Shown here: positions 1-60,872 of the stretch, piece after piece
How positions within the stretch are numbered: position 1 is the first letter of the stretch
Layout of the letters: each line of letters begins with the position of its first letter
Position numbers and translations under genes: made by a program
DNA from: a virus
Lineage: Duplodnaviria; Caudoviricetes
Length of the DNA stretch: 60,872 nt
Virus record (IMG/VR): IMGVR_UViG_3300044878_000242
Span: 1-60,872 of that record
Reading direction: 5' to 3' (one strand)
The notes under the pieces: model-generated
Seen by the model: only the letters and a program-made list of their open reading frames with translations
The model's database searches: none
Told to the model about the DNA's origin: nothing

Positions 1-547
1 GGCGCGTTCCGCCCTTCGGCCCCCTTGGACCATTGGCCGGTATTATTGAATCCCCAATCCAGCCAGGCCCCCAGCGGCTGGGCCACTGTCGCCCGGATTT
101 TTACCACCTCTATCGCCGCCTCAACTCCATTGAAATCAAACCGGTGTTTTCCTACCAACCACGCCGCCATGCCCCGCTCGGTGTCCTCAGCCTGGCTTTT
201 ATTCGCTAGCATCTCCACCGGCAGCCCAATCGCCACGGCCACCTTCTGTCCGGTCAAGCCCAACTGCGCCACCAGCGCGTAAAACATCGCCCGCAGCTCC
301 GAGCTGCTGACGAATCGGCTCTTGTCCAACTGCTCGACGGGCCGGGTATAGGTGGCCACATTGGGGCCGACCAGGTACTCCATTCCCTCAAACCCCACCT
401 GAAACGGCAGGTCGCCCCGCCGGGCAATGTCCAGGCCGGCCAGGTTAAACCCGCTCGGCTCAACAATGCGCCCCGCTCCCGCCACGCTCGGCATGGTCGC
501 CGTATTCATCTGCCCATTTATCCAGGCCGCCTTCTGGCAGCCGTAGC
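1..547. repeat. Imperfect direct terminal repeat, left copy (partner 60326-60872)
   Basis: Gap-free alignment with about 37 mismatches in 547 nt by hand count, mostly at third codon positions. Confidence 0.95.
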
Positions 548-596
548 CCGGGTCCCACCCAAATTTCTCCACGTTTTCAGAACTTTTGTTCGCCAT
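1..596 (-). CDS. ParM/StbA-family actin-like ATPase, N-terminal part (runs off the window start)
   Basis: ATG at 596 reads MANKSSENVEKFGWDPGYGCQK, containing the actin phosphate-1 motif DxGxGxxK. Colinear with the copy at 59848-60872. Confidence 0.8.
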   Translation of the reverse strand, partial: MANKSSENVEKFGWDPGYGCQKAAWINGQMNTATMPSVAGAGRIVEPSGFNLAGLDIARRGDLPFQVGFEGMEYLVGPNVATYTRPVEQLDKSRFVSSSELRAMFYALVAQLGLTGQKVAVAIGLPVEMLANKSQAEDTERGMAAWLVGKHRFDFNGVEAAIEVVKIRATVAQPLGAWLDWGFNNTGQWSKGAEGRNA

Positions 597-597
597 C

Positions 598-626
598 TTG
601 ACTTTTCCTTTCATTTATGTTATCTT
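598..626 (+). promoter_or_regulatory. Sigma70-like promoter, antisense to the early operon
   Basis: TTGACT-17nt-TATCTT with an extended TG. Confidence 0.45.
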
Positions 627-661
627 GAAAGGGTCTTCCAACCCTAACCTCGTTTGCCTCC

Positions 662-698
662 GAGGGCTAGCTCGCCCCAGCTAGCCCTCATTTTTTTC
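662..698 (+). terminator. Intrinsic terminator
   Basis: GAGGGCTAGCT-cgcccc-AGCTAGCCCTC followed by ATTTTTTT. Confidence 0.6.
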
Positions 699-1157
699 AT
701 AAAACATCTGCGGGATTTCCACCCGCTCCACTAGCATGTAACCTGGCACTATAGCGCTCACCCCCTCTCCAATCCGCTGATTAAAATCACGACATCTATT
801 CCGCAGCAGGTGATCAATCGTCACCCACCTGTTACTCTCCACCTCGGCCCCGGCCAAATCCACACATTGGATCACCCGATCTGCCAGGGCCGTAATCTCC
901 AACACCACCTCTACCCACTTCGGCAGCCGGCCCCGCCGTTTCGGCCCATCGGCAAAGCGCTGAATCCTCCGGCAGGTCGCCTTGATGGCCTCGGCCCGCG
1001 TTTTTACCCTGGGCAGCAGCAGCTTTACCAGTCTGAAATTTTGCCGATCCAGCCCCTCATGGATACAGGTCTGGAGCGTGCTCACAATAATCTGCTGCTC
1101 CTGGTAAATCAATTCCACCAACTCAATCGCCCCGTCGGGCAAAGGTTTATTTGTCAT
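681..1157 (-). CDS. Hypothetical protein
   Basis: 158-aa ORF with RBS-like AAGGAG, in the minus-strand early operon. Confidence 0.65.
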   Translation of the reverse strand: MTNKPLPDGAIELVELIYQEQQIIVSTLQTCIHEGLDRQNFRLVKLLLPRVKTRAEAIKATCRRIQRFADGPKRRGRLPKWVEVVLEITALADRVIQCVDLAGAEVESNRWVTIDHLLRNRCRDFNQRIGEGVSAIVPGYMLVERVEIPQMFYEKNEG

Positions 1158-1209
1158 CCCAACTCCTTGTTAATCTGCATCATCCACGCCGCCGCCGGTA
1201 TCCGGCCAG

Positions 1210-1401
1210 CTAACCCCTGTCCCTTTGCCGGATCACATTCCGGCCCTTCTGCCACACCGCATACTGGTACTCCTCCGGCAGCTCCTCCGTCCTGCTGCAA
1301 GGCCGGCATTGGTACACCAGCCGCCCGTTGATGATCTGGACATCCTGCCGGGTGACCATACCGCAGACCGGGCAATGCCGGGCTATCAGGCTCTTAGTCA
1401 T
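1210..1401 (-). CDS. Small zinc-ribbon protein
   Basis: CPVC...CRPC motifs; start placed at MTKSL. Confidence 0.55.
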   Translation of the reverse strand: MTKSLIARHCPVCGMVTRQDVQIINGRLVYQCRPCSRTEELPEEYQYAVWQKGRNVIRQRDRG

Positions 1402-1488
1402 TTCCCCGCCGCCTCTCCACCCGAAAATGCCAGACCAGGTTGACCAGGGCAAAGGCCACGGTCATTATGATAGCTGCGATTATGTTAG

Positions 1489-1842
1489 TCATTGCAGTTC
1501 CCTGTCTAAATGGCTGTTGCGCCGCTTCTGCGCTGCCCATTTAATTACCTGTCCTGCAATCATCGGCCCGCCGCTCAACACGTGGCCCGCCAAGGGAAAC
1601 AGCGCCACCCACCACAACTCGGCCCGGCCCAAACTCGACACCGCCACCAGTAACGCGGCCCCCACGCACGCATCCGTCACCGCATCTCCAATCAACACCG
1701 AGACCCACGTCCACCCCGGCGCAAACGGCCGGTAATAAATCACCGCTGCGTAAAACACCCCGAAGCCCAGCAGGATCAACCCGATTAAAATAAGCGCTTG
1801 TTGCAGTTCAATGAAGATCATTTTTATCTCGTTTATATTCAA
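1489..1842 (-). CDS. Membrane protein
   Basis: Three hydrophobic segments. Confidence 0.6.
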   Translation of the reverse strand: MNINEIKMIFIELQQALILIGLILLGFGVFYAAVIYYRPFAPGWTWVSVLIGDAVTDACVGAALLVAVSSLGRAELWWVALFPLAGHVLSGGPMIAGQVIKWAAQKRRNSHLDRELQ

Positions 1843-1912
1843 AGAATTTATTAAATGAAACCCTACTCAAAAACTGTGATACTCTAAAACTGGCACATTA
1901 ACAACCAAATAC

Positions 1913-1940
1913 AGGCGAAACAATTTCCCTTGTGTGACCT
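1913..1940 (-). repeat. 28-bp 11-6-11 motif, copy 1 (inverted orientation)
   Basis: AGGCGAAACAA-TTTCCC-TTGTGTGACCT. Confidence 0.85.
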
Positions 1941-2145
1941 ATTTTGGTTTTGGCCCTTTTTCGCCGCCTTCTAAAGGTGGCATATTGAGGCCGTGGGCAA
2001 TATCCACGTCGGGATCATCGCCCTCCTCCGTCCCCAAATCCTCATCCGTCAGCGCCCCATCAAACTTCGCCAACAACAACCACGCCCCCACCCCCACCAC
2101 CACAATCCCTACCATCGCCACCACAAAACCCAACTCAAAATTCAT
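1939..2145 (-). CDS. Small single-TM membrane protein
   Basis: GAGGAG RBS before MNFELG; hydrophobic N-terminus, acidic tail. Confidence 0.55.
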   Translation of the reverse strand: MNFELGFVVAMVGIVVVGVGAWLLLAKFDGALTDEDLGTEEGDDPDVDIAHGLNMPPLEGGEKGPKPK

Positions 2146-2176
2146 CGTCTCCTCCTCATTGTTCATTGATCCTTGT

Positions 2177-3421
2177 TCATTGTTCATTGCTCATCGCCAT
2201 CGCCATCTGCTCCCCCACCGCCTTCTTCTTCCGCCGCACCTTCCCCTTCGGCAGCAACGATTCCGCCGCCGCCTGTCCGCCCACATCCACCGGATCATCC
2301 AGCGTGGTCATGGTGTACACCTGCGTCACTGCCAGCGAACTATGCCCCAGCAGGTTGCGGATCTCCTCAAAATCTATCCCTTTTCCCTGCCCCTTCATCA
2401 ACTGCACCCGGAGCCGCGCCCCGGCGTGCCGTAATCCGTGGATATGCGCCTTGGTCGAATCTACCCCCGCCCGCCGGGCGTACTTTTTCAAAATCCGGTT
2501 GGCCAGGCTGTTAGAAATCGGCTTCGGCCCTGCTCCCTCTCCCTGGGGGTTGGGGGAGTCCTCGCCCTGAGCCGTGAGCCTGTCGAACGGTCGAAGGGGG
2601 CCACCAAACCGCAGCACCCGCTCCTCATCCAGGGGGATAAAAACGTAATCATCGGCTCCTATCGTCTCCCCTCGACCATCCGCACCTAAATAGGTTTTTA
2701 TCGCCGTGTAGCACTGTTTATTTAGCACAGCCTTCTTGATTTTGCCACCCTTATACCGGTACTGAAAGGCATAATCACCGCTGTCGGTCTCCACCAGGTC
2801 GCCCCAGCGCAGGTTCAAAACCTCGGAGCTTCGCCGGCACGTCACCAGGATCGTATAGAGCAGCGCAAAGTCACGCTTCCCCGTCAGGCACTCCGTATTG
2901 ATCGCCGCCAGCATCGTTTTTGCCTCATCCGTGCTCGGATACTTGGCTTTACCGTAAGGCGTCACCTTCAGCCGGTCCACCACATCAAACGGGTTGCGCT
3001 TATCCGCCGGCCATAAGTCGTATTTTTTCTGCACGTACCGGTAAAAATCCCCCAGCGCCGCCAGCTTCAGGTTAAACGTGCTCTGAGCCAGCGGCTCCCG
3101 TCGCAGCACCTGCCCGCTCTTCCGGTCCACCACCGGCTTACCCTCAAACATCAAATGCGCCGCCCATCGCTCCGCCATCTCCGGCAGCACTTCCCATGGC
3201 CGCACCTGGGCCCAGCGGAAGAACTGCTTCCAGGCCGTCTCATAATTCATCGCCGTGCTGCCCGTATCGTTCCGCCGGCGCTTCGCCTCCAGCCAGTGGT
3301 GGTACGCATCCAGCCAGGCCACCCACAAGCCGGTATCCTCATCCCCCAAAACCATCCCGTCCAGGATAGAGGTGCTAAATTCAACCGCCGGAATAATCTC
3401 AACCCGCATATCGTTAGCCAT
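2177..3421 (-). CDS. Tyrosine recombinase/integrase (XerC/D-like)
   Basis: Catalytic residues: R in CRRSSEV, K in YKGGK, HGLRH, LGHSS and Y in TQVY; N-terminal core-binding domain. Confidence 0.92.
   Translation of the reverse strand: MANDMRVEIIPAVEFSTSILDGMVLGDEDTGLWVAWLDAYHHWLEAKRRRNDTGSTAMNYETAWKQFFRWAQVRPWEVLPEMAERWAAHLMFEGKPVVDRKSGQVLRREPLAQSTFNLKLAALGDFYRYVQKKYDLWPADKRNPFDVVDRLKVTPYGKAKYPSTDEAKTMLAAINTECLTGKRDFALLYTILVTCRRSSEVLNLRWGDLVETDSGDYAFQYRYKGGKIKKAVLNKQCYTAIKTYLGADGRGETIGADDYVFIPLDEERVLRFGGPLRPFDRLTAQGEDSPNPQGEGAGPKPISNSLANRILKKYARRAGVDSTKAHIHGLRHAGARLRVQLMKGQGKGIDFEEIRNLLGHSSLAVTQVYTMTTLDDPVDVGGQAAAESLLPKGKVRRKKKAVGEQMAMAMSNEQ
2530..2600. repeat. REP-like palindromic elements inserted in frame in the recombinase
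   Basis: CCCTCTCCCTGGGGGTTGGGGGA plus CCCTGAGCCGTGAGCCTGTCGAACGGTCGAAGGG; near-identical copy at 4592-4629. Confidence 0.7.
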
Positions 3422-3469
3422 AATTGCCCCTTTTAATGTTGATAAACTCTTCCGTACCGGCGGCCTTGC

Positions 3470-3506
3470 CCCCCTCTCCTAGTAGGAGAGGGGCTGGGGG
3501 TGAGGT
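3470..3506. repeat. REP-like palindrome (CCCTCTCC...GGAGAGGG family)
   Basis: CCCCTCTCCTAGTAGGAGAGGGGCTGGGGGTGAGG; relatives at about 8207-8240 and 33383-33413. Confidence 0.65.
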
Positions 3507-3533
3507 CCCCAGCACGAAACAACCTACCAACTT

Positions 3534-3701
3534 TTACAAATCGTTCCGCCGCGCCAATTCTGCCAGCGCCAAAACCAACACCGTCAGCGCCCGCTCCTTC
3601 TCATCCGTCTCCGCCAAAACCTGCATCTCCAAAAAGCGCACAAACCCCTCCGAAATCTCCTTTTCCCAATCAACAACCACCGGCTCAATCCCCTTACTCA
3701 T
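3534..3701 (-). CDS. Hypothetical protein
   Basis: Short ORF from MSKGIE in the operon. Confidence 0.45.
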   Translation of the reverse strand: MSKGIEPVVVDWEKEISEGFVRFLEMQVLAETDEKERALTVLVLALAELARRNDL

Positions 3702-3769
3702 TGTTAATTGTTCATTGATCCTTGATCCTTGTTCACCTGCACTTGGCGAAAGACAAGTGTTGTTCATTT

Positions 3770-4045
3770 CTAATTGCTCCTCCCCACCGGCGGCAGAAAA
3801 AACATCACCTTCGCCGCGGTCGACTCCGCCATCACAAACTCAATCGCCGGCCCCACCTCGACCACCACCACCAGGTCATAGTTGTACGCCCCGGACTCGA
3901 TCACGAAATACGGCACCACCTGCACCTGCACAATGTCCACCACCACCAGACCGTCTCCCGCCTTCTCCCCCACCAGCCCGTTGACCAACCCCTCGATCTC
4001 CCCAAACGTCACATTCTCGACCGTTTTCACCCGATTCGCCATCAC
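3770..4045 (-). CDS. Hypothetical protein
   Basis: ORF overlapping the upstream stop by 4 nt (translational coupling). Confidence 0.5.
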   Translation of the reverse strand: MMANRVKTVENVTFGEIEGLVNGLVGEKAGDGLVVVDIVQVQVVPYFVIESGAYNYDLVVVVEVGPAIEFVMAESTAAKVMFFLPPVGRSN

Positions 4046-4248
4046 AGCACCCCTTCCGTAACCTTAACGCCGGCCATAATGTCCAACACCCGCTCCTCCA
4101 AATTCAGCCAGGCCCGCTCACAATCCCGTTTGGCCGCCCGTTCCCATACCTCGGCCTCACTCAACCGGCCCGACCGCCAGGCCACACAATCTATTCGCGA
4201 CTCCTGATCCAACGCCGCCCGCTTTTCTTTGATCTCCGCTCGTGTCAT
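4042..4248 (-). CDS. Hypothetical protein
   Basis: Coupled ORF (ATGA overlap). Confidence 0.55.
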   Translation of the reverse strand: MTRAEIKEKRAALDQESRIDCVAWRSGRLSEAEVWERAAKRDCERAWLNLEERVLDIMAGVKVTEGVL

Positions 4249-4514
4249 CGCCCTACTCCTTCCACCAACTTCTTTACTTGCTGGGTCACCCGCCCCAACG
4301 GATTATTGAATCCCCACCTGTCTTGACCAATCACCACCACCCAATCGCAGCCGGTCTCAAACCGTTCCTGCAACGTCATCGCCCGCATCGTGGCCGCCCG
4401 ACCATCGACCGTGGGCAGACTGAACAGGCTATATCCCTCCGGGTTCTCCCCGGCCCTGGCCCACCCGTAAAGGATCGGCGAGTCCAGCTTGTTGCCGAGC
4501 GCCAGCCTAGCCAT
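4245..4514 (-). CDS. Hypothetical protein
   Basis: GGAGG RBS, coupled to the next ORF. Confidence 0.55.
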   Translation of the reverse strand: MARLALGNKLDSPILYGWARAGENPEGYSLFSLPTVDGRAATMRAMTLQERFETGCDWVVVIGQDRWGFNNPLGRVTQQVKKLVEGVGR

Positions 4515-4591
4515 TCGCCACCTCCAGCACCCTCACCGATCCCCCCACCATCCACAGAATCGACCGGCCCTCTACTCCCGCTTTGAGGCTG

Positions 4592-4629
4592 CGTCCTGAG
4601 CCGTGAGCTTGTCGAACGGTCGAAGGACG
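4592..4629. repeat. Nested REP-like palindrome
   Basis: CGTCCTGAGCCGTGAGCTTGTCGAACGGTCGAAGGACG, near-identical to 2566-2599. Confidence 0.75.
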
Positions 4630-4642
4630 CAGGACGGCGGGC

Positions 4643-4671
4643 TTGACCCCAAAAACAACCTGTGTTATAAT
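4643..4671 (+). promoter_or_regulatory. Near-consensus sigma70 promoter, antisense to the early operon
   Basis: TTGACC-17nt-TATAAT with an extended TG. Confidence 0.6.
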
Positions 4672-4749
4672 TCTCCACATAACAGAACATCCTTTCTGTC
4701 GTTAAGAAGCTTACCCATCGCCGCCAAGCATCCGGGTGAGCTTCTTGCT

Positions 4750-5037
4750 TTATATAGCCTGTCGCTCCGAGACATATATTTGGTTTTTTCGCCACGTCCA
4801 ATAATCCGCATCATTTCCCCAGGCCAGTTCCCCCAGGTACGGCAGCCGCCGCTTCCCATCCACCGCCTCGCCGATCCGCACCGCCTGCACCTGCTCCGGC
4901 CCCAACAGCGTCGAAATCCGCTCCGCCCAATACAGCCCTTCCCCCGCCGGACACTCCACCCCCACCGGCTTTCCATCCATTGGTATCACTGTTAATCTGG
5001 TCATCTGGTTGCCTCCATCATCATTGCTGGTTATCAA
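4750..5037 (-). CDS. Hypothetical protein
   Basis: ORF downstream of the Cro-like gene; likely start MTRLTV after GGAGG. Confidence 0.5.
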   Translation of the reverse strand: MITSNDDGGNQMTRLTVIPMDGKPVGVECPAGEGLYWAERISTLLGPEQVQAVRIGEAVDGKRRLPYLGELAWGNDADYWTWRKNQIYVSERQAI

Positions 5038-5110
5038 TTACCAATTACTAACTACTAACTACTAACTACTAATTACTAATTACTAATTACTAACTACTAA
5101 CTACTAATTA
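5035..5110. repeat. Heptamer tandem repeat (ACTACTA/ACTAATT)
   Basis: About 10 consecutive 7-nt units. Confidence 0.9.
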
Positions 5111-5448
5111 CCAACCTCATCCCCCGGCCCGGTCCCAAGGTGAACCAACTTCCGCTCTTTTGGGGAAGGTGCTGATGCTAACGTCTTCGCTTTTATCATG
5201 TCATTGGGAATAAAACCGGGGAGTTGATCCACCCGTAGCCGGGCCATCATCTGATCTTGGGGTTCATCGACTTCATCGCCGTTAGGCATAGCCGCCAGGG
5301 GGAGTTGGGTCATTCTGCGCACACGTTCTGTTTCAATCAATTTGCGCACAATGTAGGATACGGAACGATCATCTTGCTTCGCCCAACGTTCAAGCAGTTC
5401 CTTCGTATCCGTATCCGTACTAAATGTCATTATGATAGGCTCTCCCAT
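5104..5448 (-). CDS. Ribbon-helix-helix DNA-binding protein (Cro-position regulator)
   Basis: IMTFSTD...LLERWAKQDDRSVSYIVRKLIE matches the RHH/CopG pattern; divergent from the repressor. Confidence 0.7.
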   Translation of the reverse strand: MGEPIIMTFSTDTDTKELLERWAKQDDRSVSYIVRKLIETERVRRMTQLPLAAMPNGDEVDEPQDQMMARLRVDQLPGFIPNDMIKAKTLASAPSPKERKLVHLGTGPGDEVGN

Positions 5449-5493
5449 CTCAACTGTTTCCTTTCGCTAAGAAAAACGTTCCCGTTGGAAAGA

Positions 5494-5522
5494 ATAATAT
5501 CACACTTATGAAATCTTGTCAA
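5494..5522 (-). promoter_or_regulatory. Early lytic promoter, with candidate operators TTCC-N4-GGAA nearby at 5479-5490 and 5538-5549
   Basis: Minus strand TTGACA-17nt-TATTAT with an extended TG. Confidence 0.65.
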
Positions 5523-5555
5523 TAGTTAATATTTTAATTCCCAAAGGAATTTAAT

Positions 5556-6203
5556 ATGCAGTTACAATATAGTCAGAAGAATCGCGTGAAACCATTAAAG
5601 TATTGGATAGAAGAAAAATTACAGGAGCGCCACTGGAAACCAGCGGACTTAGCTAGAAATGCGGGGATAAAAGATGCGACGCTTAGTCGTATTTTAAACG
5701 GAGATCGCAATGCCGGCGCAGAGGTTTGCAAACGGATTGCTGGGGCGCTGGATGAACCAGCAGAAAAAGTCTTTCGTTTGGCCGGGCTGCTTCCTGCTAC
5801 CCCAGAGCCGCCGCCAAATCAAGAAAAACTTATCTTGCGCCAAATCCAACAGCTTATCCAGCATGCTAACCTGGTCCAAATCAAAGAAACCAACAGCGAA
5901 TATCATCCTGGAGCACCTGCCACTGGCGAGACCCACCCTCCGGTAATCGCGCCGGACGATGAGGATATAATGAATATCCTCAAACAGCTCGATCAATTCC
6001 ACTTGCGTCAGGTGTATGATTTTGCCCGGTGGCAGCTCAGCCAGCAGAACCATCCACTTAACTCCAGCGGAACACCAGAGCCGACAACAGCAGAGATAAT
6101 TGATTTGATGCTGCTTGTAGACGAATCCAGCCCGAGTCAGCGGGAAGCGATGATCAATTATCTATTAAATTTACCAGATCAGGGAAATAAGCCGGGGATA
6201 TGA
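5556..6203 (+). CDS. XRE-family HTH repressor (CI-like)
   Basis: WKPADLARNAGIKDATLSRILNGDRN HTH; divergent from the Cro-like gene. Confidence 0.85.
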   Translation: MQLQYSQKNRVKPLKYWIEEKLQERHWKPADLARNAGIKDATLSRILNGDRNAGAEVCKRIAGALDEPAEKVFRLAGLLPATPEPPPNQEKLILRQIQQLIQHANLVQIKETNSEYHPGAPATGETHPPVIAPDDEDIMNILKQLDQFHLRQVYDFARWQLSQQNHPLNSSGTPEPTTAEIIDLMLLVDESSPSQREAMINYLLNLPDQGNKPGI

Positions 6204-6445
6204 TGCGGTTTTTTAACAACAGCGTAAGCGCGGCCATTTGCAGGCCGGCATCTTTCGCCAGGATAAAAATGGCGAAAAACGTAAATTCAGGGTCGATAGC
6301 CAATTTCTTTACCAGATCGGGAGATAGATATGCTCTCAATGGCGGATTCCTTCTTATTCTGATTACAGGCCCCAAGACTCCCGCAAAAAGTATATCACAA
6401 GAAGCAGCTCTAACTATCTAGCTTAATGGTACTAGGAGACCCCTA

Positions 6446-7171
6446 ATGTCGACACCAAAAAAACTGCGTTCGTTCCTGTTCACTCTCCTCCTGATCCTGG
6501 CCGGCTGTTCAGCGCAAACCGTTGGCCTCCTCCCCACCAACACCCCCCGGCCCGGCCCCACCAGTACCTTTACGCCTGCTCCCACCAACACTCCTACCAT
6601 TACCCCAACCCCAACCCCACCCCCGGCCACCCCCACTCCTCCCCCTGCACCTACCGCTACACCTGTAATTATGGATGGCGCCGGCGATAGCGTGGCGGAT
6701 ATTACGATCAGCGAACCCGTCTTGCTTCGCATCGCCGGCAACACTGAGAGCCGAAACTTCGCCATAATTGCCCATGGGGCAAATCATCAGGATTTATTGG
6801 TTAATACCCTGGTGCCTTATACCGGCATTCGCCCCCTCAATTTTCAGGAAACATCAACCCGCCTGGAAATCAAAGCAGCGGGCAACTGGCATATCGAGAT
6901 ATGGCCTTTGGTTTCGGCCCATCGAATATCCGTTCCCGGCGAATTCAAAGGATCGGGTGACGATGTTTTATTTATTGATGGTGCGCCCAACACGGCCACC
7001 ATCAGCGGGAATCAAGCAGAGCGAAATTTTGCCGTCATTGGCTACGGCAAAACATCCGACCTGTTGGTAAATGCACTTGATCCCTACCAGGGCACCGTAA
7101 TAGTCAACCCGGAAACGCTTGTGCTGGAGGTGCGAGCCGTGGGCGGGTGGACAATAAAACTAAACCCGTAG
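6446..7171 (+). CDS. Lipoprotein with a Pro/Thr linker and two repeated beta domains (possible superinfection exclusion)
   Basis: Signal peptide with LAGC lipobox, PTxTPT linker, internal duplication (GN..SRNFAII...DLLVN twice). Confidence 0.75.
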   Translation: MSTPKKLRSFLFTLLLILAGCSAQTVGLLPTNTPRPGPTSTFTPAPTNTPTITPTPTPPPATPTPPPAPTATPVIMDGAGDSVADITISEPVLLRIAGNTESRNFAIIAHGANHQDLLVNTLVPYTGIRPLNFQETSTRLEIKAAGNWHIEIWPLVSAHRISVPGEFKGSGDDVLFIDGAPNTATISGNQAERNFAVIGYGKTSDLLVNALDPYQGTVIVNPETLVLEVRAVGGWTIKLNP

Positions 7172-7198
7172 CAGCCGGGCTTATCCCTGCCCGCATCC

Positions 7199-7226
7199 AG
7201 GTCAAACAACACCGCTTGTCTGACCT
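7199..7226. repeat. 28-bp 11-6-11 motif, copy 2 (most symmetric)
   Basis: AGGTCAAACAA-CACCGC-TTGTCTGACCT. Confidence 0.85.
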
Positions 7227-7343
7227 GAATAGCTATGCTAATATAACGCCAAATAAAAAAGCCCGGCAATGTGTTGCAAGCACATCGCCGGGCTATCCAC
7301 CTGCTGTTGCCCCAGCAAGCGGTTGAATTGATAATACCAATTC

Positions 7344-7382
7344 AAGCGGCTTTTCGCAACAGCGGAAGCCGCTTTTTGTTTT
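7344..7382 (+). terminator. Intrinsic terminator
   Basis: AAGCGGCTTTTCGC-aaca-GCGGAAGCCGCTT followed by a T-run. Confidence 0.6.
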
Positions 7383-7400
7383 GTTTCTGCCAAAATAGCC

Positions 7401-7451
7401 ATTTTTCCAACCACGAAAAATAAAAATTTTATTTTTCGTGGTTGGAAAAAT
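7401..7451. repeat. Perfect 51-bp palindrome (25-bp arms, 1-nt centre)
   Basis: ATTTTTCCAACCACGAAAAATAAAA-A-TTTTATTTTTCGTGGTTGGAAAAAT. Confidence 0.95.
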
Positions 7452-7631
7452 CAAGCCCCACTCCCCCTACTATCTACCCCTACTCCCTACTCCCCCCCCC
7501 GGAAACGGTAAAATTTACCAACTCGTAGGGGGGGGTAAATAGGGCAGTAGGGCCTAGTAGGGGCATAGTAGGGGGTAGTAGGGGCACAGTAGGGGGTAGT
7601 AGGGGCAGTAGGGGCACCCAGGGAGACGCAT

Positions 7632-9218
7632 TTGATTCAAATCTTACTCGGCTATCGCCGCAAGTCGATGGTTCGCAATCGCGCCGATCTCATCAGCCCG
7701 GAGCGTCAGGCCCGCGCCTGCGAACTCTGGGTCGAGATGCACGGCGATCAATACCAAATCGAATGGTATGAGGATATCGAGGGCCATCGCTCCGGCCGCT
7801 GGGAGAAAACCCGGCCCGGCTGGCGCGATCTCCTCACCCAACTGGACCGCCCCGACGTGGCCGGCGTCATCTCCGATACCCTGGATCGGGTCTACCGCAA
7901 CGTCAAAGAATTCGGCGAATTCCTGGACCGGCTCAAGCTCGCCGGCAAAAAACTCATCCTGGTCAAACAATCCATAGATACCGACACCGCCATTGGCCAG
8001 GCCATCACTATGTTTATGATGGTCGTCTACCAGCTCGAATCGGACCAAACCTCAGAGCGGATGACCCGCAACATCAAATACAAGCGCGAGGAGCTGGGCC
8101 GGCATTGGGGACCAACCCCCTTCGGCTGCGAGCGCAACCGCGACGGCCACCTCATCCCCACCACCCGTACCTATCTCCTCAATCCCACCACCGGCGAAGC
8201 TATTCTCCCTCTCCCCCTGGGAGAGGGTTGGGGTGAGGGCCTACCCCCCTCTCCCCTTATGGGGCTGGGGTGGGAAACCCGCCGCTACTACGATGGCCTG
8301 CTCCACGCGGCCCGGCTCTACGCCGAAGGTATACACGGCTTTGATGATGTCGCCGCCATGGCCAACGCCGCCGGCTGGCGCTTCGCCGCTGAAGCCAAAC
8401 AATTCCACCCCCGTCCCTTCACCCGGGACGACATCCGCCGTATTGTCTCCTACTGGCGGCTTTATAAAGGCGAGCTCCCCCTGGGCAACATTACCAACAC
8501 CAAAAACGGGCCGGTCCTCCCCGGAGGCCACCAGCCCATTCTACCCGTCGAACTCTGCGAACAAATCGGCGTCATCAAGGCCAAACGTGGCGGCAACACC
8601 TGGAACCGCGCCGGCGACGACAAGCGCCTCTACATCCTCAGCGATATCGCCCACTGTGTCGTCTGCCAGCGCAAACTCAAGGGTTATTATCAAAACGGCG
8701 TCCGGCTATATCGACACTACGGCGCCAAGCGGGGCTGCCCGGAAAAATGGATCAACGCCGCCGATCTGGAAACCGAAGCAATGAGTAGAATCACCGCCCT
8801 AATCAATAACGAACTCCTGGGCGAGGTGGTCGCCAAGGCGGACAAGCTAACCCGGATTTACTACAGCAACGATACCGCCATCAGCGCCCTGCTCGCCAAC
8901 CTGGATAAGGAACGCCAGCGCCTCACCAAACTGGAAGATGTCTATCTCGACGGCGACATAGACAAAGAGCGCTACCGCCAACGCAAAGCCAGCCTTAGCC
9001 AAACCATCGGCCAAATGGAAGACCAATTCTACACAATCACCCAATCCACCAACCTCCGGCAAATCTACCAACGCCTTATCTCAATGCTCACCAAACTTTC
9101 CACCTCCGAGCCGGAAATGCAAAAAACTATCATCAACAGCTTCATCGAGCGCCTCGACGCCGGCAGCGTCCAAATCGTCCATCTAACCCCCCGCCCCTGG
9201 TGTAAACCATTTTTCTAG
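7632..9218 (+). CDS. Large serine recombinase (integrase)
   Basis: GYRRKS catalytic motif, DTLDRVYRN, recombinase domain, CVVC...C zinc ribbon, C-terminal coiled coil. Confidence 0.92.
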   Translation: MIQILLGYRRKSMVRNRADLISPERQARACELWVEMHGDQYQIEWYEDIEGHRSGRWEKTRPGWRDLLTQLDRPDVAGVISDTLDRVYRNVKEFGEFLDRLKLAGKKLILVKQSIDTDTAIGQAITMFMMVVYQLESDQTSERMTRNIKYKREELGRHWGPTPFGCERNRDGHLIPTTRTYLLNPTTGEAILPLPLGEGWGEGLPPSPLMGLGWETRRYYDGLLHAARLYAEGIHGFDDVAAMANAAGWRFAAEAKQFHPRPFTRDDIRRIVSYWRLYKGELPLGNITNTKNGPVLPGGHQPILPVELCEQIGVIKAKRGGNTWNRAGDDKRLYILSDIAHCVVCQRKLKGYYQNGVRLYRHYGAKRGCPEKWINAADLETEAMSRITALINNELLGEVVAKADKLTRIYYSNDTAISALLANLDKERQRLTKLEDVYLDGDIDKERYRQRKASLSQTIGQMEDQFYTITQSTNLRQIYQRLISMLTKLSTSEPEMQKTIINSFIERLDAGSVQIVHLTPRPWCKPFF

Positions 9219-9295
9219 CCTTGGAGCGTCTTGTTAGCTTCCAAGCCTCTCCCGAGGCATCTACAGGACGCTCCGCGATTGCAATTTGGCTCAAA

Positions 9296-9332
9296 TAAAA
9301 AGACCGGCCCACCTGGGCCGGTCTTGATTTTT
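9296..9332. terminator. Bidirectional terminator
   Basis: AAGACCGGCCC-acct-GGGCCGGTCTT between convergent genes. Confidence 0.7.
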
Positions 9333-9341
9333 ATTAAACAA

Positions 9342-9360
9342 TTGTGCAAATTTTGCACAC
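9342..9360. promoter_or_regulatory. Palindrome TTGTGCAAA-N-TTTGCACAA, copy 1 (others at 10421-10439, 33638-33656, 51784-51800)
   Basis: Four near-identical copies seen. Confidence 0.65.
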
Positions 9361-9696
9361 CTACCCGCCCTTGCTATTCCCGTTTCGGGCCGGCCCCACC
9401 TGGACCGTCTGCGTTTTGTTGTTCAGTTTCACCCCCGCCAAAAAAACAACCTGGCCTACCCACGCCGTGTAATCCTCCCCCAACAGATCGACCAGTCGAT
9501 TCGCCTGGGTTTGATTCACTATCAGCCGCCGCGTGGCATTTTTGAACGCCAGCACCAGCTTCCGCTCCACCTCTTCACTCCCCGGCCTTGGATGCAGTTC
9601 CTCTACCGTCACCTGGGTAATGGTCACATTGTACCCGCTTGCCGGCAGGTGATGCGGTTTTAAATAGAGCACGTACAAATCACTAACGGATGTCAT
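9361..9696 (-). CDS. Putative phage OB-fold/ssDNA-binding protein
   Basis: VTITQVTVEE...KLVLAFK...LIVNQTQA...LGED...WVGQVV pattern typical of small phage SSB-like proteins. Confidence 0.5.
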   Translation of the reverse strand: MTSVSDLYVLYLKPHHLPASGYNVTITQVTVEELHPRPGSEEVERKLVLAFKNATRRLIVNQTQANRLVDLLGEDYTAWVGQVVFLAGVKLNNKTQTVQVGPARNGNSKGG

Positions 9697-9971
9697 GATA
9701 AACCTCCCTCATCCCCGCCGTTCACCCGGTCGAGCGCTTCAGCCGTGGCCCGTGCCGTTGTCTCGATTAGAGACATCCCCAAGAACCTGGTTGCCTGCAT
9801 CTTCCGCCGCCGACCCGACCCCGACCCACTACGGCTCGATCTGGTTTTTCGCTTCTTGGGGTTGGCGGCCAGCCGGATACCGGCCTCCCTATATTTTCGA
9901 TATGCTTCCGGGTCGGCCCCTTCGGGCACCTTGACCCATTCGCCGGTTGAGAGTACAATTTCTGTAGCCAT
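9693..9971 (-). CDS. Hypothetical basic protein
   Basis: Start MATEI after AGGA; coupled to the next gene. Confidence 0.55.
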   Translation of the reverse strand: MATEIVLSTGEWVKVPEGADPEAYRKYREAGIRLAANPKKRKTRSSRSGSGSGRRRKMQATRFLGMSLIETTARATAEALDRVNGGDEGGLS

Positions 9972-10054
9972 AAGATTGCTGCGTCCTTTCTTCTGGTTAG
10001 AGCCGCCCAATTGTCTCACCAATTGAGCGGCTTGTTTTATTGTGTAATACCTAA

Positions 10055-10152
10055 ATTATAACACGTTATTGAGGTTTAGTCAAAGTTGCACGACACATTT
10101 ACGTGTTGTTGTAGTACGCAAACTTGACATTAAGCCGCGCCTATGATACACT
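10055..10152. promoter_or_regulatory. Divergent sigma70 promoter pair
   Basis: Minus TTGACT-17-TATAAT (10083-10055); plus TTGACA-17-TACACT (10124-10152). Confidence 0.7.
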
Positions 10153-10170
10153 GGCAATCAGGAGGTACTC

Positions 10171-10413
10171 ATGGGAAATTCTAAAATCTTAGTCCGGGGC
10201 ACTATCAAAAATCGAATAAACATAATTCTCGCGGAAAGAGATATGTCTATCAAAGACCTGGCCGACCTGGTTGACTACCACTACACTACCATGCAGCGTT
10301 TTTGTAGTGGCAAATATCAAAACATCAACCTGCCCATCATTGCAAAAATTTGTGAAGTGCTGGGGATTCAGCCGGGCGATATTTTAGTATACGTGCCGCC
10401 GGTGGATAGATAA
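10171..10413 (+). CDS. Cro/C1-type HTH transcriptional regulator
   Basis: MSIKDLADLVDYHYTTMQRFCSG...IAKICEVLGIQPGDIL; AGGAGG RBS. Confidence 0.85.
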   Translation: MGNSKILVRGTIKNRINIILAERDMSIKDLADLVDYHYTTMQRFCSGKYQNINLPIIAKICEVLGIQPGDILVYVPPVDR

Positions 10414-10449
10414 AAGATGGTTGTGCAAACTTTGCACAACCATCTTTTT
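10412..10449. terminator. Bidirectional terminator containing the TTGTGCAAA palindrome
   Basis: AAAAGATGGTTGTGCAAA-C-TTTGCACAACCATCTTTT. Confidence 0.7.
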
Positions 10450-10461
10450 AATTACTTATAC

Positions 10462-10488
10462 AGGTCACACAAACAACCTTGTCCCCCC
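10462..10488 (+). repeat. 28-bp motif, copy 3 (right arm 1 nt short)
   Basis: AGGTCACACAA-ACAACC-TTGTCCCCCT. Confidence 0.8.
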
Positions 10489-10527
10489 TACTCCCTACTT
10501 CCTACTCCCTACTCCCTACTCCCTACT

Positions 10528-12075
10528 TCACCCCGTAAATAAACTATAACTCTCCGGCGCTCGCGGTTTTTCCCTCACGTGATAGGCCGCATCCACCATC
10601 AGCATTTCGGACAGCAATAAATCATCATGGCCTTTGTTGTCGGGCACATAGGCCCTCACCCTTTTACCCGGCTTGGTTTCCAGCCGGGCTTGTCCCCGCT
10701 GCCACCAGGCGTGCGCGTCGATGTTGCCTTTTGGGGCCAGCTCTTGAGTTGCCCACTTTAGCGGATCCGCGCCCCCCTCCGCCTGATAATCTCTGATCCG
10801 GCCCCCCTGGGCCATAGCAAAATACTGAAACGCCAGCCGGGTATGGACATTCCACGTTCCCTCAAATTTAATCGCCACCGTCCTGGTTTGTGGTTGCAGC
10901 GCCCGGGCCAGATACGCCGTGCTCACCTCGCCGATGCCGGTAGCGTCAGCGTGCAGTAAGTCCACCCGCCAATCTTCCCCCAGAATTCGATACAGCGCCC
11001 CGTGCAGCGTCGTTGCCGGTACATTCACCCACTCATATCGGGCCAGAATATGCACCACCGGCTCAATAATCCCCTCGGCGATTCGGGCCATCTCCACCCG
11101 GCCGATAGTCAGCGCCACCGAATCCCGCCCGCCGCGATTGCTCAACAGGTTGGCCATACCCGCCTCTTCGTCCGCCCCGGCAAAATCCAACCCGGCCACA
11201 ATTATTGCCTCCATACCTCGCCGCGCCGCCGGGCGATGGCTGCCAACCATCATCATCAACTGTTCCCGTTTGAGGAATCGACCTTGCTCCTCGATGGTGA
11301 GTAGCTTGTATTGCGTTCTGATGAGCGGGTGGTCATCCCCCAGCCGCTCGATCTCCCGGCTCACAAACTCGCCATACCGGGCGTTTTCGTCCGCTACCCG
11401 CTCCCACGGCACCCGAAACGAGGCCCCGTTGATCCGGCCCTCCTCTATCCCGACTTTGACCTGCTCCAGCAGCGTTGTGTCCGTCCAACTCGTTCCGTAA
11501 AACACTGCCGGCGCGCCGGTCGAGGCCCGCATGGGCGCGAATTCCTTATCGTACTTTTCAACGCTAAAATCCTGGGCCTCATCCACCTCCAGCAGCAGGC
11601 TGGCCGTGTCGCCCATCACGTTGGCCGTCGGCCGGCCGCTTAACAGGTTGATCGCCGCCTCGCCGCATTGAATAATATAGCCCTCTTTCCCCTTGAACTT
11701 GAGGAATGGCAGCTTGCGTTCCACCGCCCTGGCTCTGGCTTCCAGCCGCTGTTTGCTGCGCACAATCTGCGGAGACCAGGTGGGCGCGGTCTTCACCATA
11801 ATCCCCCCCCGCCGGCCGTTCCTGGCCAGGATCATTACCTCGATCTGGGCCGACATCTCATTTTTGCCGGCCTGCCTGGACATCTCCACCGATATGTCAG
11901 CCGTTTCTCGATTCTCAACTATCCTGAGAATCCTGTCCGCGATTTCTATTTGATACCGATACAGCGGAACTTTAATAATATCCCGGCTAAATAAATACGC
12001 CGAGGACTGGTAGTCTCTGAACGTCTGCGCCAGGCTACTCATTCTTGTCAGCCGCTGCCCACCACTCCGATTCAA
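10528..12075 (-). CDS. terL: Terminase large subunit
   Basis: Walker A MSRQAGKNE, Walker B LLEVDEAQ, nuclease AGLDFAG and HDDLL. Confidence 0.9.
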   Translation of the reverse strand: MNRSGGQRLTRMSSLAQTFRDYQSSAYLFSRDIIKVPLYRYQIEIADRILRIVENRETADISVEMSRQAGKNEMSAQIEVMILARNGRRGGIMVKTAPTWSPQIVRSKQRLEARARAVERKLPFLKFKGKEGYIIQCGEAAINLLSGRPTANVMGDTASLLLEVDEAQDFSVEKYDKEFAPMRASTGAPAVFYGTSWTDTTLLEQVKVGIEEGRINGASFRVPWERVADENARYGEFVSREIERLGDDHPLIRTQYKLLTIEEQGRFLKREQLMMMVGSHRPAARRGMEAIIVAGLDFAGADEEAGMANLLSNRGGRDSVALTIGRVEMARIAEGIIEPVVHILARYEWVNVPATTLHGALYRILGEDWRVDLLHADATGIGEVSTAYLARALQPQTRTVAIKFEGTWNVHTRLAFQYFAMAQGGRIRDYQAEGGADPLKWATQELAPKGNIDAHAWWQRGQARLETKPGKRVRAYVPDNKGHDDLLLSEMLMVDAAYHVREKPRAPESYSLFTG

Positions 12076-12610
12076 CCCCTTTGGGTGCGCCGGCCCCGTT
12101 CGCCTGCCCGTCGGCCCAGGTCAGAAGCGCATTGGCCGCCGTGATCCGGTCGCTCCCCCGTTGACCGGGGTCCTGCATCACCTTGGCCAACGCGGTCGGC
12201 GCCCTGGTGGCCAGCTTGGCAATAGACCGCCGGCGTATCATCCGAAAGCTCGCCTCGGTCATCGCCGTCTGTTCGTCCATCCAGGCCAGCGCCCGCTCAC
12301 AACACGCCTCAAAGGCCGCTTTGATTGCCGGCCGTTTCGACCACTTTGTATACCAAATCACCTCGGCGCAGGTGTCGTCCAGTCCAAATACGCGCTTAAC
12401 CGGCGTGCCATTGGCCCGGGCAAACGCCAGCTTGATCACCGTGATCCGCTTTTTAGCCGCATGCTCACCTTTAATCGCGGCCAACAACGCCCGGATTTCA
12501 TCGGTCAACCACTCTTCGTATTGATAATCATTGAAGGAACTGTTCGGAGGAGCCGCTGCTCCCGGCTGATCCTCAACCGGCAGCCCTTCACCCTGTGAAT
12601 TTTCGGCCAT
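12035..12610 (-). CDS. Putative terminase small subunit
   Basis: Immediately upstream of and overlapping terL; helical, HTH-like. Confidence 0.6.
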   Translation of the reverse strand: MAENSQGEGLPVEDQPGAAAPPNSSFNDYQYEEWLTDEIRALLAAIKGEHAAKKRITVIKLAFARANGTPVKRVFGLDDTCAEVIWYTKWSKRPAIKAAFEACCERALAWMDEQTAMTEASFRMIRRRSIAKLATRAPTALAKVMQDPGQRGSDRITAANALLTWADGQANGAGAPKGVESEWWAAADKNE

Positions 12611-12722
12611 AGTTTTGTCTTAGTTTGAACTTAATTACTTTTGGGTAGTTTCTTCCATCTTCCACTCACCACCCCGAATGGTTATACGAATATCCCCTTT
12701 AGTAATTACTAATTACTAATTA

Positions 12723-14303
12723 CTAACCCCCATAATGCCCCGCGTTGGTCGGCCAATTATTGTCCAGCCCGCGTTTGCGCTGGGCCAAATACATCTCGAG
12801 CCGGTCCGGCAGCAGATCAGTTCTTAGCCTGGCTCGATGCGCTTCAAAATCATAATCCACCTCGCCCAAAAAAAACGTCTCGCCGGTGGGCAACCATAAC
12901 AGCCGTTCTCCGGCCCGTATCTGGCTAACCGGGACCATGGCCCCGCCTTTAGTTGGAATCGAGCCGGCGATCTCGAACTCCCCCTTTGTTTTAGGATTCG
13001 CATATCGCCGTAAAAATGATTGCCCAATTGCATCAGCCAGCGCCGCATCGCCTGAACCTATGTCGATATCCATATCTCTTTGCCCATATTGGGCCACACT
13101 GGCGGCGTCCGTCAGGTTGGTATTTTCGTAGGGCGTCCGGTACCTCACCACCGCTTTTTCGTCAACGTACCTTACCGCGATCCAGTTAGATAGCGCCTCC
13201 CGGCTGCTCGGTGATAGACTGTATTTTGTCAGCCCTTTTACTGTCCGTGGATCGAGTTTATATTCATAATCCGCCGTGCTATAAAGCTTTGTTTCGGCCT
13301 GGGGCAATCGGTCGCTGCTGCTGCCCCCATCCCACACGGCAAACCCCCATTGATTAAGCGAGGCGTCCCCAAATTCCAAAATGTCCTCAATCATAGATAA
13401 GGCGTTCTGGAACCCGTCGCCTCGGCTTATAAACGGGATCAATGTCTGCCCCGGATCAGCGATAAGCGAATAGTCATTGCTGATAAACTCACCGGCCAAA
13501 TTTAACACCGTCTGGACCATCCCCCCCTGGGTATTCGCCGTGCTCCCGTACACTGTCAAAGCGGATATGTCTATCCAGTCGTTCTGATCAAACGTATTGG
13601 CATCCTGGGGCGACAGCCTGAACCGCATCAACGTGGATGACGCGCCGCTAAAATTAACCGTTACGTCTACCGGCCCGGCGGTACTGCTGTTAAGCTGCCA
13701 CTGGATGACCCCGTTCCCGTCTATCAGGCGAACTGCTATTATCTCGCCCGTCCTGATTTGGTAAGTGAACGTCACCCGTACAATCGGGTTGTTGGCCGGC
13801 ATAACATATTCCTGCCAATGATAATTAGTCGGGCTGATCACCGTATCAATGGCCGCCATTCGCATTTTGATTCTATTGTCGCGCTTTTCAACGACTGCCA
13901 CGTTTTGATCGGCGTAGACGTAGGTGAGTTGGCTATCCGGCCAGGTTAGCCGGTTGATGGCATTGTCTTCGGCGAATCTATACCGCAGCTTTCGATCCTT
14001 TAGCGAGGTCACCCAACCCAGCGCCTCTATCATTACGCTCTGCTCCGGCCCTGATAGCATGCGCTCCGGGTCTTCCAGCCGGCCCTGGTACACAATATAC
14101 TCACCATCCTTAACAATGACCTCATCCCCGCCGCCATAGACAATTTCTTTGAGTACATCACGCTTAACCACACCCGAATATTGCCCAAACCCGCCCGGCC
14201 AGCGCGAGCCGCAGCGTTGGCCGGTCAACCATTTGCTATCCCGAAAGAACGGATCGCTGATCTGGGTGCCGTTAAATTGCCGGAAATAGGTTTGAATGGT
14301 CAT
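12723..14303 (-). CDS. Tail/baseplate hub protein
   Basis: Position in the tail module; ASVAQYGQR and IRAGERL motifs typical of tail-tip hub proteins. Confidence 0.65.
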   Translation of the reverse strand: MTIQTYFRQFNGTQISDPFFRDSKWLTGQRCGSRWPGGFGQYSGVVKRDVLKEIVYGGGDEVIVKDGEYIVYQGRLEDPERMLSGPEQSVMIEALGWVTSLKDRKLRYRFAEDNAINRLTWPDSQLTYVYADQNVAVVEKRDNRIKMRMAAIDTVISPTNYHWQEYVMPANNPIVRVTFTYQIRTGEIIAVRLIDGNGVIQWQLNSSTAGPVDVTVNFSGASSTLMRFRLSPQDANTFDQNDWIDISALTVYGSTANTQGGMVQTVLNLAGEFISNDYSLIADPGQTLIPFISRGDGFQNALSMIEDILEFGDASLNQWGFAVWDGGSSSDRLPQAETKLYSTADYEYKLDPRTVKGLTKYSLSPSSREALSNWIAVRYVDEKAVVRYRTPYENTNLTDAASVAQYGQRDMDIDIGSGDAALADAIGQSFLRRYANPKTKGEFEIAGSIPTKGGAMVPVSQIRAGERLLWLPTGETFFLGEVDYDFEAHRARLRTDLLPDRLEMYLAQRKRGLDNNWPTNAGHYGG

Positions 14304-16843
14304 TAGTCGGTGTACCGGGGAGTAATGGTCAGACGGGGAATTCCAATAACATTAGAAGGCGCCGGGGCAACCTGGGTATCATCATAATAAATTATCATCA
14401 AAATGTTTTGCAATCCCGGCCATGCCCGTAATGGCGGACCCTCACGATTGTAGAGCTTTGACATGGCCCCGTCGATCTCGGCCTGAGCCAGATTATCACT
14501 TATATGCAGGCTTTCGGGTTGGGGCGTAGCTGCACTCCCGTAAATATTTGATAGATAATCCTTTGGGATCAATACCATGTAATCAAACCTGAGTGTTACG
14601 TTAGCTGTTGCCCGTTCGATGTACGCGCCCCACGTAATGGCGCTTTGCCCCTCATCCTCAATAGAAATCTCCCCAAGATAATTAAGCCCGGATAACACCG
14701 TATTAATCAATCTTCGTTTTCCAAGCACCTTGCCATATGTATTTGGTGATCCAACGAACGTGTTACCAGGCAAGCTGGAGTAAAACGGCGTTGCGTAAAA
14801 AGCCACAGATGTTACCGGAAGAAAAAATTTGACGAACAACGCGTAAGTGCCTTTTAATATTCTCGCTGCCTCCTCATCATCATTGAAAACATTAGATTGA
14901 ATCAGGTAGCCAGTGGGGGCAAACGTGTTAAGGGTAATTAAACTGTATGTGTCCCAAGTCGCATCTGGGTCATTTCGTTGCGCCCCGACGGACCCAAACG
15001 ATAATTCTGACCAATGTAATCGGCCATTGTCTCTATAGCAAGATTCCGGCCATAAACCTACCCGAAAGCCGTGAGGCTGAGACGGTGAGGGAATTTGCTC
15101 GGTCTGAAAAGTCAGCGATAGATCAACTATCGCCGGCGCTGTTCCCGATACAGTCAACACCCCATAGTTTTTAGAAATCGGGTTATACACGTCGCTCAAA
15201 TCGCCGTCTATCATGCCGTAAATGTAGCCTGAGCTTAATTGCAGCGTTATGGGCAGCTCAACTATGCCCGCCGCCTTTCTTACGTTTTGCATTGTGTACA
15301 ACGCGGTTATTTCTGCCTGTCCCAACGCGTAACCGTCCCAAACTTTAAGCATATCCAGGGCATATTGCCCTGTTGCTACCTCGGTTTGAGTTATCCCGGC
15401 AGCATAAAACACATTGGTCCCGGTCAGTGTGAAATACGGGCATTCCACACTCCCCACACTGACCCCGTTGAGATACAACCTTAATGTCGTACCAGATTGG
15501 GTCAGCGTAAAGTGCAGCGTCTCTCCGTAGGTTATATTCCGGCTGTAATTAAATGAGTAATTCGTGCCTCCTACGTTCTTTAATACGGTAAACCGGCGAT
15601 TGGTCCGGTCATAGTAGCATCGAAACATATTTTGTAGATTAAATCCGGACGCCTGGGCGATATACCTTACGAATGGCACCACGCCAATCCCAGCATAGGT
15701 GACATTACTCTCAAATAAAAATGTCACCATAAACGAAATGCTAAAATCGCCCATCAAATCCAGGGCTTTGAGCTGGGCGCTCATTGATTGCCCAACGACT
15801 GAATGAGTTCTATTCGTTGTCCTTCTACGCGGCGTTGCGCCTGCCCATGCCGCGCCCGGCATGTCGCCGGAAATGTAAACTGGTGGCATGTTGTCGTTTG
15901 GAGTAGTACACATCACCACGCTCTGCAAATTGATAATGGTGTTGGCGGCAATCCTGATTCCAATCGTCACAATATTGCTGGCGCTGAATATCCCAAACGC
16001 TGAGTACCAATCCGTAAACGGTAACTGCACGAATCGAACCCCGCTAATCACTCCTCCACCCGCCAGCAGGGTCAATTGACTGGCGCTAACTGCCCCGCCG
16101 TCATTCCGCCGGCAAATTACTCCCAGACTATAATCTCTAGGTGTTGCATCTCCCGTGTCAACAGCCTGGGTGATGTCCAATGCTCCGGCGGTGTAGTTGC
16201 TAAATCTGGCGCTCTTGGTGTTGTTGACGCGATAAACTGTCTGATCAGTCACCCCGGATAGCGCCAACGGGATGGTCCAGCCGTCGCCAAAATTCGCAGT
16301 GTAAACAAAATCCGGGTTGTCAATCAGATTACTGTAGGCCCGCGTCACCAGAAATCCGGCATCGTTTTTTACATCAACCGTGCAGTTGAACGCCGGCTGG
16401 GGCACCCCTTCAGCCAAAGGTTTGGCCGTGATTCTGGCCACAATCGCCTCAACCACATTGCCCCGGGCCAGATCATAAAGGGTTTCCGGCAATTGCGGCT
16501 CCAAATCTATCAGCTCGTAATACCGGCTCCACTCCCCAATAATCGGGTCTGGCACGTCATCCAGCCCATCAGGCATCCGGTATTTGAACCGGACCAGCTC
16601 GCCAATACCCTTTTCAGCCCGCAGCCGCACCTGTTCGCTCATGATAGCTATCTGATCCTGCGCCGCCTGTAAATCCAACACGTTGTCGCCCAGCGTGGTA
16701 TAAACAACCTCAAACACGGCGTTGCCCCGGCTGCTGCCCACCCGCCGCTCGCCATCATAGAGTACCGATACGCCGCTGTAGGCTATATTCGCGTTGCCGT
16801 GGGTAGGTTTAAACCCACCTTTTCTGATGTATAGTTTGCCCAC
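14303..16843 (-). CDS. Minor tail protein with carbohydrate-binding and LamG-like domains
   Basis: NLIDNPDF CBM-like start, HFTLTQSGTTLRLYLNG LamG motif; coupled to its neighbours. Confidence 0.65.
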   Translation of the reverse strand: MGKLYIRKGGFKPTHGNANIAYSGVSVLYDGERRVGSSRGNAVFEVVYTTLGDNVLDLQAAQDQIAIMSEQVRLRAEKGIGELVRFKYRMPDGLDDVPDPIIGEWSRYYELIDLEPQLPETLYDLARGNVVEAIVARITAKPLAEGVPQPAFNCTVDVKNDAGFLVTRAYSNLIDNPDFVYTANFGDGWTIPLALSGVTDQTVYRVNNTKSARFSNYTAGALDITQAVDTGDATPRDYSLGVICRRNDGGAVSASQLTLLAGGGVISGVRFVQLPFTDWYSAFGIFSASNIVTIGIRIAANTIINLQSVVMCTTPNDNMPPVYISGDMPGAAWAGATPRRRTTNRTHSVVGQSMSAQLKALDLMGDFSISFMVTFLFESNVTYAGIGVVPFVRYIAQASGFNLQNMFRCYYDRTNRRFTVLKNVGGTNYSFNYSRNITYGETLHFTLTQSGTTLRLYLNGVSVGSVECPYFTLTGTNVFYAAGITQTEVATGQYALDMLKVWDGYALGQAEITALYTMQNVRKAAGIVELPITLQLSSGYIYGMIDGDLSDVYNPISKNYGVLTVSGTAPAIVDLSLTFQTEQIPSPSQPHGFRVGLWPESCYRDNGRLHWSELSFGSVGAQRNDPDATWDTYSLITLNTFAPTGYLIQSNVFNDDEEAARILKGTYALFVKFFLPVTSVAFYATPFYSSLPGNTFVGSPNTYGKVLGKRRLINTVLSGLNYLGEISIEDEGQSAITWGAYIERATANVTLRFDYMVLIPKDYLSNIYGSAATPQPESLHISDNLAQAEIDGAMSKLYNREGPPLRAWPGLQNILMIIYYDDTQVAPAPSNVIGIPRLTITPRYTD

Positions 16844-19810
16844 TCAATTACCCCTGAAATTAATGCTCTTTTTTGGCCTCAATTGATTCCCCACAACCAG
16901 GCCGATTCTCACTATCACAACGCTCGCAGAGGTCGCCACCGCCCCTACCGTTTCCGGCGGTGGAGGCGGTGCGCTGGCGGTGGCCGTCAGGGTAAGCGCC
17001 CCCAGCGTTATGGCCGCGATTCCAAGAGCGCCGCCGCCGCCGCTGGCCGCCAGGGTCAACACCCCCAGCGTGTTTGAGGCTGCCCCGGTTATAGGGCTGC
17101 CGCCGGTCGGAGCGTTTAAACCACCCGCGGCGATAATGCCGGCAAATTCAGCCGTGCTGATAGCTCGGTTAAAAACATACGCCTCATCAATGAGACCGTC
17201 GTAATAACTGCCTGCGTTGCCGCTGGCCCCCAACCGAAAGGCCGAGGCTCCCGTAAACAGAGCAACGGTGCTGAACACGGGCGCCCCACTCCGTACCCCG
17301 TCGACCAGCACCCACAGCACCTGTCCGTCATACACCCCGGCCACCCAGTAGGAAACGCCCGCCACTGCCGGCGAACCGCTGACTGCCAACACATCGGCGA
17401 CCCCATTTGCGGATATAGCAAAGTCAAACAGGTTTGAGGTATTTATTGCCAGCCGATATTGGCGTAAATTAGAGGTGGGCGCCCACTTCGAGATAATATA
17501 CATAAATCCCGGCAGGCTTTCTGGCGTCAACCTGACCACCAGCGATACCGCTGCGGTGATGTTTAAGCCGGTAGGGGTCTCATTCGTTAGCATTTCAGCG
17601 TTGTCACGCTCAAAGTCCGCGCTGTCCCCGATATTACCCACCGTGTTTATGTCTGCCAGATCATTATTGTAACTTGTCCAATCGACCCTGGTCCCGCTGG
17701 CCTCGGCCAAATCATAGGCCGCCCTCAAGCCCGAATCCGTATTCAGCACTACCGGCAGCGCCGGCAAACTGTCAACCACGGCCCCAATCTCAACCCCGTT
17801 ATTATTAGCCGCCAATGAGTGCATCCAGAACGTCCCAAACTCTTCCTCTACGCTGCCGCAACTCGCCGGAATAGTGATGGCCCCCCAGCCCAACTCGTCG
17901 GTCGTTTGGGTGTCGTTATCCAGGCCGGTTAGGCTCCCCTGGCTAACGCCGTCAATCCACAACTGGAACGTCCCGTTATTACTCCCCGGCGCCGTCGCCG
18001 CCGTCAATTGGAACTCGATCCGCTGCGCCGCCCGCGTAATCGCAAAGCCGGCCGATGTGCCAATGTAGGTTTGTACCGGGGCATCGGTATCCGTGCTGGC
18101 AACAATATAGAAGCTCCCCCCGGTATATCTTAGCTCTATCCGGGTGTGAGGCGTCCCGCTGCGTCTCAGGTTACAAATAATCAAGTTGCTGCTGTTGGCC
18201 ATCTGGAACAATTTCGGCTCCAGATAAAACCGGTGTCTCACTGTAGGACTATTGGCTATGGTCCGCCTGAAATAATGCGCCGTAGTGTCCTGGATTTTGA
18301 CGGCTATCCCAAACCCATAGGTTAATTCCCGAATCGGGTATAGATTGATCTCCCCGTCGGCATCTGTAAACGTAGTAAACATCCCCGGCAAATAACCGTA
18401 GAGGCCGGGCAGCTCCCCAAACAAATTTTGATTGCTGGGCTGGCTGGCCCTCAGCTCATACCCCCCCATCGTATGCGCCACCCCACGGGGCACCCCCGCC
18501 GCATCTCTGATTAAAGCCATATTATGGCCGGCATTGATAAATGATGAACTTGCGCCGGGCACATATTCGGCATCAAAAGCCGGCGTGGGCGCCGATACCA
18601 GATCAGCGTTCCAGGCTGCCGGCGGGCCGGAGGTCACATTCGGAAACGTGTTATGAACCCAATTCGCCTCGCCGGTAATCGCCGTGGCACTCCGGCTGTA
18701 GGTGCCACGGTAAAAGATATTATTGCGGACTCTGACGTAAGCTACATCGGGAGATTGGTTCACGTACAAATCGCCGGCCCCGCCGCAGATAATGGAGTTA
18801 TTTTCAACCACAAGCCCGTTGGTAAAACTAAAGCTAATGCCAATCGCCGGCCCCCCGTTGGCGTTAGTCGGGTCAATAATTATATTGGAAATAAATCTGA
18901 TATTTTCATTCCGTACCGCCCCACCCCCCTGCCCGCATGCGTACCCAATCCCGCAGTTCCAAACGAGGTTGTCAATAACATCGACGTTCTGGGCTTCTAC
19001 GTGAACGTCCAGGGCGCTTCCGTTGCTTGACCCCCCCGAATCCTGGTTCGCCACCGTTGCATAAATGCCATAGATTCTATTTCGGGTAATGGTCAGCCCC
19101 CCGGCTGACGCTTTTATATCTATCCCCGTTTCCCCCACATTCGTCAAAAAGTCGTGCCAGTTTCTTGATCCGTAGGGCCTTGGCACAAAGATCACATTAT
19201 CGTAAATCTGCACCCCACTGACTGATGTGATCCCGGCATCACACTGATACCCATCCGCCCCCATATCAAAAATGTAATTTTTATAGATTTGGGCTGTGTT
19301 CATCCGGGTGGCGCAATAAACACCATGCGCCCCGGCCCCCGCGCTTATCCGGGTCCGGCAGTCGTAAATTATATTTCGCCTGGCTGTAAAGTTGGTGACA
19401 TTGCGGGCGTGGATGGCATGGCTGGGGAAGTGCTTAACCACCATATCCTGAATAGTGCAATTGTCTACCGTTGTAGTCCCCGACCCAAACCGCACTCCCA
19501 TCGTGCCCGCCGGGGCGCCCGCTCCGTTTACAATAAAATGCTCCAACGTCCACCCGTTGGCCATCACCCGTAATTCTATGGTTTGTGGCACAACTATGGC
19601 CGGATTGTAGATATCCGAGCTGCGAATGGTGATTGTCCGCGCCCGGGTGATGTTCACGTCCTGGTTGAACGTCTGGCCGGCAACCAGCAGGATTCTATCT
19701 CCATTCGCCGCGACCGAACTATTTGCGGCATAATTAATGGTGGCCCACGGCGCCCCCACCGTGCCGGCGTTGCCGTCATTTCCGGCTGTCGAAACGTAAT
19801 AATCAACCAT
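16844..19810 (-). CDS. Tailspike/receptor-binding protein: right-handed beta-helix plus LamG domains
   Basis: YYVSTAGNDGNAGT..APWATI beta-helix N-terminus, repeated xxNxIx turns, YYDGLIDE LamG motif. Confidence 0.75.
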   Translation of the reverse strand: MVDYYVSTAGNDGNAGTVGAPWATINYAANSSVAANGDRILLVAGQTFNQDVNITRARTITIRSSDIYNPAIVVPQTIELRVMANGWTLEHFIVNGAGAPAGTMGVRFGSGTTTVDNCTIQDMVVKHFPSHAIHARNVTNFTARRNIIYDCRTRISAGAGAHGVYCATRMNTAQIYKNYIFDMGADGYQCDAGITSVSGVQIYDNVIFVPRPYGSRNWHDFLTNVGETGIDIKASAGGLTITRNRIYGIYATVANQDSGGSSNGSALDVHVEAQNVDVIDNLVWNCGIGYACGQGGGAVRNENIRFISNIIIDPTNANGGPAIGISFSFTNGLVVENNSIICGGAGDLYVNQSPDVAYVRVRNNIFYRGTYSRSATAITGEANWVHNTFPNVTSGPPAAWNADLVSAPTPAFDAEYVPGASSSFINAGHNMALIRDAAGVPRGVAHTMGGYELRASQPSNQNLFGELPGLYGYLPGMFTTFTDADGEINLYPIRELTYGFGIAVKIQDTTAHYFRRTIANSPTVRHRFYLEPKLFQMANSSNLIICNLRRSGTPHTRIELRYTGGSFYIVASTDTDAPVQTYIGTSAGFAITRAAQRIEFQLTAATAPGSNNGTFQLWIDGVSQGSLTGLDNDTQTTDELGWGAITIPASCGSVEEEFGTFWMHSLAANNNGVEIGAVVDSLPALPVVLNTDSGLRAAYDLAEASGTRVDWTSYNNDLADINTVGNIGDSADFERDNAEMLTNETPTGLNITAAVSLVVRLTPESLPGFMYIISKWAPTSNLRQYRLAINTSNLFDFAISANGVADVLAVSGSPAVAGVSYWVAGVYDGQVLWVLVDGVRSGAPVFSTVALFTGASAFRLGASGNAGSYYDGLIDEAYVFNRAISTAEFAGIIAAGGLNAPTGGSPITGAASNTLGVLTLAASGGGGALGIAAITLGALTLTATASAPPPPPETVGAVATSASVVIVRIGLVVGNQLRPKKSINFRGN

Positions 19811-21354
19811 TAAAATCTACTCCGCTGGGCCAGGTTCCGGCCCATTCGATCACTCACCACCTCGGCCACTACCGCCCCATCTATCTGCACCTGGATCGTC
19901 TGCGGCCCCGCCGCCGCCGCCGCCGCCGCCGCCGGAGCGTTATATATCCCGCCGCCCATCGGTAGATTGGGCAAATTGGGGATGCTGCTCATCAGTTTGC
20001 CAACATCACCAATGGCGCTGTTGATGCTCGCTCCGATGTTTCCCGGATTAACGGTTAGCCAGGCCGGCAATTGAATATTAGTCGCATTTTGAACGGCTGT
20101 AACAAGGTCATTCCATAAATCAACCAGAGTGCTGATGCCTTCGGCCATGTTGGCCGTCATAAATGACGACGCCTCCAGCGCCAGGCTAAATGCCTGCACC
20201 CCAACCACAATAGCATCCAACACCACCTGGAGCAGCCCCAGCGCGATCTCGGTTCCACTGGCCCCCGTAGTTGTTCCGCCAAAAGCCACAATGATCCTGT
20301 CCAGCGCCTCCCCGATCCGGGTAAAGGCATCCCCTACCAGCGCCCCCACCCCCGGCCCTATCTCGCCAAGCTTGGTAAAAAAGCCGGTCACAATTGGCTC
20401 GGCCTGAATGACAAAATCACGCACCGCCACAATGCCGGTCTTGATCGGCTCAAACCAGCCCGGCCCGCCCTCGACCCCCTTGACATTGGGGTTGGCAATC
20501 AACGTCACTACCTGGCTGATGGCCTGGCCCACCTCGCCGGCTATACTGCCGGCAAAAGCCGTCATTTTCTCCTGATTCTTTTCCAGCCAGCTATTAACCG
20601 AAGCCAAACCCCCGGAGAAGGTAGCGAATATGGGCTGGGTCAGGATGCCGGCCAGGTTGGTCAAGGTGTCGGTAAAGGTGGACCACCTTCCCTGGGCCGT
20701 CTCGGCCATATTGGAAACAAGCGAAGCGTCCAGGCCCATGGCCTGCATGGCCTGCCCCACCGCTTCTATATCGGGGATGCCCTGCGCTCGCAGGTCATTG
20801 ATAAATTTTCGAGGCAAGTTGAATCGCTCAATAATGCTGGTGAAGTCGCCGCTGACGGCCTCTTTCAGGGCGAAGGCCGCGCCCTCCAGTCCCTGGCTGG
20901 GGTTGGAAGCTGCCAGAATTTCGGCCTGTTTAATCAAATCTTCCAGCCCCACTCCGCTGGCCTTGGCTGCCGGCAGCAGGCTGGCCGTAGCGGTGGCCAT
21001 CTCCTCAAAGGCAAATGGGGTTTTGGCCGCTCGCACCCGGATCATTTCCAAAATCCGGTCAGTCTCGGCCCCGCTCTTGGTAAAGGCCATCAGCTTGGCC
21101 CGCGTTTGCTCCATTGAGTTGTTGAACCCCAGGCCGGCCTTGACGCCATCAAATAGCCCGCTGCCAATTTGGCCGATACCATTAACCACTGCGCTGATCC
21201 CCCCCGCCAGGGCCGTCCCCAGCGCAACATTCAGCACCCCGCCCAGATCAACCGCTCCGCCCCGTGCAATTGATTTGGCCCGATCAACATCCTGTTGCAG
21301 GGGTTTGGTGTCTCCCCTGAATTTTATAAAAATATCACCCAGCGTAATGCTCAT
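19810..21354 (-). CDS. Tape measure protein (short)
   Basis: AAKTPFAFEEM tape-measure motif; Ala/Gly-rich helical; follows the tail chaperones. Confidence 0.85.
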   Translation of the reverse strand: MSITLGDIFIKFRGDTKPLQQDVDRAKSIARGGAVDLGGVLNVALGTALAGGISAVVNGIGQIGSGLFDGVKAGLGFNNSMEQTRAKLMAFTKSGAETDRILEMIRVRAAKTPFAFEEMATATASLLPAAKASGVGLEDLIKQAEILAASNPSQGLEGAAFALKEAVSGDFTSIIERFNLPRKFINDLRAQGIPDIEAVGQAMQAMGLDASLVSNMAETAQGRWSTFTDTLTNLAGILTQPIFATFSGGLASVNSWLEKNQEKMTAFAGSIAGEVGQAISQVVTLIANPNVKGVEGGPGWFEPIKTGIVAVRDFVIQAEPIVTGFFTKLGEIGPGVGALVGDAFTRIGEALDRIIVAFGGTTTGASGTEIALGLLQVVLDAIVVGVQAFSLALEASSFMTANMAEGISTLVDLWNDLVTAVQNATNIQLPAWLTVNPGNIGASINSAIGDVGKLMSSIPNLPNLPMGGGIYNAPAAAAAAAAGPQTIQVQIDGAVVAEVVSDRMGRNLAQRSRF

Positions 21355-21572
21355 TCGTCCAGTCCGCTGATATTAAGTTTGGAAAACATTTCACTTTGGG
21401 GAATAAACCTGGGGCTGCTGGCCCCAGGTTTGGCGCTGCCAAATATTTTGGAGATTTCAATAGCCATAATCCGGGCCTCGAATCGCTTCCGTTTGTAGTA
21501 GCTCATTACCAGGCTGCCCCTGATGTACTCGCTAAAGTCGTCCGGCCAGTGTCCATACTCGCTCAAAAACAA
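21351..21572 (-). CDS. Tail assembly chaperone, frameshift extension (gpT-like)
   Basis: Lies in the -1 frame of the upstream gene; frame is open back to the slippery site. Confidence 0.7.
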   Translation of the reverse strand: MFLSEYGHWPDDFSEYIRGSLVMSYYKRKRFEARIMAIEISKIFGSAKPGASSPRFIPQSEMFSKLNISGLDE

Positions 21573-21577
21573 CTCTT

Positions 21578-21973
21578 CTAGGTCTGCCGCCCCTGTAAGC
21601 CAAGCTCCGTAATCATCTGGATCAGGGGCGCGAAAGGGTCCACATAAACTACCCTGAGCACCTCCAGTAGAGCCTTGATGAATTCGTCATCATAGGCGTT
21701 TTCCAGAAAATGCTTTTTGTCCAGCTCGGGCGCGTAGGCAAAGATCAAATCACGTACCAACTGCGGCGAGGCCGATAGTTTGGACACTACCCTCATTAAT
21801 TGTTCTTTGCTGGCAGCAATGTCCCTGAAATCTATCCTGGACGCGCTCGATGTCAACTCAAGAATAGCCATAAACTCCGGCTCGAACTTTTTTCGCCACT
21901 CATCGGCCTTCAGTACCGTCAATTGTTTGATATTCAACTCTTCGCCGGCCAGGGTGATGCTGATTGTTCTCAT
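21578..21973 (-). CDS. Tail assembly chaperone (gpG-like)
   Basis: Between the major tail and tape measure genes. Confidence 0.75.
   Translation of the reverse strand: MRTISITLAGEELNIKQLTVLKADEWRKKFEPEFMAILELTSSASRIDFRDIAASKEQLMRVVSKLSASPQLVRDLIFAYAPELDKKHFLENAYDDEFIKALLEVLRVVYVDPFAPLIQMITELGLQGRQT
21632..21638 (-). other. Programmed -1 ribosomal frameshift site
   Basis: In-frame C CCT TTC heptamer (X XXY YYZ); -1 frame reads PFRAPDPDDYGAWLTGAADLEELFLSEYG with no stop. Confidence 0.7.
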
Positions 21974-21974
21974 T

Positions 21975-22574
21975 TTACGTTGCCACAGCCGTTACGCGTT
22001 GGAAGCGGAACCAGGCCGCCCCGGTGTCGTTATCAAGCGAGTTGATCGTGATCGGGATCCCGGCGTAATCTGTCGATTTTTGGCTAAATTCGATGTTCCC
22101 ACCTACCTTCAGCGTCGCCCGGATAAAAAACACCCGCCACACCAACTCTACATTCGCCGAGTTGTACCTGGTTCCCTCTAACCCAAAAACGTACTTTGGC
22201 AACAAAAACCGGCTGGCTACGCTTAAATCTTCATAGCCGGCCTGTCCACTCCCGGCCGCAGTAATGGCGACGGTTCCGCCGATGAGGAGCGCCACATAGC
22301 CGGGTGTGAACTCGGCCAACTCGGTTTCAAACCGGGCCATCTGTTTGATCGCCACCCGGTCAATCGAGTTGAGCAGCTCCTGTACCTCGATGTCGTACTG
22401 CTCCTCCTCCAACACCAATACGGTCGGTTTCTTGGTGTAGCCAACCCGGGCCCAATTGCCGCCCCAGGCCGCCCCGGCTGCCACCGTTGTTTCGTCAGGC
22501 AGCACTTCTCCATAAGGTGCATACCATAGTACCGCCTTGCTTTTGATGATGTTCGTTGCTACTGGATTTGCCAT
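21975..22574 (-). CDS. Major tail tube protein
   Basis: W..VGYT motif, beta-rich 199 aa, canonical position. Confidence 0.8.
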   Translation of the reverse strand: MANPVATNIIKSKAVLWYAPYGEVLPDETTVAAGAAWGGNWARVGYTKKPTVLVLEEEQYDIEVQELLNSIDRVAIKQMARFETELAEFTPGYVALLIGGTVAITAAGSGQAGYEDLSVASRFLLPKYVFGLEGTRYNSANVELVWRVFFIRATLKVGGNIEFSQKSTDYAGIPITINSLDNDTGAAWFRFQRVTAVAT

Positions 22575-22583
22575 GCTAATCTC

Positions 22584-22979
22584 CTAAATATTCAAAAATC
22601 GGGCCATAAAAAACGATTGCACAAATATCCATTGGGTATCGCGCTCAAAGAGCGCTTGCCCCGGTGTCTCCTGAAAGATCATTAAAATCCGATAATTCTT
22701 GAAGTAGTTCACCCCACCAAAAAAAGTCCGGTATAAATCATAAGCCTCGGTCTCAGTTTTTCCATAGAATTTAATCTGGAAACTCTGGGTAATGGTCTGC
22801 CCTTCCTCGTCAATCTCGCCCAGCGGTCGCGTTTTGAAGCAAATCGCCCGGCCCTTCTCAGGTGTGTAGCCCGGCGGAGGCGTGTCACGCTGGGCGTAAA
22901 CCCTTGTCCCGGTCAGAGCCGATATGTTATTTTGAGCAACAATAGCCGCTCGCAGCTCCGCCGGTGGATCAACGTTCAT
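22584..22979 (-). CDS. Tail terminator/completion protein
   Basis: LTGTRVY..FQIKFYG pattern; position before the tail tube gene. Confidence 0.65.
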   Translation of the reverse strand: MNVDPPAELRAAIVAQNNISALTGTRVYAQRDTPPPGYTPEKGRAICFKTRPLGEIDEEGQTITQSFQIKFYGKTETEAYDLYRTFFGGVNYFKNYRILMIFQETPGQALFERDTQWIFVQSFFMARFLNI

Positions 22980-23416
22980 AGTCCCAGCTCTCCCTTAACC
23001 GCTTTGACGATACCGGGGAGTGCGCCCTGCACATCCTGCACCGCCGCCGCCAAAAAGCTATTTGCGTTTTCCTGATAAACGGCATAATCAGCCCCCACCG
23101 CCACGATTGCCAGCGTGTCCCCGCCCAGGTTCTGCTCCGGCCCCTTTTCGTGCAGGCTTTTCCCTCCGCCCTTGATCCCTTCGTATTCTCCGTCCGGCCA
23201 GGTATTGCCGTAGTTGCTCCCGGATTTTGCTACCGTGTAAACTGAGTTGGCCATAAACCCGGTGTCTATTTGGTTGTTGCCGTTGATGTGCGCCTTCGCC
23301 GCCCCCTCCACGTAAGAGGCCAGAGCCTCAGCCAGCAGATCCAGCGCACTTTGCCCCAGCGCTTGTATCTGTTGATCGTAAAACCTCGCCTCTATTTGTG
23401 GAGCATAATCAGCCAT
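22976..23416 (-). CDS. HK97 gp10-like neck protein
   Basis: IDTGFMANS and ADYAVYQE motifs. Confidence 0.75.
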   Translation of the reverse strand: MADYAPQIEARFYDQQIQALGQSALDLLAEALASYVEGAAKAHINGNNQIDTGFMANSVYTVAKSGSNYGNTWPDGEYEGIKGGGKSLHEKGPEQNLGGDTLAIVAVGADYAVYQENANSFLAAAVQDVQGALPGIVKAVKGELGL

Positions 23417-23895
23417 TATTCCAACCTGAAACCGCTTAGGGTTACACTGGTGGCCACAGAGCCGGTTACGGCGCTGTTCCAGTTCAAATAAACCATATCC
23501 CGATCAGTTACGTCCTGCGGCTGGTTAAAGAAGTTGGTCGGGAACGGGCCGATCATGCGGGTATTGCCGGCCGCTATGGGAATGTCCAGGTCAGAGATAG
23601 AAAACCCGCCGGCCGTGTTGGGGGTTACAAACGTCGCCGTGATGGTTGCGTTGTAACCGTTGGCTATCTCCACAAAGGTTGTCCGCCCATCGTTAAAAAA
23701 CTTATGGCCATCGCCGTCCGCCGTGTAAAGCGTCCGGGTGATCCCCGGCCTCAGCAGGATTTGGGTTACGGTCAGCGTAGCCCGTACCCCGCCCGCCGCC
23801 GCCGGCGCGGCCACCACACCCGACGGCTGTAACGTTGCCAAAATCGCCAAAACCAGCAGCAGCCCCAAGACCACTGCCAAAAATACTTTTTTCAT
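23416..23895 (-). CDS. Virion-associated protein with N-terminal signal/TM segment; paralog of 28106-28456
   Basis: Shares DG..NDGR..E..NG and I.AG..R..GP.P...NQ with 28106-28456. Confidence 0.65.
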   Translation of the reverse strand: MKKVFLAVVLGLLLVLAILATLQPSGVVAAPAAAGGVRATLTVTQILLRPGITRTLYTADGDGHKFFNDGRTTFVEIANGYNATITATFVTPNTAGGFSISDLDIPIAAGNTRMIGPFPTNFFNQPQDVTDRDMVYLNWNSAVTGSVATSVTLSGFRLE

Positions 23896-23917
23896 GTGTC
23901 TCTACCTTTCTATAATC

Positions 23918-23945
23918 AGGTCACACAAACAACATTGTCCAACCT
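23918..23945 (+). repeat. 28-bp motif, copy 4
   Basis: AGGTCACACAA-ACAACA-TTGTCCAACCT. Confidence 0.85.
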
Positions 23946-23986
23946 ATACTCCACCTGCCCCCCAACGGGGGGTACTCCCTACTCCA

Positions 23987-24394
23987 CTAACTATTCGCGT
24001 CGGTCAAGGTGAAGCTGTTAACCGTAAAACTTTGCCCAGAAGCGAATGACGTATTGTCAACCGTCATATCCCCGCCGCCGCCCGTCGCGGTCACAGTGCC
24101 CTGCATGTGACAAGTCGTTACGGAACTGTCCATAATCTCAAAATGGGCCGCCGTGCCGGTTGCATCGGCACTAGCATCTTGCCACGTTCCTAATAGCGCC
24201 TTTGCGCCGGACGATGCTGCCGACATCCAGTCCGACGGCAGCGTTAGCGTTGCCAGTACAGTACCCGTTCGAGCTGCCGCGCAGTTGGCCGGCTGTGCGC
24301 CGGTCCTGATCCTGAGCACCGGCGCCGTGCCTATCGTTGTTTCGATAGTGTCGAGCCGGGCGTTACGCACCGCAGTAGATAATTGAATAGCCAT
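23987..24394 (-). CDS. Conserved phage virion structural protein
   Basis: MAIQLSTAVRNARLD...TGTAAHF; Ala/Thr/Gly-rich; GGAGG RBS. Confidence 0.65.
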   Translation of the reverse strand: MAIQLSTAVRNARLDTIETTIGTAPVLRIRTGAQPANCAAARTGTVLATLTLPSDWMSAASSGAKALLGTWQDASADATGTAAHFEIMDSSVTTCHMQGTVTATGGGGDMTVDNTSFASGQSFTVNSFTLTDANS

Positions 24395-24403
24395 AAATCC
24401 TCC

Positions 24404-24724
24404 TTAAATCGCCTCGTGGACATACCAACTTGTTTTTAATGTTTTTGCCGGCGTTGGGCTTTGCCCAAACGTGGCTATAAATTGAATCTCAAATATACCT
24501 GCCTCAGACACATCGGCAGTTGAATAATCCCACCTGAACACCCCCGCCGCCGCGCTCTCAACGGTAAATACCCCGTCTGATTCAACTGTGGCCGCGGTAG
24601 TCAGATTTTTGATTCTGGCTGCAATTGTCGCCCCGGTCAGATCAAGAGCAACATTATCATTGTCAATCCAGGTAATTTGTTGGCTTGGCCGTCTTGCTCC
24701 CTGGATCGCATCCGCTAATGCCAT
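24404..24724 (-). CDS. BppU-N-like Ig-fold structural protein
   Basis: LDLTGATI...GVFRWDY...D...AGIFEIQF. Confidence 0.6.
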   Translation of the reverse strand: MALADAIQGARRPSQQITWIDNDNVALDLTGATIAARIKNLTTAATVESDGVFTVESAAAGVFRWDYSTADVSEAGIFEIQFIATFGQSPTPAKTLKTSWYVHEAI

Positions 24725-24725
24725 A

Positions 24726-27611
24726 TCACACTCCCGTTTTAATCTTTCCGGTGCTAACTACTCCTGCAACCGCGCCGGTGCTAATCATTCCCGAAACCGT
24801 GCCAGTGGGTTTTACTCCATATACAGTGGCAACTACCGTAATAACCGCCAGGTTTAGGATTGACCCGGATCCCGATAGGGTCAACACGCCCAAGGTAATA
24901 TCCGCCGCTCCCATAACTCCGCGGCTGCCGGTGGCCGTCAGTACCAACGCCCCCAGGGTATTCGACGCTGCCGCTTGAATTGCCAGTGCTCCGTCCGAGC
25001 TGCTGGTCAGCGCCCCCAGCGTGTTCGAGGCCGCGCCCGCTATGGGCAGCGTCCCTGCCGAGGCCAGGGCCAACGCACCTAGCGTGCTTGAGGCCGCGCC
25101 CGCTATAGGCAGCGTCCCTGCCGAGTTGCTGGTCAATGCACCCATCGTGTTTGAGGCCGCCCCCACTATGGGCAGCGTCCCTGCGGCGCTGCTGGTGAGC
25201 GTCCCCAGCGTTATGACCGCGATTCCTAGTTGTCCACCGCCGCCGGTGGCCGCCAGGGTCAACGCACCCAGGGTATACGACGCTGCCGCTTGAATTGCCA
25301 GCGTCCCTGCCGAGGCCAGCGTCAACGCCCCCAGCGTATTCGATGCCGCGCCGGCTATAGGCAGCGTCCCTGCGGCGCTGCTGGTGAGCGTCCCCAGCGT
25401 TATGGCCGCCACGCCGGTCGTGCCAGCGGAACCGGTAGAGACCAGGGTCAGTGCGCCCAAAGTGTTTGATGCCGCGCCGGCTATCGGCAACGTCCCGGCG
25501 GCGCTGCTGGTGAGTGCCCCCAGCGTGTTTGAGGCCGCTGCCCGGAGCGCGATAACCGCTGCACTGGACAGGGTCAATGCCCCCATCGTGGGAGAAGCCG
25601 CCGCCTGAATTGCCAAAACCCCGGCTGCTCCGAGAAATGCCGTAGTAAATATCCAGGTCGGCCCATTGTTGGCCCCACCTGTGGTAAAAGAGCCGTTGTT
25701 CCCATTGCCACTGCTATCGGCAACGGTTGTGCCGGTCCCCTCATCAAGGTGAAATAGCCCAACCGTGTTTGCGTCTGCCGCAAACGGTGCTGATGGAACC
25801 GTGTAGGTTGTGCCGGTATAACGGATTGAATTAGAAACGCGGATCTCATCAAATTGGCCGATAAACTGACCAACCGTCCAATCAATAGCATGCTTTTCGC
25901 CGCCTAAACACATATACCGGTTGTAGGTGGAGGCGGCAGAATTTGAGGCAATATGCACATCGCCGGACGGCCCGCCCGCCTGATTTGCTTCCCGTACTCC
26001 ATCAAGATAAATTGCCATATCGCCGGATGACCGTACCCGCGTAATGGCAACGTGATGCCAAACATTGTCCCTGATGTTGGTCGATCCAATTATTGTGCGT
26101 TGACTGCCGGCGCTGTTTTCAATGCCAAAGGTCAAACGCCCATCAGTGATAGATAGCCCCCAATCACCGCCGCTGCCTAATGACCCTAAAATATCCCGGT
26201 CAAATAGAATCGGGGAATTGATCCAGCTATAATTGGCCCCGGCTGTGGCGGTGCCGTTGGGGTTGGTCGGGTCCGCCTTGACCCAAAACTCTATGGTAAA
26301 ATCAGCTTGACCAACGTTAATGGCGTCAGCCGGGTTGCACGGGATATATATTTTGTCAACGTTTGAGGCATTGCCTCCCCCGTAGACCCGCAGGCCCGCC
26401 CCGTTGTTTGTTACCAGTGCGCCGAGGGTTGCAGCTAAAATGCCCTGTTTTGTTGATAGGCCGGTGGCCGCCAGGGTCAGCGCTCCGAGGGTGTTGGATG
26501 CCGCTGCCCGGAGCGAGATAACCGCCGCGGCAGATAGAGTTAGCGCCCCCAGGGTGGGAGAGGCCGCGCCGGCTATCGGCAGCGTCCCGGCGGCGCTGCT
26601 GGTCAACGCGCCTAATGTGATACTGGCATCGCCAGTCAAACCACTCGCCAGCGTACCCGCTGAAGCCAGCGTCAACGCCCCCAACGTATTAGAGGCCGCC
26701 CCGGCTATCGGCAGCGTCCCGGCGGCGCTGCTGGTGAGCGTCCCCAGCGTGTTTGATGCCGCTGCCCGGAGCGCGATAACCGCTGCGCTAGATAGGGTCA
26801 ACGCCCCCAACGTATTAGAGGCCGCCCCGGCTATCGGTAGCGTCCCGGCGGCGCTGCTGGTGAGCGTCCCCAGCGTTATGGCCGCCGCTCCGGTTCTGCT
26901 CGCCGCTGCCGCAAAAGGGAAAACTATAGGCGGGCTGCCCCAGCCAATTGGCGGCCCGTCTTCATCGGTTAGAGTTCCGCTCTCTGTCCAGTTGTAGCCG
27001 TTGCCGGAGTAGTCCCGCGCTCGCTCCCCGCTGCCATTTAGAGCCGGCGTCCAGATATGGAGATTGCTGAAAAACAATGGGCGGACTGAATATTGCTCAT
27101 TCTGCAATTCAGCTAGCGTCCTGGCCACCGTCCAGACTTTGATATTGGCAATTCTGCCGTTGTATGGGTCCGAATTCCCGCTGGTACCGGCCCCAAATTC
27201 CATCCGGGTCGGCGCAGTCCTGCCGGTGGTAGATGTGCTATTAGTGGCCTGACTCGCCAAAGAAGTTGTCGCAGTTCCGATATACCCCACCCGGCTGTTA
27301 TTGGCGCTGCGGATCAGACCGACACAATACCAGGTGTTGGGGCTGAGGTTTGTTGAGCCAATCGTCTCCACAAACGCGCCGGCCTCCTGGAATCCGACCG
27401 ATAACCGAGTATCAACCCCCGATTGGCCAACTAATGCCAGATAGTCCGTATCGTTTGTGTTGTCGTTAATTTGCCACAGATTAAAATAGACGTTGTTGCC
27501 CGGACGGGTCGGGAAATAAAACCAAAAACACACCGTATAATTTGCATCATAGCTGGGCAAATTAGCGGTTCGCAGCAGTCTATCTGCGGCAGCGTCAAAT
27601 CGAACAGCCAT
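24726..27611 (-). CDS. Fibre-like protein with two LamG domains and ~21-aa repeats
   Basis: LamG motifs (FTIEFWVK, WHHVA, GQFDEIRVS); many AASNTLGALTSSAAGTLPIAG repeats. Confidence 0.8.
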   Translation of the reverse strand: MAVRFDAAADRLLRTANLPSYDANYTVCFWFYFPTRPGNNVYFNLWQINDNTNDTDYLALVGQSGVDTRLSVGFQEAGAFVETIGSTNLSPNTWYCVGLIRSANNSRVGYIGTATTSLASQATNSTSTTGRTAPTRMEFGAGTSGNSDPYNGRIANIKVWTVARTLAELQNEQYSVRPLFFSNLHIWTPALNGSGERARDYSGNGYNWTESGTLTDEDGPPIGWGSPPIVFPFAAAASRTGAAAITLGTLTSSAAGTLPIAGAASNTLGALTLSSAAVIALRAAASNTLGTLTSSAAGTLPIAGAASNTLGALTLASAGTLASGLTGDASITLGALTSSAAGTLPIAGAASPTLGALTLSAAAVISLRAAASNTLGALTLAATGLSTKQGILAATLGALVTNNGAGLRVYGGGNASNVDKIYIPCNPADAINVGQADFTIEFWVKADPTNPNGTATAGANYSWINSPILFDRDILGSLGSGGDWGLSITDGRLTFGIENSAGSQRTIIGSTNIRDNVWHHVAITRVRSSGDMAIYLDGVREANQAGGPSGDVHIASNSAASTYNRYMCLGGEKHAIDWTVGQFIGQFDEIRVSNSIRYTGTTYTVPSAPFAADANTVGLFHLDEGTGTTVADSSGNGNNGSFTTGGANNGPTWIFTTAFLGAAGVLAIQAAASPTMGALTLSSAAVIALRAAASNTLGALTSSAAGTLPIAGAASNTLGALTLVSTGSAGTTGVAAITLGTLTSSAAGTLPIAGAASNTLGALTLASAGTLAIQAAASYTLGALTLAATGGGGQLGIAVITLGTLTSSAAGTLPIVGAASNTMGALTSNSAGTLPIAGAASSTLGALALASAGTLPIAGAASNTLGALTSSSDGALAIQAAASNTLGALVLTATGSRGVMGAADITLGVLTLSGSGSILNLAVITVVATVYGVKPTGTVSGMISTGAVAGVVSTGKIKTGV

Positions 27612-28105
27612 TACGCGGCGTCCCTCAACTCAATAGATTCACAATAAAAATCGCCCGTGGCGCTGTCGGTTGAGCCGGTGCCATCCGCATCCCGGCCAAA
27701 TTCAATCCTGAACGTGTCACCGGCCGCCATACTATCGGCGTTTGTCAAGGTAATAGTGGTTTCAAACAAATAGCCGGCGGTGCCGGGGACCGCCGCGCTG
27801 GTGGCATAGTTGATCGTGTCAAACGAGGTGGTGGCGTCCAGGTCAACGGCGTCGCCCGGCGTCACCGCCTCCACCGCCGCCCGCAGTCCAACCGTGTTGG
27901 AAGTAGCGCTTTGCATGATACCTTTGACTACCAGGGTCAACGTACCCGTCAACCCCTGGGGGGCAACCCCGTTGAGATAGCACGTTTCGTCAGTCGTTGC
28001 GTCAAACGCCAGATAAAGCCGGCCGTTCAGGGCCGTAATTTGAGGTATATTCGTCAGCCCGGTAAAATCGACGTTTCGGGCATCCCATCTTTGCCGTGTT
28101 GCCAT
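27611..28105 (-). CDS. Virion structural protein
   Basis: Beta-rich, translationally coupled within the structural module. Confidence 0.55.
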   Translation of the reverse strand: MATRQRWDARNVDFTGLTNIPQITALNGRLYLAFDATTDETCYLNGVAPQGLTGTLTLVVKGIMQSATSNTVGLRAAVEAVTPGDAVDLDATTSFDTINYATSAAVPGTAGYLFETTITLTNADSMAAGDTFRIEFGRDADGTGSTDSATGDFYCESIELRDAA

Positions 28106-28456
28106 CTAGTACGCCTCCAGGCCGAACGCAGCCACGGTTACGCTGCTCACGCCAGAATAATCCACATAAATCGTCCCGATGTCGCCCGCCATCTGATTGT
28201 ACAAACTCGGCGGCCATGGCCCCAGCTTGCGCCTGGCCCCGGCCGGTATACTCACCTGCCGCTCGCTTACCGCCAAACTGTCCACCGTCCCCGGCGTCTG
28301 CACCGATACCGTCACCGCCCCGCCGCCGCCATTGATCACTTCCAGCCACATCCGTCCGTCATTGTCCACCCTTTCCCCATCGGCATTGGCCGCGACAAAC
28401 GTTTCGGCCACCCCGTTTCGATTCACCGTTTGTACCGTCAGCGGGATCCGCGCCAT
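28106..28456 (-). CDS. Virion structural protein
   Basis: Coupled ORF; paralog of 23416-23895. Confidence 0.6.
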   Translation of the reverse strand: MARIPLTVQTVNRNGVAETFVAANADGERVDNDGRMWLEVINGGGGAVTVSVQTPGTVDSLAVSERQVSIPAGARRKLGPWPPSLYNQMAGDIGTIYVDYSGVSSVTVAAFGLEAY

Positions 28457-28851
28457 TAGTTAGCCTCCACCACCAAAGCTAATCTCATTACGATGCTGGA
28501 GTATTTCGTCTTTGGCTCGCCAATTACCTCATACACCAGCGGCTTCTCCAGCGCCCGGCCGTGTAAGTGGGTCAATCTAAACCGGTCCTGAACGTATACC
28601 GTCGTCCCCAGCTTTACCCGGATTCGCGCCTCCTGCGCCGGCGCTTCCGTCAACTCCATCCCCTCTTTGGGCTGGCCTTCCGGCCGGAACAAACACGCTA
28701 CCTCGCCCCATTCCCGGTAATTCTCCGGTCTATCCAGCCCGTATTTGTCCTTAACCCCTTCCAAAAACCGCAGCAGCACCGCCCGATCCATCAATGCCTC
28801 GGTATGCAGTGCTTTCATCCGGCCAATTGTCGCCTCGCTCAAAAACATCAA
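28456..28851 (-). CDS. Head-closure/head-tail joining protein
   Basis: Size, beta pattern (YEVIG) and position. Confidence 0.6.
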   Translation of the reverse strand: MMFLSEATIGRMKALHTEALMDRAVLLRFLEGVKDKYGLDRPENYREWGEVACLFRPEGQPKEGMELTEAPAQEARIRVKLGTTVYVQDRFRLTHLHGRALEKPLVYEVIGEPKTKYSSIVMRLALVVEAN

Positions 28852-29240
28852 AACACCACCACGGTTGGCGTATAGCCGCTTACTGCGCCGCCGCCGCCAC
28901 CACCCGCCGCCGGCGATTCGTCAAAATATCCATTAAATTCGTCCATGGCCTTTTGCGCCAACTGCTGAAAATGCCTTACCCGCTGGATGCTGATCGTCCG
29001 GCTCACCTCATCCACCCCGGCCTGGTCCGGTTCGCTGGCCATCCGATTCGCCACAAACGTGTAGGCCCGGTAATACACCCAGGCTGTAGCAGCCGAATCG
29101 AAAAATGAGCCGGCCCGAGCTGCCTTTACCCTGGCCTGGTTTAACCACTCGGTTACATTCTCGATCATATCGCCGTCGGGAAAAAACGATGCCTGAATGT
29201 CGCCCTTCGGCGCAATCAGATCAGTTGGATTTAAGGCCAC
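28848..29240 (-). CDS. Head-tail adaptor protein
   Basis: Helical ~130 aa downstream of the capsid gene; GTG start at VALNPT. Confidence 0.55.
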   Translation of the reverse strand: MALNPTDLIAPKGDIQASFFPDGDMIENVTEWLNQARVKAARAGSFFDSAATAWVYYRAYTFVANRMASEPDQAGVDEVSRTISIQRVRHFQQLAQKAMDEFNGYFDESPAAGGGGGGAVSGYTPTVVVF

Positions 29241-29427
29241 GGTCCGCCTCGATCTTGGCTTTTTCTTTGCCCCAATCGGCAAAACCCTGGCCCAGAATGT
29301 AGGCCGAGATCAAGCCAACCACCTCAAGCGCCTTTGTCTCATCCAGGCCGGGGATATACTGCTGCACTATTACCACTATCAACCCAACTAATAGCGCCTG
29401 AAATTTCTTTGATTTCAAAATGTCCAC
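29221..29427 (-). CDS. Putative holin
   Basis: 68 aa, KSKKF followed by two TM segments and a charged C-terminus. Confidence 0.55.
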   Translation of the reverse strand: MDILKSKKFQALLVGLIVVIVQQYIPGLDETKALEVVGLISAYILGQGFADWGKEKAKIEADRGLKSN

Positions 29428-29438
29428 GCGGACCTCCG

Positions 29439-30338
29439 TTAAACGGGCACCCCGTAGGCTCTCCCGTCATCGCCAGAATATGATTGATCTAGCAGCTCCC
29501 TGGTTTTACCCGCTACTTCATGGTAGGTTTCTTTTTCTTTTTCTTCATCGCTCACCGCTGCTTTTTTGAATAATCGCGCCAGGTCGCCGGGGTTGGTCAG
29601 GGCAGGCTTGCCCACGGCCTTTGGCTTAAAGTGCACCGCCCAGGTGTCCCAATCCACAAACAGCGATTCCAACCCGTATGCCCCAAACAATAGCGCCACG
29701 TCCCGCGTAAAGGTCACATCCTCGGTGCTGCTCTTGTGGGTTTGGCGACCGTCTTCCCACTCGTAATAAAACCACGGCGTGGGCAGCCGCAACAACTCGC
29801 CCCCTACCGGAAAGCCGGTAAACACCCGCATGTCAATAGCAATCAACCCGGTGGGCAGCGCGGCCACCGCCTCAATCCCGCGTCGTTCCGCCGCTTCCTC
29901 ACGCGAGAATTGGCTTAAAGCAAAGTCTGGATTGGGATTATTGCTTTGATAATTCCGCCATCTAAAAATGTACACGTTTTCGTGGGGGGGAGGGCCGCAA
30001 TAGGGTGCGGCAATTACCGTGGGGGCCTCGTTCCAGCGCCGGGCTATAAAATCCAGCGCCCTGGGCCACCAATGGGCCGTGGGGTCAATCAGGTCCGGCC
30101 CCATATCCGAATCGACCATCACCAGGATATCCACGCCGCGCTCAATCGCGTCTACCACGCACCGATTCCGGCTCATCGTTACCGGCGTGTCATTTAACCG
30201 CCAATGCTCCAGGCTGCCCACCCTGGGGTCTCGCCCGGACTGGATCAGGAAATTGATGATAAAATCAACTTCCCCCGGATGCTCACAGTTGTTGCCCGGA
30301 AACCGGGCCAACATCACCTTGAATAATTGCTCCATCAC
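29439..30338 (-). CDS. GT-A fold glycosyltransferase
   Basis: SRN...ILVMVDSDM (DxD), TGLIAI..VF, PWF, TEDVTF. Confidence 0.75.
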   Translation of the reverse strand: MMEQLFKVMLARFPGNNCEHPGEVDFIINFLIQSGRDPRVGSLEHWRLNDTPVTMSRNRCVVDAIERGVDILVMVDSDMGPDLIDPTAHWWPRALDFIARRWNEAPTVIAAPYCGPPPHENVYIFRWRNYQSNNPNPDFALSQFSREEAAERRGIEAVAALPTGLIAIDMRVFTGFPVGGELLRLPTPWFYYEWEDGRQTHKSSTEDVTFTRDVALLFGAYGLESLFVDWDTWAVHFKPKAVGKPALTNPGDLARLFKKAAVSDEEKEKETYHEVAGKTRELLDQSYSGDDGRAYGVPV

Positions 30339-30424
30339 ATCTCCCTGAGACGATTTATTTACACAGGTAGCAGAGCGACCCTTGCCGCCCTGCTACCTAC
30401 TACCTACTGCCTACTTCCTACTGC

Positions 30425-31540
30425 CTACGAACTCATATCCGTGGTACTGATTACCACCCGCTCCGGCGCTTCGATCACTGGCAAGCCGTTGCTTACCCCG
30501 CGACCTTCCAGCGCCCATGGCTCCTGCTCCGGCGTGTACACATCCGCCCACCGGCCAGGGCGACCGCCGCCCTCAACCGTGGGTCCCAGATGGGTATAGC
30601 CCAACGCTTCCGGGGCCTCCATTGTCGATCCCTCGCCTACAACGTAGCGGGGCCGGGCATCGGTCCCCACAAAAACCACCTTACCCCGTGGCATAAACGG
30701 CACTTTTGTGGTCTGGCCAGGATTGGCCAGGTCAAAAATCTCGCCTTCATACCCGTAGGGGATCAGGTTGATCCGGTACAACTCGTTCTGGTCCAGGTTG
30801 GGGCTGGTGTCCGTCCCGCCGGCTCGCCGGGTGATGGTGATCACCCCGTTGTTATCGGTGATCTGCCCAATGGCGTTGACGCTGTTATACACAATGTCGT
30901 CCAGGGTGTCCGGGTGAAGGATGACCGCCCGGATTTGCCGCTTGAGCTGCTTGCGGGCCAACTTCACATCGTCCCACCATTTGGAGGTGGTGCCGTAATA
31001 TGAGTTGCCGGAGCCGGTCCGGGCCGTCAGTTTGTTCGCGGCCGGGATACCATAATCAACCGATAGCGTCTTTTTGTTGAACGTCCAGTTGATCGCGCCC
31101 GTCACCAAGGCCTGACCACGCAGATACTCAAACGTGTCCAGGTGGGCCTGCACAATCAGCTTGTCCACAAAGTTCAGAGCCTCGCTTTGCAGCGTCTCCA
31201 GCGTGGGTTGATTGTTGATCATCATGTGCATCAACATATTTTGCAGTTGACGCAGGGCTGATTCCGGCAGCCGCACCCGGTTGGCGATTTTGGCCGTTTC
31301 CTCAGTGAAGGTCTGGACATCGATCACCCCGCCCTCGGCGTATGGCGAATCCATCGCCGCCAGGCCGGCCATCGTGGTCCGCACCGTCATTGAGCCGGAT
31401 TTGGCCTGATAATCATAACTGTTTCGTTCAGGCAACAACGTCGCAAACAGATACGCTGCCGGCGGTCGAGCCTGATTCGCTACCATAAACGCGGCCCCGG
31501 TGGGCAGCGCTGCTAACGCCTGTGAGAAATTAAAGTTCAT
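30425..31540 (-). CDS. Major capsid protein
   Basis: 371 aa; EYLRGQALVTGAI and VDYGIPA motifs of the major capsid E-like family; follows scaffold and decoration genes. Confidence 0.85.
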   Translation of the reverse strand: MNFNFSQALAALPTGAAFMVANQARPPAAYLFATLLPERNSYDYQAKSGSMTVRTTMAGLAAMDSPYAEGGVIDVQTFTEETAKIANRVRLPESALRQLQNMLMHMMINNQPTLETLQSEALNFVDKLIVQAHLDTFEYLRGQALVTGAINWTFNKKTLSVDYGIPAANKLTARTGSGNSYYGTTSKWWDDVKLARKQLKRQIRAVILHPDTLDDIVYNSVNAIGQITDNNGVITITRRAGGTDTSPNLDQNELYRINLIPYGYEGEIFDLANPGQTTKVPFMPRGKVVFVGTDARPRYVVGEGSTMEAPEALGYTHLGPTVEGGGRPGRWADVYTPEQEPWALEGRGVSNGLPVIEAPERVVISTTDMSS

Positions 31541-31566
31541 GGTCGTTATTCCTTATCCTTTTCGCC

Positions 31567-32223
31567 TTAAGTCCGATTGTCCGCGTACTGCTCAAACGCA
31601 AACCCGGTTGAAGGCGGATTGGTGGCGTTGCTCAGTTCGGTTTTGTAGGCCGCCGTCAGGGTGCCCGTGGTTCCGCCGGTTGCATCCGGCAGCAGGTTTT
31701 CATAGAGAACCCCGCCGATGATCACCCCGTAACCGCTTTTTGAGGCCGTCACGTCGTTTTCAATTGCATTGGTTTCCAAAAACCCCACGCACGTTTCAGA
31801 ACCAGGACGGTCGCTGCGCGGCGCAATTTTGCCGCCGGTTAGCTCTACCACGGCTTTGCCTGCCGGCAGCGTTTTTGCTCCACTGCCGCCGTATACGGCT
31901 GTTCCCGCATTGGGGATCTGTACCGGCAGCGCCTGCACCGATAGCTGGGTTGCCCCGGCTGCTGCGGCTGCTGTTACCAGCGCAAACCGTCCGGTCGCAC
32001 CAAAATACAACGTGGTGTTGGCCGGGATCGCTCCACCCAGGGCGCTTACCGCCATGGTCGTCGCTCCCGTTGCCGCCGTCGCCGATGCGGTCACTGCTAC
32101 CGCTCCCTGGCGGTACGAATCCGGGACTGCGCTCCAATCAACCTGGCGTCCGCTGTTGCGATTGATACTTTTCTGATCAACCACAAACGGAGGCCGTGTT
32201 ACTCTAAAAGTTTGGTTGCCCAT
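31567..32223 (-). CDS. Head decoration protein
   Basis: KTLPAGK...GFLET...GVLYENLLP; located between scaffold and capsid genes. Confidence 0.7.
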   Translation of the reverse strand: MGNQTFRVTRPPFVVDQKSINRNSGRQVDWSAVPDSYRQGAVAVTASATAATGATTMAVSALGGAIPANTTLYFGATGRFALVTAAAAAGATQLSVQALPVQIPNAGTAVYGGSGAKTLPAGKAVVELTGGKIAPRSDRPGSETCVGFLETNAIENDVTASKSGYGVIIGGVLYENLLPDATGGTTGTLTAAYKTELSNATNPPSTGFAFEQYADNRT

Positions 32224-32269
32224 AAAGGCCCTCCTTGAAAATACTAATTACTGATTAACTAAAATTCCC

Positions 32270-33031
32270 TCACGGCTTCCTAAGCGGATTGGGTTGGTTG
32301 TCACGAGCCTGCTGCGCCTTGCCCAAAAAGTCCTTGACTATGTTTTGAGCCGCGCCTCCTCCGCCCGTGTTTTGTGGTACAAACGTGGTCCCTGCCGGAG
32401 GTGGCGTTTCTGCTACCAGGGCCGGCATAAAATCGGCCCACTGCCCTTTAACGTATTCGTCCAATCGCGTGGGCGGGTTGCCCTCGCCATTGGTCACAAA
32501 CGCCACCGCCACCTTTTTCCCATCGGCCTCGACCTCTTTCAGTTCAATCGGCGTATCGCCAATTAACTGCGCCAAAACCTTCACCTTGAACTTGTGTGCC
32601 TCAGCCGCCTGTTGCAGTACGCTCTGCCGCTTCAGGCCGGTCAACTCGGAGCTTGCCGCCATTAGATCGGCCTTGATTTTTTTCAGCTCTTCCGCCGACC
32701 CCAGCGCCTCATACTGCTCGATCAGCGCCGCTTTTGCGCTGTCCACCGTTACAGTGCCCTCTTTGGGCAGCTTATCCTGTAACTGCTTCAGTTGATCCCG
32801 GATCTCCCGATTTTTGTCACGCGCTTTGTAATTGTCGCTAAACAATTCCAAAATCACCGCCATCAAATCGTTCTTGTGCTTCGAGATCAGCGCGTTCACC
32901 CCGTCATTGGCGCTGCCGCCCGCCGGAGGGTTACTCCCGCCCTGCTCTCCGCCGCCGCCGCTTGGATCGCCCTCGGCCATCCACAGCGCCAGCATTGGTA
33001 CCAAAAAGTGAAACAATCTAAACAACAACAT
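32270..33031 (-). CDS. Capsid scaffolding protein
   Basis: Low-complexity N-terminus, coiled coil, position. Confidence 0.7.
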   Translation of the reverse strand: MLLFRLFHFLVPMLALWMAEGDPSGGGGEQGGSNPPAGGSANDGVNALISKHKNDLMAVILELFSDNYKARDKNREIRDQLKQLQDKLPKEGTVTVDSAKAALIEQYEALGSAEELKKIKADLMAASSELTGLKRQSVLQQAAEAHKFKVKVLAQLIGDTPIELKEVEADGKKVAVAFVTNGEGNPPTRLDEYVKGQWADFMPALVAETPPPAGTTFVPQNTGGGGAAQNIVKDFLGKAQQARDNQPNPLRKP

Positions 33032-33058
33032 CTCTAAACTCCTTGAGCTAGAAAATAA

Positions 33059-33091
33059 GAAAGCCTCGCTACCGAATCGGTAGCGAGGCTA
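33059..33091 (-). terminator. Hairpin, terminator-like
   Basis: AGCCTCGCTACCG-aat-CGGTAGCGAGGCT followed by TTTCTTATTTT on the minus strand. Confidence 0.5.
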
Positions 33092-33342
33092 TATGGCGAG
33101 GCTAACTTGTTTGCCGTGGGGCCAGTTGGCCCGTGGGGCATCAACCTATAAAATTGTTACTTACATAATATCAGAAAATTCGTTCTAATGCAATCCCCCT
33201 ATCCCTTTTCTCTCTCCGCCAATACCTCACGATAAGTTGGCGCCGGCTCACCCGTCACCAATTCATACAACGCCGCGCACAGGTTCAGCGCCGCTCGTAA
33301 AAGTTTTTGGTAGGCCATCAGTTTGTTTTTTGCCATAGTTCC

Positions 33343-33370
33343 AGGTCACACAAGGAAACTTGTCCCGCCT
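33343..33370 (+). repeat. 28-bp motif, copy 5
   Basis: AGGTCACACAA-GGAAAC-TTGTCCCGCCT. Confidence 0.85.
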
Positions 33371-33415
33371 AATTAGTTCCATCCCCCTAGCAGGGGGAGG
33401 GCTGGGGAGGGGGTC

Positions 33416-33625
33416 CTACCCCCGCAATCTCCCCGTGAAACTCTCCCCCGCCGCAATAAACCCCATCAGCCGGTAGACCTCCTTGGCTGTGTCCGCCTTC
33501 TCTATCGCCTCCATTGCCTCCGCTTCCCGTTTATCAATAAACGCATGCGCATTTTTAGCCATTCGCTCGATGGCGTGCAGAGCTTCACTCTTGGCCGCTA
33601 CCAGCGTTTTTATTTCTTCTGTCAT
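33416..33625 (-). CDS. Hypothetical protein
   Basis: Helical ORF from MTEEIK with AAGGA RBS. Confidence 0.5.
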   Translation of the reverse strand: MTEEIKTLVAAKSEALHAIERMAKNAHAFIDKREAEAMEAIEKADTAKEVYRLMGFIAAGESFTGRLRG

Positions 33626-33701
33626 GATGGTTTTTCCTTGTGCAAATTTTGCATAAACAGCCAACTCTTTTCGCTGTTTGTTTGATTATGTTATATTCCT
33701 A

Positions 33702-33730
33702 TTGCAAAAAACACACACTTGTGATAAAAT
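33702..33730 (+). promoter_or_regulatory. Sigma70-like promoter for 33737-33994
   Basis: TTGCAA-17nt-TAAAAT with an extended TG; ATG only 6 nt downstream (leaderless-like). Confidence 0.55.
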
Positions 33731-33736
33731 GGCTTT

Positions 33737-33994
33737 ATGCGTACAGTCAAACAAATCGGGCAACACATGCTTTTGTTTAATCAAATTTCGGCTAACGGCG
33801 GTGATTTCTATGTTACTGATTGTCAGCCTTGGGCTATAAAAACTGGTTGTGATCGGCTTGATTGCCCCATGCGTTCTCTAAAAGTTGCTCCTGAAGCTGC
33901 GCCCGATAGTGTATTGATTCAATGCTCCCCCGCCGGCGACTTGGCAGACCTACTCATAAAGATTCGCCACACTCAATTCACCCCGGTTGCCTAA
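33737..33994 (+). CDS. Moron-like hypothetical protein
   Basis: AT-rich, opposite strand, own promoter. Confidence 0.5.
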   Translation: MRTVKQIGQHMLLFNQISANGGDFYVTDCQPWAIKTGCDRLDCPMRSLKVAPEAAPDSVLIQCSPAGDLADLLIKIRHTQFTPVA

Positions 33995-35844
33995 AACTCA
34001 AACTCATCTTTTTGTGGTTTAACAATTGGTTTTGTTACCTTTTTCTTTTTTCCTCCAGGAAAAAGTACATAATCGGGTAATTTGTCCTCTCTAAAATCGG
34101 GCAGCCCGGCTATGCTGTCTGCTTTCCCGGCCTTAACCATTGCTATCTCGTAACCAAACCACTTATCTAATCCCTGGCCCGCCCTGGGGTTAATTACTAT
34201 ACTTTGAGCGTCTCTGCGCTGTTGTTTAGATGTCTTATCTAAGATCGCCTGTCTTTCGGCTTTTGTCACTCCCCCAATATTAGAACTTTGAAGTTGACCA
34301 TGCCCAATTTCGGCCAGCAGTCGTCTTTGTTGTTCATAGTTCAGAGTTTTAGCAACTGTAGGGTTATATCCAAACTCGGCCAACTTTTCAGCCATAAACC
34401 GTCCGGCTGCTTCTTTAGTTGTTTGGTTAATGTCGGCGGTAATTCTTGCTGCCTGGGATCGGCTTCCACCCACCCATTGCTGCTCTATTGTCTGTCCGCC
34501 GAGTTGCATGTAAATGCCGGACCCGGGACCTACAAACTTCCGGCCGGCCGCCTGGTTGCCCGCGCTGATTCTATCCGCTTCTCTGGCTAACCGTAAATCA
34601 CTAAATGCGTCTTTTTGCAGTTTGTCGGCTAATCGTTTCCAATCGGATTCGACCATTAGTCCAGGCTCATAACTATATCGTCTTGCCCAATTGCTAACCT
34701 GTTCTTCTGCAAACAATTCCGCCTGAGCCTCTTGTAGTTCACCGTCAAAAAACTCCCCTTCTTTTTCAATCCGGGCCACATCATCTTTTATCCGCCAATA
34801 GTCCCGCGTGTATTGGAGCTTTCGGGATGTAGCCCCACCTTTCCCTAATCTCAAATTTTTAAGACTGGTTACTTCCGCAGACGGACCCCAAGTGTCATTC
34901 TCTTTAATTGTGGCCAATTTTTGGAAATCAAGCTGTCCATCTTTCCACAACTCATACCGCTCCGGCCCCAGCCAATCCTTTTGTGTAGCCGCATCGAGCG
35001 TCTTAAAATACACCTCACCCGTTGTCAGCGGAATCTCATCCACGCCCCGGATAATCGGAATCATTACGCATCTATCTTGAGGATGGAGCGGCATCAGCTC
35101 ATTTTTCTCGTACACCGTCCCATCCAGGGCCAAACAAGCCAGGCAGGTGCGCCCCGGCTGTTTAGCCGCCAGCCGGCGATACCTCACCACCATCCGGCTG
35201 TTTTGATACTGCTGCCGGCTGGCCTCTCGATACGCCCGAATCTGCTGGTCTCGTGTCACGAGCAATACGTGATTCAGCCCCTGGGCCAAGCCATCCCGCA
35301 GAATCCGCCGCGTGGTTTCCCTGGGGTTTATCCCCAACGCCACGCCCCGGATCAATTGCTCAATCATCCCGGCTGAAGCAGTCGGGTACGTCCGTTCCAA
35401 TAAGCTAGCCAAAGGCCGGCCCCCCCTGGCCAGGGCGGCAATATTCTCCGCCGCTTCCACGTTCAGCCGGTCCAGCCGCAGCAGCAGCCGGACATCTTCA
35501 CCACCGGCGGCTTGCTCCATCAAATCCATTGCATTATTCAGGCCCTGCCGGGCGGCCTCGGCCTGCAATGTTTCCAGTTGATTGCCGGCGCTTCGAGTAA
35601 ACCGGCTGATCTGCTCTTGTGTTTGCGCCAGCAGCTCCTGCATTCGCCGCAGCCTGAACAACTGCGATTCGGTCACGCTCTGCCCCGCCTGGCTAACCTG
35701 CTCCACCAAGGCCAAAATATCCGCCTCAAGCGCGTCCTCAATCGCCAGCCAGCGCTTGACCATTACATCCACCGCGCCTTGCTCCTGCTCTAGCAGCGCC
35801 TGTCTGAATTCACTGGTCAATTGCACTATCAACGGTTCGGCCAA
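33991..35844 (-). CDS. MuF/gp7-like minor head protein with a C-terminal extension
   Basis: RTCLACLALDG...PLHPQDRC MuF motif, then about 280 extra residues. Confidence 0.8.
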   Translation of the reverse strand: MAEPLIVQLTSEFRQALLEQEQGAVDVMVKRWLAIEDALEADILALVEQVSQAGQSVTESQLFRLRRMQELLAQTQEQISRFTRSAGNQLETLQAEAARQGLNNAMDLMEQAAGGEDVRLLLRLDRLNVEAAENIAALARGGRPLASLLERTYPTASAGMIEQLIRGVALGINPRETTRRILRDGLAQGLNHVLLVTRDQQIRAYREASRQQYQNSRMVVRYRRLAAKQPGRTCLACLALDGTVYEKNELMPLHPQDRCVMIPIIRGVDEIPLTTGEVYFKTLDAATQKDWLGPERYELWKDGQLDFQKLATIKENDTWGPSAEVTSLKNLRLGKGGATSRKLQYTRDYWRIKDDVARIEKEGEFFDGELQEAQAELFAEEQVSNWARRYSYEPGLMVESDWKRLADKLQKDAFSDLRLAREADRISAGNQAAGRKFVGPGSGIYMQLGGQTIEQQWVGGSRSQAARITADINQTTKEAAGRFMAEKLAEFGYNPTVAKTLNYEQQRRLLAEIGHGQLQSSNIGGVTKAERQAILDKTSKQQRRDAQSIVINPRAGQGLDKWFGYEIAMVKAGKADSIAGLPDFREDKLPDYVLFPGGKKKKVTKPIVKPQKDEFEF

Positions 35845-35872
35845 CTACTCCCTACTCCTTACTCCCTACTTC

Positions 35873-36526
35873 TTACTCCCTGATAAAATACCACAAGCTA
35901 GGCCACGCCTCTTTGCTCACGTACAACTGCCGGCCCGTCCGCTGCGTAAACTCTATCACCGCCGACCGTACCCCGAATTTACCCAACGGCCCATCGTAAT
36001 CAACAAAATCGTGGCCGGCCACCATCCCCCCCGGCCTCACCACCTCCGACCAGGCTGCCAGATCGGCCAACACGGCCTCATAACTGTGATTGCCATCCAG
36101 ATAAACAAAGTCCAGGCTCGCCGGCCCCAGAAGGTTCGCCATTTTTAGCGACGACTCAATCACAATTTGCCCCCGTCCCCCAAACGCTTTCATCGCCTGA
36201 TACGTGGCCGATAGGTTGGAGCTGTGTTCGCCATCGCTCACATTCGCCACATCATCATACCCATCCGGCTGATGTTTCCACAAGTCCACCAAAAACAATT
36301 CCCCCTCCCAATGCTGTAACAGATAGCTGCTAAACTCGCCACGCTGCACCCCCACCTCGGCCCCCTGTTTGGCCCCCATCAACCGTAACAGCCCTGGCAG
36401 CCCCTGCCGGGTGCAGCACTCCATAAACCCATCAGCGCCGGCTACAGTCAAATGCAGCTCTAACGACACGGCCTCGTTGCCCAAATATGCCCCGACGGGC
36501 AAATGAAATGTAGCCAGGGTTGTCAT
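35873..36526 (-). CDS. Class I SAM-dependent methyltransferase (Methyltransf_24-like)
   Basis: GAEVGVQRG, LDFVYLDGNHSYEAV..DL..W...VRPGG..AGHDF. Confidence 0.85.
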   Translation of the reverse strand: MTTLATFHLPVGAYLGNEAVSLELHLTVAGADGFMECCTRQGLPGLLRLMGAKQGAEVGVQRGEFSSYLLQHWEGELFLVDLWKHQPDGYDDVANVSDGEHSSNLSATYQAMKAFGGRGQIVIESSLKMANLLGPASLDFVYLDGNHSYEAVLADLAAWSEVVRPGGMVAGHDFVDYDGPLGKFGVRSAVIEFTQRTGRQLYVSKEAWPSLWYFIRE

Positions 36527-36709
36527 TCATCCCCACCAAAATACCTCAGATAATCCAGATGGGCCAGATAAAAAGACCCAACCAAAACCAAGAGGACTAT
36601 CACGCCTAATATTGACAATGCGATAAATAGGGTTGTGATTGTAGTCATCGGGTCTCCGTAAGCAAGGGAAACCCATCCAGACAGTCCGGGGTCATGAAGA
36701 TTTGATAGG

Positions 36710-36910
36710 TCATCTTCCGCGTTCCTTAATCCAGGCCGCGACTATTCCCCACCAGCCTACCACACACGAAATAAAAAGATAACATACCGCTGATAAACCT
36801 TCTTTGCGTAATTCGTCCCTGGTCACAATAAGCGCGGATATGAACACAATAAAGCCTGCTAGACAATAAGCTACAACAAAGATTGTCATTATTTCGTTTA
36901 AGGTTGTCAT
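36710..36910 (-). CDS. Small membrane protein
   Basis: Two TM segments. Confidence 0.5.
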   Translation of the reverse strand: MTTLNEIMTIFVVAYCLAGFIVFISALIVTRDELRKEGLSAVCYLFISCVVGWWGIVAAWIKERGR

Positions 36911-36926
36911 CTTAATTTATTTCCTA

Positions 36927-37038
36927 TTGGCGGGCCGGACTCAAACCGGCTGCTCCGGGCCAGGAATGGGTACGTCTACCCGTCCGGGCATTGAAGCCGG
37001 ACTCTCTGCCCTGTGGGTACTCCCCCCACCGCCGCCAA
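36927..37038 (-). ncRNA. tRNA-like structured element
   Basis: Acceptor-like TTGGCGG/CCGCCAA, T-arm GCCGG-TTTGAGT-CCGGC, extra hairpins; non-canonical. Confidence 0.35.
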
Positions 37039-37042
37039 AATT

Positions 37043-37070
37043 AGGTTACACAAAGGGAATTGTTCCGCCT
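37043..37070 (+). repeat. 28-bp motif, copy 6
   Basis: AGGTTACACAA-AGGGAA-TTGTTCCGCCT, next to the portal stop codon. Confidence 0.85.
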
Positions 37071-37071
37071 A

Positions 37072-38859
37072 TTATCCCCCATTGATTATCAACTCCGCCC
37101 TTTGCCGCTCAACCCCCATAGACACAATCAGCTCAATTGCCGCTGCTTTTTCAATTCTACCCGCCGCAAGTTGCTCTATGAGTCCCACCGCCGCCGTGAT
37201 CTGGGCACCGTTCAGCCCCTTGGTTGATTGCAAATTATCAGGCGCCGACTCCAAGGCTACCCCCCCCGGAATCTCCCCACCTATTCCTACTCCCTGATTG
37301 CCCCCATCCAGCCGCCGTTGGGCGTTCAATAACGCCGTTCCGAGCAACTGCTGCTCCTGCTCACTCTCCTGGGCCACCAGCGCGGCCTCGGCGTCTGTAT
37401 CTTCAACCTTTACCCGCTGCCGCCCGGTAGTTTTGCTCAACAATTTCTTGTCAACCAACTCTCCGACAATCCGCTGCTCATCCGCCGTAACCGGCCCGGT
37501 GTCGATTCGCGCCTCAGCGTTCACTCGCAGCCCATCATACCGGCCCGGCTGCTGGCTAAATTGCGCCGCCATCGCCAGCACCGTCTCCAGCAGCCACCGC
37601 AGCGCTGCTTCCACCTCTGGCTTCGTCAGTAGGAGCGATTGCTCAAAATCGCTCCGGGCCTGCACCCGGCTTTCCCCGCTCGCCGCCGCATCGCCGGAGA
37701 TAAGCGCATGGAGTTGGTGAACCTCCTCCAATATCCCCCGGTAAGCGGACCGTTCCGTATCCTCAAACGTCCCTACCGCCACCGGATCGCGGTAGACCAC
37801 GCTGGGCGAGGCCACCTGCTGGTTGCCGTCCGCGTCGGTATAGGTTACGCCGGCCAGGAAGTTGGTCACCCCGGGGCCGGTGTGGAATGGCTCCGGTACA
37901 AATCGGGTTGTTCCGGGCCGGTCCGTATCGGCCACGTTTTTTCCTGGCATCTGGGTGTTGAAGAACGTCCGCTCCAGGAATCCCCCCTGAATTACGTTTC
38001 GCTGCATCATGGTCTTGGCCAGGTTTAACATTTTTTGCTGTTGCAGCACCTGGTCGGTCACCAATAACGTCCGGTGCAGTTCAAACATTGTCAGCCGGCC
38101 CCGCAGCGCCAGCCGGGCCTCGTTTACCACCTCGCCACCCTCTTTAATCACCCGCAGCATCGTGGACTGCCCATCCAAATACGTCAGCTCGGCCAATTCC
38201 TCCTTGCCATCTACTCCGCCAAGGTAACTGTAAACCCCCAACTGAGCCAATCTGGACCGCTCAACCCCCACGCCCGACTGGTCCGGCTCCGGGTGATGCA
38301 CAAAAATCCGCTTCACCGATTCCGCCAGGCTGCCTGGCGGCACCTGCCCCGCCTCGTTCAGCTCTCCCGGTGGCACAAACAGCCGCAGCACTCCCCGCTT
38401 GCCCAACAGCGCTGTCGAAACAACGCTCTGTACTATCTTGTGCGCTCCGGCCAACTCATCGCCCTTCCCAACCAAGCCAAATTGACCGTCCCACCAGCTC
38501 ACCAGTAATTCCTCTGCCTCAGCAATAAGCGCCCGTTCGTCCGCCCCCGGCTCCTCGCCCTCAGCCAGCATCCGCCGCACCGTCACCCCCCAGCCAGGCT
38601 CTTTCCCGGCCACCCCCGCCACGTGCCGATCAACTACCTCTTTTACGACGTTCTTGGAGACAAACGTGCGCATAATCTCCATTAGCGTATTGTTATAGAG
38701 CGGGTGCTTTACGTCCAGCCTCGGCCCCGACCATCCCTCCCCATTCTGCCAATGGTCTCCATTGTAGAATCGGATGTTGGCCTGCATCCACCCCGCTTCT
38801 CGATCCCTGATCTGGCCTAACGCCTGCTTAACCGTCAGCGTATCAAACAACGCCATCAT
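37072..38859 (-). CDS. Portal protein
   Basis: 595 aa at the head of the structural operon; FYNGDHW, NVVKEVVDRHV, ASGES motifs typical of SPP1-like portals. Confidence 0.8.
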   Translation of the reverse strand: MMALFDTLTVKQALGQIRDREAGWMQANIRFYNGDHWQNGEGWSGPRLDVKHPLYNNTLMEIMRTFVSKNVVKEVVDRHVAGVAGKEPGWGVTVRRMLAEGEEPGADERALIAEAEELLVSWWDGQFGLVGKGDELAGAHKIVQSVVSTALLGKRGVLRLFVPPGELNEAGQVPPGSLAESVKRIFVHHPEPDQSGVGVERSRLAQLGVYSYLGGVDGKEELAELTYLDGQSTMLRVIKEGGEVVNEARLALRGRLTMFELHRTLLVTDQVLQQQKMLNLAKTMMQRNVIQGGFLERTFFNTQMPGKNVADTDRPGTTRFVPEPFHTGPGVTNFLAGVTYTDADGNQQVASPSVVYRDPVAVGTFEDTERSAYRGILEEVHQLHALISGDAAASGESRVQARSDFEQSLLLTKPEVEAALRWLLETVLAMAAQFSQQPGRYDGLRVNAEARIDTGPVTADEQRIVGELVDKKLLSKTTGRQRVKVEDTDAEAALVAQESEQEQQLLGTALLNAQRRLDGGNQGVGIGGEIPGGVALESAPDNLQSTKGLNGAQITAAVGLIEQLAAGRIEKAAAIELIVSMGVERQRAELIINGG

Positions 38860-39140
38860 CCACCATCCTTTTTGCTAAGACAAGGAAACTGCCGGGGGCA
38901 AAACCAGCCGTAGAACCAGTTCAGCCGGACGCGGCAAAATATACAATAAATTTCAGGAGGCTCTTTGTCCATAGTCTACGATTCCCCTACGGACATTGAC
39001 TCTTGTCCAAAATTGTGATACATTCGAGCTATGTTGACGCGCATAATTTTCCCCACGAATTTCAACCAAACCTAGCTCTAAATTTTAGCCGTAGCCCTCC
39101 GGGGTTGCGGTATTTTTTTGGCAAACAGTGCCCCGTTGTC

Positions 39141-39512
39141 TCACAACGTAGCGCTGTTTTTTGTCGCCTCCAACCCATCCATTTCCAGCTGACCCAACTG
39201 CGCTGCGGCCCGTTCAAGAACTTGAATGGTAATAATCTCCGATTTACCCAGGTAGACCCGGCGTAATTTCCCAAACACATGGCGGTGAGCATACCAATAA
39301 TCAAAACTTTCCCCGGACCGTCCGGCCCGTCTTTCTTTGAGCACCGTGCAGTTGCCCCCAGCTAGATTCTCATATCTGAAACTGCGGTGATCCGGGTGGC
39401 GCAGCCAATCCCGGAACCCCGTCTTGCCGCTCACCTCGCAGATCGGCGAGCCATCGGGCCGGAATAAGGTGCCCCGGCTAACGAAATACATTTGTTCTGT
39501 CTGTTTTGGCAT
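39141..39512 (-). CDS. Putative DNA-binding protein
   Basis: SFRY...CTVLKERR...YWYAHRH..GKLRRVYLGK, resembling an N-terminal domain common in Chloroflexota regulators. Confidence 0.55.
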   Translation of the reverse strand: MPKQTEQMYFVSRGTLFRPDGSPICEVSGKTGFRDWLRHPDHRSFRYENLAGGNCTVLKERRAGRSGESFDYWYAHRHVFGKLRRVYLGKSEIITIQVLERAAAQLGQLEMDGLEATKNSATL

Positions 39513-39562
39513 TTTTCTTGGTTCGTGTAACTCTTGTTATATGAACCGTCAGGTGTTACCCA

Positions 39563-40102
39563 CTATTTTTGGCGGTTTTCTTCGTGATGGTGCAGCCTAT
39601 CAGAAGCCTTATCAATCTCGGACTTTAATTGCATCCAGCCCCACCATACGGTGCCCAGATTCCCCAGGTCGTGCCGGATCCGCCCGGTCAATTCCAAAGC
39701 CGTTTCCACCTTATTCCTGTCCAACATTGTCTCTTTTTCCAGAACATCCCTCAACTGGTCTATCAGCCGGATCGCGGTCATCATTTTATGCGCCGCCCCA
39801 TTCAAAATGGGTTGATGATAGATCAGATAAATCACCCCAATCAGGCCAGCTATGCCAATTACCCTCTGGATAGAGGTGGGGTTGATTGCCCAATTATCCA
39901 GAAATGAAATAAATACGAGCACCCACGTGCCCGTTACAACGGCCCCCACTACATTGCTAAAATACCCGGCCAGCACAATCAACACTATAAAAATGGCAGC
40001 GCTGGGCTGAAAGCCCATATACTGCAACACAACAGTGTAACCCAGACTAAATAATATCATCGTTACCGGCCCAATAACGGTAAAGTTTTTAATCCATTTC
40101 AT
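39563..40102 (-). CDS. Membrane protein (possible lysis function)
   Basis: Three to four TM segments followed by a helical tail. Confidence 0.6.
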   Translation of the reverse strand: MKWIKNFTVIGPVTMILFSLGYTVVLQYMGFQPSAAIFIVLIVLAGYFSNVVGAVVTGTWVLVFISFLDNWAINPTSIQRVIGIAGLIGVIYLIYHQPILNGAAHKMMTAIRLIDQLRDVLEKETMLDRNKVETALELTGRIRHDLGNLGTVWWGWMQLKSEIDKASDRLHHHEENRQK

Positions 40103-40625
40103 TCTGGTCCAACTCCTGTTCTATCTCAGCAATAGTTTCCTCAAGATATTTGATCTCATTTAACTTTTCAAGCGGAATCGCCCCGCCGTATTTGGCGGCC
40201 TGCTCCTTGTCCGTATTTAGATTGCTATAGTGTATTTTTAGTTCGTTGCGAAGGCTTTCCTGGCTGCGCCTGGTGATCTGTTCGCCGATTCGCTGCGCTT
40301 TCTTGGGCGCAATTTTGGTCTGGGCTTCCAGGGTAGATTTTATAAATTCCATCGTGATCCGGCTGGTTTGTTCCAAAATCCTCAGCCGGACATGAATAGA
40401 TTGAATGAGTTCCTGCTGCGCTGCTAACAAAGTTGCTATTTCTCCGATCTTTAAAAACTGTCCGCGCTCAATCGCCGCCCTGGCTTCAATCAACCTGGAT
40501 TGCTTTTTTTGCTCTTCGAGCGTGGCAGCTTGGGCCGCCGCCGCCTCCAGTGTTGCCCTGGCCACGTCGGCAGTTTGTGATGTGTGACGATCAATCGCGG
40601 CCAGTATCTCATTCAGGTTATCCAT
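40089..40625 (-). CDS. Coiled-coil hypothetical protein
   Basis: Heptad-rich ORF overlapping the next gene. Confidence 0.6.
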   Translation of the reverse strand: MDNLNEILAAIDRHTSQTADVARATLEAAAAQAATLEEQKKQSRLIEARAAIERGQFLKIGEIATLLAAQQELIQSIHVRLRILEQTSRITMEFIKSTLEAQTKIAPKKAQRIGEQITRRSQESLRNELKIHYSNLNTDKEQAAKYGGAIPLEKLNEIKYLEETIAEIEQELDQNEMD

Positions 40626-40730
40626 TTCACCGTTAAGTTTTTTAAGAGCTATTTGAGACTAGATTCATCCGCATTATGTCCAGTATACCAGAAATTTTGT
40701 TCTAAAACAATTCACCGCTTTTTTTATATG

Positions 40731-41288
40731 TTAAGGCCATCTCCTTCCCTCTCTGGCTTCCAGTTCAACGATCCGGGCTTCTATATTAGCCAGGCGATCC
40801 ATCAGGGGAACCACCCCGTTACGGCGAAGCTGAAAAGTAAGATGCAGCCCGGTATGGTCGGCGAGCATGCCGGCGCCGGTGACCACATCGCTGGAATATT
40901 CCGGCTCAAGCAGATAGACGGTAATCCCACCCGGTTGGCCCTGCTTAACCCCACCGCCTTGAATTTGGTCAATTTGACCACTGCCGGCGGTAGGTACGGT
41001 AAAGGCTCGGCTGGGTGGGGGCGGGCTCCATAAAAAATCAGGGCTAAGAACATATTGGTCGGCGGTACTGTAAGAGAAGGCCGCCCGTACATTGGGCATA
41101 GGAAAGCCATTTTCGTCTACAACCATAACGATAACTCGCTGATCCTCAAAGGTTTTGGCTTTAGTGCGGCGAACGCCGGTCAGGTAAAAATGACCTTTAG
41201 CCTGTTGGCTCACCTGCCGTTGGAGGGTGGCCATCCAATCTTGCTGAATGTCCATCGGTAAAACATTGATAGGCTGATAGTTCATCAT
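40731..41288 (-). CDS. Hypothetical protein (beta-sandwich-like)
   Basis: VMVVDENGFPMPNV and SDVVTGAG...HTGLHLTFQ motifs; AAGGA RBS. Confidence 0.6.
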   Translation of the reverse strand: MMNYQPINVLPMDIQQDWMATLQRQVSQQAKGHFYLTGVRRTKAKTFEDQRVIVMVVDENGFPMPNVRAAFSYSTADQYVLSPDFLWSPPPPSRAFTVPTAGSGQIDQIQGGGVKQGQPGGITVYLLEPEYSSDVVTGAGMLADHTGLHLTFQLRRNGVVPLMDRLANIEARIVELEAREGRRWP

Positions 41289-41319
41289 GGTAAATTTTTC
41301 CTTTTCCTATTAATAAATA

Positions 41320-41862
41320 TTACGTATCTATTTGATTTGCTTGTATGTTAAGGCCATTGTGAACCCACTTCGACCATGAAGTTTGCCCCTTATAGCCAGC
41401 TTGAAAATGCGCGGCAGCAAGAGCGTATCCAAACGGAAACCCCCAATCAGTCCCCGTACCATACCTGCGAATATGAACAATCCCTCCCCAATTAAACAAA
41501 TCGTCTTGAAACTTACCTGAAGCAAATATTTTATAGATCGGCATCACATAAAGGATATTACGAGCAATTTGCATACTATGCCGCAGCCAGGCGGAATAGT
41601 GGGAATAAGGAGGATTTCCCACGATCCAATCAGCCGGCCTAAACCAACTATAAAAATCACGCCCTAACTCTATTTCGCACCAATCCGATCCGGCAGGCAG
41701 TAGATCATAAAAAACACCGCTGCCGGCACAAGGGTCAAGACAAAAACCAGTAGGCTGGAAAAAATTCACCATGTCTATTGCTAATTCCAGGGGGGTATAA
41801 ACAATGTCGGATTTTGTACATATGTGAAACAACGACGGTTGCATTTTTAATTCCTTGCCCAT
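41320..41862 (-). CDS. DNA N6-adenine methyltransferase
   Basis: YTP, LDPCAGSG (motif I), GNPPYS (motif IV). Confidence 0.85.
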   Translation of the reverse strand: MGKELKMQPSLFHICTKSDIVYTPLELAIDMVNFFQPTGFCLDPCAGSGVFYDLLPAGSDWCEIELGRDFYSWFRPADWIVGNPPYSHYSAWLRHSMQIARNILYVMPIYKIFASGKFQDDLFNWGGIVHIRRYGTGTDWGFPFGYALAAAHFQAGYKGQTSWSKWVHNGLNIQANQIDT

Positions 41863-41873
41863 TAGTCTCCTTT

Positions 41874-41901
41874 AGGTGTAACAACCCTGCTTGTATGACC
41901 T
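41874..41901. repeat. 28-bp motif, copy 7
   Basis: AGGTGTAACAA-CCCTGC-TTGTATGACCT. Confidence 0.75.
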
Positions 41902-41908
41902 ATATTCT

Positions 41909-42268
41909 CTAAAAATCCGCTTCTTCAATAATCATTCTAATCATGTGAAGCTGACTGCGCGGAAATAACAGTTCGCGCCGGTAGGGGCGAAATATGCCGG
42001 GGATGCGGTGATAATGAGGTCTCAACCTGTGCCCCACCTGTGTATAGGAGAGACAAAACATTTCCGCCAATTCGGCCCGGGACAAATACGCTCCGGTCGT
42101 TTCATCAGGACGTGTAAGTTTTTCCGGGATGGGGCAAAGAGATCTCTTTTGCTTTGTATCAACATGCACACATTCCACCAGCGGGCAGCTAAGACAAATA
42201 TTTCGGTAAGCTGAATCTATCGTCATCAGACTCAGCTCGTATGTGTTTATATCATTCCTCATTGCCAC
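41909..42268 (-). CDS. Cys-cluster plus HTH protein (possible late regulator)
   Basis: CLSCPLVEC...C cluster, YLSRAELAEMF HTH. Confidence 0.55.
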   Translation of the reverse strand: MAMRNDINTYELSLMTIDSAYRNICLSCPLVECVHVDTKQKRSLCPIPEKLTRPDETTGAYLSRAELAEMFCLSYTQVGHRLRPHYHRIPGIFRPYRRELLFPRSQLHMIRMIIEEADF

Positions 42269-43435
42269 CTACCTCACTAAAAGTGTCTGCACCGCGATTT
42301 CGCCCCTAGACGTTAGCCGCAACGAATCAATAGCTATATTCCCTGCTATTTCGTCCCCTTGCCAACCGTGTGGCCACGTGTTTGTAGCCCAAAGCTCCCT
42401 GATTCGCGCCTCCTCCTCGGTATTGATTAAATCCACCGAGGCCCGGCCCTGAATATCCAAAACCCGCTCCAACCCATAAGCGCGTGCTTCCATCGTTAGC
42501 GGCCCCAAACGCTGGACATTCTGGCTGTACTTACCATCCTTCCTCACTTCCGGCTCACTCTTACGAATACGCCATTTTGCCTTGATCAATTCCCGGAAAA
42601 GCGGCTTCAATTCCAGTAATGGGCTAAGGTGCGCCCACTCCGGCGTTTTTACCAACCGAATCAAGGCCGTGTCTTTGTTGACCAGATTGCACCCAATGCA
42701 GCCGGTGCGGGCATCGTCCTCCCCGTAAACCACCGCGATTTTGTCCACGTTATAGCCGTGCCTGGACTGTTCAAAATAAAGCCAATCGTAAATATGGCAC
42801 AATCGCCAATGCAGCAGCGGGGCCAGCGTATCCGCTACGCTCTTCGGCGTACTCACCTGAAACCAGCCTTGCCCACACTCACCCGAATCCTTTGAGCAAC
42901 TGACTGCTATCCGCTGATCTCGTGCGGCGCTTTCGCCAATGCGGACGCCGGTTAGCATGAGTAACTTTTCGCCCGCCTGCTCTCTGAGGTTTGACAACGC
43001 TGCCATCATCGGATCGACCTTAAGGGCGACGGTGCACCACCGGAAACGGTTTTTGGGCGGTGGCACCCCCCGGCCCAACATATACACATAAAACCGCTTA
43101 TCCAGTGGAGGCAAAACCACCTCAGCGTTATATCCATCATTCCTCAAAACATTCAATAACTTTACCGCCGTTTGCTGGAGCGGTGGTAACTCCTGGCGAG
43201 TATCAGCATACAGAATCGAAAGCGATTCCGGCGCAGCTACCTTGCCCGATTTGATAGCCCACGCCACAAATGCAACGGTGGCGCTGCTGTCTTTGCCGCC
43301 ACTGTAAGCAATGGCCCAATGCCGGTATCTCTCCCCATACGCGCTCAGGCTTGCCAGGCTCAACTCAATCGAGCTCTCCAAATCCAAGCGCTGATCCTCA
43401 AATAAGGAAATCTGCCTGCTAATTCCTTTACTCAT
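42269..43435 (-). CDS. PAPS-reductase family protein (DndC-like, putative DNA modification)
   Basis: AYSGGKDS PP-loop, RWCT..LK..P, GVRIGESAAR, RTGCIGC Fe-S motif. Confidence 0.85.
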   Translation of the reverse strand: MSKGISRQISLFEDQRLDLESSIELSLASLSAYGERYRHWAIAYSGGKDSSATVAFVAWAIKSGKVAAPESLSILYADTRQELPPLQQTAVKLLNVLRNDGYNAEVVLPPLDKRFYVYMLGRGVPPPKNRFRWCTVALKVDPMMAALSNLREQAGEKLLMLTGVRIGESAARDQRIAVSCSKDSGECGQGWFQVSTPKSVADTLAPLLHWRLCHIYDWLYFEQSRHGYNVDKIAVVYGEDDARTGCIGCNLVNKDTALIRLVKTPEWAHLSPLLELKPLFRELIKAKWRIRKSEPEVRKDGKYSQNVQRLGPLTMEARAYGLERVLDIQGRASVDLINTEEEARIRELWATNTWPHGWQGDEIAGNIAIDSLRLTSRGEIAVQTLLVR

Positions 43436-43680
43436 TGTTCCTTGATCCTTGATCCTTGATCCTTGTTCATTGTTCCTTGTTCATTCCTCTTCAGCCGCTC
43501 GCAGCGCCGCTGAAGCTCGGCGATATACTGATCTTTTCGATTGAGGTCTAAACAAAGCAACTTGACCTGATCTCTGAGTAGTCGAATCTTTTGATTGAGC
43601 CTGGCAAGCCGGCAATTCAGCATTATAAAACCTAATGCGGCTATCGCCACCAGGCTCACCCAAAACCACGTTTCAAGCAT
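43432..43680 (-). CDS. TM plus coiled-coil protein
   Basis: N-terminal TM segment, heptads. Confidence 0.5.
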   Translation of the reverse strand: MLETWFWVSLVAIAALGFIMLNCRLARLNQKIRLLRDQVKLLCLDLNRKDQYIAELQRRCERLKRNEQGTMNKDQGSRIKEQ

Positions 43681-43689
43681 GCCGTACCT

Positions 43690-44550
43690 CTACTTTCCCA
43701 TCAGCGAGTCTTTAGCCCGCAGCAGCCGTTTAATCAAGCCGATCTGCTGCCGGTTATCCGGCCCCTGCATTTCGACTATCACCACCCGCTCATCATTCAG
43801 CCGGCTTAACAGCCACTTCATTTCCCCGTCGCGTCTCGGGCTGGTCTCCATCGCCAGCACCGTCCCCACCTCCCGATGGCAGTTGTACCGCCGGTTGAAC
43901 AGCCGGAATACCTGCTCCCGGGTCCACTGCCGCATATCGGCGTGCTCTATGTCATCAATCAACACAATCGGGAATTGGCTCACATACTGGTAAAACGACT
44001 CCGGCGTTTCCACCTCCTCCCCGATCTTGGACCTTAGTTGGCTGGTCCAATCCGGGAACGAGAAATACTTGGCCGGCATGGCGTATTCGCGCAGGTGGTT
44101 GTGGATGGCCGCCAGCAGATGGCTTTTACCCCGCCCATTGGGGCCACAAAGTACCAAAATTCCCTGCGGCTCCCTGGCAAACGCCTGGGCCGCCTCCAGA
44201 GCGGGCCGGTTGTCTTTCTCATAAAAATTATCAAACGTTTTTTCTGCCAACTCGCCCTCCAGCGGCGAGCAAAACTGTTTCCACGCCGCCATATTTTTAG
44301 CGTGGCAGACCGGGCAGGGGATCACCCTGCCCCAGGCCGGATCACTCACGGGCACATCCGCCCGTACAAAACCCGGCTGGCCCGCTCCAAAGCCGCACAT
44401 CGGGCAATTATCAGAGAATGTGACCGTAAGCGGCGAGCTGTCGCCGGGCCTCGCCTGGCTCGATGTCACCACGCTCCAATTGGTCGAGAATGGATTCAAC
44501 GTTGGATTCAACGTTTCCTGGTCGTTCGTGGGTTCCGTTTGGTGTAGCAT
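43690..44550 (-). CDS. DnaC/IstB-like helicase loader ATPase
   Basis: CPMC...CPVC zinc site, GPNGRGKSHL Walker A, VLIDDI Walker B. Confidence 0.88.
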   Translation of the reverse strand: MLHQTEPTNDQETLNPTLNPFSTNWSVVTSSQARPGDSSPLTVTFSDNCPMCGFGAGQPGFVRADVPVSDPAWGRVIPCPVCHAKNMAAWKQFCSPLEGELAEKTFDNFYEKDNRPALEAAQAFAREPQGILVLCGPNGRGKSHLLAAIHNHLREYAMPAKYFSFPDWTSQLRSKIGEEVETPESFYQYVSQFPIVLIDDIEHADMRQWTREQVFRLFNRRYNCHREVGTVLAMETSPRRDGEMKWLLSRLNDERVVIVEMQGPDNRQQIGLIKRLLRAKDSLMGK

Positions 44551-45418
44551 CCTGCTGTCCTTTCTGTGGTGGAATTCTATAGCCGCGCTGAATCCAATTA
44601 TTCAGCACTTTTCGCAAATACTTGATCGGCTGCTTGGCCTTGGCAATAGCCGTCTCCTCAATCGCCGCCAAAATCCATACCTCAGCCGTCTCCGTGGCCT
44701 CGTTGGCCAACCGCACTAGCTCCTTGTCGTCCAAAAAATCGCCCAGTAAGTCCGCCTCAACCGCGCTGATGTCGTCAAAATACTTACACCAACGGGCCGA
44801 TATCCGGCCAAACGGCGCATCAATTGGACTAATGTCAACTGGTGGTAACATATCTTGTTTTATGTTATCTGTAGTTGACATTCCCGGCTTTCTGGAAGTA
44901 GAAGTTAGAATCTTATTATTTAAAGATTCTTCTTCTACTACAAGAGGGTGGTTTATGTTATCTGTAGTTGACAAAAAGGTGTTATCTGTAGTTGACAATA
45001 CTGCGTGAGGGGTACGGGAGGAGCGGGAAGCTCGCCCGCCATTCAGCGGGGCCTGTTGCTCAGTCCTGTCCACCGCCTCAAAAAGTCCGAGGCCAAAGAG
45101 GTCGCCTCGCCAGGGCAACGAGTCGTCGGTTAAGGTGGGTTTCAACCACCTTTTACCGTCGAGGGTCAAGTCGCTAACCAAGTCCATAGCACTTAAATCT
45201 CGGAGGAGGCTGCTCACAAATTGTCTACTAACGCCCAACGCCTGGGCCAACTGCGAATTATTTAAATCACACCCACCTGCTTCCCAACTCAAAGCCGCAA
45301 TCGCGGCCAACAGCCGGAAGGCTGCATTGGTTAATTTTGGATTAAAAACCGCCTGTATCGGCATCCTGATCTCTCGTGGGGGCAGAGAAATTGTACTGCC
45401 TTTCCGTTGTCGCGGCAT
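44411..45418 (-). CDS. Replication initiator (HTH plus DnaD-like C-terminus)
   Basis: NSQLAQALGVSRQFVS HTH, KYLRKVLNNW; upstream of the DnaC-like gene; internal iterons. Confidence 0.8.
   Translation of the reverse strand: MPRQRKGSTISLPPREIRMPIQAVFNPKLTNAAFRLLAAIAALSWEAGGCDLNNSQLAQALGVSRQFVSSLLRDLSAMDLVSDLTLDGKRWLKPTLTDDSLPWRGDLFGLGLFEAVDRTEQQAPLNGGRASRSSRTPHAVLSTTDNTFLSTTDNINHPLVVEEESLNNKILTSTSRKPGMSTTDNIKQDMLPPVDISPIDAPFGRISARWCKYFDDISAVEADLLGDFLDDKELVRLANEATETAEVWILAAIEETAIAKAKQPIKYLRKVLNNWIQRGYRIPPQKGQQDATPNGTHERPGNVESNVESILDQLERGDIEPGEARRQLAAYGHIL
44833..44997. repeat. Iterons, putative replication origin
   Basis: TGTTATCTGTAGTTGACA at 44863, 44956 and 44980, plus an inverted variant at 44833-44850. 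Confidence 0.75.
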
Positions 45419-45430
45419 CAGGTGCTCCAG

Positions 45431-46300
45431 TTATGCTTCAAGTAGTGGTAATTGAATTTGTTTTAGGGATGGCCGGACCAACTTCTTGCCCGGCTTAAAC
45501 GCCGGCGTAGCTCCCAAATCCGTTGTTCCCCGCCGTCTGATCCTCGTAATACCCCAAGCCCGCTCGCTCACAATATAAACCTCTCCACTGCGGAGAGATC
45601 TCATTTGCTCAAAACTGACCGGAATGTATTCCTTAAATGCCCTGAAGTCCGGGAAATAAGTCACCTTCCCGAAGATACGCACGTTAGCGCTGAAAATGAT
45701 CCGCTTATCCAAATACGTGCTCCGCTGGGTTGCGGTCACCAGGGCCATCCCCCGCTTCCGCCCATCCGTACTCACCCGGCCCAGCGCCCGCCGGCTGGCC
45801 CGCTCCGCCTCATCCGCCCCGATCTGCGGGGCAAAACAATGCGCCTCGTCCACCAGCATAAAACATGGCCGGCGAATCTTGGCCGCCATCTTGTAGTGGC
45901 ACTGCACCATGGCCGTAAACGTCGCCAGCCGCAGCTCATCATCAGGATCACTTAGATCCACTACCAAACTAAAGCCCTCATTCAGGGCCATCTCGATAAA
46001 CGAGCCGGGATCACGCAGCGCCACCCCCAGCGGATAATCCGCCCGCCGCAGCCGCTCCTCGTGATCCTGCTGCCCGATCACCACCACATCATCACCCAGC
46101 TCTCGCAGGCTGGCCGCGTCGCCATTCGGGTCATAATAGATAAACGGAATCTGATTCCGGTGCGCCTCTTCCGCAAACACCGCCAGGATATTACTCTTAC
46201 CCATCCCCTTATTACCCAGGATGGTCACCGTCAATCCCTCGGTGCTGTAGGGCGCGGTCGTCAGGTTGATCGTGGCCTCATCGCTCAATTGAATAATCAT
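45431..46300 (-). CDS. HerA/DUF87-like ATPase
   Basis: GNKGMGKS, MLVDEAHCFAP, GRKRG...ATQRS. Confidence 0.85.
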   Translation of the reverse strand: MIIQLSDEATINLTTAPYSTEGLTVTILGNKGMGKSNILAVFAEEAHRNQIPFIYYDPNGDAASLRELGDDVVVIGQQDHEERLRRADYPLGVALRDPGSFIEMALNEGFSLVVDLSDPDDELRLATFTAMVQCHYKMAAKIRRPCFMLVDEAHCFAPQIGADEAERASRRALGRVSTDGRKRGMALVTATQRSTYLDKRIIFSANVRIFGKVTYFPDFRAFKEYIPVSFEQMRSLRSGEVYIVSERAWGITRIRRRGTTDLGATPAFKPGKKLVRPSLKQIQLPLLEA

Positions 46301-46653
46301 CCATTGTCTCCAGGTAAAATTTCGCCCTCTGGGGCCGGCCCTGCCTCAAATAGCTCGGCCTGCCGCAATTCTTTCCAAGTCAACCGACATACGTGATATT
46401 CGCCCACTTTGGCCCACACCTCCATCGCATGCTCCGGTACCTCAAAATCACGCCGGCAAACCCTTGCTTCCGTTGCACTTGGCCCCTTCCCATCCCTGGC
46501 CAACGACAACCGCCAAAAACCATGCGCATCCAACCACATAGTCAACATCAACCCATGTCGTAAAACCCGCTGGTACGCTGTTATAGGCTCCGTTCCAAAC
46601 CTCTGATGCTCCGCCGCATAGGCCCGCATCTCCGCCGCTATTTTTTCTAGCAT
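46297..46653 (-). CDS. Hypothetical protein
   Basis: Coupled ORF. Confidence 0.55.
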   Translation of the reverse strand: MLEKIAAEMRAYAAEHQRFGTEPITAYQRVLRHGLMLTMWLDAHGFWRLSLARDGKGPSATEARVCRRDFEVPEHAMEVWAKVGEYHVCRLTWKELRQAELFEAGPAPEGEILPGDNG

Positions 46654-46829
46654 TACTTGTCTCCCAGCATTTTCTTAAACACCTGCACTGCCGCCTTTAA
46701 TTGCTCGTATTCTTTCACCGCGCCTTTGGCCGGCAATCCCAACCGCGCCGCGTTCACCTCAAACGCCAACTTCTTCATTCTCTCCTCGGCCAGCCGGATC
46801 GCAACCTTTACAGCTCGCTTTTGATCCAT
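46653..46829 (-). CDS. Small hypothetical protein (58 aa, not in the ORF track)
   Basis: MDQKRAVKVAIRL...MLGDK; fills the gap with TGATG and TAATG overlaps. Confidence 0.55.
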   Translation of the reverse strand: MDQKRAVKVAIRLAEERMKKLAFEVNAARLGLPAKGAVKEYEQLKAAVQVFKKMLGDK

Positions 46830-47509
46830 CAAGCGTCCAGGGCTAGCCGCATCGTCCGCGGTTGCCGTATTTTAATTTCTTCCCAACCCCACTGTGGCTC
46901 GGCCAACGGCCAGCACCAGCCAAACTTACCGCTCGATCCTAACACGGCATCGCCCTGGTCATCCCTGTACATTGGCGTCCACCCCATCTTTCGATAAATC
47001 GTCCCCTTGTGAAATTTTGGATCGTGATAGCTAATCGCCAACCTAATATGATACGGCTGATCAGGATACACCGGCGGCCACAAGCTTACCCGGTCCCTCT
47101 GTACCTGATCCAATACCCTCTCTATCGCCCAGCTTGCCGTCCTGGGTCGCCACACCCCCCGGCGATCCACAAACCCAGGTATTAATGTCTCATTGCACCA
47201 CTCCCCACCCGCCTGGATTCTCGGGTCCATCCAAATCCGGCACAAATCCACCACCTGCCACTGCGTAATCAAACCAGGATACCCCCACCACTTTTTGTTC
47301 TTGGTAGCATGAGGAATCCCCACCATAATCACCCCCACTCTAAATGCCGGCTTATCCCCCAGCGACACAATATATGCCATCGGACGCGCCCGCCAATCCA
47401 CCATTCGGGCCAAATAATGCCACTTGGTCACCATCTTCTGCGCAAACAACAAATCTTCCGTATTCCCCAAACTAACTGTTATATCAGCCAAAGGTGTAGT
47501 ATTCATCAA
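46829..47509 (-). CDS. Mom-like GNAT DNA-modification protein
   Basis: WHYL, DLCRIW, SYHDPKFHKGTIYRKMGW (Mom-type SYxDP..H.GTIY...W). Confidence 0.65.
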   Translation of the reverse strand: MMNTTPLADITVSLGNTEDLLFAQKMVTKWHYLARMVDWRARPMAYIVSLGDKPAFRVGVIMVGIPHATKNKKWWGYPGLITQWQVVDLCRIWMDPRIQAGGEWCNETLIPGFVDRRGVWRPRTASWAIERVLDQVQRDRVSLWPPVYPDQPYHIRLAISYHDPKFHKGTIYRKMGWTPMYRDDQGDAVLGSSGKFGWCWPLAEPQWGWEEIKIRQPRTMRLALDA

Positions 47510-47536
47510 TCAATTAACCAAAAGTCTCCCTAATAT

Positions 47537-47564
47537 AGGTCACACAAGCAACGTTGTTCCGCCT
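47537..47564 (+). repeat. 28-bp motif, copy 8
   Basis: AGGTCACACAA-GCAACG-TTGTTCCGCCT, overlapping the E1 stop codon. Confidence 0.85.
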
Positions 47565-48582
47565 ACCCCATCAACGTGACCATGGCTTCCGCGTCCTGAG
47601 TCTCGTAATAATCAACACGTCGAATCTTAAACCCGCAATTACAGAACATCACTTCCACCTCCCCCTCGGCTTCGTCGATCACATCGTAGCCCTCGATCAA
47701 TTCGCCGCCGCAGTCGGGGCATGGGTCGGTCACTGCCTCGTCGTTATCTGCTGGCTTCGCCCGCGTCAGCTCAACTACCTCACCATTCGCTATCGGCAAA
47801 CTATGCGCGGTCCCGCTGCGCTGATCCAACTCCGTCGCCATCATCCGTAAATCACGCGAGATCAGCAGCCGCTCGCAATACACATCGATCCAGGCCGCCA
47901 TCATTTTGTTGATGGTGCGCGATTGCACCTCCAGGGCCACCAGCTCAGCGCAGCTCAGCGCCTCGCCCTGGGCCGTCTCAATCTCCTCCGGGGCAATCAA
48001 CTCCGGCCGCTGCACGCTGGGCAGCGGCAGCGCAAACGCAAACCCCAACGGCGATAGCTGCGGTTTCGCCGCCAGACTGTTGCCCAAACAAACCTGCCCA
48101 TGGGCGTGATAATTGCCGGCGTCCAGCCAAAACAGCCCCCGCCCCTCAAACTCTCTCATCTCGCCCATTTCTCGGACCATGGCCCGGTGAATGTCGCGCC
48201 GAGCCGCCGTACTGTCCACGCAGCCCACCACCAGATTTATAAAATCAGGTCTCAGCATGTACTTGGTTAAAATCCCGGAGCTAAACTTTTCTGGAATAGA
48301 TACGATAGGCAGCCCAAACGCCGCCGAATAGCGCCGGGCCAGCGTCACCGCCTTGAACTCCCCCACCTCGCATGGCGCAAAGTTTTGCCGGGCCACGTTT
48401 TTCGTCTCTACCCGGTCGGGATCAATAAAAATCAGCTTGATCTCCATCTCCTGCCTGGCCGTGTGGGCCAGTTGGGCCAGGTGCAGCGCCGCATAGCTTC
48501 CCGTGCCCCCACACCCCACCAGCATAATCAACGCCTTCTCCGGCGCCCCAATTTCCAGCCGGTACGTTTTAATCGGTTTCAT
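47563..48582 (-). CDS. ThiF/E1-like ubiquitin-like activating enzyme (PRTRC type) with C-terminal zinc ribbon
   Basis: VGCGGTGS, DPDRVETKNVARQNF, GCVDS..ARR, WLDAGN, LSCAE. Confidence 0.9.
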   Translation of the reverse strand: MKPIKTYRLEIGAPEKALIMLVGCGGTGSYAALHLAQLAHTARQEMEIKLIFIDPDRVETKNVARQNFAPCEVGEFKAVTLARRYSAAFGLPIVSIPEKFSSGILTKYMLRPDFINLVVGCVDSTAARRDIHRAMVREMGEMREFEGRGLFWLDAGNYHAHGQVCLGNSLAAKPQLSPLGFAFALPLPSVQRPELIAPEEIETAQGEALSCAELVALEVQSRTINKMMAAWIDVYCERLLISRDLRMMATELDQRSGTAHSLPIANGEVVELTRAKPADNDEAVTDPCPDCGGELIEGYDVIDEAEGEVEVMFCNCGFKIRRVDYYETQDAEAMVTLMG

Positions 48583-49243
48583 GTGGATCCTCCCACGGGT
48601 CAATAAATGGCCCCAACCCGTCAAATAACATCAACGGCGACACTTCCACCCAATCCCCATAAACCCCCAGCCGCAACCGTATTTCCGGCCGGCTGTAAAT
48701 CTTCCCAATCACCCCATAGAATCTACAGCCTTGCTCATCAGCATCATCCGTCTCAGAAAAAAAGGCTCTCATCTCATGGTGACTGTGCAGATCGAGCACA
48801 ATACTCGCCTCATTGCCGCCCCGATACGCTACGTGCCCCGCCGTCGCCTCCTGTTTGGGTATGCTTACCCGCCAGCGTCCACATGGCGCAAACCCAGGCC
48901 CGGATGATTCAGCCCACCAGTGAAAATGATACATCTGCTCAATGACCCGTAATATCTCCCCTCTCCCACCTGACCCCGACAACCCACACCGCCGAGCATG
49001 CTCCAACACGGTGTGCAACCAGGTCGCCGGAATACGTGGCGCTCGCAGCTCCACACCTACCGGATAATCCGGCAATCCAACAATTCTACCCGGAGCCACA
49101 ACCATCGCCGCCCTGAACTGGTCCGACTCAGCCAGCTTGATCACCCCCTGCCCGGCCAAAACATAGCTGTACAAGTCGGGCGCCGGTATTTCCTGCCCGG
49201 TGAAAATATGATAAGCTACTGGGTTAGGCAGTGGTGCTCTCAT
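48569..49243 (-). CDS. JAB/MPN metalloprotease (PRTRC protein A-like)
   Basis: LDLHSHHEMRAFFSETDDADE (HxH-x7-S-x2-D). Confidence 0.88.
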   Translation of the reverse strand: MRAPLPNPVAYHIFTGQEIPAPDLYSYVLAGQGVIKLAESDQFRAAMVVAPGRIVGLPDYPVGVELRAPRIPATWLHTVLEHARRCGLSGSGGRGEILRVIEQMYHFHWWAESSGPGFAPCGRWRVSIPKQEATAGHVAYRGGNEASIVLDLHSHHEMRAFFSETDDADEQGCRFYGVIGKIYSRPEIRLRLGVYGDWVEVSPLMLFDGLGPFIDPWEDPHETD

Positions 49244-49983
49244 TGTTTATCCTGGACCTTCAATTGCGCTATATCCGCCACCGTCATTGGCCTCTTTTTC
49301 CAGGTATACGCGGAATCGATAGGTACCTCAATCTCCACCAGGTCATCAACCGGGTAGATGGCAGTTTTATTGTGATGCAGTTTTTGCCACTGCGTCAAAA
49401 CGCTTTTGGGATATTTTAAACTCTTATTGTTATCGAGGTGGTTGTTGAATCCACTCTCAAAAAACACCTTGACTGCCTGCCCCATCGTTTCCGCCGAAGC
49501 CACCGGAAACGGCGCGTCCCCCACGCAAACCCCTTTTGATCCCAAATTTGGGCACGGCGCCGCATAGAGCGCCGTCTCCGGCCCTGGCCAGCCCGACTCC
49601 TTGACCGCATAAAAATGGTACGTGCGATCTTGCCCCACCACCACCAAGCCGGGCATGGGGATGTGCCAGGTACCTTTGTTTCCCTCCACGCTAACCGCCC
49701 AAATCTTTGGCTCCACATAAACAGCTATCCGGGCCTGCCCATCTACCCAGCTCCACATCAAACAGTTGGCCGGCAGTATCCCGCTGCTGATGCCTATAGC
49801 CCCGCCCATCCGGGCCGCAATATCCAGCGGGTCCACCAGATACATTTCGCGGGGCTGCCCATCCTCAACCTTCTCCATTACCAAAAAATCTTCAAACAGA
49901 AGCAGCCGCGCCTTCAGGTTGGTATAATCCCGGTCGTTCCACTGTAACTGCGGAAAAACCGGCAATAAATTTTTCATCGTCAT
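49240..49983 (-). CDS. Prokaryotic E2-like protein (PRTRC protein B-like)
   Basis: PMPGLV, LYAAPCPN...GVCVG, FFESGFN. Confidence 0.8.
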   Translation of the reverse strand: MTMKNLLPVFPQLQWNDRDYTNLKARLLLFEDFLVMEKVEDGQPREMYLVDPLDIAARMGGAIGISSGILPANCLMWSWVDGQARIAVYVEPKIWAVSVEGNKGTWHIPMPGLVVVGQDRTYHFYAVKESGWPGPETALYAAPCPNLGSKGVCVGDAPFPVASAETMGQAVKVFFESGFNNHLDNNKSLKYPKSVLTQWQKLHHNKTAIYPVDDLVEIEVPIDSAYTWKKRPMTVADIAQLKVQDKQ

Positions 49984-50843
49984 AATTGTCTCCCGCTCAC
50001 CAGAGTCGTAATTTGTTCAAGCCTGTTTTGCCCATCACAGGCCCAATCGTTGAATAACATCGCCCGCTCGTGTGTCCTCTTGGCCTCATTCCAGAGCCGG
50101 CAAACCTCATCCAGGTCATTCCACGATTTGCCCCGCGAATAGGTCGCCATCTCCCACTTCTCAAACCCGGAAGAGTAATCAAGAAAATCATTCCCGGTCT
50201 CGGAGCAGACGTAACGGCCCATCTCCGGCAGCCAGCACAGTGGCTCGGCCAGTCCGGCGGTATCCAGCCCCTCCAACCGCTGCCGGGCTGCTTGTTTTCG
50301 GCCCTTACCCCATTCGCCCATTCCCCGCAAAAACAGATAGTCATTGGGCAGGTCATACCCGTCCGAATCGAGCAGTGAATTTAGCAGCAGCAACGCCGGG
50401 TATTCATTCATCTGTAGTCCGACAAGGCCCCCATCGTCAAATCCAAAACACTCCACCGGGATCACCTTAATGGCCAGCGCCAACATCTCCAGACCCATCG
50501 GCTCCCACGCCTCTTCATCGTCATCATCTTCCGGGCTATCTTCCTCCGCCCAACTGTACAAATCGTCCATCGCCACCCAGTCCATTTTGATCCCGCGCTC
50601 GTTCTCTACCGCATAGAGAAAATATCGCAGAATGTCCGTCCACTCACCCACCGGCAACACATCCCACAGCATCGGCGGGAAAAACTTTCGCACCAGTTTT
50701 AGCACGCCCACCCGATACGCATTTGACCATATGGCCGTGCGGATATCGCCCAACTTTACCGGACGCAGCCGGATCAGCGCCGCCCGTGGGTCTAAAATCC
50801 GGCCGGTGGCGCTGTCGCCGCTATCGCTTTTGATTCCAAACAT
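49980..50843 (-). CDS. Acidic protein, PRTRC protein F position
   Basis: Between Ubl and E2; TGNDFLD motif. Confidence 0.55.
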   Translation of the reverse strand: MFGIKSDSGDSATGRILDPRAALIRLRPVKLGDIRTAIWSNAYRVGVLKLVRKFFPPMLWDVLPVGEWTDILRYFLYAVENERGIKMDWVAMDDLYSWAEEDSPEDDDDEEAWEPMGLEMLALAIKVIPVECFGFDDGGLVGLQMNEYPALLLLNSLLDSDGYDLPNDYLFLRGMGEWGKGRKQAARQRLEGLDTAGLAEPLCWLPEMGRYVCSETGNDFLDYSSGFEKWEMATYSRGKSWNDLDEVCRLWNEAKRTHERAMLFNDWACDGQNRLEQITTLVSGRQL

Positions 50844-51229
50844 AGTTTGATCACCTTCCCGCTTGCATCACTGACCCGCTCCAACTCCTCCAGCGCCGTC
50901 TCAATGCGCCCGCACTCCCTCAGTAATTTTTCCGGGTCGGGCAGTTCTGGCCCCCCCAGAAACTCATTCAGGATAACCAGCGCCTCGATCTGCGCCGGCG
51001 GCGTCTCCAGGATCACCGCCACCACCGGATTTAACCCCTTCGTGCCCGTTTTTTTAGCGAATATCACCTTCCGTGGCTCGCCTTCCTTTTCCGGCGGAAT
51101 AACCGTATAGGTCGCTGTCACCAACGATTTATCAAATTGAGCATAGTGCACCCGGATATCCTCGATCTCATAGGCGTCCGCCTCGTCCGTAAATATCTGC
51201 TTGCCGTTGTGTTCGTAAACCGTGCTCAT
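50792..51229 (-). CDS. Prokaryotic ubiquitin-like protein (PRTRC protein C-like) with C-terminal extension
   Basis: MSTVYEHNG...IEDIRVHYA...L.TAT...VIFAKKTGTKG, then about 80 more residues. Confidence 0.75.
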   Translation of the reverse strand: MSTVYEHNGKQIFTDEADAYEIEDIRVHYAQFDKSLVTATYTVIPPEKEGEPRKVIFAKKTGTKGLNPVVAVILETPPAQIEALVILNEFLGGPELPDPEKLLRECGRIETALEELERVSDASGKVIKLCLESKAIAATAPPAGF

Positions 51230-52053
51230 GCTACCTCCCCAAAAATTCCAACGTGCGTTAGTAACGTTTTTCCAACCTCCGCCATCAACGACTCGGCGTG
51301 AACCGCCAAATTGGCTAGTGGGTCTGCCTTTCCCACCTGGGTCAACGTCACCAAACACAACCCCGTTGATTTGAGCGTCACGTGCAAATGATAATCCGGT
51401 ATGGCCTGGGGCTTCGGCGCGGGCGGAGGTGGAGGTGGCGGAGCTGGGGCTGCGCTTTCCATCTCTTGAGTTGCCGGCTCTTCCAACCCCCGCAGCCCGT
51501 CATACACAGGCGTGGACGATCGTGTCACCGGCGACGGTGGCGCCGGCTTTTCTTCAGTCTCATCCAGCCATTCGCTTTCAGCCTCATCAGCGGGCGCGGT
51601 CGGGAGACCCTGTTGCTTTGGCGTAATTTCTGCCTCCGCAGTCCGGTGGGCCTCAACTACCGCCTTCGCCGTAGTGTGGCTAATCGGCTCCCCGGCCTCG
51701 GCCCGCATGATAATTTCCTGTTTTGCGCTTTCCGGCGTAGATGGCGCCGATAATAAATACAGCGCACTCGTCGCAATATCAATTTGTGCAAAATTTGCAC
51801 GGCCCCGAAACTCCTTGAACACGCCGATAAAATTGTAGGCTGTCCGCCGGCTCCAATCGAACTCGGCCTGTAGCCAGGCGTCGAATTTGCCGTTGCCCAG
51901 CTTGACCTGAACCTCCAGCAGCTTCTCGCCCACCCGCATAATATTTTCAGCGGTCGAGCTCATCAGGTCCTTAATCTCAACCGCCCGCTGCCGCACTACA
52001 ATCCGCGTCTCTGTGTCCAGCGTTTCATAATCAAACAAAACTAATTGATCCAT
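51226..52053 (-). CDS. DUF3102-like DNA-binding protein
   Basis: IMRVGEKLLEVQ...GKFDAWL..EFDWSRRTAYNFI, SALYLLSAPSTP. Confidence 0.8.
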   Translation of the reverse strand: MDQLVLFDYETLDTETRIVVRQRAVEIKDLMSSTAENIMRVGEKLLEVQVKLGNGKFDAWLQAEFDWSRRTAYNFIGVFKEFRGRANFAQIDIATSALYLLSAPSTPESAKQEIIMRAEAGEPISHTTAKAVVEAHRTAEAEITPKQQGLPTAPADEAESEWLDETEEKPAPPSPVTRSSTPVYDGLRGLEEPATQEMESAAPAPPPPPPPAPKPQAIPDYHLHVTLKSTGLCLVTLTQVGKADPLANLAVHAESLMAEVGKTLLTHVGIFGEVA

Positions 52054-52079
52054 AATCGTCTTCCTTCCTTTCCTTAATT

Positions 52080-52511
52080 TTACGCCGCCACCCTGGCATC
52101 GATCTCCTGATAATACTCCGGCGCATCCATGCAGGGCTTGCCCTCACCGTCGATATTGGTCACAAACATCCACGGCGTAATATGTAATCCCCAGTTTTTT
52201 ATAACCTGGTGAGCCAATATCACCGATTTTCGCTCCGCTCCCCAGGTATAATTTGTCATTCTGGCAATCTCTTCTCTCACCTTCTGGGCCCGATTAAAGT
52301 CGGCCTCGTTAGGGGACTGCTCAAATGCACATCCGGTTAGCGCTATATATAACAGTTGAGCTATAGACCCGCTGATCACATCATGCGGCTCTTTTACTGA
52401 TCCCTCCGGGATATTGTGCCAATGGCACACGTAGAGCACCCGTAATTCTTTTGACACGGCGATTTGTAGCGCTCCCTTATAATTGCCGTCAATAACTATT
52501 GTCTGTTTCAT
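52080..52511 (-). CDS. Hypothetical protein
   Basis: AAGGAG RBS, coupled. Confidence 0.55.
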   Translation of the reverse strand: MKQTIVIDGNYKGALQIAVSKELRVLYVCHWHNIPEGSVKEPHDVISGSIAQLLYIALTGCAFEQSPNEADFNRAQKVREEIARMTNYTWGAERKSVILAHQVIKNWGLHITPWMFVTNIDGEGKPCMDAPEYYQEIDARVAA

Positions 52512-52810
52512 AATACTCCTTTGTGTTCATCCCTGTTTTTAATAAAAATCCCCAGCGCCGCCGTTGCCTTCACATGCTCTCGCCGGCAGAAACGCAACTC
52601 CTCCCGGGCTTCCCTCAACGCCCCCTCGGTCGACTCGGCCCACGCCAGTACATCAACCCTCAATTGATCCCACGCCTGCTCCTCCGTCTCAAAATGCGTC
52701 CCGGGGCGGACCGGTATCTCATCCGCATCGAGCGCCGGCCACGCCCCATTGGGGCAATCCACCAAAACCGGCTTCCACAAATTGTAATCTGCCCGCCACA
52801 ATCGCAACAT
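52508..52810 (-). CDS. Hypothetical protein
   Basis: Operonic ORF. Confidence 0.55.
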   Translation of the reverse strand: MLRLWRADYNLWKPVLVDCPNGAWPALDADEIPVRPGTHFETEEQAWDQLRVDVLAWAESTEGALREAREELRFCRREHVKATAALGIFIKNRDEHKGVL

Positions 52811-52822
52811 AATCCTATATCC

Positions 52823-53059
52823 TTACAGGTCACACAAACGGGATTGTTCATCCTCCAGGAGCAATAATCCCAATTTGAAAAAAATCTCCGCCGCCGTCTG
52901 TTCCCCTATACCCTTCACCCCATCGAGCGCCACCTCCGCAATCCCCTGGATTCCCTCATCCCGTCTGTACACCTCCAGCGCCGTCTCCCGCCCCAACTTG
53001 TCTACTGTCCCCTCATCATCCAACATAATCAATTTCCAAAACCTCGCCACATCATTCAT
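52823..53059 (-). CDS. Small protein with HhH-like motif
   Basis: LDGVKGIGEQTAAEI. Confidence 0.55.
   Translation of the reverse strand: MNDVARFWKLIMLDDEGTVDKLGRETALEVYRRDEGIQGIAEVALDGVKGIGEQTAAEIFFKLGLLLLEDEQSRLCDL
52827..52854 (+). repeat. 28-bp motif, copy 9
   Basis: AGGTCACACAA-ACGGGA-TTGTTCATCCT. Confidence 0.85.
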
Positions 53060-53097
53060 TGTTCATTGATCATTGTTCATTGTTCATTGTTCATTGA

Positions 53098-53445
53098 TCA
53101 CGCCATCGGACTATCATCATTCAACGCGCTTTGCCCCTGCCCCTCGACCACCTGAAACCGATCATACGGCTCCACCCAATACCCTGGCTGCTGTTGCGGC
53201 TGGCCTCCGTAAAGCGGTAGCGCCGGCATCCTGATATGATTATTGATCCGGGGCGGCTGCCCCCCGCCAAATACCGCCGCCGTCCATTGCCGGTTCAAAA
53301 ATAATAGCGCCAGGGCCATCACCACCCCCCCCAAAATAAACATTGCCAGCGCCAAGAAAATAATCCAGGCTGTTTCATTGACTGCAAAAAGGTAGACCAA
53401 CCCTGCGCCTATCGCCAGGCCCAATCCCAAACCAACAGCTTTCAT
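53098..53445 (-). CDS. Two-TM membrane protein
   Basis: Hydrophobic N-terminal half; coupled to the FtsK-like gene. Confidence 0.6.
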   Translation of the reverse strand: MKAVGLGLGLAIGAGLVYLFAVNETAWIIFLALAMFILGGVVMALALLFLNRQWTAAVFGGGQPPRINNHIRMPALPLYGGQPQQQPGYWVEPYDRFQVVEGQGQSALNDDSPMA

Positions 53446-54743
53446 ATTGCCACGCCCCCTTCTCGTCTAACCCGGATCCAGTATTGTATCCGGCTTCTCA
53501 CCTCTATTGCGTAATCCCGCGCAAGCTGGGACTGCCCCATGCTGCCCTTAAATTGTCGCTGAATCCCCGTGGCGCTATCTCGGACCACCAACGCATAGGC
53601 CAGTCGATCCGGGTCTACCTGCCACCTGCCCGGCTCAATCACCCTATCCCCAATCGGCTCGCCAAGTCCCGGTGTTGAGATTGTTTCTACCCTCGGAAGC
53701 TGCTCATAGTCCGCTTCTGCCGGCAGCGCCACCCTGAATCGGATCACCGGCCCGCCGTTGGTGGCCAGCGCGTCGCCTTTGCCGGTCCCATCCGGGCTGC
53801 CCAGGCTGCCGGTGTGTTGGCCCTTCACCCGCAGCGCCATATAAGCCTGGTCGTCCGGCAGTTGCAGCGCGATCCGGGCCAGGAAGTTGGCCTGGGCCAA
53901 ACTCCCCTTGTCTCCAAACGTGCTCGGATTCGCCGCCTGGCTGGCCACAACCAGGTTGAATCCCAACCCGCCTGACATCTGGCTGAGTTGGGTAATCATC
54001 GGGCCACTTTCCCTCATTACCTCGGTCAATTGGGCGACCTCATCTAAAATAATCGCCCATCTCACCCGCTGGCGCTGCGCATCGGCCCGCCGCTCCTCCA
54101 TCTCTCGCAGGGCATAGCGTAGCAACCCCACTGAAGACTCGTAATCATTCGCAATCGGCGCGGCCAAATGCGCCAGATTTTCAAACGGCCTAAAAGCCGG
54201 ATCATTCTTTGGGTTGATAATCAAAAACTTTAGCTCTTCCGGCTTGTACGCTCGCGCCAGGCTCAACACCACCACCGCCTCTAAGACGGTTTTGCCGGTG
54301 CGCGTCGAGCCAAAAATGGCCTTGTGCGGATTATTCTCCAAATCGAGCCGGGCCACTGGCCCCAGGGCCCGTTGGCCCACCGTAATGCTCTCTCGATGCT
54401 TCGGCAGATTAGCCAGCCGTACCTCCCGCCATTGGGCCGAGGGCAAGGTAAATTCCACCCGGATCAAGTTCAAATCCCGATACACCCGCGCAAAATGGCT
54501 TTGTGACCGCATAGCGAATCGCTCACCCAGCCCGCTCACAGTATCCCAATCCAAATCATCAATCATCATGGAAACCGTCACGCACTGCGGTCCGGCCACC
54601 GGGCGCGAAGTGAATCTAAATGGAATCCCGTTGGGTAGTCTCACGCTTCGCCCCATCGTCCTGAAACCCTTCCGCTTTGCCTCGCTGTTCACCAACACCT
54701 GCGCCACCGCCGCCAAATAGAGTCGTTCGTCAAAATTTGCCAT
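53442..54743 (-). CDS. FtsK/SpoIIIE-family ATPase
   Basis: PHKAIFGSTRTGKT, IINPK, IILDEVAQL, LVVASQ. Confidence 0.85.
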   Translation of the reverse strand: MANFDERLYLAAVAQVLVNSEAKRKGFRTMGRSVRLPNGIPFRFTSRPVAGPQCVTVSMMIDDLDWDTVSGLGERFAMRSQSHFARVYRDLNLIRVEFTLPSAQWREVRLANLPKHRESITVGQRALGPVARLDLENNPHKAIFGSTRTGKTVLEAVVVLSLARAYKPEELKFLIINPKNDPAFRPFENLAHLAAPIANDYESSVGLLRYALREMEERRADAQRQRVRWAIILDEVAQLTEVMRESGPMITQLSQMSGGLGFNLVVASQAANPSTFGDKGSLAQANFLARIALQLPDDQAYMALRVKGQHTGSLGSPDGTGKGDALATNGGPVIRFRVALPAEADYEQLPRVETISTPGLGEPIGDRVIEPGRWQVDPDRLAYALVVRDSATGIQRQFKGSMGQSQLARDYAIEVRSRIQYWIRVRREGGVAI

Positions 54744-54974
54744 AATCCAAATCCTTTTCTACAATTTCACCTACCGGGTCAGGGAAACCAAATCGCCCTG
54801 CCCCCGGCCCCATCGAGTCTTTACCTCGATGGGATTTTTTTACCCTGCTAACCCGCTCCATTTTGCCCCGGTCAGGTTGGATCATCGCCCTTTCGGGCCC
54901 AACAACGCGCCACGCGTCGCGTTCAACCATTTCCTTTGCTTACTGCCGGGGCAAAATGCAACCGGCTAGAAATC

Positions 54975-55002
54975 AGGTCACACAAGGGAGGTTGTCTCCC
55001 CT
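54975..55002 (+). repeat. 28-bp motif, copy 10
   Basis: AGGTCACACAA-GGGAGG-TTGTCTCCCCT. Confidence 0.85.
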
Positions 55003-55877
55003 CGCTTTACCAGACAATAATACCGGTATTGCACATTGGCCTGCTTCATCTTCATTTTTTTTGCAATCACCGCCCATCGTACCCATTGCCGCCGGCAATC
55101 CAGCAAAAAAGCATCAGCCTCTTTGCTCCAGCGTTCGTCGAACAACACGCTCCTGGCCGCCCCCTTACCTTTCAAGAACCTCACCTCCGGCCGCGTCGCC
55201 TCAGACCGCAATATCTTCCAGTTGGACCACTTTACCGCTTTGATCTCCCCCCGCCGGATCGCCCGGTTTACATCAAAATGTTCTACCCCGTGATACGCCG
55301 CCACCTCGCCAATCGTCCACCACTCATCCCCCCAGCGCGCTTTTTGTCGCTCAATCAGCCGGCGCAGATGTGGGTCCAAAATCCGCGCGGTGTCCCTCAT
55401 AGAATTAAAAAAATATAGCCAATTCTCCGGGTTCACCGCCCAGCGCAGCAGCGTCACATACCGGATCATTCTAATCCGCCGCCCGCCTGGCAGCACCCGG
55501 CTCGGTAGCCGGCCCGTATCCGTCAAAAAACATATGGCATGTACATCTATCCCCAGCAGCGCCGCCGCCTGGTGCGCGGTCACCCAACCCGGTCGTTTGC
55601 TTTTAACGATAATCCCTCGCCGCACCTGGACGATTTTTATGGCGTTCTCTGTCCGCCCTAGCCGGGTTGCCAATTCGTTGGTATTCAGCACAGGTAGATT
55701 CTCATCCAGCCACCGCAGATCACTCAGGCTCCACCGAAACGACTTTGCCGGATTAACCCGGCCCGTCTCGATCACGCCGGACACCTGCGCCCCAGGATGC
55801 CGGCTGCCCACAATAGCCGGATCAACCCCGGATTCAAGTTCCGCTTCAGCTATCAACGAATCAAGATCAAACATCAT
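54978..55877 (-). CDS. Multi-HTH DNA-binding protein
   Basis: ELATRLGRTENAI, VTAHQAAALLGI and WTIGEVAAYHGV HTH-like units. Confidence 0.65.
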   Translation of the reverse strand: MMFDLDSLIAEAELESGVDPAIVGSRHPGAQVSGVIETGRVNPAKSFRWSLSDLRWLDENLPVLNTNELATRLGRTENAIKIVQVRRGIIVKSKRPGWVTAHQAAALLGIDVHAICFLTDTGRLPSRVLPGGRRIRMIRYVTLLRWAVNPENWLYFFNSMRDTARILDPHLRRLIERQKARWGDEWWTIGEVAAYHGVEHFDVNRAIRRGEIKAVKWSNWKILRSEATRPEVRFLKGKGAARSVLFDERWSKEADAFLLDCRRQWVRWAVIAKKMKMKQANVQYRYYCLVKRGETTSLV

Positions 55878-56835
55878 CGCAGTTCACCCGCTTAATCAAG
55901 CTCTCTACAAATTCAATCAACCCCGGGCAACTCAAGCACCTCGCCGTCAACCCGTTGGCCGCGCACGGGCCACACAACTCCTCAGCCATCGCCCGTATTT
56001 CCTCAGCGCAGGCCGGGCAAAAACAGCGCACCGCGATTGTCTCCGGCGCCGGCAGTTGCACCCGCTTTACCTCTGCCTGCTGCACGGCCACCCTTGCCGC
56101 AGGCGGAGCCACTACTACCGCCTGGTCCAGGGTTTGTTTCACCTTGGCAACCGACCGTACAATAACCTCAATGCTCGCCCCCTTCTCCGCAAACCGCCGC
56201 GCTAATTGCAGCCTGGTCTCTTCCGGCAATTCGAGCAAAGCCTTGGTTACATGGCTATCCTTGCTGATTTGCCCACTTTCCATATACCCCATAATCTCCG
56301 GGTCTAATTTTAATATATCCATCCGGCTCTTGATATACCCCTGCGATTTTCCGCACAATTTAGAAACCCTATTAAGGCTCTTGTGGATTTTTAGAAGCCG
56401 CTCGTAAGCCCGCCCCTCCTCTACCAGAGTCAAATCCTCTCGCTGCAAATTCTCCACCACCGCCACAGATTCTCTGTCCATCTGCTCCGGCGCCACCCTC
56501 ACCCGTACCTCAACTCGTTTTAGAATCGGGTACGTTCCCAAAACCTCCCAGGCGTCATCCCGACACACCAGCTCAATCGCTTCATCCAGCGGAACCAGGT
56601 CCGTCGATAACGCAATCGCGCACATCGCCCTGGAGCGCCGTTCCCCGGCGAGCAGCCGGTAGTGCCCATTTTCCGCGTACACAATCGGCGGATTGAGCAG
56701 GCTGTGCTGCCGGATGCTGTCCACCAATTCACTCATGCTGCCTGCCTCAAACTTCTGCCGCACCTGCTGCGGCCCTGGCTTGATTTTGTCCAGCGTTGTT
56801 TTTCGCTCTTGCAACATCTCCAATTCGATCATCAC
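55867..56835 (-). CDS. parB: ParB-family protein with Cys-rich C-terminus
   Basis: ELVDSIRQHSLLNPPIV, LLAGERR, ENLQREDL..VEEG, HTH; CFCPAC..CGPC..CLSC. Confidence 0.85.
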   Translation of the reverse strand: MMIELEMLQERKTTLDKIKPGPQQVRQKFEAGSMSELVDSIRQHSLLNPPIVYAENGHYRLLAGERRSRAMCAIALSTDLVPLDEAIELVCRDDAWEVLGTYPILKRVEVRVRVAPEQMDRESVAVVENLQREDLTLVEEGRAYERLLKIHKSLNRVSKLCGKSQGYIKSRMDILKLDPEIMGYMESGQISKDSHVTKALLELPEETRLQLARRFAEKGASIEVIVRSVAKVKQTLDQAVVVAPPAARVAVQQAEVKRVQLPAPETIAVRCFCPACAEEIRAMAEELCGPCAANGLTARCLSCPGLIEFVESLIKRVNCDDV

Positions 56836-56885
56836 TCTACCCTCGCCCTATTTTCTACTAATTACTAATTACTAATTACTAACTA

Positions 56886-57113
56886 CTAACTACTGGTCAA
56901 CCGCCACTGCTTCACCCGGCGCCCCTTAAAATGCTTATCCTGCCGCCCGATATGAAACAGCCCGCACCATTTGCACCGGTACACCCGCCGCTGCTCCCTG
57001 AGCGCCCCCACCCGATACAACACCATCAACCCGTGAAACGCCTGCTCAAACGTCTCATACCGGCCCGATTTGTTAGTACACTCCCTGCGGCGCAGCCGGC
57101 GCTTACTGGACAT
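56886..57113 (-). CDS. Small zinc-finger protein
   Basis: C..K..Y...YRCKWCGLFHIG. Confidence 0.6.
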   Translation of the reverse strand: MSSKRRLRRRECTNKSGRYETFEQAFHGLMVLYRVGALREQRRVYRCKWCGLFHIGRQDKHFKGRRVKQWRLTSS

Positions 57114-57330
57114 TGTGTCCATTCCGGCTAACTGCCAACTCCCCCGCATCCAGCGCCCTCACTACGTCGCCCAACTCCACGATCAACCGGCCCCTAGCGT
57201 CCCGGCAGTGCAGCCGTCCGGCTCTCAGATTCTCGTCAACCCAGCGCACCGCCCCCAGCGCCGCCAAATACGCCTGGTTCCGCTCTTTTAGCGCCGCCGT
57301 GTCCATTAACTGATTAAAATTGCCGTCCAT
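57103..57330 (-). CDS. Hypothetical protein
   Basis: GGAGG RBS before MDGNF. Confidence 0.5.
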   Translation of the reverse strand: MDGNFNQLMDTAALKERNQAYLAALGAVRWVDENLRAGRLHCRDARGRLIVELGDVVRALDAGELAVSRNGHNVQ

Positions 57331-57352
57331 AAAACGCCTCCTGCCAACTCCG

Positions 57353-57829
57353 CTACGCAATTGCCCGATCAAGCTCCGGCAATTTTATCTCTGATTTTTC
57401 GCTAATAATAGCCGCCAACCTAAAATTCGCCGCGCATTTCAAGATGTGATCGGCCAGACGTTTCTCCTCATCGGTCAAGCTTTGCCGGGGCGTTTTTATC
57501 ACAACCTCACTTCCTCGCACAATTTTATCCAGCCCCCCATTAAGGTAAGTCACACCAAGGTTGATTCTGCCTGAATCGTTCAGGCATTGAAACGCCTCCC
57601 CCCTAAATACCGGTTTAAGGATTACATTGTGATTTTTCTCCAGTTTCTTGCGCCACACCTGGGTAATCGTTTTCCAACGCCTCTGGTCCCATTTAATCCC
57701 TATCACCTCCTCTATTTCCGCGTATTTGATCTGCTGGTTCGGAGCCGGGGTACCAAATTTATCAAGGAGCGCATTAACCTCCGGCTCGGTAGTTGCGCCC
57801 CCCTTTGGAAATACGTAATTTTTTGTCAT
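57353..57829 (-). CDS. Uncharacterised partner of the Cas7-like gene (possible winged-helix DNA-binding protein)
   Basis: ATGA overlap with 57826-58491; basic, IKYAEIEEVIG helix pattern. Confidence 0.65.
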   Translation of the reverse strand: MTKNYVFPKGGATTEPEVNALLDKFGTPAPNQQIKYAEIEEVIGIKWDQRRWKTITQVWRKKLEKNHNVILKPVFRGEAFQCLNDSGRINLGVTYLNGGLDKIVRGSEVVIKTPRQSLTDEEKRLADHILKCAANFRLAAIISEKSEIKLPELDRAIA

Positions 57830-58491
57830 TTCATCAACTCCTCAACTTGAACCGTAAATTTACCAAATGATCCCGGAGATTTTGGTGAGGACGGTCGCCA
57901 ATCGCCCAGCCCGCAGTAGGCTCCGGCAGTGGTGATAATAGTGGTTAAAACGTGCTTCGTTATCCGCTCATCAAAAACGGTCAGACTGCCCGCGAGCCGC
58001 CAATTATCGAAGCGCGGTCTAACTCTAACGTGTTTGGCCGCGCCGATTTTGGCCCGCTTCACAAACAACTCAAACCCCAGCGACTCCACGGTCTCCTTAT
58101 GCTGCTGAAAATCATCAACCCGGGTTAGAGGCTTTATCTTATCGTAAAGCACCTCAGCTCCATTGATTAAAATCGCCCAGGCCGATTGGTCTACCACGAT
58201 GCCCGATTGAGTCACCGCTTTAAATGTTTCCGTCCCCTTCCCCGTGCTGATTTTTTTGCCGCCTTCGCGCAGCATCGTCATTAAATTATCAGCCGGAACA
58301 ACGATCTTCCCACCCTCCACATACAGGCAGCCCATCCAGCGCCACGCCGGTGTTCTGTCGTCGCCGGGCACGCTGCTTTTGCTGTGAGTTGGATCTGTAG
58401 ACCACTTTTTCAGCATATCACCCCAATCCAAATTGTCCTGATGTAGCAACAATGGAGTCTCCCCAACCAAAATAACTTTATATCGTTTCAT
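57826..58491 (-). CDS. Solitary Cas7/RAMP-like protein (Vipr-like)
   Basis: RAMP hallmarks: beta1 YKVILVGETPLLLH, VVPADNLMTMLREGG, VRVRPRF, and C-terminal G-rich loop GLGDWRP...GSFGKFTV. Confidence 0.75.
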   Translation of the reverse strand: MKRYKVILVGETPLLLHQDNLDWGDMLKKWSTDPTHSKSSVPGDDRTPAWRWMGCLYVEGGKIVVPADNLMTMLREGGKKISTGKGTETFKAVTQSGIVVDQSAWAILINGAEVLYDKIKPLTRVDDFQQHKETVESLGFELFVKRAKIGAAKHVRVRPRFDNWRLAGSLTVFDERITKHVLTTIITTAGAYCGLGDWRPSSPKSPGSFGKFTVQVEELMK

Positions 58492-58529
58492 CGTTAGCCC
58501 CTTATAAATAAATTTGTTAGTAAAAGTTT

Positions 58530-58743
58530 GGCTTTACAGCCCCTCGATCCGTGCCATGCCGTGCCGCGCCCTGCCACGCCTCACCCCGCCACGCCGTGAT
58601 CCTTGCCCTGCCTAGCCAGGCCTCGCCCAGCCAAGCCGTGCCTCGCCCAGCCAAGCCATGCCCAGCCGTGATCCTCGCCTTGCCCTGCCTTGCCTTGCCG
58701 CGCCAAGCCGCGCCGCGCCGTGATCCCTGCCTAAAACCAGGCC
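58530..58743 (-). ncRNA. GGY-NN pentamer array: candidate guide RNAs in three tracts with GGATCAC separators and a 3' GNRA hairpin
   Basis: Tracts of 9 (58719-58675), 13 (58667-58603) and 9 (58595-58551) GGYNN units; GGATCAC three times; terminal GGATCG; GGCT-GTAA-AGCC hairpin. Confidence 0.8.
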
Positions 58744-58766
58744 ACACAAGAAAGCTTGTTCATCCT
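58739..58766 (+). repeat. 28-bp motif, copy 11 (at the 5' edge of the GGYNN array)
   Basis: AGGCCACACAA-GAAAGC-TTGTTCATCCT. Confidence 0.8.
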
Positions 58767-58768
58767 CT

Positions 58769-59020
58769 CTACCCAAACAACCCCTCCAACAGCGCCTCAG
58801 TCTCCCTCACCTCCGGCTGGGCCGCCGCCCGGGCCTCGACCAATCCACCTGCCGCCACCCGGTCCAGAATATCCGCCCGCCGGTGGGGGTCCGCCGCGCC
58901 GAGCATCGCCAGCAGCTCCCCCAACTCCACACTATGGAATCGGGGATCAAACCTCACGTTCAGCCGGTACATCCTCCCCGGATTCGCCGGCCGCCCCGAT
59001 TTCCCCTTTGCCCCAGCCAT
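58769..59020 (-). CDS. Small DNA-binding-like protein (possible ParR-type adaptor)
   Basis: MAGAKGKSGRP...YRLNVRFD strand then helices; two genes downstream of parM. Confidence 0.45.
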   Translation of the reverse strand: MAGAKGKSGRPANPGRMYRLNVRFDPRFHSVELGELLAMLGAADPHRRADILDRVAAGGLVEARAAAQPEVRETEALLEGLFG

Positions 59021-59026
59021 ATTGAA

Positions 59027-59806
59027 TTACCAACTCCGTTGTGCTTTCTTAAATTTGGCTTCCATCTCATCAACTTCATAGCGGACACTCTCGGCCAACC
59101 GCCGGGCCTCGGCTGCCTCTCTTTGGGCGTCATCAGCTTTCCGGCGGGCGGCCGATTCCGCTTCTCCGTGATAATATTCAGCGTTAGAATACGCGCGTTC
59201 AATCTCCTCGATTTGGCCGGTTAATGTATTCCGATCTGCCTGAATTTTAGTAAAAAGGTTGAGCAGGGTGACGGCTACTGGATCGCCCGAAACCTGGTCA
59301 AACAAAGACCTAAGTTTATCATCCTCTTGAACTTTGGCCGTTGCTTTTTTTCTTCGCTGCGCCTCTTTCTCGACCATGTACTCGGCCTCTCTGATCTCTT
59401 CTTCGGCTTGTCTCCACCACGATTTAGCCGCACAGTCCAACGCCTCACCCAGGTTGTCAAACGAATTATATTGGTCAACTCGCCATTTGAGTGTGGTATT
59501 TTTGGAGAGGTCATCTACCTGATTCAAGACAGTGGACAATCCGAAATGATCTGGAATGTTCAGGTGGAAGACGATGGAGTTCAGTCCCGTGTTACCTCTC
59601 CAGTTCCCCTCAAGTTTTCCAAATAATTTAAACTCGCTGATATCAGCCCCCGTATATCCTGCCAAAAACTCGCAAACTGCGGGAAATAGGTTATCTAACA
59701 CGGCCTTTTGTTTTGCTTGTATTTCCTCGTCTCTGGCAATCCGCATGTCCTCCGCCTGGCGGATTTTATCCTGATATTCAATTTTTAATTCTGTAAAAGT
59801 GGTCAT
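59027..59806 (-). CDS. Coiled-coil hypothetical protein
   Basis: AGGAG RBS; long charged helices. Confidence 0.65.
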   Translation of the reverse strand: MTTFTELKIEYQDKIRQAEDMRIARDEEIQAKQKAVLDNLFPAVCEFLAGYTGADISEFKLFGKLEGNWRGNTGLNSIVFHLNIPDHFGLSTVLNQVDDLSKNTTLKWRVDQYNSFDNLGEALDCAAKSWWRQAEEEIREAEYMVEKEAQRRKKATAKVQEDDKLRSLFDQVSGDPVAVTLLNLFTKIQADRNTLTGQIEEIERAYSNAEYYHGEAESAARRKADDAQREAAEARRLAESVRYEVDEMEAKFKKAQRSW

Positions 59807-59847
59807 AATTTTTCTCCTAAATCAAATTGCCCCACCTGGGTGAGGTC

Positions 59848-60872
59848 CTACCCCAGATACCCACTGATCGCCAGCTTTGCTAGCCCCCGCGCGTTGGCCA
59901 TCGCCGGCGCCGGTGCTAACTCCGCATGTGAAAATTCCTTGATCAACCGGCTGGCCAGGGCCACCGCCCCGCCACCGGTCAGGATAATCCGAAACTTTCC
60001 GGCATCTTTCCGTACCCGCTGCCGGATAAACTGCAACACATCCGCCGCCAGGCTGTTAATCGCCTGGTTAATCTCCGCGCTCACGTCCACCGGCTCACCG
60101 TGGGCATACACCATCGCCGCCTCACCATCGAGCAGCCGGCGCAACTGCCAATCGGCCTCGTGCAGCCCCAGGCTCACCCCATACCGCCGCTCGATATTGC
60201 CGATGAACATCTCCGCTGCCCGGGCCATCCCCAGGGCCTCGCCGGCTGTATAGCGCTCGCTCGGCCGGCCGTTCTCCACCGCGAACAAGTCCAGGGTATT
60301 GAAGCCCTGGTCAATCACCAGCACCGGCGCGTTCCGCCCTTCGGCCCCTTTGGACCATTGGCCGGTATTGTTGAACCCCCAGTCCAGCCAGGCCCCCAGC
60401 GGCTGGGCCACCGTCGCCCGAATTTTTACCACCTCTATCGCGGCCTCAACCCCATTAAAATCAAACCGGTGCCGTCCTACCAACCACGCCGCCATACCCC
60501 GTTCGGTATCCTCGGCCTGGCTTTTATTCGCCAGCATCTCCACCGGCAGCCCAATCGCTACGGCCACCTTCTGCCCGGTCAAACCCAGTTGCGCCACCAG
60601 CGCGTAAAACATCGCCCGCAGCTCCGAGCTGCTGACGAATCGGCTCTTGTCCAACTGCTCGATGGGCCGGGTATAGGTGGCCACATTGGGCCCCACCAGG
60701 TACTCCATCCCCTCAAACCCCACCTGAAACGGCAGATCACCCCGCCGGGCAATGTCCAGGCCGGCCAGGTTGAATCCGCTCGGCTCAATAATTCGCCCCG
60801 CGCCCGCCACGCTCGGCATGGTCGCCGTATTCATCTGCCCATTGATCCAGGCCGCTTTTTGGCAGCCATAGC
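59848..60872 (-). CDS. ParM/StbA-family actin-like ATPase (PRTRC protein D-like), 5' end cut by the window
   Basis: GLPVE, IDQGFNTLD (phosphate 2), ILTGGGA (adenosine), ANARG. Confidence 0.88.
   Translation of the reverse strand, partial: YGCQKAAWINGQMNTATMPSVAGAGRIIEPSGFNLAGLDIARRGDLPFQVGFEGMEYLVGPNVATYTRPIEQLDKSRFVSSSELRAMFYALVAQLGLTGQKVAVAIGLPVEMLANKSQAEDTERGMAAWLVGRHRFDFNGVEAAIEVVKIRATVAQPLGAWLDWGFNNTGQWSKGAEGRNAPVLVIDQGFNTLDLFAVENGRPSERYTAGEALGMARAAEMFIGNIERRYGVSLGLHEADWQLRRLLDGEAAMVYAHGEPVDVSAEINQAINSLAADVLQFIRQRVRKDAGKFRIILTGGGAVALASRLIKEFSHAELAPAPAMANARGLAKLAISGYLG
60326..60872. repeat. Imperfect direct terminal repeat, right copy
   Basis: Aligns without gaps to 1-547. Confidence 0.95.

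Follow-up and report, generated by a model that had tools for sequence, protein, structure and literature searches.

Eleven copies of one quasi-palindromic element are dispersed over the window, the 60,872-nucleotide stretch of viral DNA analyzed here. The source is a circular, roughly 60.3-kb temperate phage-plasmid of uncultured, filamentous, Caldilineaceae-like Chloroflexi. Its ParM-like actin gene runs across the contig ends, and a ParB-like gene is also present. The sites border modules for partition, regulators, an FtsK-like gene, DUF3102 with a ubiquitin-like system, replication, terminase, portal, head, tail, and lysogeny.

A discrete set of sites at gene junctions

The symmetric core AGG-N4-ACAA-N6-TTGT-N4-CCT occurs 11 times in the window, at the places listed in the first-pass annotation, and not once in dinucleotide-preserving shuffles (n = 100). 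The strong-arm consensus, allowing up to 3 mismatches, finds the identical 11 places and no others in the window. A weight matrix of 36 columns, built from 28 sites of four phages, returns exactly 11 sites at 33.9 to 44.8 bits and otherwise no match of 12 bits or more in the window, the top score among 20 shuffles being 15.8 bits. As 11 sites score 34 to 45 bits and the range from 12 to 33 bits is empty, they form a discrete, high-information set.

Site 1, 1913..1940, plus strand: 44.8 bits; strong arm (1930-1940) towards the 3' end of the Xer-like recombinase gene region; upstream of the minus-strand small-gene/ParM operon
Site 2, 7199..7226, plus strand: 41.9 bits; nearly symmetric; 28 nt past the stop of the final gene in the cI-like operon; terminator-like hairpins next, serine recombinase gene ~405 nt downstream
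Site 3, 10462..10489, minus strand: 37.5 bits; end of the long minus-strand tail operon, followed by a perfect, terminator-like inverted repeat
Site 4, 23918..23945, minus strand: 40.0 bits; tail module, 22 nt upstream of the start of ORF 23416-23895; adjoins the window-specific block 23987-27611
Site 5, 33343..33370, minus strand: 40.3 bits; upstream of the head-gene block; adjoins the window-specific ORF 33416-33664
Site 6, 37043..37070, minus strand: 36.4 bits; terminase/portal junction, 1 nt past the stop of the putative large terminase ORF 37072-38859
Site 7, 41874..41901, plus strand: 38.9 bits; nearly symmetric; between ORFs 41909-42268 and 41320-41862, with an ATG 11 nt past the site
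Site 8, 47537..47564, minus strand: 38.1 bits; overlaps the stop of the ThiF/E1-like gene; Mom-like gene 27 nt downstream
Site 9, 52827..52854, minus strand: 33.9 bits; within the final codons of ORF 52823-53059, at the head of the gene run ending in the DUF3102 gene
Site 10, 54975..55002, minus strand: 39.1 bits; overlaps the final codons of the multi-HTH ORF 54978-55877; ORF 54730-54930 and the FtsK-like gene follow, 44 nt downstream
Site 11, 58739..58766, minus strand: 37.0 bits; 2 nt past the stop of a conserved 83-aa gene, which comes after the ParM-like gene

Whereas the core of the 28-bp, 11-6-11 quasi-palindrome first described holds, the real element is longer and more lopsided, a 36-bp quasi-palindrome with the full-site consensus AtwC-AGG-nnnn-ACAA-N6-TTGT-GTGA-CCT-GnwT and a single strong arm, TGC-TTGTGTGACCT-G. 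The halves are unequal, one being the consensus and the other retaining only the AGG and ACAA blocks, and the flanks at positions -3 to 0 and 29 to 32 (AtwC and GnwT) are mirror-symmetric. All eleven N6 spacers are distinct, as had been observed, with positions 15 to 17 tending towards TGC and with A scarce when the spacer is read from the weak to the strong arm (14 of 168 cells).

By strong-arm score, eight sites point in one direction (10462, 23918, 33343, 37043, 47537, 52827, 54975, and 58739), in agreement with the earlier count; the other three (1913, 7199, and 41874) point the opposite way, 7199 and 41874 being near-symmetric. The strong arm is aligned with local transcription at 9/11 window sites. 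Proximity to stop codons, previously reported for nearly all copies, extends to 11/11, each overlapping a stop or lying no more than 50 nt away, and the downstream start codon is usually 0 to 45 nt off, in the window and in relatives. Of the 11 sites, 9 include 14 or more non-coding bases, where a random 28-mer would do so with probability 0.07 in a genome with a 7% non-coding share, these junction statistics using our own ORF calls made without a gene finder. The cI/cro-like intergenic region (5449-5555) is free of copies, again as annotated. Site 3 does abut a tandem array (10486-10527), which has period 7 (CCCTACT) and not the period-5 GGYNN pattern proposed for it, and an element described as tRNA-like is not supported as a tRNA, ARAGORN finding 0 tRNAs in the window.

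Conservation in related phages and absence from the host

Judged by genome scans, the motif is specific to this phage lineage. At least six other viral contigs have it at junctions, as do 14 metagenome fragments, and 14/29 metagenome loci have protein homology to the phage group. Among the relatives, G001, G002, and G003 carry 5, 7, and 5 sites (0 for a reversed-pattern control), and G005, G006, and G007 carry 1, 2, and 5 to 7. A host-wide repeat, which the first-pass annotation had named as a refuting outcome, is rejected: among 301 genomes of the putative host's class, where the motif is at chance level, more than one copy occurs in only one genome, the phage carrier, and three have one copy each, with ~4 estimated by chance. 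The 5.7-Mb putative host MAG has no site outside phage DNA, and at up to 3 mismatches it yields two matches versus one to two in the control.

Orthologous junctions allow the sites to be followed through divergence. At the terminase/portal junction (site 6; orthologues in G001, G002, and G003) and upstream of the serine recombinase (site 2; kept in G001-3, L084, and L089), the invariant columns are retained in four to six phages while the flanks and variable columns differ, which indicates that the sites are under selection. Site 1 has orthologues after the recombinase gene in G001, G002, G003, L088, and L106, the site after the E1 gene is present also in G002, G003, and G006, and in G001-3 a site stands 16 to 17 nt ahead of the 143-aa gene preceding DUF3102. 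In G001-3 the sites are reversed at two junctions, one following the recombinase gene and the other preceding the DUF3102 operon. Both sites of G006 are likewise in reversed orientation, and they retain all 14 invariant bases. As it spans a cI-like gene, terminase, portal, tail genes, and serine recombinase, G006 looks nearly complete; it keeps DUF3102 and has no PF00589 match in a search that was positive in 14/14 control genomes. Since the motif is common to related phages and absent from the host genome, the sites are almost certainly a docking place for a phage protein.

Candidate binding proteins

The binders suggested at first sight do poorly. CI is a poor candidate, as the recognition helix of the cI-like protein is not conserved, and the cI-operator reading is rejected. 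The multi-HTH protein has no homologue in relatives, and for ParB no ParB_N domain is found in G002 or G003. The tyrosine recombinase remains a candidate, and that earlier list was incomplete, as it lacked a further protein. The two candidates are:

DUF3102 protein, 51226..52053, minus strand: 275 aa; Pfam PF11300; candidate binder A
Xer-like tyrosine recombinase, 2177..3421, minus strand: 414 aa; PF00589; candidate binder B

DUF3102 is shared by all five fairly complete site-bearing genomes (the window, G001-3, and G006), and it is the sole predicted DNA-binding protein with a conserved reading region common to them, its N-terminal 140 aa being nearly invariant. An all-alpha N domain with a helix-turn-helix-like stretch is followed by a disordered proline-rich linker and a small C domain (structure model pLDDT 80.7). 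Residues 36 to 148 weakly resemble the DNA-binding domains of ParB, KorB, Spo0J, SopB, and VirB, with Z scores of 4.6 to 6.0 that are under the tool's own caution level of 8, and hhalign of DUF3102 against the phage ParB-like proteins gives 0.4% probability. The protein is predicted to dimerize: the modeled homodimer scores 0.68, versus 0.00 for the best of 3 controls, with runs concurring in at least 34% of contacts, a partner pLDDT of at least 60, and a tool calibration of 20/30 for solved pairs and 1/23 for single chains. A DUF3102 helix-turn-helix dimer is the first candidate for the regulator. Counting against it, G008 has a homologue of 44% identity with a nearly identical WSxRTAYNFIGVYK stretch, yet it is site-less (0 sites at up to 2 mismatches in 39 kb), G194 has a homologue and sites not above control, the 24 kb around the homologue on a Gloeothece plasmid contain no ACAA-N6-TTGT, and in G006 no site precedes the DUF3102 gene.

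Competing explanations

The three functions put forward without ranking in the first-pass annotation (recombinase, stoperator-like, and partition or nucleoid sites) can now be ordered. A tentative preference goes to a global regulator for which the copies would serve as operators or roadblocks across the genome, the main rival being that the copies are core-type sites (11-bp arm, 6-bp overlap, 11-bp arm) of the phage Xer-like tyrosine recombinase, which we consider rather unlikely. On the recombinase reading, the copy adjacent to the gene would resolve plasmid-prophage multimers, like Cre at lox, while the other copies, each with a different overlap, would be inert towards each other, their only possible partner being the matching site of a sister copy or of a co-infecting relative; exchange with such a relative would then swap whole modules. 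The array is likened to the pdif sites of Acinetobacter plasmids. In accounts of dif and pdif, these are 28-bp sites with two 11-bp arms, one better conserved, a variable 6-bp center, and palindromic inner parts that are the most conserved (PMC6449649), an anatomy with which the phage site agrees. The Xer/dif geometry seen initially is apt in detail, the arms being unequal, the inner 4 bp invariant and palindromic, and the center variable. The very high information content and the distinctness of all spacers within each genome also fit. The recombinase itself has XerA, XerD, and XerC as its top NCBIfam and PDB matches and invariant, intact R..HxxR..H..Y catalytic residues, with 69 to 70% identity among four phages; however, its NCBIfam scores are all far under the Xer family cut-offs. 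A site follows the recombinase gene in 6/6 relatives holding it, with the strong arm always facing the gene and, in L088 and L106, just 8 to 10 nt past its stop codon. Among the 301 genomes, a close homologue is found only where the motif occurs, though on the same phage contig. The putative host has one exact match to a dif consensus (GAAGTTAATAA-TGGTTT-TTATGTGAAAT), whose right arm is identical to the phage strong arm at 8/11 positions, but this candidate differs from the motif at 7/18 specified positions, which makes action of host XerCD at the phage sites unlikely. Alternating site orientation is typical of dif modules, unlike the mostly direct orientation here. Multimer resolution needs one site, and the upkeep of 5 to 11 per genome is hard to explain if infrequent exchange is their sole use; the nearly complete G006 has two sites and lacks a PF00589 match. 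The proposed test, whether gene-content breakpoints coincide with the sites, gives no enrichment: 5/11 site junctions are borders between conserved and non-conserved genes, versus 23/70 junctions without a site (Fisher p = 0.31). Homology breaks among G001, G002, and G003 lie mostly away from sites, and those flush with them, which the recombinase reading would explain, include G002 33120/33134 (versus a 520-bp insertion in G003) and G002 43928.

Dispersed centromere-like or nucleoid-organizing sites, which a ParB-fold or ParR-like adaptor would bind to segregate the plasmid prophage or to compact it, are improbable. Phage N15 has dispersed partition sites, to which these might be likened, and the phage carries a ParB-like gene and a ParM-like gene followed by the conserved 83-aa gene; the ParM-like gene's operon has an upstream site in all four phages, G006, which lacks ParM, has just two sites, and the DUF3102 fold likeness noted above points the same way. 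However, G006 retains sites with no partition genes, ParB_N is not found in G002 or G003, type II partition sites are known as clustered iterons rather than single dispersed dyads, and strict placement at gene junctions near start codons is unnecessary for segregation. Somewhat less probable again are activator-dependent promoters, in which a dyad-bound phage activator would stand in for the -35 contact, with the A/T-rich stretch past the strong arm as a -10 box. Nine of the 11 window sites are directed at the next gene, positions 31 to 33 are A/T-rich, and a generic scan gives one sigma-70-like match over site 41874. This A/T-rich flank is mirrored on the weak-arm side, though, and so belongs to the palindrome, the symmetry fitting a dimer footprint rather than a one-sided -10 box, and several start codons lie only 0 to 6 nt past the site, leaving no room for a -10 box and start point. 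Sites 7199 and 10462 lead directly into terminator-like hairpins, G006 and two conserved junctions show the opposite orientation, and no sigma factor or RNA polymerase gene is recognized among the 82 ORFs scanned. Plain sigma-70 promoters are rejected, a scan of 41000-60872 giving 12 matches versus 14.6 in shuffles, none on the gene strand at sites and with no promoter signal at a fixed distance. Highly improbable is an element acting in RNA (hairpin, terminator, or protein-binding motif) or a functionless selfish repeat. The 28-mers do fold at a mean of -7.0 kcal/mol versus -3.5 in shuffles, and T-rich runs follow several sites, but the RNA hairpin is rejected, as arm pairing is sparse (positions 4 to 7 pair with 25 to 22 in just 8, 9, 8, and 2 of 28 sites) and these 28 sites show no compensatory changes. 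Both arms keep specific letters and not just any that could pair, sites face either way with respect to the genes, Rfam yields no match, and the invariant columns conserved at orthologous junctions speak against a functionless repeat.

A proposed role as operators or roadblocks

On the favored operator or roadblock reading, we infer protein binding, the identity of the binder, and an effect on transcription. All eleven copies would be bound as double-stranded DNA by one conserved phage-encoded protein, acting as a dimer or as two unlike subunits. One regulator would sit tightly between the stop codon of a module and the start codon of the next, where it may silence or insulate the long one-directional lytic transcription unit in the prophage state and block read-through leaving the lysogeny genes.

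Several observations count against operators or roadblocks. The sigma-70 scan gives no promoter signal at a constant spacing from the sites. At sites 7199 and 10462, with a stop codon on one side and terminator-like hairpins on the other, a roadblock seems superfluous, the sites of relatives do not preserve their orientation with respect to transcription, and ~34 to 45 bits is far above the information need of an operator. The dif-like anatomy and the recombinase-adjacent site are better explained by recombination.

As operators or roadblocks, the sites would resemble in mode of action the C1 operators of P1, the stoperators of L5, and the KorB sites of RK2. P1 is described as having 22 dispersed C1 operators (PMC8546580), and L5 as having more than 20 repressor sites, in promoters and short intergenic spaces (PMC9283540), while KorB is reported to silence genes from distal OB sites (PMC11790492).

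A discrete set of asymmetric dyads

Searching the window with AGG-N4-ACAA-N6-TTGT-N4-CCT returned the same eleven copies that the first-pass annotation had listed and no others, and 100 dinucleotide-preserving shuffles returned 0. The same eleven places were recovered with the consensus of the strong arm, the better conserved of the two 11-bp arms, at up to 3 mismatches. The half-site TTGTGTGACCT, allowing up to 1 mismatch, was found 14 times against 0.43 expected, of which 12 fall inside the eleven sites and the other two stand alone at 4179 and 14006, and the core ACAA-N6-TTGT occurs 14 times (0.71 expected), 11 of these being the sites. A weight matrix of 36 columns, built from 28 sites of four phages, scores the window sites at 33.9 to 44.8 bits, the best of 20 shuffles reaching 15.8. 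Because the matrix finds nothing else in the window at 12 bits or more, the site set is discrete, without a tail of weaker sites.

When each of the 28 sites is oriented by its better arm, the consensus reads a-t-w-C AGG k-s-n-A ACAA t-n-n-T-G-C TTGTGTGACCT G-n-W-T. AGG, CAA, TTG, and CCT are invariant, while the GTGA of one arm is kept in 21 to 26 of the 28 sites and its mirror positions vary freely. At positions -3..0 and 29..32 the flanks mirror one another, which implies a symmetric footprint of ~36 bp. Read on the weak-to-strong strand, the spacer has A in 14 of 168 cells, and its last three positions lean toward TGC. Orthologous sites usually differ in spacer; the spacer CACCGC, common to site 7199 and to G004:C8:5107 (G004 is a metagenome-assembled genome [MAG] of the putative host class) in unrelated contexts, could be shared by chance, with an estimated probability of ~0.1.

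Genome layout and site placement

The window is an entire IMG/VR virus record. Its first 547 bases (1-547) repeat the last 547 (60326-60872) at 93% identity. As judged from this repeat, the contig closes on itself at ~60.3 kb; it is either a closed circle or else a genome with terminal redundancy put together from a mixed population, and the completeness of 66% assigned by CheckV is probably too low. Nearly all open reading frames (ORFs) lie on the minus strand, from ~60.8 kb down to 10.5 kb.

Predicted features of the window
Across the contig join, minus strand: ParM-like actin gene (Pfam)
2177-3421, minus strand: tyrosine recombinase (Pfam)
5556-10413, plus strand: block with cI-like HTH gene, large serine recombinase, and small Cro/C1-type HTH gene
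Minus strand, Pfam matches: ParM-like, ParB-like, multi-HTH protein, FtsK/SpoIIIE-like ATPase, DUF3102 protein, prokaryotic E2/JAB/ThiF(E1) set
Minus strand, further Pfam matches: Mom-like gene, replication genes, Mu-F-like portal region, major capsid protein, tail tube, tape-measure protein

A set of 82 hand-picked ORFs leaves 7.2% of the window non-coding. All eleven sites overlap a stop codon or lie within 50 nt of one, and 9/11 include at least 14 non-coding bases, for which the chance of a random 28-mer is 0.07. The sites occupy short intergenic spaces across the genome, as stoperators do, and split it into functional modules. The start codon of the next gene usually lies 0 to 45 nt beyond the site; at sites 7199 and 10462, terminator-like hairpins come next instead. 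The gap between the cI- and cro-like genes (5449-5555) holds no site or half-site. Orientation follows transcription at 9/11 window sites. Among viral-contig relatives with sites, G001, G002, and G003 each have three sites with and two against transcription, G002 having two ties besides, and G006 has 0/2 with it; orientation is reversed at two conserved junctions in G001-G003 and at both G006 sites. A search of sequencing runs for the phage returned 5 DNA runs and no RNA run.

Several other elements were seen in the course of this work. About ten short period-7 tandem arrays of 4 to 11 copies also lie at gene junctions, most of them junctions without the 28-bp motif (2156-2194, 5036-5111, 7545-7616, 10486-10527, 12699-12726, 30389-30428, 35845-35881, 43435-43482, 53055-53100, and 56856-56894). 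Many share a TACT core (CCCTACT, AATTACT, CCTACTA), and the arrays are reminiscent of heptamer repeats in filamentous cyanobacteria. At 7420-7470, between a site and the serine recombinase gene, a strongly conserved inverted repeat (CCACGAAAAATAA-N8-TTATTTTTCGTGG) precedes a C-run/G-run hairpin. G001, G002, G003, and the scan loci L084 and L089 share this repeat, which probably serves the serine recombinase gene as an operator or promoter element. Directly after that gene, 9223-9301 matches DNA beside tRNA-Leu(taa) in the provirus G001 (65978-66054) and in a Caldilineaceae MAG (L063 9743-9828), and it is likely the attachment region. The MAG island at this tRNA-Leu place spans 7.5 kb and carries, together with a motif site, genes for a fused methylase-clamp protein, RadC, a ParB-like protein, and a TET-associated glycosyltransferase. 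The FtsK/SpoIIIE-like ATPase at 53442-54743 is kept at 55-59% identity in all four phage-plasmids; that it might move DNA between filamentous host cells, as in actinomycete conjugation, is pure speculation. Beside site 23918, a window-specific block includes the gene (24726-27611) of a 961-aa protein with laminin-G/concanavalin-like domains and long 63/126/189-bp coding repeats.

Distribution among relatives and in the host

Scanning viral contigs with the 15 specified bases gave 41 loci, 10 of which carry the full 28-bp pattern. Over whole records, we counted 5 sites in G001, 7 in G002, 5 in G003, 1 in G005, and 2 in G006, with 0 in the reversed-pattern controls; a further relative, G007, has 5 sites (7 by weight matrix), again with 0 in the reversed-pattern control. 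The genes that G001-G003 share with the window show 65-75% identity, and many of their other genes differ. G007, at 64% G+C, has its sites 0 to 15 nt before its large structural genes and shares no protein with the window at an E of 1e-4 or better. A metagenome scan yielded 29 loci, 14 with protein homology to this phage group; 12 of the 15 without such homology are at 31-44% G+C. At the terminase/portal junction (4 phages) and upstream of the serine recombinase (6 phages), the invariant columns are kept while flanks and free columns differ, so that the sites, rather than being copies of recent origin, are preserved by selection.

The species-genome scan gave seven loci, two of which belong to G004, a Caldilineaceae MAG. 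In this MAG, contig C36 is practically the same as G002, whereas contig C8 begins beside tRNA-Leu inside another prophage, where one site precedes a ParB-like gene, and the right end of G001 matches this G004 host region at 90-95%. Because of these links, Caldilineaceae are likely the host group. The part of G004 that is not phage DNA has no site beyond control level at up to 3 mismatches. Among 301 genomes of its class, three others have one site each, with ~4 estimated by chance in roughly 1.1 Gb. Only G004 (1/301) has more than one, so the motif is not the host-wide repeat that the first-pass annotation had named as the outcome that would undo its reading.

Wider searches used the window itself and the two proteins discussed below. 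Neither megablast with 24 kb of the window nor tblastn with the N domain of the DUF3102 protein matched an isolated phage. Among viral contigs, G008 was the sole new locus from the DUF3102 alignment, and a repeat search there found no convincing family; the recombinase alignment brought up no further locus. The 143-aa gene after one G006 site and the 143-aa gene after a site in the window's group have no detectable relation (hhalign, 2%).

Candidate binding proteins

Most of the proteins considered as binders were rejected. The cI-like proteins cannot read an invariant motif, as their reading helices differ between phages that share it, and no site lies in the cI/cro-like gap. The CI protein suggested by the first-pass annotation is dropped on that account. 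Also dropped are its multi-HTH protein, which has no homologue in the relatives, and its ParB-like protein: ParB_N was not found in G002 or G003, and of the 2/4 phages matched only the window exceeds the cut-off. For the serine recombinase, identity in G006 is just 35%, and its own likely attachment region shows no motif. For host XerCD, the reference was a candidate host dif, the one sequence in G004 that fits a dif consensus exactly; this candidate differs from the motif at 7/18 specified positions, and no host site was found at up to 3 mismatches beyond control. A host transcription factor is unlikely, the host genomes being without sites. Two candidates remain, the DUF3102 protein (51226-52053, minus strand, 275 aa) and the Xer-like tyrosine recombinase (2177-3421, minus strand, 414 aa).

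The first 140 residues of the DUF3102 protein are nearly invariant in the window, G001-G003, and G006, and it is the sole protein common to all five besides the cI-like HTH protein, the serine recombinase, and the E2/JAB/E1 set. In its model (pLDDT 80.7), the N domain is all-alpha, a disordered linker follows, and the C domain is small. Foldseek found no PDB structure matching it at an E of 0.001 or better. In a wide structural search, residues 36-148 aligned repeatedly with the DNA-binding domains of ParB, KorB, Spo0J, SopB, P1 ParB, and VirB (seven ParB-superfamily domains; rmsd 2.7-10.2 Å, 88-110 residues aligned) at Z of 4.6 to 6.0, which is below the safe level of the tool, and hhalign against phage ParB-like proteins gave 0.4%. 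Modeling supports a predicted homodimer, scoring 0.68 versus 0.00 for the best of 3 controls, with contacts made by the C domain as well as by the long N-terminal helix. In calibration, the tool called 20/30 solved pairs and 1/23 single chains; contact agreement between runs was at least 34%, with a partner pLDDT of at least 60.

The DUF3102 candidate is weakened because homologues at 44-50% identity occur without the motif in G008, G194, and a Gloeothece plasmid, and because no site precedes the DUF3102 gene of G006. The domain is ~50% identical even in cyanobacteria. A plasmid tblastn with it found 3 megaplasmids; in one of these, the 24 kb examined contained no motif. The term DUF3102 did not appear in the title or abstract of the literature matches. 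In the window, G001-G003, and G006, the DUF3102 gene is always followed by genes for a ubiquitin-like protein, E2, JAB, and E1(ThiF) (47563-52053 in the window). This layout recalls the NCBIfam "ParB-related, ThiF-related cassette," and the ParB-like protein of the window weakly matches the ParB model of that family.

The tyrosine recombinase has XerA, XerD, and XerC as best matches, far below the curated cut-offs (79 versus 220 bits; 70 versus 330 bits), and its catalytic residues are invariant. A site follows the recombinase gene in 6/6 gene-bearing relatives, with the strong arm facing the gene, and in two relatives it lies 8 to 10 nt beyond the stop codon. Of the 11 positions of the strong arm, 8 agree with the right arm of the candidate host dif in G004. 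In G006, a search for a tyrosine recombinase (PF00589) gave no match, the same search having succeeded in 14/14 controls. G006 looks nearly complete, its 37.8 kb running from the cI-like gene to the serine recombinase with terminase, portal, and tail genes, although CheckV rates it 55% complete and its ends do not overlap. With 2 sites and no PF00589, it breaks the expectation that the recombinase is present wherever conserved sites are.

Role of the sites

An RNA structure and a promoter were both considered. The RNA fold of the element is weak: positions 4-7 pair with 25-22 in 8, 9, 8, and 2 of the 28 sites, without compensatory changes, so that no stable stem of the kind expected of an intrinsic terminator or RNA hairpin is kept, and no Rfam family matched. 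A sigma-70 scan of 41-60.9 kb gave 12 hits versus 14.6 in shuffles, none on the gene strand at a site, and -35/-10 hexamers were not found at fixed positions in or beside the motif. As neither an RNA-hairpin nor a sigma-70 signal was seen, the element is best read as a site on duplex DNA recognized by a candidate protein pair. We regard an RNA role, or no function at all, as scarcely credible and rank it last; activator-dependent promoters stand fourth, with a slim chance. A role in partition or organization, for which the dispersed centromeres of phage N15 offer a parallel, comes third and seems improbable. Some weight is left for a reading not considered here.

The two readings ranked highest are a genome-wide operator or roadblock and a pdif-like recombinase array. 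We tentatively place the operator or roadblock first because the sites lie between stops and starts, every copy is maintained, the footprint is of a dimer type, and P1 operators, L5 stoperators, and KorB provide precedents. The recombinase array, second, is possible if somewhat unlikely. It draws on the dif-like anatomy and on the site beside the recombinase gene, and the gene content of G006 stands against it. The first-pass annotation had offered module shuffling as one option, with synteny breaks expected at the sites; conserved/non-conserved borders fall at 5/11 site junctions versus 23/70 site-free junctions, which lends the idea no support (P = 0.31) in a small sample. Among homology breaks of G001, G002, and G003, few are flush with sites and most lie elsewhere. 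In a fuller version, which we consider quite unlikely, the lineage would carry its own Xer-like recombinase and, wherever two modules meet, a dif-shaped site whose 6-bp overlap is unique to it, and relatives could swap whole modules on co-infection through site-specific recombination between same-numbered sites. If true, the "linker" sequences long postulated in modular phage evolution would be real and enzyme-driven, a phage counterpart of pdif modules.

Comparison with known systems

The dif modules are known for alternating orientation. Column counts over the 28 sites give the dif/pdif anatomy: 28 bp, 11-bp arms, a variable 6-bp centre, one stronger arm, and palindromic inner arm bases that are the best conserved. 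The Xer/dif geometry of 11-6-11 noted in the first-pass annotation therefore holds up against the pdif sites of Acinetobacter plasmids, which PMC6449649 describes as 28 bp and 11-6-11, with one arm more conserved, palindromic inner bases that vary least, a variable centre, and many copies at module borders. The present sites differ in that the outermost AGG/CCT is also invariant and the symmetry runs to 36 bp. The only nearby Xer-like enzyme is phage-encoded, orientation is mostly direct, and no module was seen to move; moreover, the sites do not match the host candidate dif, and G006 keeps them without a tyrosine recombinase.

A stoperator is asymmetric, 13 bp long, and occupied by the immunity repressor as a monomer, the same site serving as operator of the early lytic promoter. 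Stoperators of the L5 gp71 type in cluster A mycobacteriophages are described in PMC9283540 as many repressor-site copies in short intergenic spaces, with a bias to one orientation relative to transcription. The present sites are instead 28- to 36-bp dyads with invariant blocks in both halves, not short asymmetric sites for a monomeric repressor; none lies at the cI/cro-like switch (5449-5555), the cI-like reading helix varies among motif-sharing phages, and orientation is not kept across relatives. The ACAA-N6-TTGT core is, as the first-pass annotation observed, that of phage 434 operators, yet the present motif needs 14 further conserved positions, and the HTH_3 proteins of these phages share no reading helix. 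P1 operators are 17-bp asymmetric sites. As a plasmid prophage, P1 has 22 dispersed C1 operators across its genome, according to PMC8546580. No C1 homologue was recognized in the window.

The OB core of RK2 is a short perfect palindrome, whereas the present sites span 28 to 36 bp with one weak half. PMC11790492 describes the KorB OB operators as dispersed palindromes, some far from promoters, read by a dimer in which a flexible linker joins a ParB-type HTH to the C-terminal dimer domain. The DUF3102 model has a KorB-like layout, but the fold likeness is weak (8qa8, Z 5.8; 1r71, Z 5.2), homology is unsupported by hhalign (0.4%), and the protein is without the N-terminal CTP-binding domain of the ParB family. 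No known family fits in full.

To our knowledge, dispersed control sites for a single protein are known from few mobile elements (P1, L5-like phages, and RK2), all of cultured Proteobacteria or Actinobacteria. Should the Xer-like recombinase be the binder, this would be, as far as we know, the first phage with a recombination-site array at module borders; should it be DUF3102, a first function would be gained for an uncharacterized domain that is widespread and often found on plasmids of cyanobacteria. The sites form a clean, testable set in uncultured phage-plasmids of filamentous Chloroflexi, with a dif-like anatomy that fits none of P1, L5-like phages, and RK2 exactly.

Follow-up and report, generated by a model that had tools for sequence, protein, structure and literature searches.

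A very probable VIPR locus with a punctuated GGYNN guide array in an uncultured temperate phage

Introduction

The first reports of VIPR (Viral Interference Programmable Repeat) systems date from 2026, and few phages have so far supplied characterised examples. In these systems a Cas7-like protein assembles along an RNA of GGY/NN repeats, with which the DNA of rivals is located and silenced. As described in the two VIPR preprints (10.64898/2026.04.26.720920, 10.64898/2026.04.26.720927), double-stranded DNA is read with one skipped base per guide unit and transcription is silenced; the natural targets named in the former are satellites, prophages and other VIPR loci. The closest described system is that of SUSP1 and Felixounavirus, classed as type II in 10.64898/2026.04.26.720920 and represented by PDB entry 36pp. 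For SUSP1 Vipr, the structural account in 10.64898/2026.04.26.720927 gives H17, R138, D177, W178, R179, C173, E71 and M72 as contacts to G1, G2 and Y3 of the guide unit, and K33 as a contact to the target backbone that is needed for silencing. The Vap proteins of several VIPR types are described as winged-helix proteins (10.64898/2026.04.26.720920), and the VIPR preprints report that vap1 enhanced protection in SUSP1 (10.64898/2026.04.26.720920, 10.64898/2026.04.26.720927).

Here we describe a locus in a viral contig from sediment metagenomes that is, with high probability, a VIPR locus of a temperate phage, arranged in the order array, vipr and vap on the minus strand. VIPR systems have already been described, and the locus is a further metagenomic example that leaves the picture of VIPR unchanged.

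Results

The locus lies in the maintenance region of a temperate-phage contig

The window, by which we mean the whole stretch of DNA analysed (60,872 bases), is an IMG/VR virus record, a linear viral contig with a CheckV completeness estimate of 66%. Phage genes extend across its entire length and include integrases, a major head protein, a tape measure, a terminase and ParM-like and ParB-like partition genes; the matches of the major head protein are distant Bacillus and Geobacillus phages only. The array, the vipr gene and a vap-like gene are all on the minus strand of this temperate-phage contig, in the maintenance region between the ParM-like and the ParB-like partition genes. A promoter scan of positions 57000-59200 found no sigma-70-like promoter. 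One other contig, which may come from the source sample, is identical to the whole stretch, and a second matches it in three identical pieces; two more contigs contain partial, diverged pieces, the loose ends of which read as other period-5 arrays. No RNA run was found to contain the stretch.

Vipr is homologous to SUSP1 Vipr

The vipr gene (57826..58491, minus strand) has an ATG start and encodes a RAMP/Cas7-like protein of 221 aa that is predicted to bind the guide. Every motif that the first-pass annotation had quoted from this region is present in the ORF, with TPLLLH at residues 12-17, VVPADNLMTMLR at 64-75, VRPRF at 157-161, GLGDWRP at 194-200 and GSFGKF at 207-212. A phmmer search against the PDB matched residues 91-214 to 36pp_D, the 'SUSP1 Vipr protein', with an E value of 9.8e-12, and the Vipr family profile matched the same protein at 1.4e-13 with the N-terminus aligned too. 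Comparison with gp096, the Vipr homologue of Felixounavirus wV8, gave an hhalign probability of 99% (E 8e-18, 186 columns). The protein falls into PHROG 4652 (E 2.1e-19), a family of unknown function. Identity to SUSP1-type proteins is only about 26%. A search of 50,697 deposited phage genomes returned 121 records that match Vipr, all below 60% identity and none of them a close relative; among the 30 of these 121 records that were listed, identity was near 26% and no functional product name was given. Relatives numbered 1,121 cluster representatives at 50% identity (E <= 0.001), and 1,664 clusters matched in the 90%-identity collection.

The AF2 model of Vipr (mean pLDDT 87.3, pTM 0.84) shows the strand and helix order of an RRM and a beta hairpin at residues 141-172. 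As modelled, the fold of Vipr is that of a RAMP protein, comprising a single RRM core, a glycine-rich loop (G-loop motif GLGDWRP...GSFGKF) and a thumb. Foldseek of the model against pdb yielded 51 matches at E <= 0.001, and those listed at this threshold (about 40 of the 51) are all CRISPR class 1 effector complexes. VIA aligned Vipr with the type VII Cas7 8z4j_F over 162 residues spanning the entire model (Z 11.0, rmsd 3.6); the best 50 VIA rows are likewise all CRISPR class 1 effector entries and Csm3/Cmr4/Cas7-11 proteins. Structure prediction and Foldseek, which are among the checks suggested at first pass, in this way recovered the expected RAMP/Cas7 fold.

Alignment with SUSP1 Vipr placed H17, R138, C173, D177, W178 and R179 on the identical residues H17, R158, C193, D197, W198 and R199 of the window protein, while the other contacts, E71 and M72, fall on D68 and N69. 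H17, R158, D197, W198 and R199 are invariant in a 27-sequence alignment, C193 being the sole exception among the six. SUSP1 K33 aligns with T32, in a poorly aligned stretch of low confidence, and a 7-residue insertion in the G-loop, SSPKSPG, has no counterpart in SUSP1. Judged by alignment, the window Vipr retains six of the published contacts to G1, G2 and Y3.

The window system is not CRISPR-Cas

Modelled Vipr and the class 1 Cas7 proteins (type VII Cas7, Csm3 and Cmr4) are alike in their RRM core, glycine-rich loop and thumb hairpin, which superpose over the whole model with Z up to 11.0, at an identity of 9-13% among the best ten VIA rows. Cas7 backbone subunits polymerise along guide RNA with a fixed period. 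Polymerisation of this kind would be a further likeness between the two, and the parallel between Vipr and Cas7 is drawn in 10.64898/2026.04.26.720920. The periods differ, being 5 nt with 2 coding bases in VIPR and 6 nt with 5 in Cas7.

The window also differs from class 1 effectors in having no Cas5, Cas6, large or small subunit, Cas1, Cas2 or repeat-spacer array. Searches with Pfam Cas1 and Cas2 in six frames of the window gave 0 matches, PADLOC found no cas family in the 44 ORFs of at least 150 aa, the Tandem Repeats Finder output for the window held no CRISPR-like row, and an Rfam search of the window at the gathering threshold returned 0 matches; the Pfam, PADLOC and Tandem Repeats Finder results agree with the first-pass annotation, which had seen neither a CRISPR nor cas1/cas2. 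This absence of cas genes and CRISPR is valid for the window only, because the linear viral contig is incomplete (about 66% by CheckV). A Cas7 protein accompanied by other effector subunits and a repeat-spacer array was not found in the window, only the fold is held in common, and the system is not CRISPR-Cas.

Three GGYNN tracts precede vipr

The array begins 59 nt upstream of the vipr start codon, likewise on the minus strand, and consists of three perfect GGYNN runs of 9, 13 and 9 units (58551-58719), split by two copies of GGATCAC. Its perfect tracts together cover 169 nt, or about 215 nt with the degenerate leader units and the tail. An array of about 200 nt situated about 55 nt upstream on the vipr strand had been noted before; the upstream position and the shared strand stand, while the distance is 59 nt, the tracts are three and not one, and the strand is the minus strand.

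The degenerate leader (58727..58743, minus strand) reads GGCCT GGTTT TA GGCAG, that is, two units, a 2-nt break and one unit, and is outside the perfect-run count. The 9 units of vrRNA tract 1 (58675..58719, minus strand) carry the NN dinucleotides GC GC TT GC AA AA AG AA GA, and the 13 units of vrRNA tract 2 (58603..58667, minus strand) carry TG AT TT TG GA AC TT TG GA CT TA AG AA. Tract 3 (58551..58595, minus strand), the third vrRNA tract, has 9 units, one of them GGT, with NN = GT GG GA GT AG GC AC AT AC. No other run of at least 4 GGYNN units occurs in the 60,872 bases of the window, whichever strand is read. A five-unit pattern matched 19 times, always on the minus strand and within 58553-58719, against 0.01 expected from dinucleotide-preserving shuffles (n=100), of which 0/100 reached 19. 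Of the relaxed windows (8 units with at least 6 GGY), 22 were counted on the minus strand against 0 on the plus strand, and all fell inside 58500-58760. RNA folding of tracts 1-2 gave a modest signal (z -2.15). The tract lengths of 9-13 units lie inside the range of 9-16 units given for vrRNA tracts in 10.64898/2026.04.26.720920.

GGYNN arrays accompany Vipr across the family

We compared 83 homologous loci, 67 viral and 16 genomic. At least one run of at least five GGYNN units was present in 78 of the 83. With a single exception the runs share the strand of vipr, and they are located upstream of vipr, just 3' of vipr or after the next gene. Tract lengths and NN content differ between the loci. 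These runs and the three of the window together contain 3145 GGC and 613 GGT. Entropy at the NN positions comes close to the maximum, at about 3.8 of 4 bits, except for the last NN of a run, which has 2.1-2.4 bits. The first-pass annotation had named VIPR as the matching system and had proposed looking for GGYNN arrays beside homologues; homology to SUSP1 Vipr, the Cas7 fold and the arrays at these loci bear out the attribution, and the arrays were found where it expected them.

The array is punctuated and ends in a hairpin-like element

GGATCAC stands before tract 1 (58720..58726), between tracts 1 and 2 (58668..58674), where the 5-nt register is shifted by 2, and between tracts 2 and 3 (58596..58602), in each case on the minus strand; the terminal punctuation is GGATCGA (58544-58550, minus strand). 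The copy before tract 1 is of the same class as the GGA[ATG]C+NN separators, which account for 118 of the 313 inter-run gaps counted in the related loci and the window. The array closes with a candidate 3' cap, GGGGCTGTAAAGCC (58530-58543, minus strand), for which comparative evidence suggests a GGCU/AGCC stem and a GUAA loop. Perfect mini-hairpins were present in 72 of 95 distinct post-run stretches beginning GGG versus 279 of 3318 control GGG positions. Across the related loci, 34 distinct mini-hairpin sequences with different stems were collected (GGGGCTGTATAGCC in locus L038 being one); this list was selected for perfect complementarity, and the unbiased figures are the enrichment counts. 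Thermodynamic folding of the window's own mini-hairpin gave a non-significant z of -0.54, and the structure of minimum energy has other pairings.

Array grammar tracks the protein clade, and that of the window differs from the grammar of the studied SUSP1 clade. In SUSP1 the guides are separate RNAs of ~100 nt, each with a pseudoknotted tail, whereas the window tracts abut via GGATCAC, and the window array, which has no pseudoknotted tail tens of nucleotides long, ends in the 14-nt hairpin-like element instead. The window array may correspond to a published form: the legend of fig. S18 in 10.64898/2026.04.26.720920 describes 'staggered vrRNA arrays' of other VIPR types, which have no spacers and in which the end of one vrRNA is the start of the next, and by that description the GGAWC-punctuated arrays of the window clade look alike.

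We favour reading the tracts as separate guides of 9, 13 and 9 units that would be delimited by GGATC, because a purine at Y should misfit the pyrimidine pocket and the 7-nt length breaks the register. Comparative data suggest that each tract's last NN, together with the terminal mini-hairpin, would then act as a 3' handle and not as code. A VIPR locus could also be built so that the ~190 nt tract is one long guide of 31 units, or a set of overlapping 'staggered' RNAs, with GGATCAC serving as a processing or phasing signal and not as a filament stop. The same figure legend, the spacing of the tracts (only 7 nt apart) and the last two bases of the separator, which vary within loci as guide positions do, speak for this arrangement. 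We nevertheless consider it unlikely: the purine at Y is at odds with the pyrimidine pocket of SUSP1 Vipr reported in 10.64898/2026.04.26.720927, the tract lengths match the published ones, and a continuous filament on a continuous NNx target is hard to reconcile with a 7-nt unit that breaks the 5-nt register.

A vap-like gene overlaps the end of vipr

The vipr gene had been taken to be solitary at first pass. It has a conserved partner, a vap-like gene of 158 aa (57353..57829, minus strand), the ATG of which overlaps the vipr stop codon in the sequence ATGA (57826-57829). By tblastn the vap-like family is present in 47 of the 83 related loci, mostly directly 3' of vipr. Its AF2 model (pLDDT 90.7) predicts an N-terminal winged helix and a helical hairpin. 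Residues about 10-90 align in the best 20 VIA-wide rows with Z 5.4-7.8, to domains judged as winged-helix by entry titles; Foldseek of the model against pdb gave zero matches at E <= 0.001. The family profile matched gp095, the gene after vipr in Felixounavirus wV8 (hhalign probability 95.6%, E 1.1e-8), which is read as vap1 from gene position alone. No Pfam, PHROG or PADLOC family was found for the vap-like protein, its sequence profile gave nothing convincing against the PDB (best E 0.0017, to a helicase fragment), and a word-indexed homologue search returned the protein itself only, the relatives having come via tblastn on the loci.

Target searches and the role of the system

Under the one-base-skip (NNx) rule, the best self-targets of the three tracts in the 60,872-base window scored 13/18, 19/26 and 14/18, within the shuffled-guide nulls; an absence of self-targets is also reported in 10.64898/2026.04.26.720920 for the systems described there. 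Scans of the collections used exact patterns, which targets mismatched in the scanned part escape. In viral contigs, tract 2 (26 specified bases) and tract 3 gave 0 matches each, and tract 1 (18 specified bases) gave 1 match, in L084, at a site that follows the codon register of a 401-aa ORF in an apparently AT-rich phage. This site was rejected as a chance match: by a rough estimate, chance would give about one match for 18 specified bases, and the preceding NN is AA and not AC. Two sub-patterns of tract 2, units 1-9 and units 5-13, matched 2 and 7 loci; these were rejected too, the other 8 positions agreeing at 0-3/8, the chance level, and the best total of 21/26 was on a contig of 34% G+C. 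Patterns with the separator AC added and the last NN dropped gave 0 and 0 matches. Exact scans of metagenome contigs returned 0 matches for the full tract 2 and 0 for its first 11 NN. Allowing up to 3 mismatches, tract 2 matched 0/40 whole records, these 40 being drawn from the 67 related viral loci, and target matches in the 83 related loci under the NNx rule were at chance level only.

It is improbable that an intact system of this kind is used for regulation of the phage itself or directed at genes of the host, as in lysogeny control or host takeover, and not at rival elements. The position between the ParM-like and ParB-like partition genes would fit such a role, and no rival-element target appeared in the viral or metagenome collections scanned; against it, nothing within the 60,872 bases of the phage itself rose above the shuffled-guide nulls under the one-base-skip rule, and the targets published in 10.64898/2026.04.26.720920 are satellites, prophages and other VIPR loci. 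Finally, although the tract can be spanned by a minus-strand ORF of 76 aa and a plus-strand ORF of 176 aa, and structural similarity alone cannot separate Vipr from Cas7, it is exceedingly improbable that the tract is a coding low-complexity region or a neutral microsatellite beside a RAMP-like protein with an unrelated role, such as a CRISPR effector remnant, given that no reading frame can be maintained through 5-nt repeats interrupted by 7-nt breaks, that the tract occurs with the protein family in 78/83 loci in a constant strand relation and with differing lengths and NN content, that Vipr has direct sequence homology to a solved Vipr, and that the window holds no other cas gene or CRISPR array.

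Comparison with SUSP1 and a proposed mechanism

The window locus and the SUSP1/Felixounavirus VIPR system are alike in their homologous Vipr with the same GGY-contact residues, as given in the VIPR preprints, in the GGY/NN repeats 5' of vipr, in being phage-borne and without cas genes, and in the small second gene right after vipr, which is related at the profile level. They differ in that the window has no array 3' of vap, in that GGC predominates in the window array and GGT in that of wV8, and in their carriers, a temperate phage in sediment metagenomes here and a lytic coliphage there.

For a VIPR locus that acts against rival elements, we propose the following mechanism. The array region (58530-58743) would be transcribed in the direction of vipr. 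As in the SUSP1 cryo-EM structure, one Vipr protomer would bind each 5-nt unit, with G1 and G2 held by H17, D197, W198 and R158 and the pyrimidine held by R199 together with C193 of the next protomer, and the outcome would be a helical filament presenting the NN dinucleotides. The scheme put forward at first pass, in which one protomer takes one 5-nt unit with GGY as the handle and NN as the code, matches by analogy the SUSP1 cryo-EM account in 10.64898/2026.04.26.720927. By homology, the filament would read double-stranded DNA in the NNx register and block transcription of a competing mobile element. The predicted winged-helix Vap, presumably translationally coupled to vipr, may assist on the DNA.

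Discussion

The locus adds a well-preserved VIPR example, in a temperate phage that comes from sediment metagenomes and has not been cultured. Possibly, though we hold it doubtful, the window clade uses a grammar without earlier description, in which guides would stand head to tail and be delimited only by GGA[ATG]C (a purine at Y plus a 2-nt shift), with the last NN as a semi-fixed handle, and in which distant relatives would cap each guide with a covarying mini-hairpin of 4-6 bp. If this is true and the purine unit is a filament stop or a processing ruler, Vipr would both measure out and delimit its own guides without a Cas6-like nuclease, a ribozyme or a long tail. The window, with punctuation plus a terminal hairpin, would then be an intermediate form. 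The compact punctuated array and the clade-tracking grammar provide material on how guide boundaries are set, which bears on the engineering of multi-guide VIPR arrays.

Organization of the locus and its guide array

All parts of the VIPR (Viral Interference Programmable Repeat) locus lie on the minus strand of the window. Degenerate leader units (58727-58743) form the 5'-most part of the array and are followed by three tracts of GGYNN units, each preceded by GGATCAC: tract 1 with 9 units (58675-58719), tract 2 with 13 (58603-58667) and tract 3 with 9 (58551-58595). Tract 3 leads into GGATCGA and GGGGCTGTAAAGCC (58530-58543), an A/T-rich stretch of 38 nt containing the ribosome-binding site AAGGGG, the 221-aa vipr ORF (57826-58491) and a 158-aa vap-like ORF (57353-57829) whose ATG overlaps the vipr stop codon (ATGA). 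Scanning of both strands gave just these three GGYNN runs of at least four units. The five-unit pattern was matched 19 times, always on the minus strand within 58553-58719, against 0.01 expected from dinucleotide-preserving shuffles, and a relaxed scan for 8-unit stretches containing 6 or more GGY units found no match in the window outside 58500-58760. Thus, the array is more than a chance pattern. The first-pass annotation was right to place a GGY-NN pentamer array next to a Cas7-like gene; the array is on the minus strand and consists of three tracts instead of one, and the gene is not solitary, being adjoined by the 158-aa partner.

Vipr has a Cas7-like fold and conserved repeat-holding residues

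The 221-aa protein matched no Pfam or PADLOC family and was placed by PHROGs in an unannotated family (phrog_4652, E 2.1e-19). Its sole real match among all PDB sequences was 36pp_D, 'SUSP1 Vipr protein' (E 9.8e-12 with the single sequence and 1.4e-13 with a 27-sequence profile), in agreement with the VIPR attribution proposed in the first-pass annotation. A homologue was also found in the Felixounavirus wV8 (gp096; hhalign probability 99%, E 8e-18). The AlphaFold model (pLDDT 87.3) resembles Cas7-type subunits of type VII, III-A, III-B, III-D, III-E and IV-B effectors. Foldseek returned 51 matches at E <= 0.001 from a library running to 2026-04-08 that did not contain 36pp, and VIA gave Z scores up to 11.0 (rmsd 3.6 over 162 residues); among the VIA matches listed, 50 of 50 were CRISPR class 1 effector entries and Csm3/Cmr4/Cas7-11 proteins. 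The suspected RAMP/Cas7-like fold was therefore borne out.

Residues of SUSP1 Vipr that hold the repeat have been named from cryo-EM (10.64898/2026.04.26.720927). Single-sequence PDB, profile and hhalign alignments paired H17, R138, C173, D177, W178 and R179 of SUSP1 with the identical H17, R158, C193, D197, W198 and R199 of the window protein, and E71 and M72 with the substitutions D68 and N69; K33 falls opposite T32, where the alignment is poor. Across 27 aligned homologues, no variation was seen at H17, R158, D197, W198 or R199. Unlike SUSP1 Vipr, the clade of the window protein carries a 7-residue G-loop insertion (SSPKSPG).

GGYNN arrays accompany the Vipr family and their grammar tracks the protein clade

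The Vipr family is large, with 1,664 clusters matching at E <= 0.001 in a 90%-identity collection (best non-self match 68% identical) and 1,121 representatives in a 50%-identity library. Arrays were surveyed in 83 fetched loci, 67 viral and 16 genomic, the latter with named hosts including Acidobacteriota, Nitrospira, Burkholderiales and Planctomycetota. At least one run of at least five GGYNN units was present in 78 of the 83. With one exception, the runs share the strand of vipr; their position is upstream of vipr, immediately downstream of it, or beyond the next gene. The five loci lacking a run are L049, L051, L057, L064 and L079, of which L057 stops within vipr and L079 is just 2 kb long. 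Uninterrupted runs in three loci, L052 (2409-2593, 37 units), L042 (2820-2964, 29 units) and L080 (2803-2942, 28 units), greatly exceed the 9-16 units known from the studied guide RNAs (vrRNAs).

Two array grammars were observed. In the first, one run is separated from the next by exactly 7 nt, GGA(A/T/G)C followed by two more bases, as in 118 of the 313 gaps counted over the loci and the window. Because these last two bases vary within a locus, the constant part corresponds to a unit with a purine at the Y position and the register shifted by 2. At the final NN of each tract the sequence is semi-fixed as AA, GA or AT (2.1-2.4 bits versus about 3.8 elsewhere). The second grammar is a mini-hairpin straight after the run, found for 92 of 391 runs versus 365 of 5040 control GG positions, and at 72 of 95 distinct GGG-type ends versus 279 of 3318 controls, with 34 distinct stem sequences. 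Loci of at least 55% protein identity contain 43 punctuated and 0 hairpin-capped runs, those below 42% contain 2 and 30, respectively; array grammar tracks protein clade. Punctuation follows each of the three tracts in the window. The element after the last tract is close to the hairpin of the homologous locus L038 (GGGGCTGTATAGCC), and this hairpin-like element alone folds no better than shuffles. The punctuated form may be the published 'staggered arrays', described as having one vrRNA's end serve as the start of the next (10.64898/2026.04.26.720920). A later preprint gives 99 period-5 VIPR-like clusters recovered from metagenomes (10.64898/2026.10.21.760802); canonical metagenomic arrays are therefore already in print.

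The partner gene

By tblastn, the 158-aa protein is present in 47 of the 83 loci, where it mostly begins no more than some tens of bases from the stop codon of vipr; five further ORFs from this neighbourhood of the window showed no recurrence among these loci. The model of the 158-aa protein (pLDDT 90.7) has a winged helix at the N terminus and, after it, a long helical hairpin. In the best 20 VIA-wide matches, residues about 10-90 align at middling Z scores (5.4-7.8) to domains that we take, from entry titles, to be winged-helix; Foldseek gave no match at E <= 0.001. The family profile matched wV8 gp095, encoded directly after vipr in that phage (probability 95.6%, E 1.1e-8). A typical VIPR locus is described as vipr plus one vap, and for types II, VI and VII DNA binding by Vap is predicted (10.64898/2026.04.26.720920). 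We regard the 158-aa gene as a vap, probably akin to vap1, a label based on gene position in wV8. The wV8 record (NC_012749.1, our L094) also carries annotated direct repeats 'DR_4' (2259-2316 and 3652-3709) that flank the vipr-vap pair and sit 3' of GGT-rich period-5 tracts; they resemble the conserved SUSP1-clade vrRNA tails and were annotated years before VIPR received its name.

Phage context and search for targets

The window spans the whole of an IMG/VR viral record, a linear contig about 66% complete. It encodes a tyrosine integrase and a serine recombinase (2177-3421 and 7632-9218), and ParB-like and ParM-like partition genes (55867-56835 and 59848-60834) flank the VIPR locus, which suggests that the phage may persist either by integration or as a plasmid. 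Repressor-like, major head, scaffold, head-morphogenesis and tape-measure genes and DnaC-like and DnaD-like loaders are also present. In this record, Cas1 and Cas2 profiles had no match in six frames and PADLOC found no cas family among 44 ORFs, consistent with the first-pass annotation, and Rfam gave no match at gathering thresholds.

Genes for a DndC/PAPS-reductase-like protein (PHROG E 1.9e-130; PADLOC DndC E 4.3e-35), an E1/ThiF-like protein and two HerA/FtsK-like ATPases (42269-43435, 47563-48624, 45431-46300 and 53442-54743) may be DNA-modification or anti-defence cargo. A 961-aa minus-strand ORF (24726-27611) resembling a virion structural protein is internally repetitive, with long tandem repeats (63, 126 and 189 nt; 64-74% matches) that keep the reading frame. 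Intergenic gaps hold at least 10 short tandem arrays of 7-nt units in 4-11 copies (2156-2194, 5036-5111, 7545-7616, 10486-10527, 12699-12726, 30389-30428, 35845-35881, 43435-43482, 53055-53100 and 56856-56894), with units including AATTACT, CCCTACT, TTACTAA, CCTACTA, CTACTCC, TTGTTCC, TTCATTG and TACTAAT. Several lie immediately next to the start codon of a gene on the minus strand; 35845-35881 (GGAGTAG, five copies) precedes a 617-aa head gene, 43435-43482 the PAPS-reductase-like gene and 56856-56894 the ParB-like gene. These arrays may serve as Shine-Dalgarno-like spacers or as binding sites, or may be a host signature.

Under the NNx rule, a one-base-skip reading of dsDNA by the NN dinucleotides, the phage itself has no site above shuffled-guide nulls, and no convincing target was found in the related loci, 40 whole related viral records, or viral and metagenome collections. 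The single exact match of tract 1, in codon register on the contig L084, was rejected as a target: the contig seems to be an AT-rich, unrelated phage, and one match is about the estimated chance rate.

Standing of the locus and proposed mechanism

Homology, fold, contact residues, array, operon structure, family-wide association, phage context and the absence of self-targets are documented here; the initial observation and its attribution were both right, and the locus is a well-preserved VIPR locus of an already published kind. The studied type II examples are distant from it, its own array grammar being compact. Within the array, the purine unit would delimit three separate guides, and the last NN and the hairpin would act as a handle. 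By analogy with SUSP1 (10.64898/2026.04.26.720920, 10.64898/2026.04.26.720927 and 10.64898/2026.10.15.759431), one Vipr protomer would bind each repeat to form a filament, which would read dsDNA with one-base skips, generate a triplex R-loop and, helped by Vap, silence transcription of competing elements.

What the first reader, a model, noticed from the sequence alone, without database searches (positions are those of the whole stretch)
58530..58743. Array architecture: three guide-like units with a decodable dinucleotide message
Seen, minus strand 5'->3': GGCAG-GGATCAC-[9 units]-GGATCAC-[13 units]-GGATCAC-[9 units]-GGATCG, then a GGCT-GTAA-AGCC GNRA hairpin. Of the 31 pentamers, 30 begin with GGC and one with GGT. 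NN strings are unit 1 GC GC TT GC AA AA AG AA GA; unit 2 TG AT TT TG GA AC TT TG GA CT TA AG AA; unit 3 GT GG GA GT AG GC AC AT AC. A simple microsatellite would homogenise all five positions, but here three are fixed and two vary widely. Unit 2 contains TT-TG-GA twice and is four pentamers longer, which suggests expansion by slippage. Inference: GGATCAC marks processing or unit boundaries, and the NN strings encode gapped targets such as GCnGCnTTnGCnAAnAAnAGnAAnGA and GTnGGnGAnGTnAGnGCnACnATnAC.
Basis: partly seen in the sequence, partly recalled or inferred. Interest (0 to 1): 0.9.

Follow-up and report, generated by a model that had tools for sequence, protein, structure and literature searches.

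The report
Phage VIPR guide-RNA array

Summary
On the minus strand, 58731..58544 reads GGCAG, GGATCAC, 9 GGYNN, GGATCAC, 13 GGYNN, GGATCAC, 9 GGYNN, GGATCGA. Thirty units are GGC and one is GGT. It is far beyond chance: 19 matches against 0.05 expected.

It is not an orphan repeat. The next gene downstream (58491..57826) is a Cas7-like RAMP homologous to the studied Vipr protein of Escherichia phage SUSP1, and it keeps that protein's GGY-gripping residues. The gene after it (57829..57353) is Vap1-like.

In 72 of 77 related loci, GGYNN runs lie beside the vipr gene on its strand: 335 runs against 1 on the other strand. They are mostly punctuated by a 7-nt GGAAC-NN word, of which GGATCAC is the local form.

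This is a VIPR system (bioRxiv 10.64898/2026.04.26.720920 and .720927).

Still open:
- No credible target was found.
- No RNA data exist for this phage.
- The array lacks the structured 3' tails of the SUSP1 clade.

Earlier agents of this scan reported VIPR arrays on other DNA. Verdict: real, correctly read, a new member of a known kind.

The parts
58732..58743 (-). Leader: two degenerate units (GGCCT GGTTT) plus TA, directly after the stop codon region of the upstream 83-aa ORF
   Evidence: Sequence read
58727..58731 (-). Lone GGCAG unit before the first separator
58720..58726 (-). Separator 1, GGATCAC. This is the local form of the clade-wide GGAAC/GGATC + NN punctuation
   Evidence: Clade consensus: 91 of 126 short gaps are 7 nt
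58675..58719 (-). Guide tract 1: 9 GGCNN units, NN = GC GC TT GC AA AA AG AA GA
58668..58674 (-). Separator 2, GGATCAC
58603..58667 (-). Guide tract 2: 13 GGCNN units, containing a 4-unit (20-nt) direct duplication
58596..58602 (-). Separator 3, GGATCAC
58551..58595 (-). Guide tract 3: 9 units, 8 GGC and 1 GGT
58544..58550 (-). Closing separator, GGATCGA
   Evidence: Arrays in relatives also end with a GGAAC/GGATC word
58530..58541 (-). Small hairpin GGCT-GTAA-AGCC. Possibly a 3' cap, but it is weak and not conserved in the clade
   Evidence: present in MFE and centroid. (no excess structure after terminal runs in relatives)
57826..58491 (-). vipr gene: 221-aa minimal RAMP (Cas7-like), family phrog_4652
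57353..57829 (-). vap1-like accessory gene: 158 aa, a winged-helix-like domain followed by two long helices

Best explanation
The block is the guide-RNA (vrRNA) array of a VIPR system carried by a temperate tailed phage. The cassette on the minus strand is array, then vipr (221 aa), then a vap1-like gene (158 aa).

Inferred by homology to the SUSP1 and P. fulva systems: the array is transcribed on the G-rich strand. One Vipr protomer binds each pentamer and grips GGY. The NN pairs are left exposed and read double-stranded DNA with one target base skipped per unit. The result is transcriptional silencing of a rival mobile element.

Inferred from comparison within this clade: the 7-nt GGA(A/T)C-NN words end one guide and start the next. 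There are three guides of 9, 13 and 9 units, or 10, 14 and 10 if the C-NN-GG that follows the inserted A(A/T) counts as a unit. A purine where the pyrimidine pocket expects Y, together with the 2-nt register shift, would stop the Vipr filament and probably mark the cut site. This replaces the long structured tails of the SUSP1 clade.

Shown here: the sequence pattern, the protein homology, the conserved contact residues, the clade-wide linkage and its strand polarity. Not shown here: transcription, processing, binding and targets.
For: 1. Protein.
- The AlphaFold model has mean pLDDT 79.6.
- Foldseek against the PDB gives 82 matches at E<=0.001. The top ones are all Cas7/Csm3 backbone subunits of type VII and type III CRISPR complexes (best E 5e-6).
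- tblastn finds 121 phage records, including phiSUSP1 at E 3e-9.
- BLASTP against SUSP1 gp039 gives 26% identity and E 1e-19. SUSP1 H17, R138, C173 and D177-W178-R179 align to H17, R158, C193 and D197-W198-R199. H17, R158, W198 and R199 are invariant, and D197 nearly so, in 18 relatives.
- A profile of the family hits the PDB chain named 'SUSP1 Vipr protein' at E 4e-13.
- Both proteins fall in phrog_4652.

2. Accessory gene.
- Homologues lie on the vipr strand in 58 of 81 loci examined.
- The family profile matches SUSP1 Vap1 at hhalign probability 95%, E 3e-8.
- Two relatives hit phrog_5926, the SUSP1 Vap1 family.
- The model (pLDDT 90) shows a winged-helix-like topology.

3. Array linkage.
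- A triplet-agnostic period-5 scan found arrays in 52 of 59 IMG/VR loci. All are on the gene strand. The triplet is GGC, or only GGT in 4 loci, with one further locus (L069) carrying both.
- Allowing GG[CT], 72 of 77 loci have arrays, with 335 sense runs against 1 antisense. Control triplets gave 1 to 28 runs.
- All 16 NN dinucleotides are used, from 2.4% to 15.8%.
- The window's unit counts (9, 13, 9) fit the published 9-16.

4. Separators. 91 of 126 short inter-run gaps are 7 nt, with consensus GGAAC-NN and GGATC variants. Arrays begin and end with this word.

5. Mechanism. The published structures show one protomer per repeat and a pyrimidine pocket that excludes purines (paper 10.64898/2026.04.26.720927, Results part 1). 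The 1-nt skip rule is in paper 10.64898/2026.04.26.720920, Results.

6. Self-targeting. There is no self-target in the window, as the paper reports for its own systems.

7. Modularity. A contig of another sediment run joins 57324 to 58735 and so skips exactly array + vipr + vap. Other contigs of that run carry the array unchanged.
Against: - No target found. Exact 1-nt-skip scans gave 0 hits for guide 2 in viral, genome and metagenome collections and 0 for guide 3 in viral contigs. Guide 1 gave 1 hit, at about the number I estimated by hand for chance. It lies in a 34% GC contig where the other two guides do not converge.
- 231 guides from the clade, tested against 514 kb of related loci, showed no preference for the 1-nt skip over 0, 2 or 3.
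- No sigma-70-like promoter was found on the minus strand near the array. Transcription may come from the upstream operon.
- There is no structured, invariable 3' tail between guides. Sequences after terminal runs in relatives are no more structured than random windows. One feature of the studied type II vrRNAs is therefore absent.
- The cassette-deletion contig is thin: depth 2.6, with matched sides of 25 and 34 nt.
Confidence: 0.9

Rival explanations
1. The array is a parC-like centromere. It would be a block of tandem protein-binding sites for the neighbouring ParM-type partition operon: parM at 60834..59848, a 259-aa gene, and an 83-aa gene that ends 37 nt upstream.
For: The array directly follows a ParM-like actin ATPase operon (phrog_691 at E 1e-30; Pfam ALP_N; NCBIfam ParM). 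Centromeres are tandem repeats. This analogy is from general knowledge of ParMRC, F and P1 systems, recalled and not from any call.
Against: None of the 81 related loci with such arrays has a homologue of ParM, the 259-aa protein or the 83-aa protein within about 3 kb. In the same set, 79 have vipr and 58 have vap. The arrays are strictly strand-polar with respect to vipr, 335 runs against 1. The variant contig removes the array together with vipr and vap and leaves the par side in place. Only 3 of every 5 bases are fixed.
Confidence: 0.02
2. The locus is a decayed or idle VIPR remnant. The array and genes are of VIPR descent but no longer act as a targeting system. For example, guide 2 may have been scrambled by its 4-unit duplication and the targets lost.
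For: No target was found for any guide. Guide 2 carries an internal 20-nt duplication that would break register with an older target. All three internal separators are identical, including their last two bases, which hints at recent copying.
Against: Both genes are intact. The GGY-contact residues are kept. 30 of 31 units are GGC and 1 is GGT, with no decay of the fixed positions. The exact-match searches were too strict to find the >=80% matches that the papers accept.
Confidence: 0.06
3. The array is a plain microsatellite or a short coding repeat. The 76-aa ORF at 58747..58517 would encode a pentapeptide-periodic protein, with no RNA-guide role.
For: ORFs run through the array in several frames on both strands. 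One mycobacteriophage record annotates a gene over its array (Donkeykong gp48).
Against: A GGYNN repeat can contain a stop codon only when NN = TA, so open frames carry no information (direct from the sequence). A slipping microsatellite would homogenise all five positions. Here three are fixed and two use all 16 dinucleotides across relatives. The array is linked to vipr in 72 of 77 loci. In Quico and Ecliptus the same stretch is left unannotated.
Confidence: 0.01

Closest known systems
Type II VIPR system of Escherichia phage SUSP1 (vipr, vap1, four vrRNAs); bioRxiv 10.64898/2026.04.26.720920 and 10.64898/2026.04.26.720927
   Same: - The Vipr protein is homologous (26% identity, same PHROG family, same GGY-contact residues).
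- The accessory gene is Vap1-like.
- GGYNN repeats lie on the gene strand beside vipr, with 9-13 units per guide.
- It is phage-borne.
- There is no self-target.
   Different: - SUSP1 guides are GGT-rich. Each ends in a conserved tail of about 40 nt that forms a pseudoknot (read).
- Here the guides are GGC. They abut one another through a 7-nt GGATCAC word, and only a weak 4-bp hairpin follows the last one.
- SUSP1 has one guide upstream and three downstream of the genes. Here all three are upstream.
- SUSP1 is a virulent Felix-O1-like (Ounavirinae) coliphage. This is a temperate phage with integrases and a ParM gene.
'Staggered' vrRNA arrays of VIPR systems (legend of fig. S18 in 10.64898/2026.04.26.720920)
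   Same: The guides lie head to tail without tails, and the end of one marks the start of the next. That is how the legend describes these arrays.
   Different: The legend speaks of vrRNAs overlapping by 1 nt. The figure and the supplementary data were not visible to me. I therefore cannot say whether the GGAAC/GGATC + NN punctuation found here is the published layout or a further variant.
Cas7/Csm3 backbone filaments of class 1 CRISPR effectors (types III and VII)
   Same: The fold is the same: an RRM core, a glycine-rich loop and a thumb. These are the best Foldseek matches. One protomer binds per fixed step along the guide RNA, and bases are flipped out periodically.
   Different: CRISPR Cas7 steps every 6 nt along a contiguous spacer and needs a repeat-derived handle and other Cas subunits. 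Vipr steps every 5 nt, hides 3 of them and reads 2. It works with a single protein species, and there is no CRISPR array or adaptation genes.
GGCNN arrays beside phrog_4652 genes in cluster F mycobacteriophages (Cheoctovirus, e.g. Quico, Donkeykong) and in Gordonia phage Ecliptus
   Same: The same pentamer code lies on the transcribed strand, directly beside a phrog_4652 (Vipr-family) gene.
   Different: - The punctuation differs. These arrays use 4-nt GGCA steps rather than a GGAWC word.
- The neighbour gene is phrog_15946, which is not detectably related to the Vap1-like protein here.
- The main text of the first VIPR paper does not contain 'mycobacteri'. Its taxon tables were not visible to me.

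Membership tests
VIPR system | A Vipr protein: a minimal single-RRM RAMP of about 20 kD with a G-loop and a thumb, homologous to the studied Vipr proteins | tested here: met
   Foldseek's top hits are Cas7/Csm3. BLASTP against SUSP1 Vipr gives E 1e-19. A family profile hits the PDB chain 'SUSP1 Vipr protein' at E 4e-13. Both proteins are in phrog_4652.
VIPR system | Conservation of the residues that grip GGY in SUSP1 Vipr (H17, R138, C173, D177, W178, R179) | tested here: met
   They align to H17, R158, C193, D197, W198 and R199. H17, R158, W198 and R199 are invariant and D197 nearly invariant in 18 relatives. The residue list comes from paper .720927, Results.
VIPR system | Tandem YNNGG / GGYNN repeats beside vipr on its strand (at least 4 units in the authors' search; 9-16 units per vrRNA) | tested here: met
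   Tracts of 9, 13 and 9 units lie 53 nt upstream of the vipr start, on the same strand.
VIPR system | GGY conserved and NN hypervariable among relatives | tested here: met
   72 of 77 loci carry GG[CT]NN runs, and control triplets are rare. All 16 NN dinucleotides are used in 231 guides.
VIPR system | An adjacent vap accessory gene | tested here: met
   The 158-aa gene overlaps the vipr stop. Homologues occur in 58 of 81 loci. hhalign gives 95% probability to SUSP1 Vap1.
VIPR system | vrRNAs are expressed, processed and co-purify with Vipr | not testable with these tools
   No RNA run holds this phage. This needs small-RNA sequencing and a pull-down.
VIPR system | Guides match natural DNA targets under the 1-nt skip rule (>=80% NN match) | tested here: inconclusive
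   No hit above chance. The collection scans allow exact matches only, and the host and its rival elements are unknown.
VIPR type II, SUSP1 clade vrRNA architecture | Each repeat tract is followed by an invariable structured 3' tail (a pseudoknot) | tested here: not met
   Only 7 nt separate the tracts, and a 4-bp hairpin follows the last one. Relatives show no excess structure after terminal runs. I therefore do not file the array under the SUSP1-type architecture, although vipr and vap1 are of that kinship.
VIPR type assignment (I-VII) | Position in the authors' Vipr tree, together with the vap class and the array architecture | not testable with these tools
   The types are defined in figs. 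5 and S16-S18 and in data S4, which are not held. The text says only that types II, VI and VII have DNA-binding vaps.
ParMRC partition centromere (parC) | A repeat block genetically linked to parM/parR | tested here: not met
   0 of 81 related array-bearing loci have ParM or the two neighbouring proteins.

The most novel reading that the evidence does not exclude
This large Vipr clade has 1664 relatives at E<=0.001 and is spread over many bacterial phyla. It may make its guides in a way not yet described. There are no structured tails or ribozymes. Instead a 7-nt GGA(A/T)C-NN word would act as stop, start and cut signal at once. It puts a purine into the pyrimidine pocket and shifts the register by 2 nt, so the Vipr filament itself would measure out the guides. 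In natural phage populations the whole array-vipr-vap1 cassette would come and go as one unit.
Probability: 0.3. Interest if true: 0.5.

Novelty: new member of a known kind. Interest (0 to 1): 0.3.

Why it matters
VIPR was reported only in 2026 preprints and has been studied in two Gammaproteobacterial systems. This locus adds three things.
- A well-defined member from an uncultured sediment phage.
- Evidence that its clade is large and taxonomically wide.
- A clade-wide separator word, which gives a simple rule for calling guide boundaries in tail-less arrays.

It also shows that the Vipr family is PHROG phrog_4652. The same code sits in cluster F mycobacteriophages, which are easy to work with in Mycobacterium smegmatis. 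None of this changes the published picture, and the mechanism is taken from it.

Tried and rejected
- Rfam at E<=1 over 56000-60872: no match.
- Pfam, PADLOC and NCBIfam on the two cassette proteins: no family.
- Ideas I held before the fold result: a TRAP-like ring binding site, an R-loop or G-quadruplex origin, and iterons flanking an initiator gene. I dropped them once the protein proved to be a Vipr homologue.
- Centromere idea: rejected.
- Target search:
  - Self-search with skips of 0-3 and 100 shuffles per test gave best scores of 13/18, 19/26 and 14/18 at skip 1. Only the 19/26 was unusual (2 of 100 shuffles reach it), and it is still below the 80% bar.
  - Exact gapped patterns gave nothing usable. 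The one hit is judged chance. It does not extend to the extra AC unit.
  - 231 clade guides against 514 kb of related loci showed no skip preference.
- Host: Vipr relatives in GTDB genomes reach only 38-58% identity and span many phyla, so no host could be named.
- RNA: no RNA holder listed.
- Read laying: pieces of runs X3 and X4 that match inside the array at >=80% likeness may come from other VIPR arrays, because any two GGCNN arrays share 3 bases in 5. I do not use them as evidence of NN turnover.
- Foldseek of the Vap model: no match at E<=0.001. The weak hits are mostly winged-helix regulators.
- A conserved structured 3' tail was looked for in relatives and not found: median MFE -9.9 for 137 terminal flanks against -12.5 for 742 random windows.
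- GGATCAC elsewhere in the window (17 further sites): these are isolated, with no pentamers around them.
- Supplementary files of the three papers were not available. They may hold the type of this clade, the staggered-array layout and the taxon list.

Full report
**What is there.** The window is a 60872-base IMG/VR virus record, classed as linear and about 66% complete. Nearly all of its genes lie on the minus strand. It encodes a major head protein, a head morphogenesis protein, a tyrosine integrase, a serine recombinase and a ParM-like ATPase, so it is a temperate tailed phage.

On the minus strand, 58731..58544 reads GGCAG, GGATCAC, 9 units, GGATCAC, 13 units, GGATCAC, 9 units, GGATCGA. 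Thirty units are GGCNN and one is GGTGA. A GGCT-GTAA-AGCC hairpin follows at 58541..58530. Four consecutive GGCNN units occur 19 times, all inside the array, against 0.05 expected from shuffles. The record has no other such place. That is a 20-nt, four-unit direct repeat.

**How the identity emerged.** A blastn search of the surrounding 3.9 kb against GenBank phages matched only the array. The hits were 27 Mycobacterium phage records (Cheoctovirus in those I opened; I know that genus as cluster F) and 2 Gordonia phage records. These phages have long GGCNN arrays on their transcribed strand. In Quico and Ecliptus the array touches a gene of PHROG family phrog_4652. The 221-aa gene just downstream of the window's array belongs to the same family.

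This protein has 1664 relatives at E<=0.001 in the large protein collection. All are unnamed and without Pfam domains. In 52 of 59 IMG/VR loci encoding a relative, a scan that did not presuppose the triplet found period-5 arrays. All lie on the gene strand, just upstream or downstream of the gene or of the next gene. The triplet was GGC, or only GGT in four loci, with one further locus carrying both.

With 18 GTDB genome loci added, 72 of 77 loci carry GG[CT]NN runs of 5 or more units. There are 335 runs on the gene strand and 1 on the other. Control triplets gave 1 to 28 runs. All 16 NN dinucleotides are used, from 2.4% to 15.8%.

**The protein.** The AlphaFold model has mean pLDDT 79.6. Its best PDB matches are Cas7/Csm3 backbone subunits of type VII and type III CRISPR complexes, with 82 matches at E<=0.001 and a best E of 5e-6.

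In the same step, earlier notes of this scan pointed to 'VIPR' systems and a 2026 preprint. I treated that as a lead. I read the Results, Discussion and three methods sections of bioRxiv 10.64898/2026.04.26.720920. I read part 1 of 2 of the Results of 10.64898/2026.04.26.720927. For 10.64898/2026.10.15.759431 I read the outline and some passages.

I then tested the link directly.
- tblastn with the window protein finds phiSUSP1, the studied phage, at E 3e-9, among 121 phage records.
- BLASTP against SUSP1 gp039 gives 26% identity and E 1e-19. The published GGY-contact residues H17, R138, C173 and D177-W178-R179 align to H17, R158, C193 and D197-W198-R199. H17, R158, W198 and R199 are invariant and D197 nearly invariant in 18 relatives.
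- A family profile hits one PDB sequence, which the depositors named 'SUSP1 Vipr protein', at E 4e-13.
- SUSP1 gp039 is itself in phrog_4652, at E 1e-96.

**The accessory gene.** The 158-aa gene that overlaps the vipr stop has same-strand homologues in 58 of 81 loci examined. Its family profile matches SUSP1 Vap1 with hhalign probability 95% and E 3e-8 over 122 columns. Two relatives hit phrog_5926, the SUSP1 Vap1 family.

Its model (pLDDT 90.3) has a helix-strand-helix-helix-hairpin topology followed by two long helices. Foldseek gives only weak matches, with best E 0.024, mostly to winged-helix regulators. The papers describe type II vaps as predicted DNA binders.

**Mechanism.** According to the papers, one Vipr protomer binds each pentamer. 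Two neighbouring protomers hold G1, G2 and Y3, and the pyrimidine pocket excludes purines. N4 and N5 pair with target DNA, and every third target base is skipped. The result is transcriptional silencing on either strand without a PAM. The natural targets reported are rival satellites, prophages and other VIPR systems.

For this locus the mechanism is inferred by homology. Nothing about its RNA or its binding has been measured.

**The separators.** In the 77 related loci, 91 of 126 short gaps between adjacent runs are 7 nt. The consensus is GGAAC plus two variable bases, and GGATC forms also occur. Arrays open and close with the word. GGATCAC is therefore the local spelling of a clade-wide punctuation mark.

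Read in the authors' YNNGG register, the word amounts to a 2-nt insert, A(A/T), between two regular units. The two variable bases after it may then be the first NN of the next guide. In that case the guides have 10, 14 and 10 units.

My inference is that the purine at the Y position and the 2-nt slip end the Vipr filament and mark the cut. The legend of fig. [quoted passage not shown] I could not see the figure, so I cannot say whether that layout is the same as this one.

Unlike SUSP1, where each tract is followed by a conserved pseudoknot tail, there are no tails here. In relatives, the 52 nt after terminal runs are no more structured than random windows: median -9.9 kcal/mol for 137 flanks against -12.5 for 742 windows. 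The window's 4-bp hairpin is thus not a clade feature.

**Targets.**
- The window holds no self-target. The best skip-1 scores are 13/18, 19/26 and 14/18. Only the 19/26 is unusual (2 of 100 shuffles reach it), and at 73% it is still below the 80% bar. This agrees with the papers' controls.
- Exact 1-nt-skip patterns gave 0 hits for guide 2 in viral, genome and metagenome collections and 0 for guide 3 in viral contigs.
- Guide 1 gave 1 hit, in a 34% GC contig. The other guides do not converge there. With only 18 specified bases, my hand estimate is about one chance hit in a collection of that size. The skipped bases do fall on wobble positions of an Ala/Lys-rich ORF, but that alone happens by chance about one time in three.
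- 231 guides from the clade, tested against 514 kb of related loci, showed no preference for any skip length.
- These searches are too small or too strict to decide, so the targets remain unknown.

**Rivals.** The neighbouring ParM operon made a centromere plausible. However, 0 of 81 related loci carry ParM or its two neighbouring proteins near the arrays. The variant contig described below removes the array together with vipr and vap. Open reading frames through the array carry no information, because a GGYNN repeat can hold a stop codon only when NN = TA.

**Population hints.** In a second sediment run, one 395-nt contig joins 57324 to 58735 with 39 other letters between. It thus skips exactly array + vipr + vap. 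Other contigs of that run carry the array's 3' half unchanged. This suggests that the cassette is gained or lost as a unit. The contig is thin, though: depth 2.6, with matched sides of 25 and 34 nt.

**Verdict.** The kind was published in 2026 preprints, and earlier agents of this scan reported VIPR arrays on other DNA. The novelty is therefore that of a new member, with a separator rule worth recording.

Noticed in passing
L009 3960-4190, L010 3930-4265, L011 3975-4190 (phage records NC_028751, NC_051648, OP820472): 27 Mycobacterium phage records (Cheoctovirus in those opened; cluster F from my own knowledge) and 2 Gordonia phage records carry long GGCNN arrays on the transcribed strand, beside a phrog_4652 (Vipr-family) gene and a phrog_15946 gene. 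They are punctuated by 4-nt GGCA steps. These easily cultured phages look like VIPR carriers. The main text of the first VIPR paper does not mention mycobacteriophages.
   Followed up: partly
window 57325-58734: A contig of another sediment run joins 57324 to 58735 with 39 other letters between. It lacks exactly array + vipr + vap, while other contigs of that run hold the array. This would be a presence/absence polymorphism of the whole cassette, but the support is thin.
   Followed up: partly
window 59022-59846: Contigs of runs X1 and X3 join 59021 to 59847 with 3 letters between, and a contig of run X4 joins 58999 to 59849 with 73 letters between. All skip the 259-aa coiled-coil gene, so in relatives parM is followed directly by the 83-aa gene. 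That makes the 83-aa protein a candidate ParR-like adaptor and the 259-aa gene an insert.
   Followed up: no
window 2156-2194, 5036-5114, 7465-7616, 10486-10527, 12699-12726, 30389-30428, 35845-35881, 43423-43482, 53055-53100, 56856-56894: There are at least ten short arrays of tandem heptamers (AATTACT, CCCTACT, TTACTAA, CCTACTA, CTACTCC, TTGTTCC, TTCATTG, TACTAAT and others, with about 4 to 11 copies each). By comparison with my rough ORF map, most lie in gaps between genes. They resemble cyanobacterial STRR repeats (recalled, not from any call). Their function is unknown.
   Followed up: no
window 24726-27611: A 961-aa virion structural protein gene contains nested 63-, 126- and 189-nt tandem repeats. 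These appear to be in-frame protein repeats.
   Followed up: no
window, 17 sites outside the array: GGATCAC occurs 20 times against 5.3 expected, with none of 100 shuffles reaching 20. The 17 sites outside the array are isolated, on both strands, and have no pentamers nearby. The cause is unknown; codon usage or a methylation motif are possibilities.
   Followed up: partly
window 59848-60834, 2177-3421, 7632-9218: The phage carries a ParM-type partition ATPase together with a tyrosine integrase and a large serine recombinase. It may therefore be able to persist either integrated or as a plasmid.
   Followed up: no
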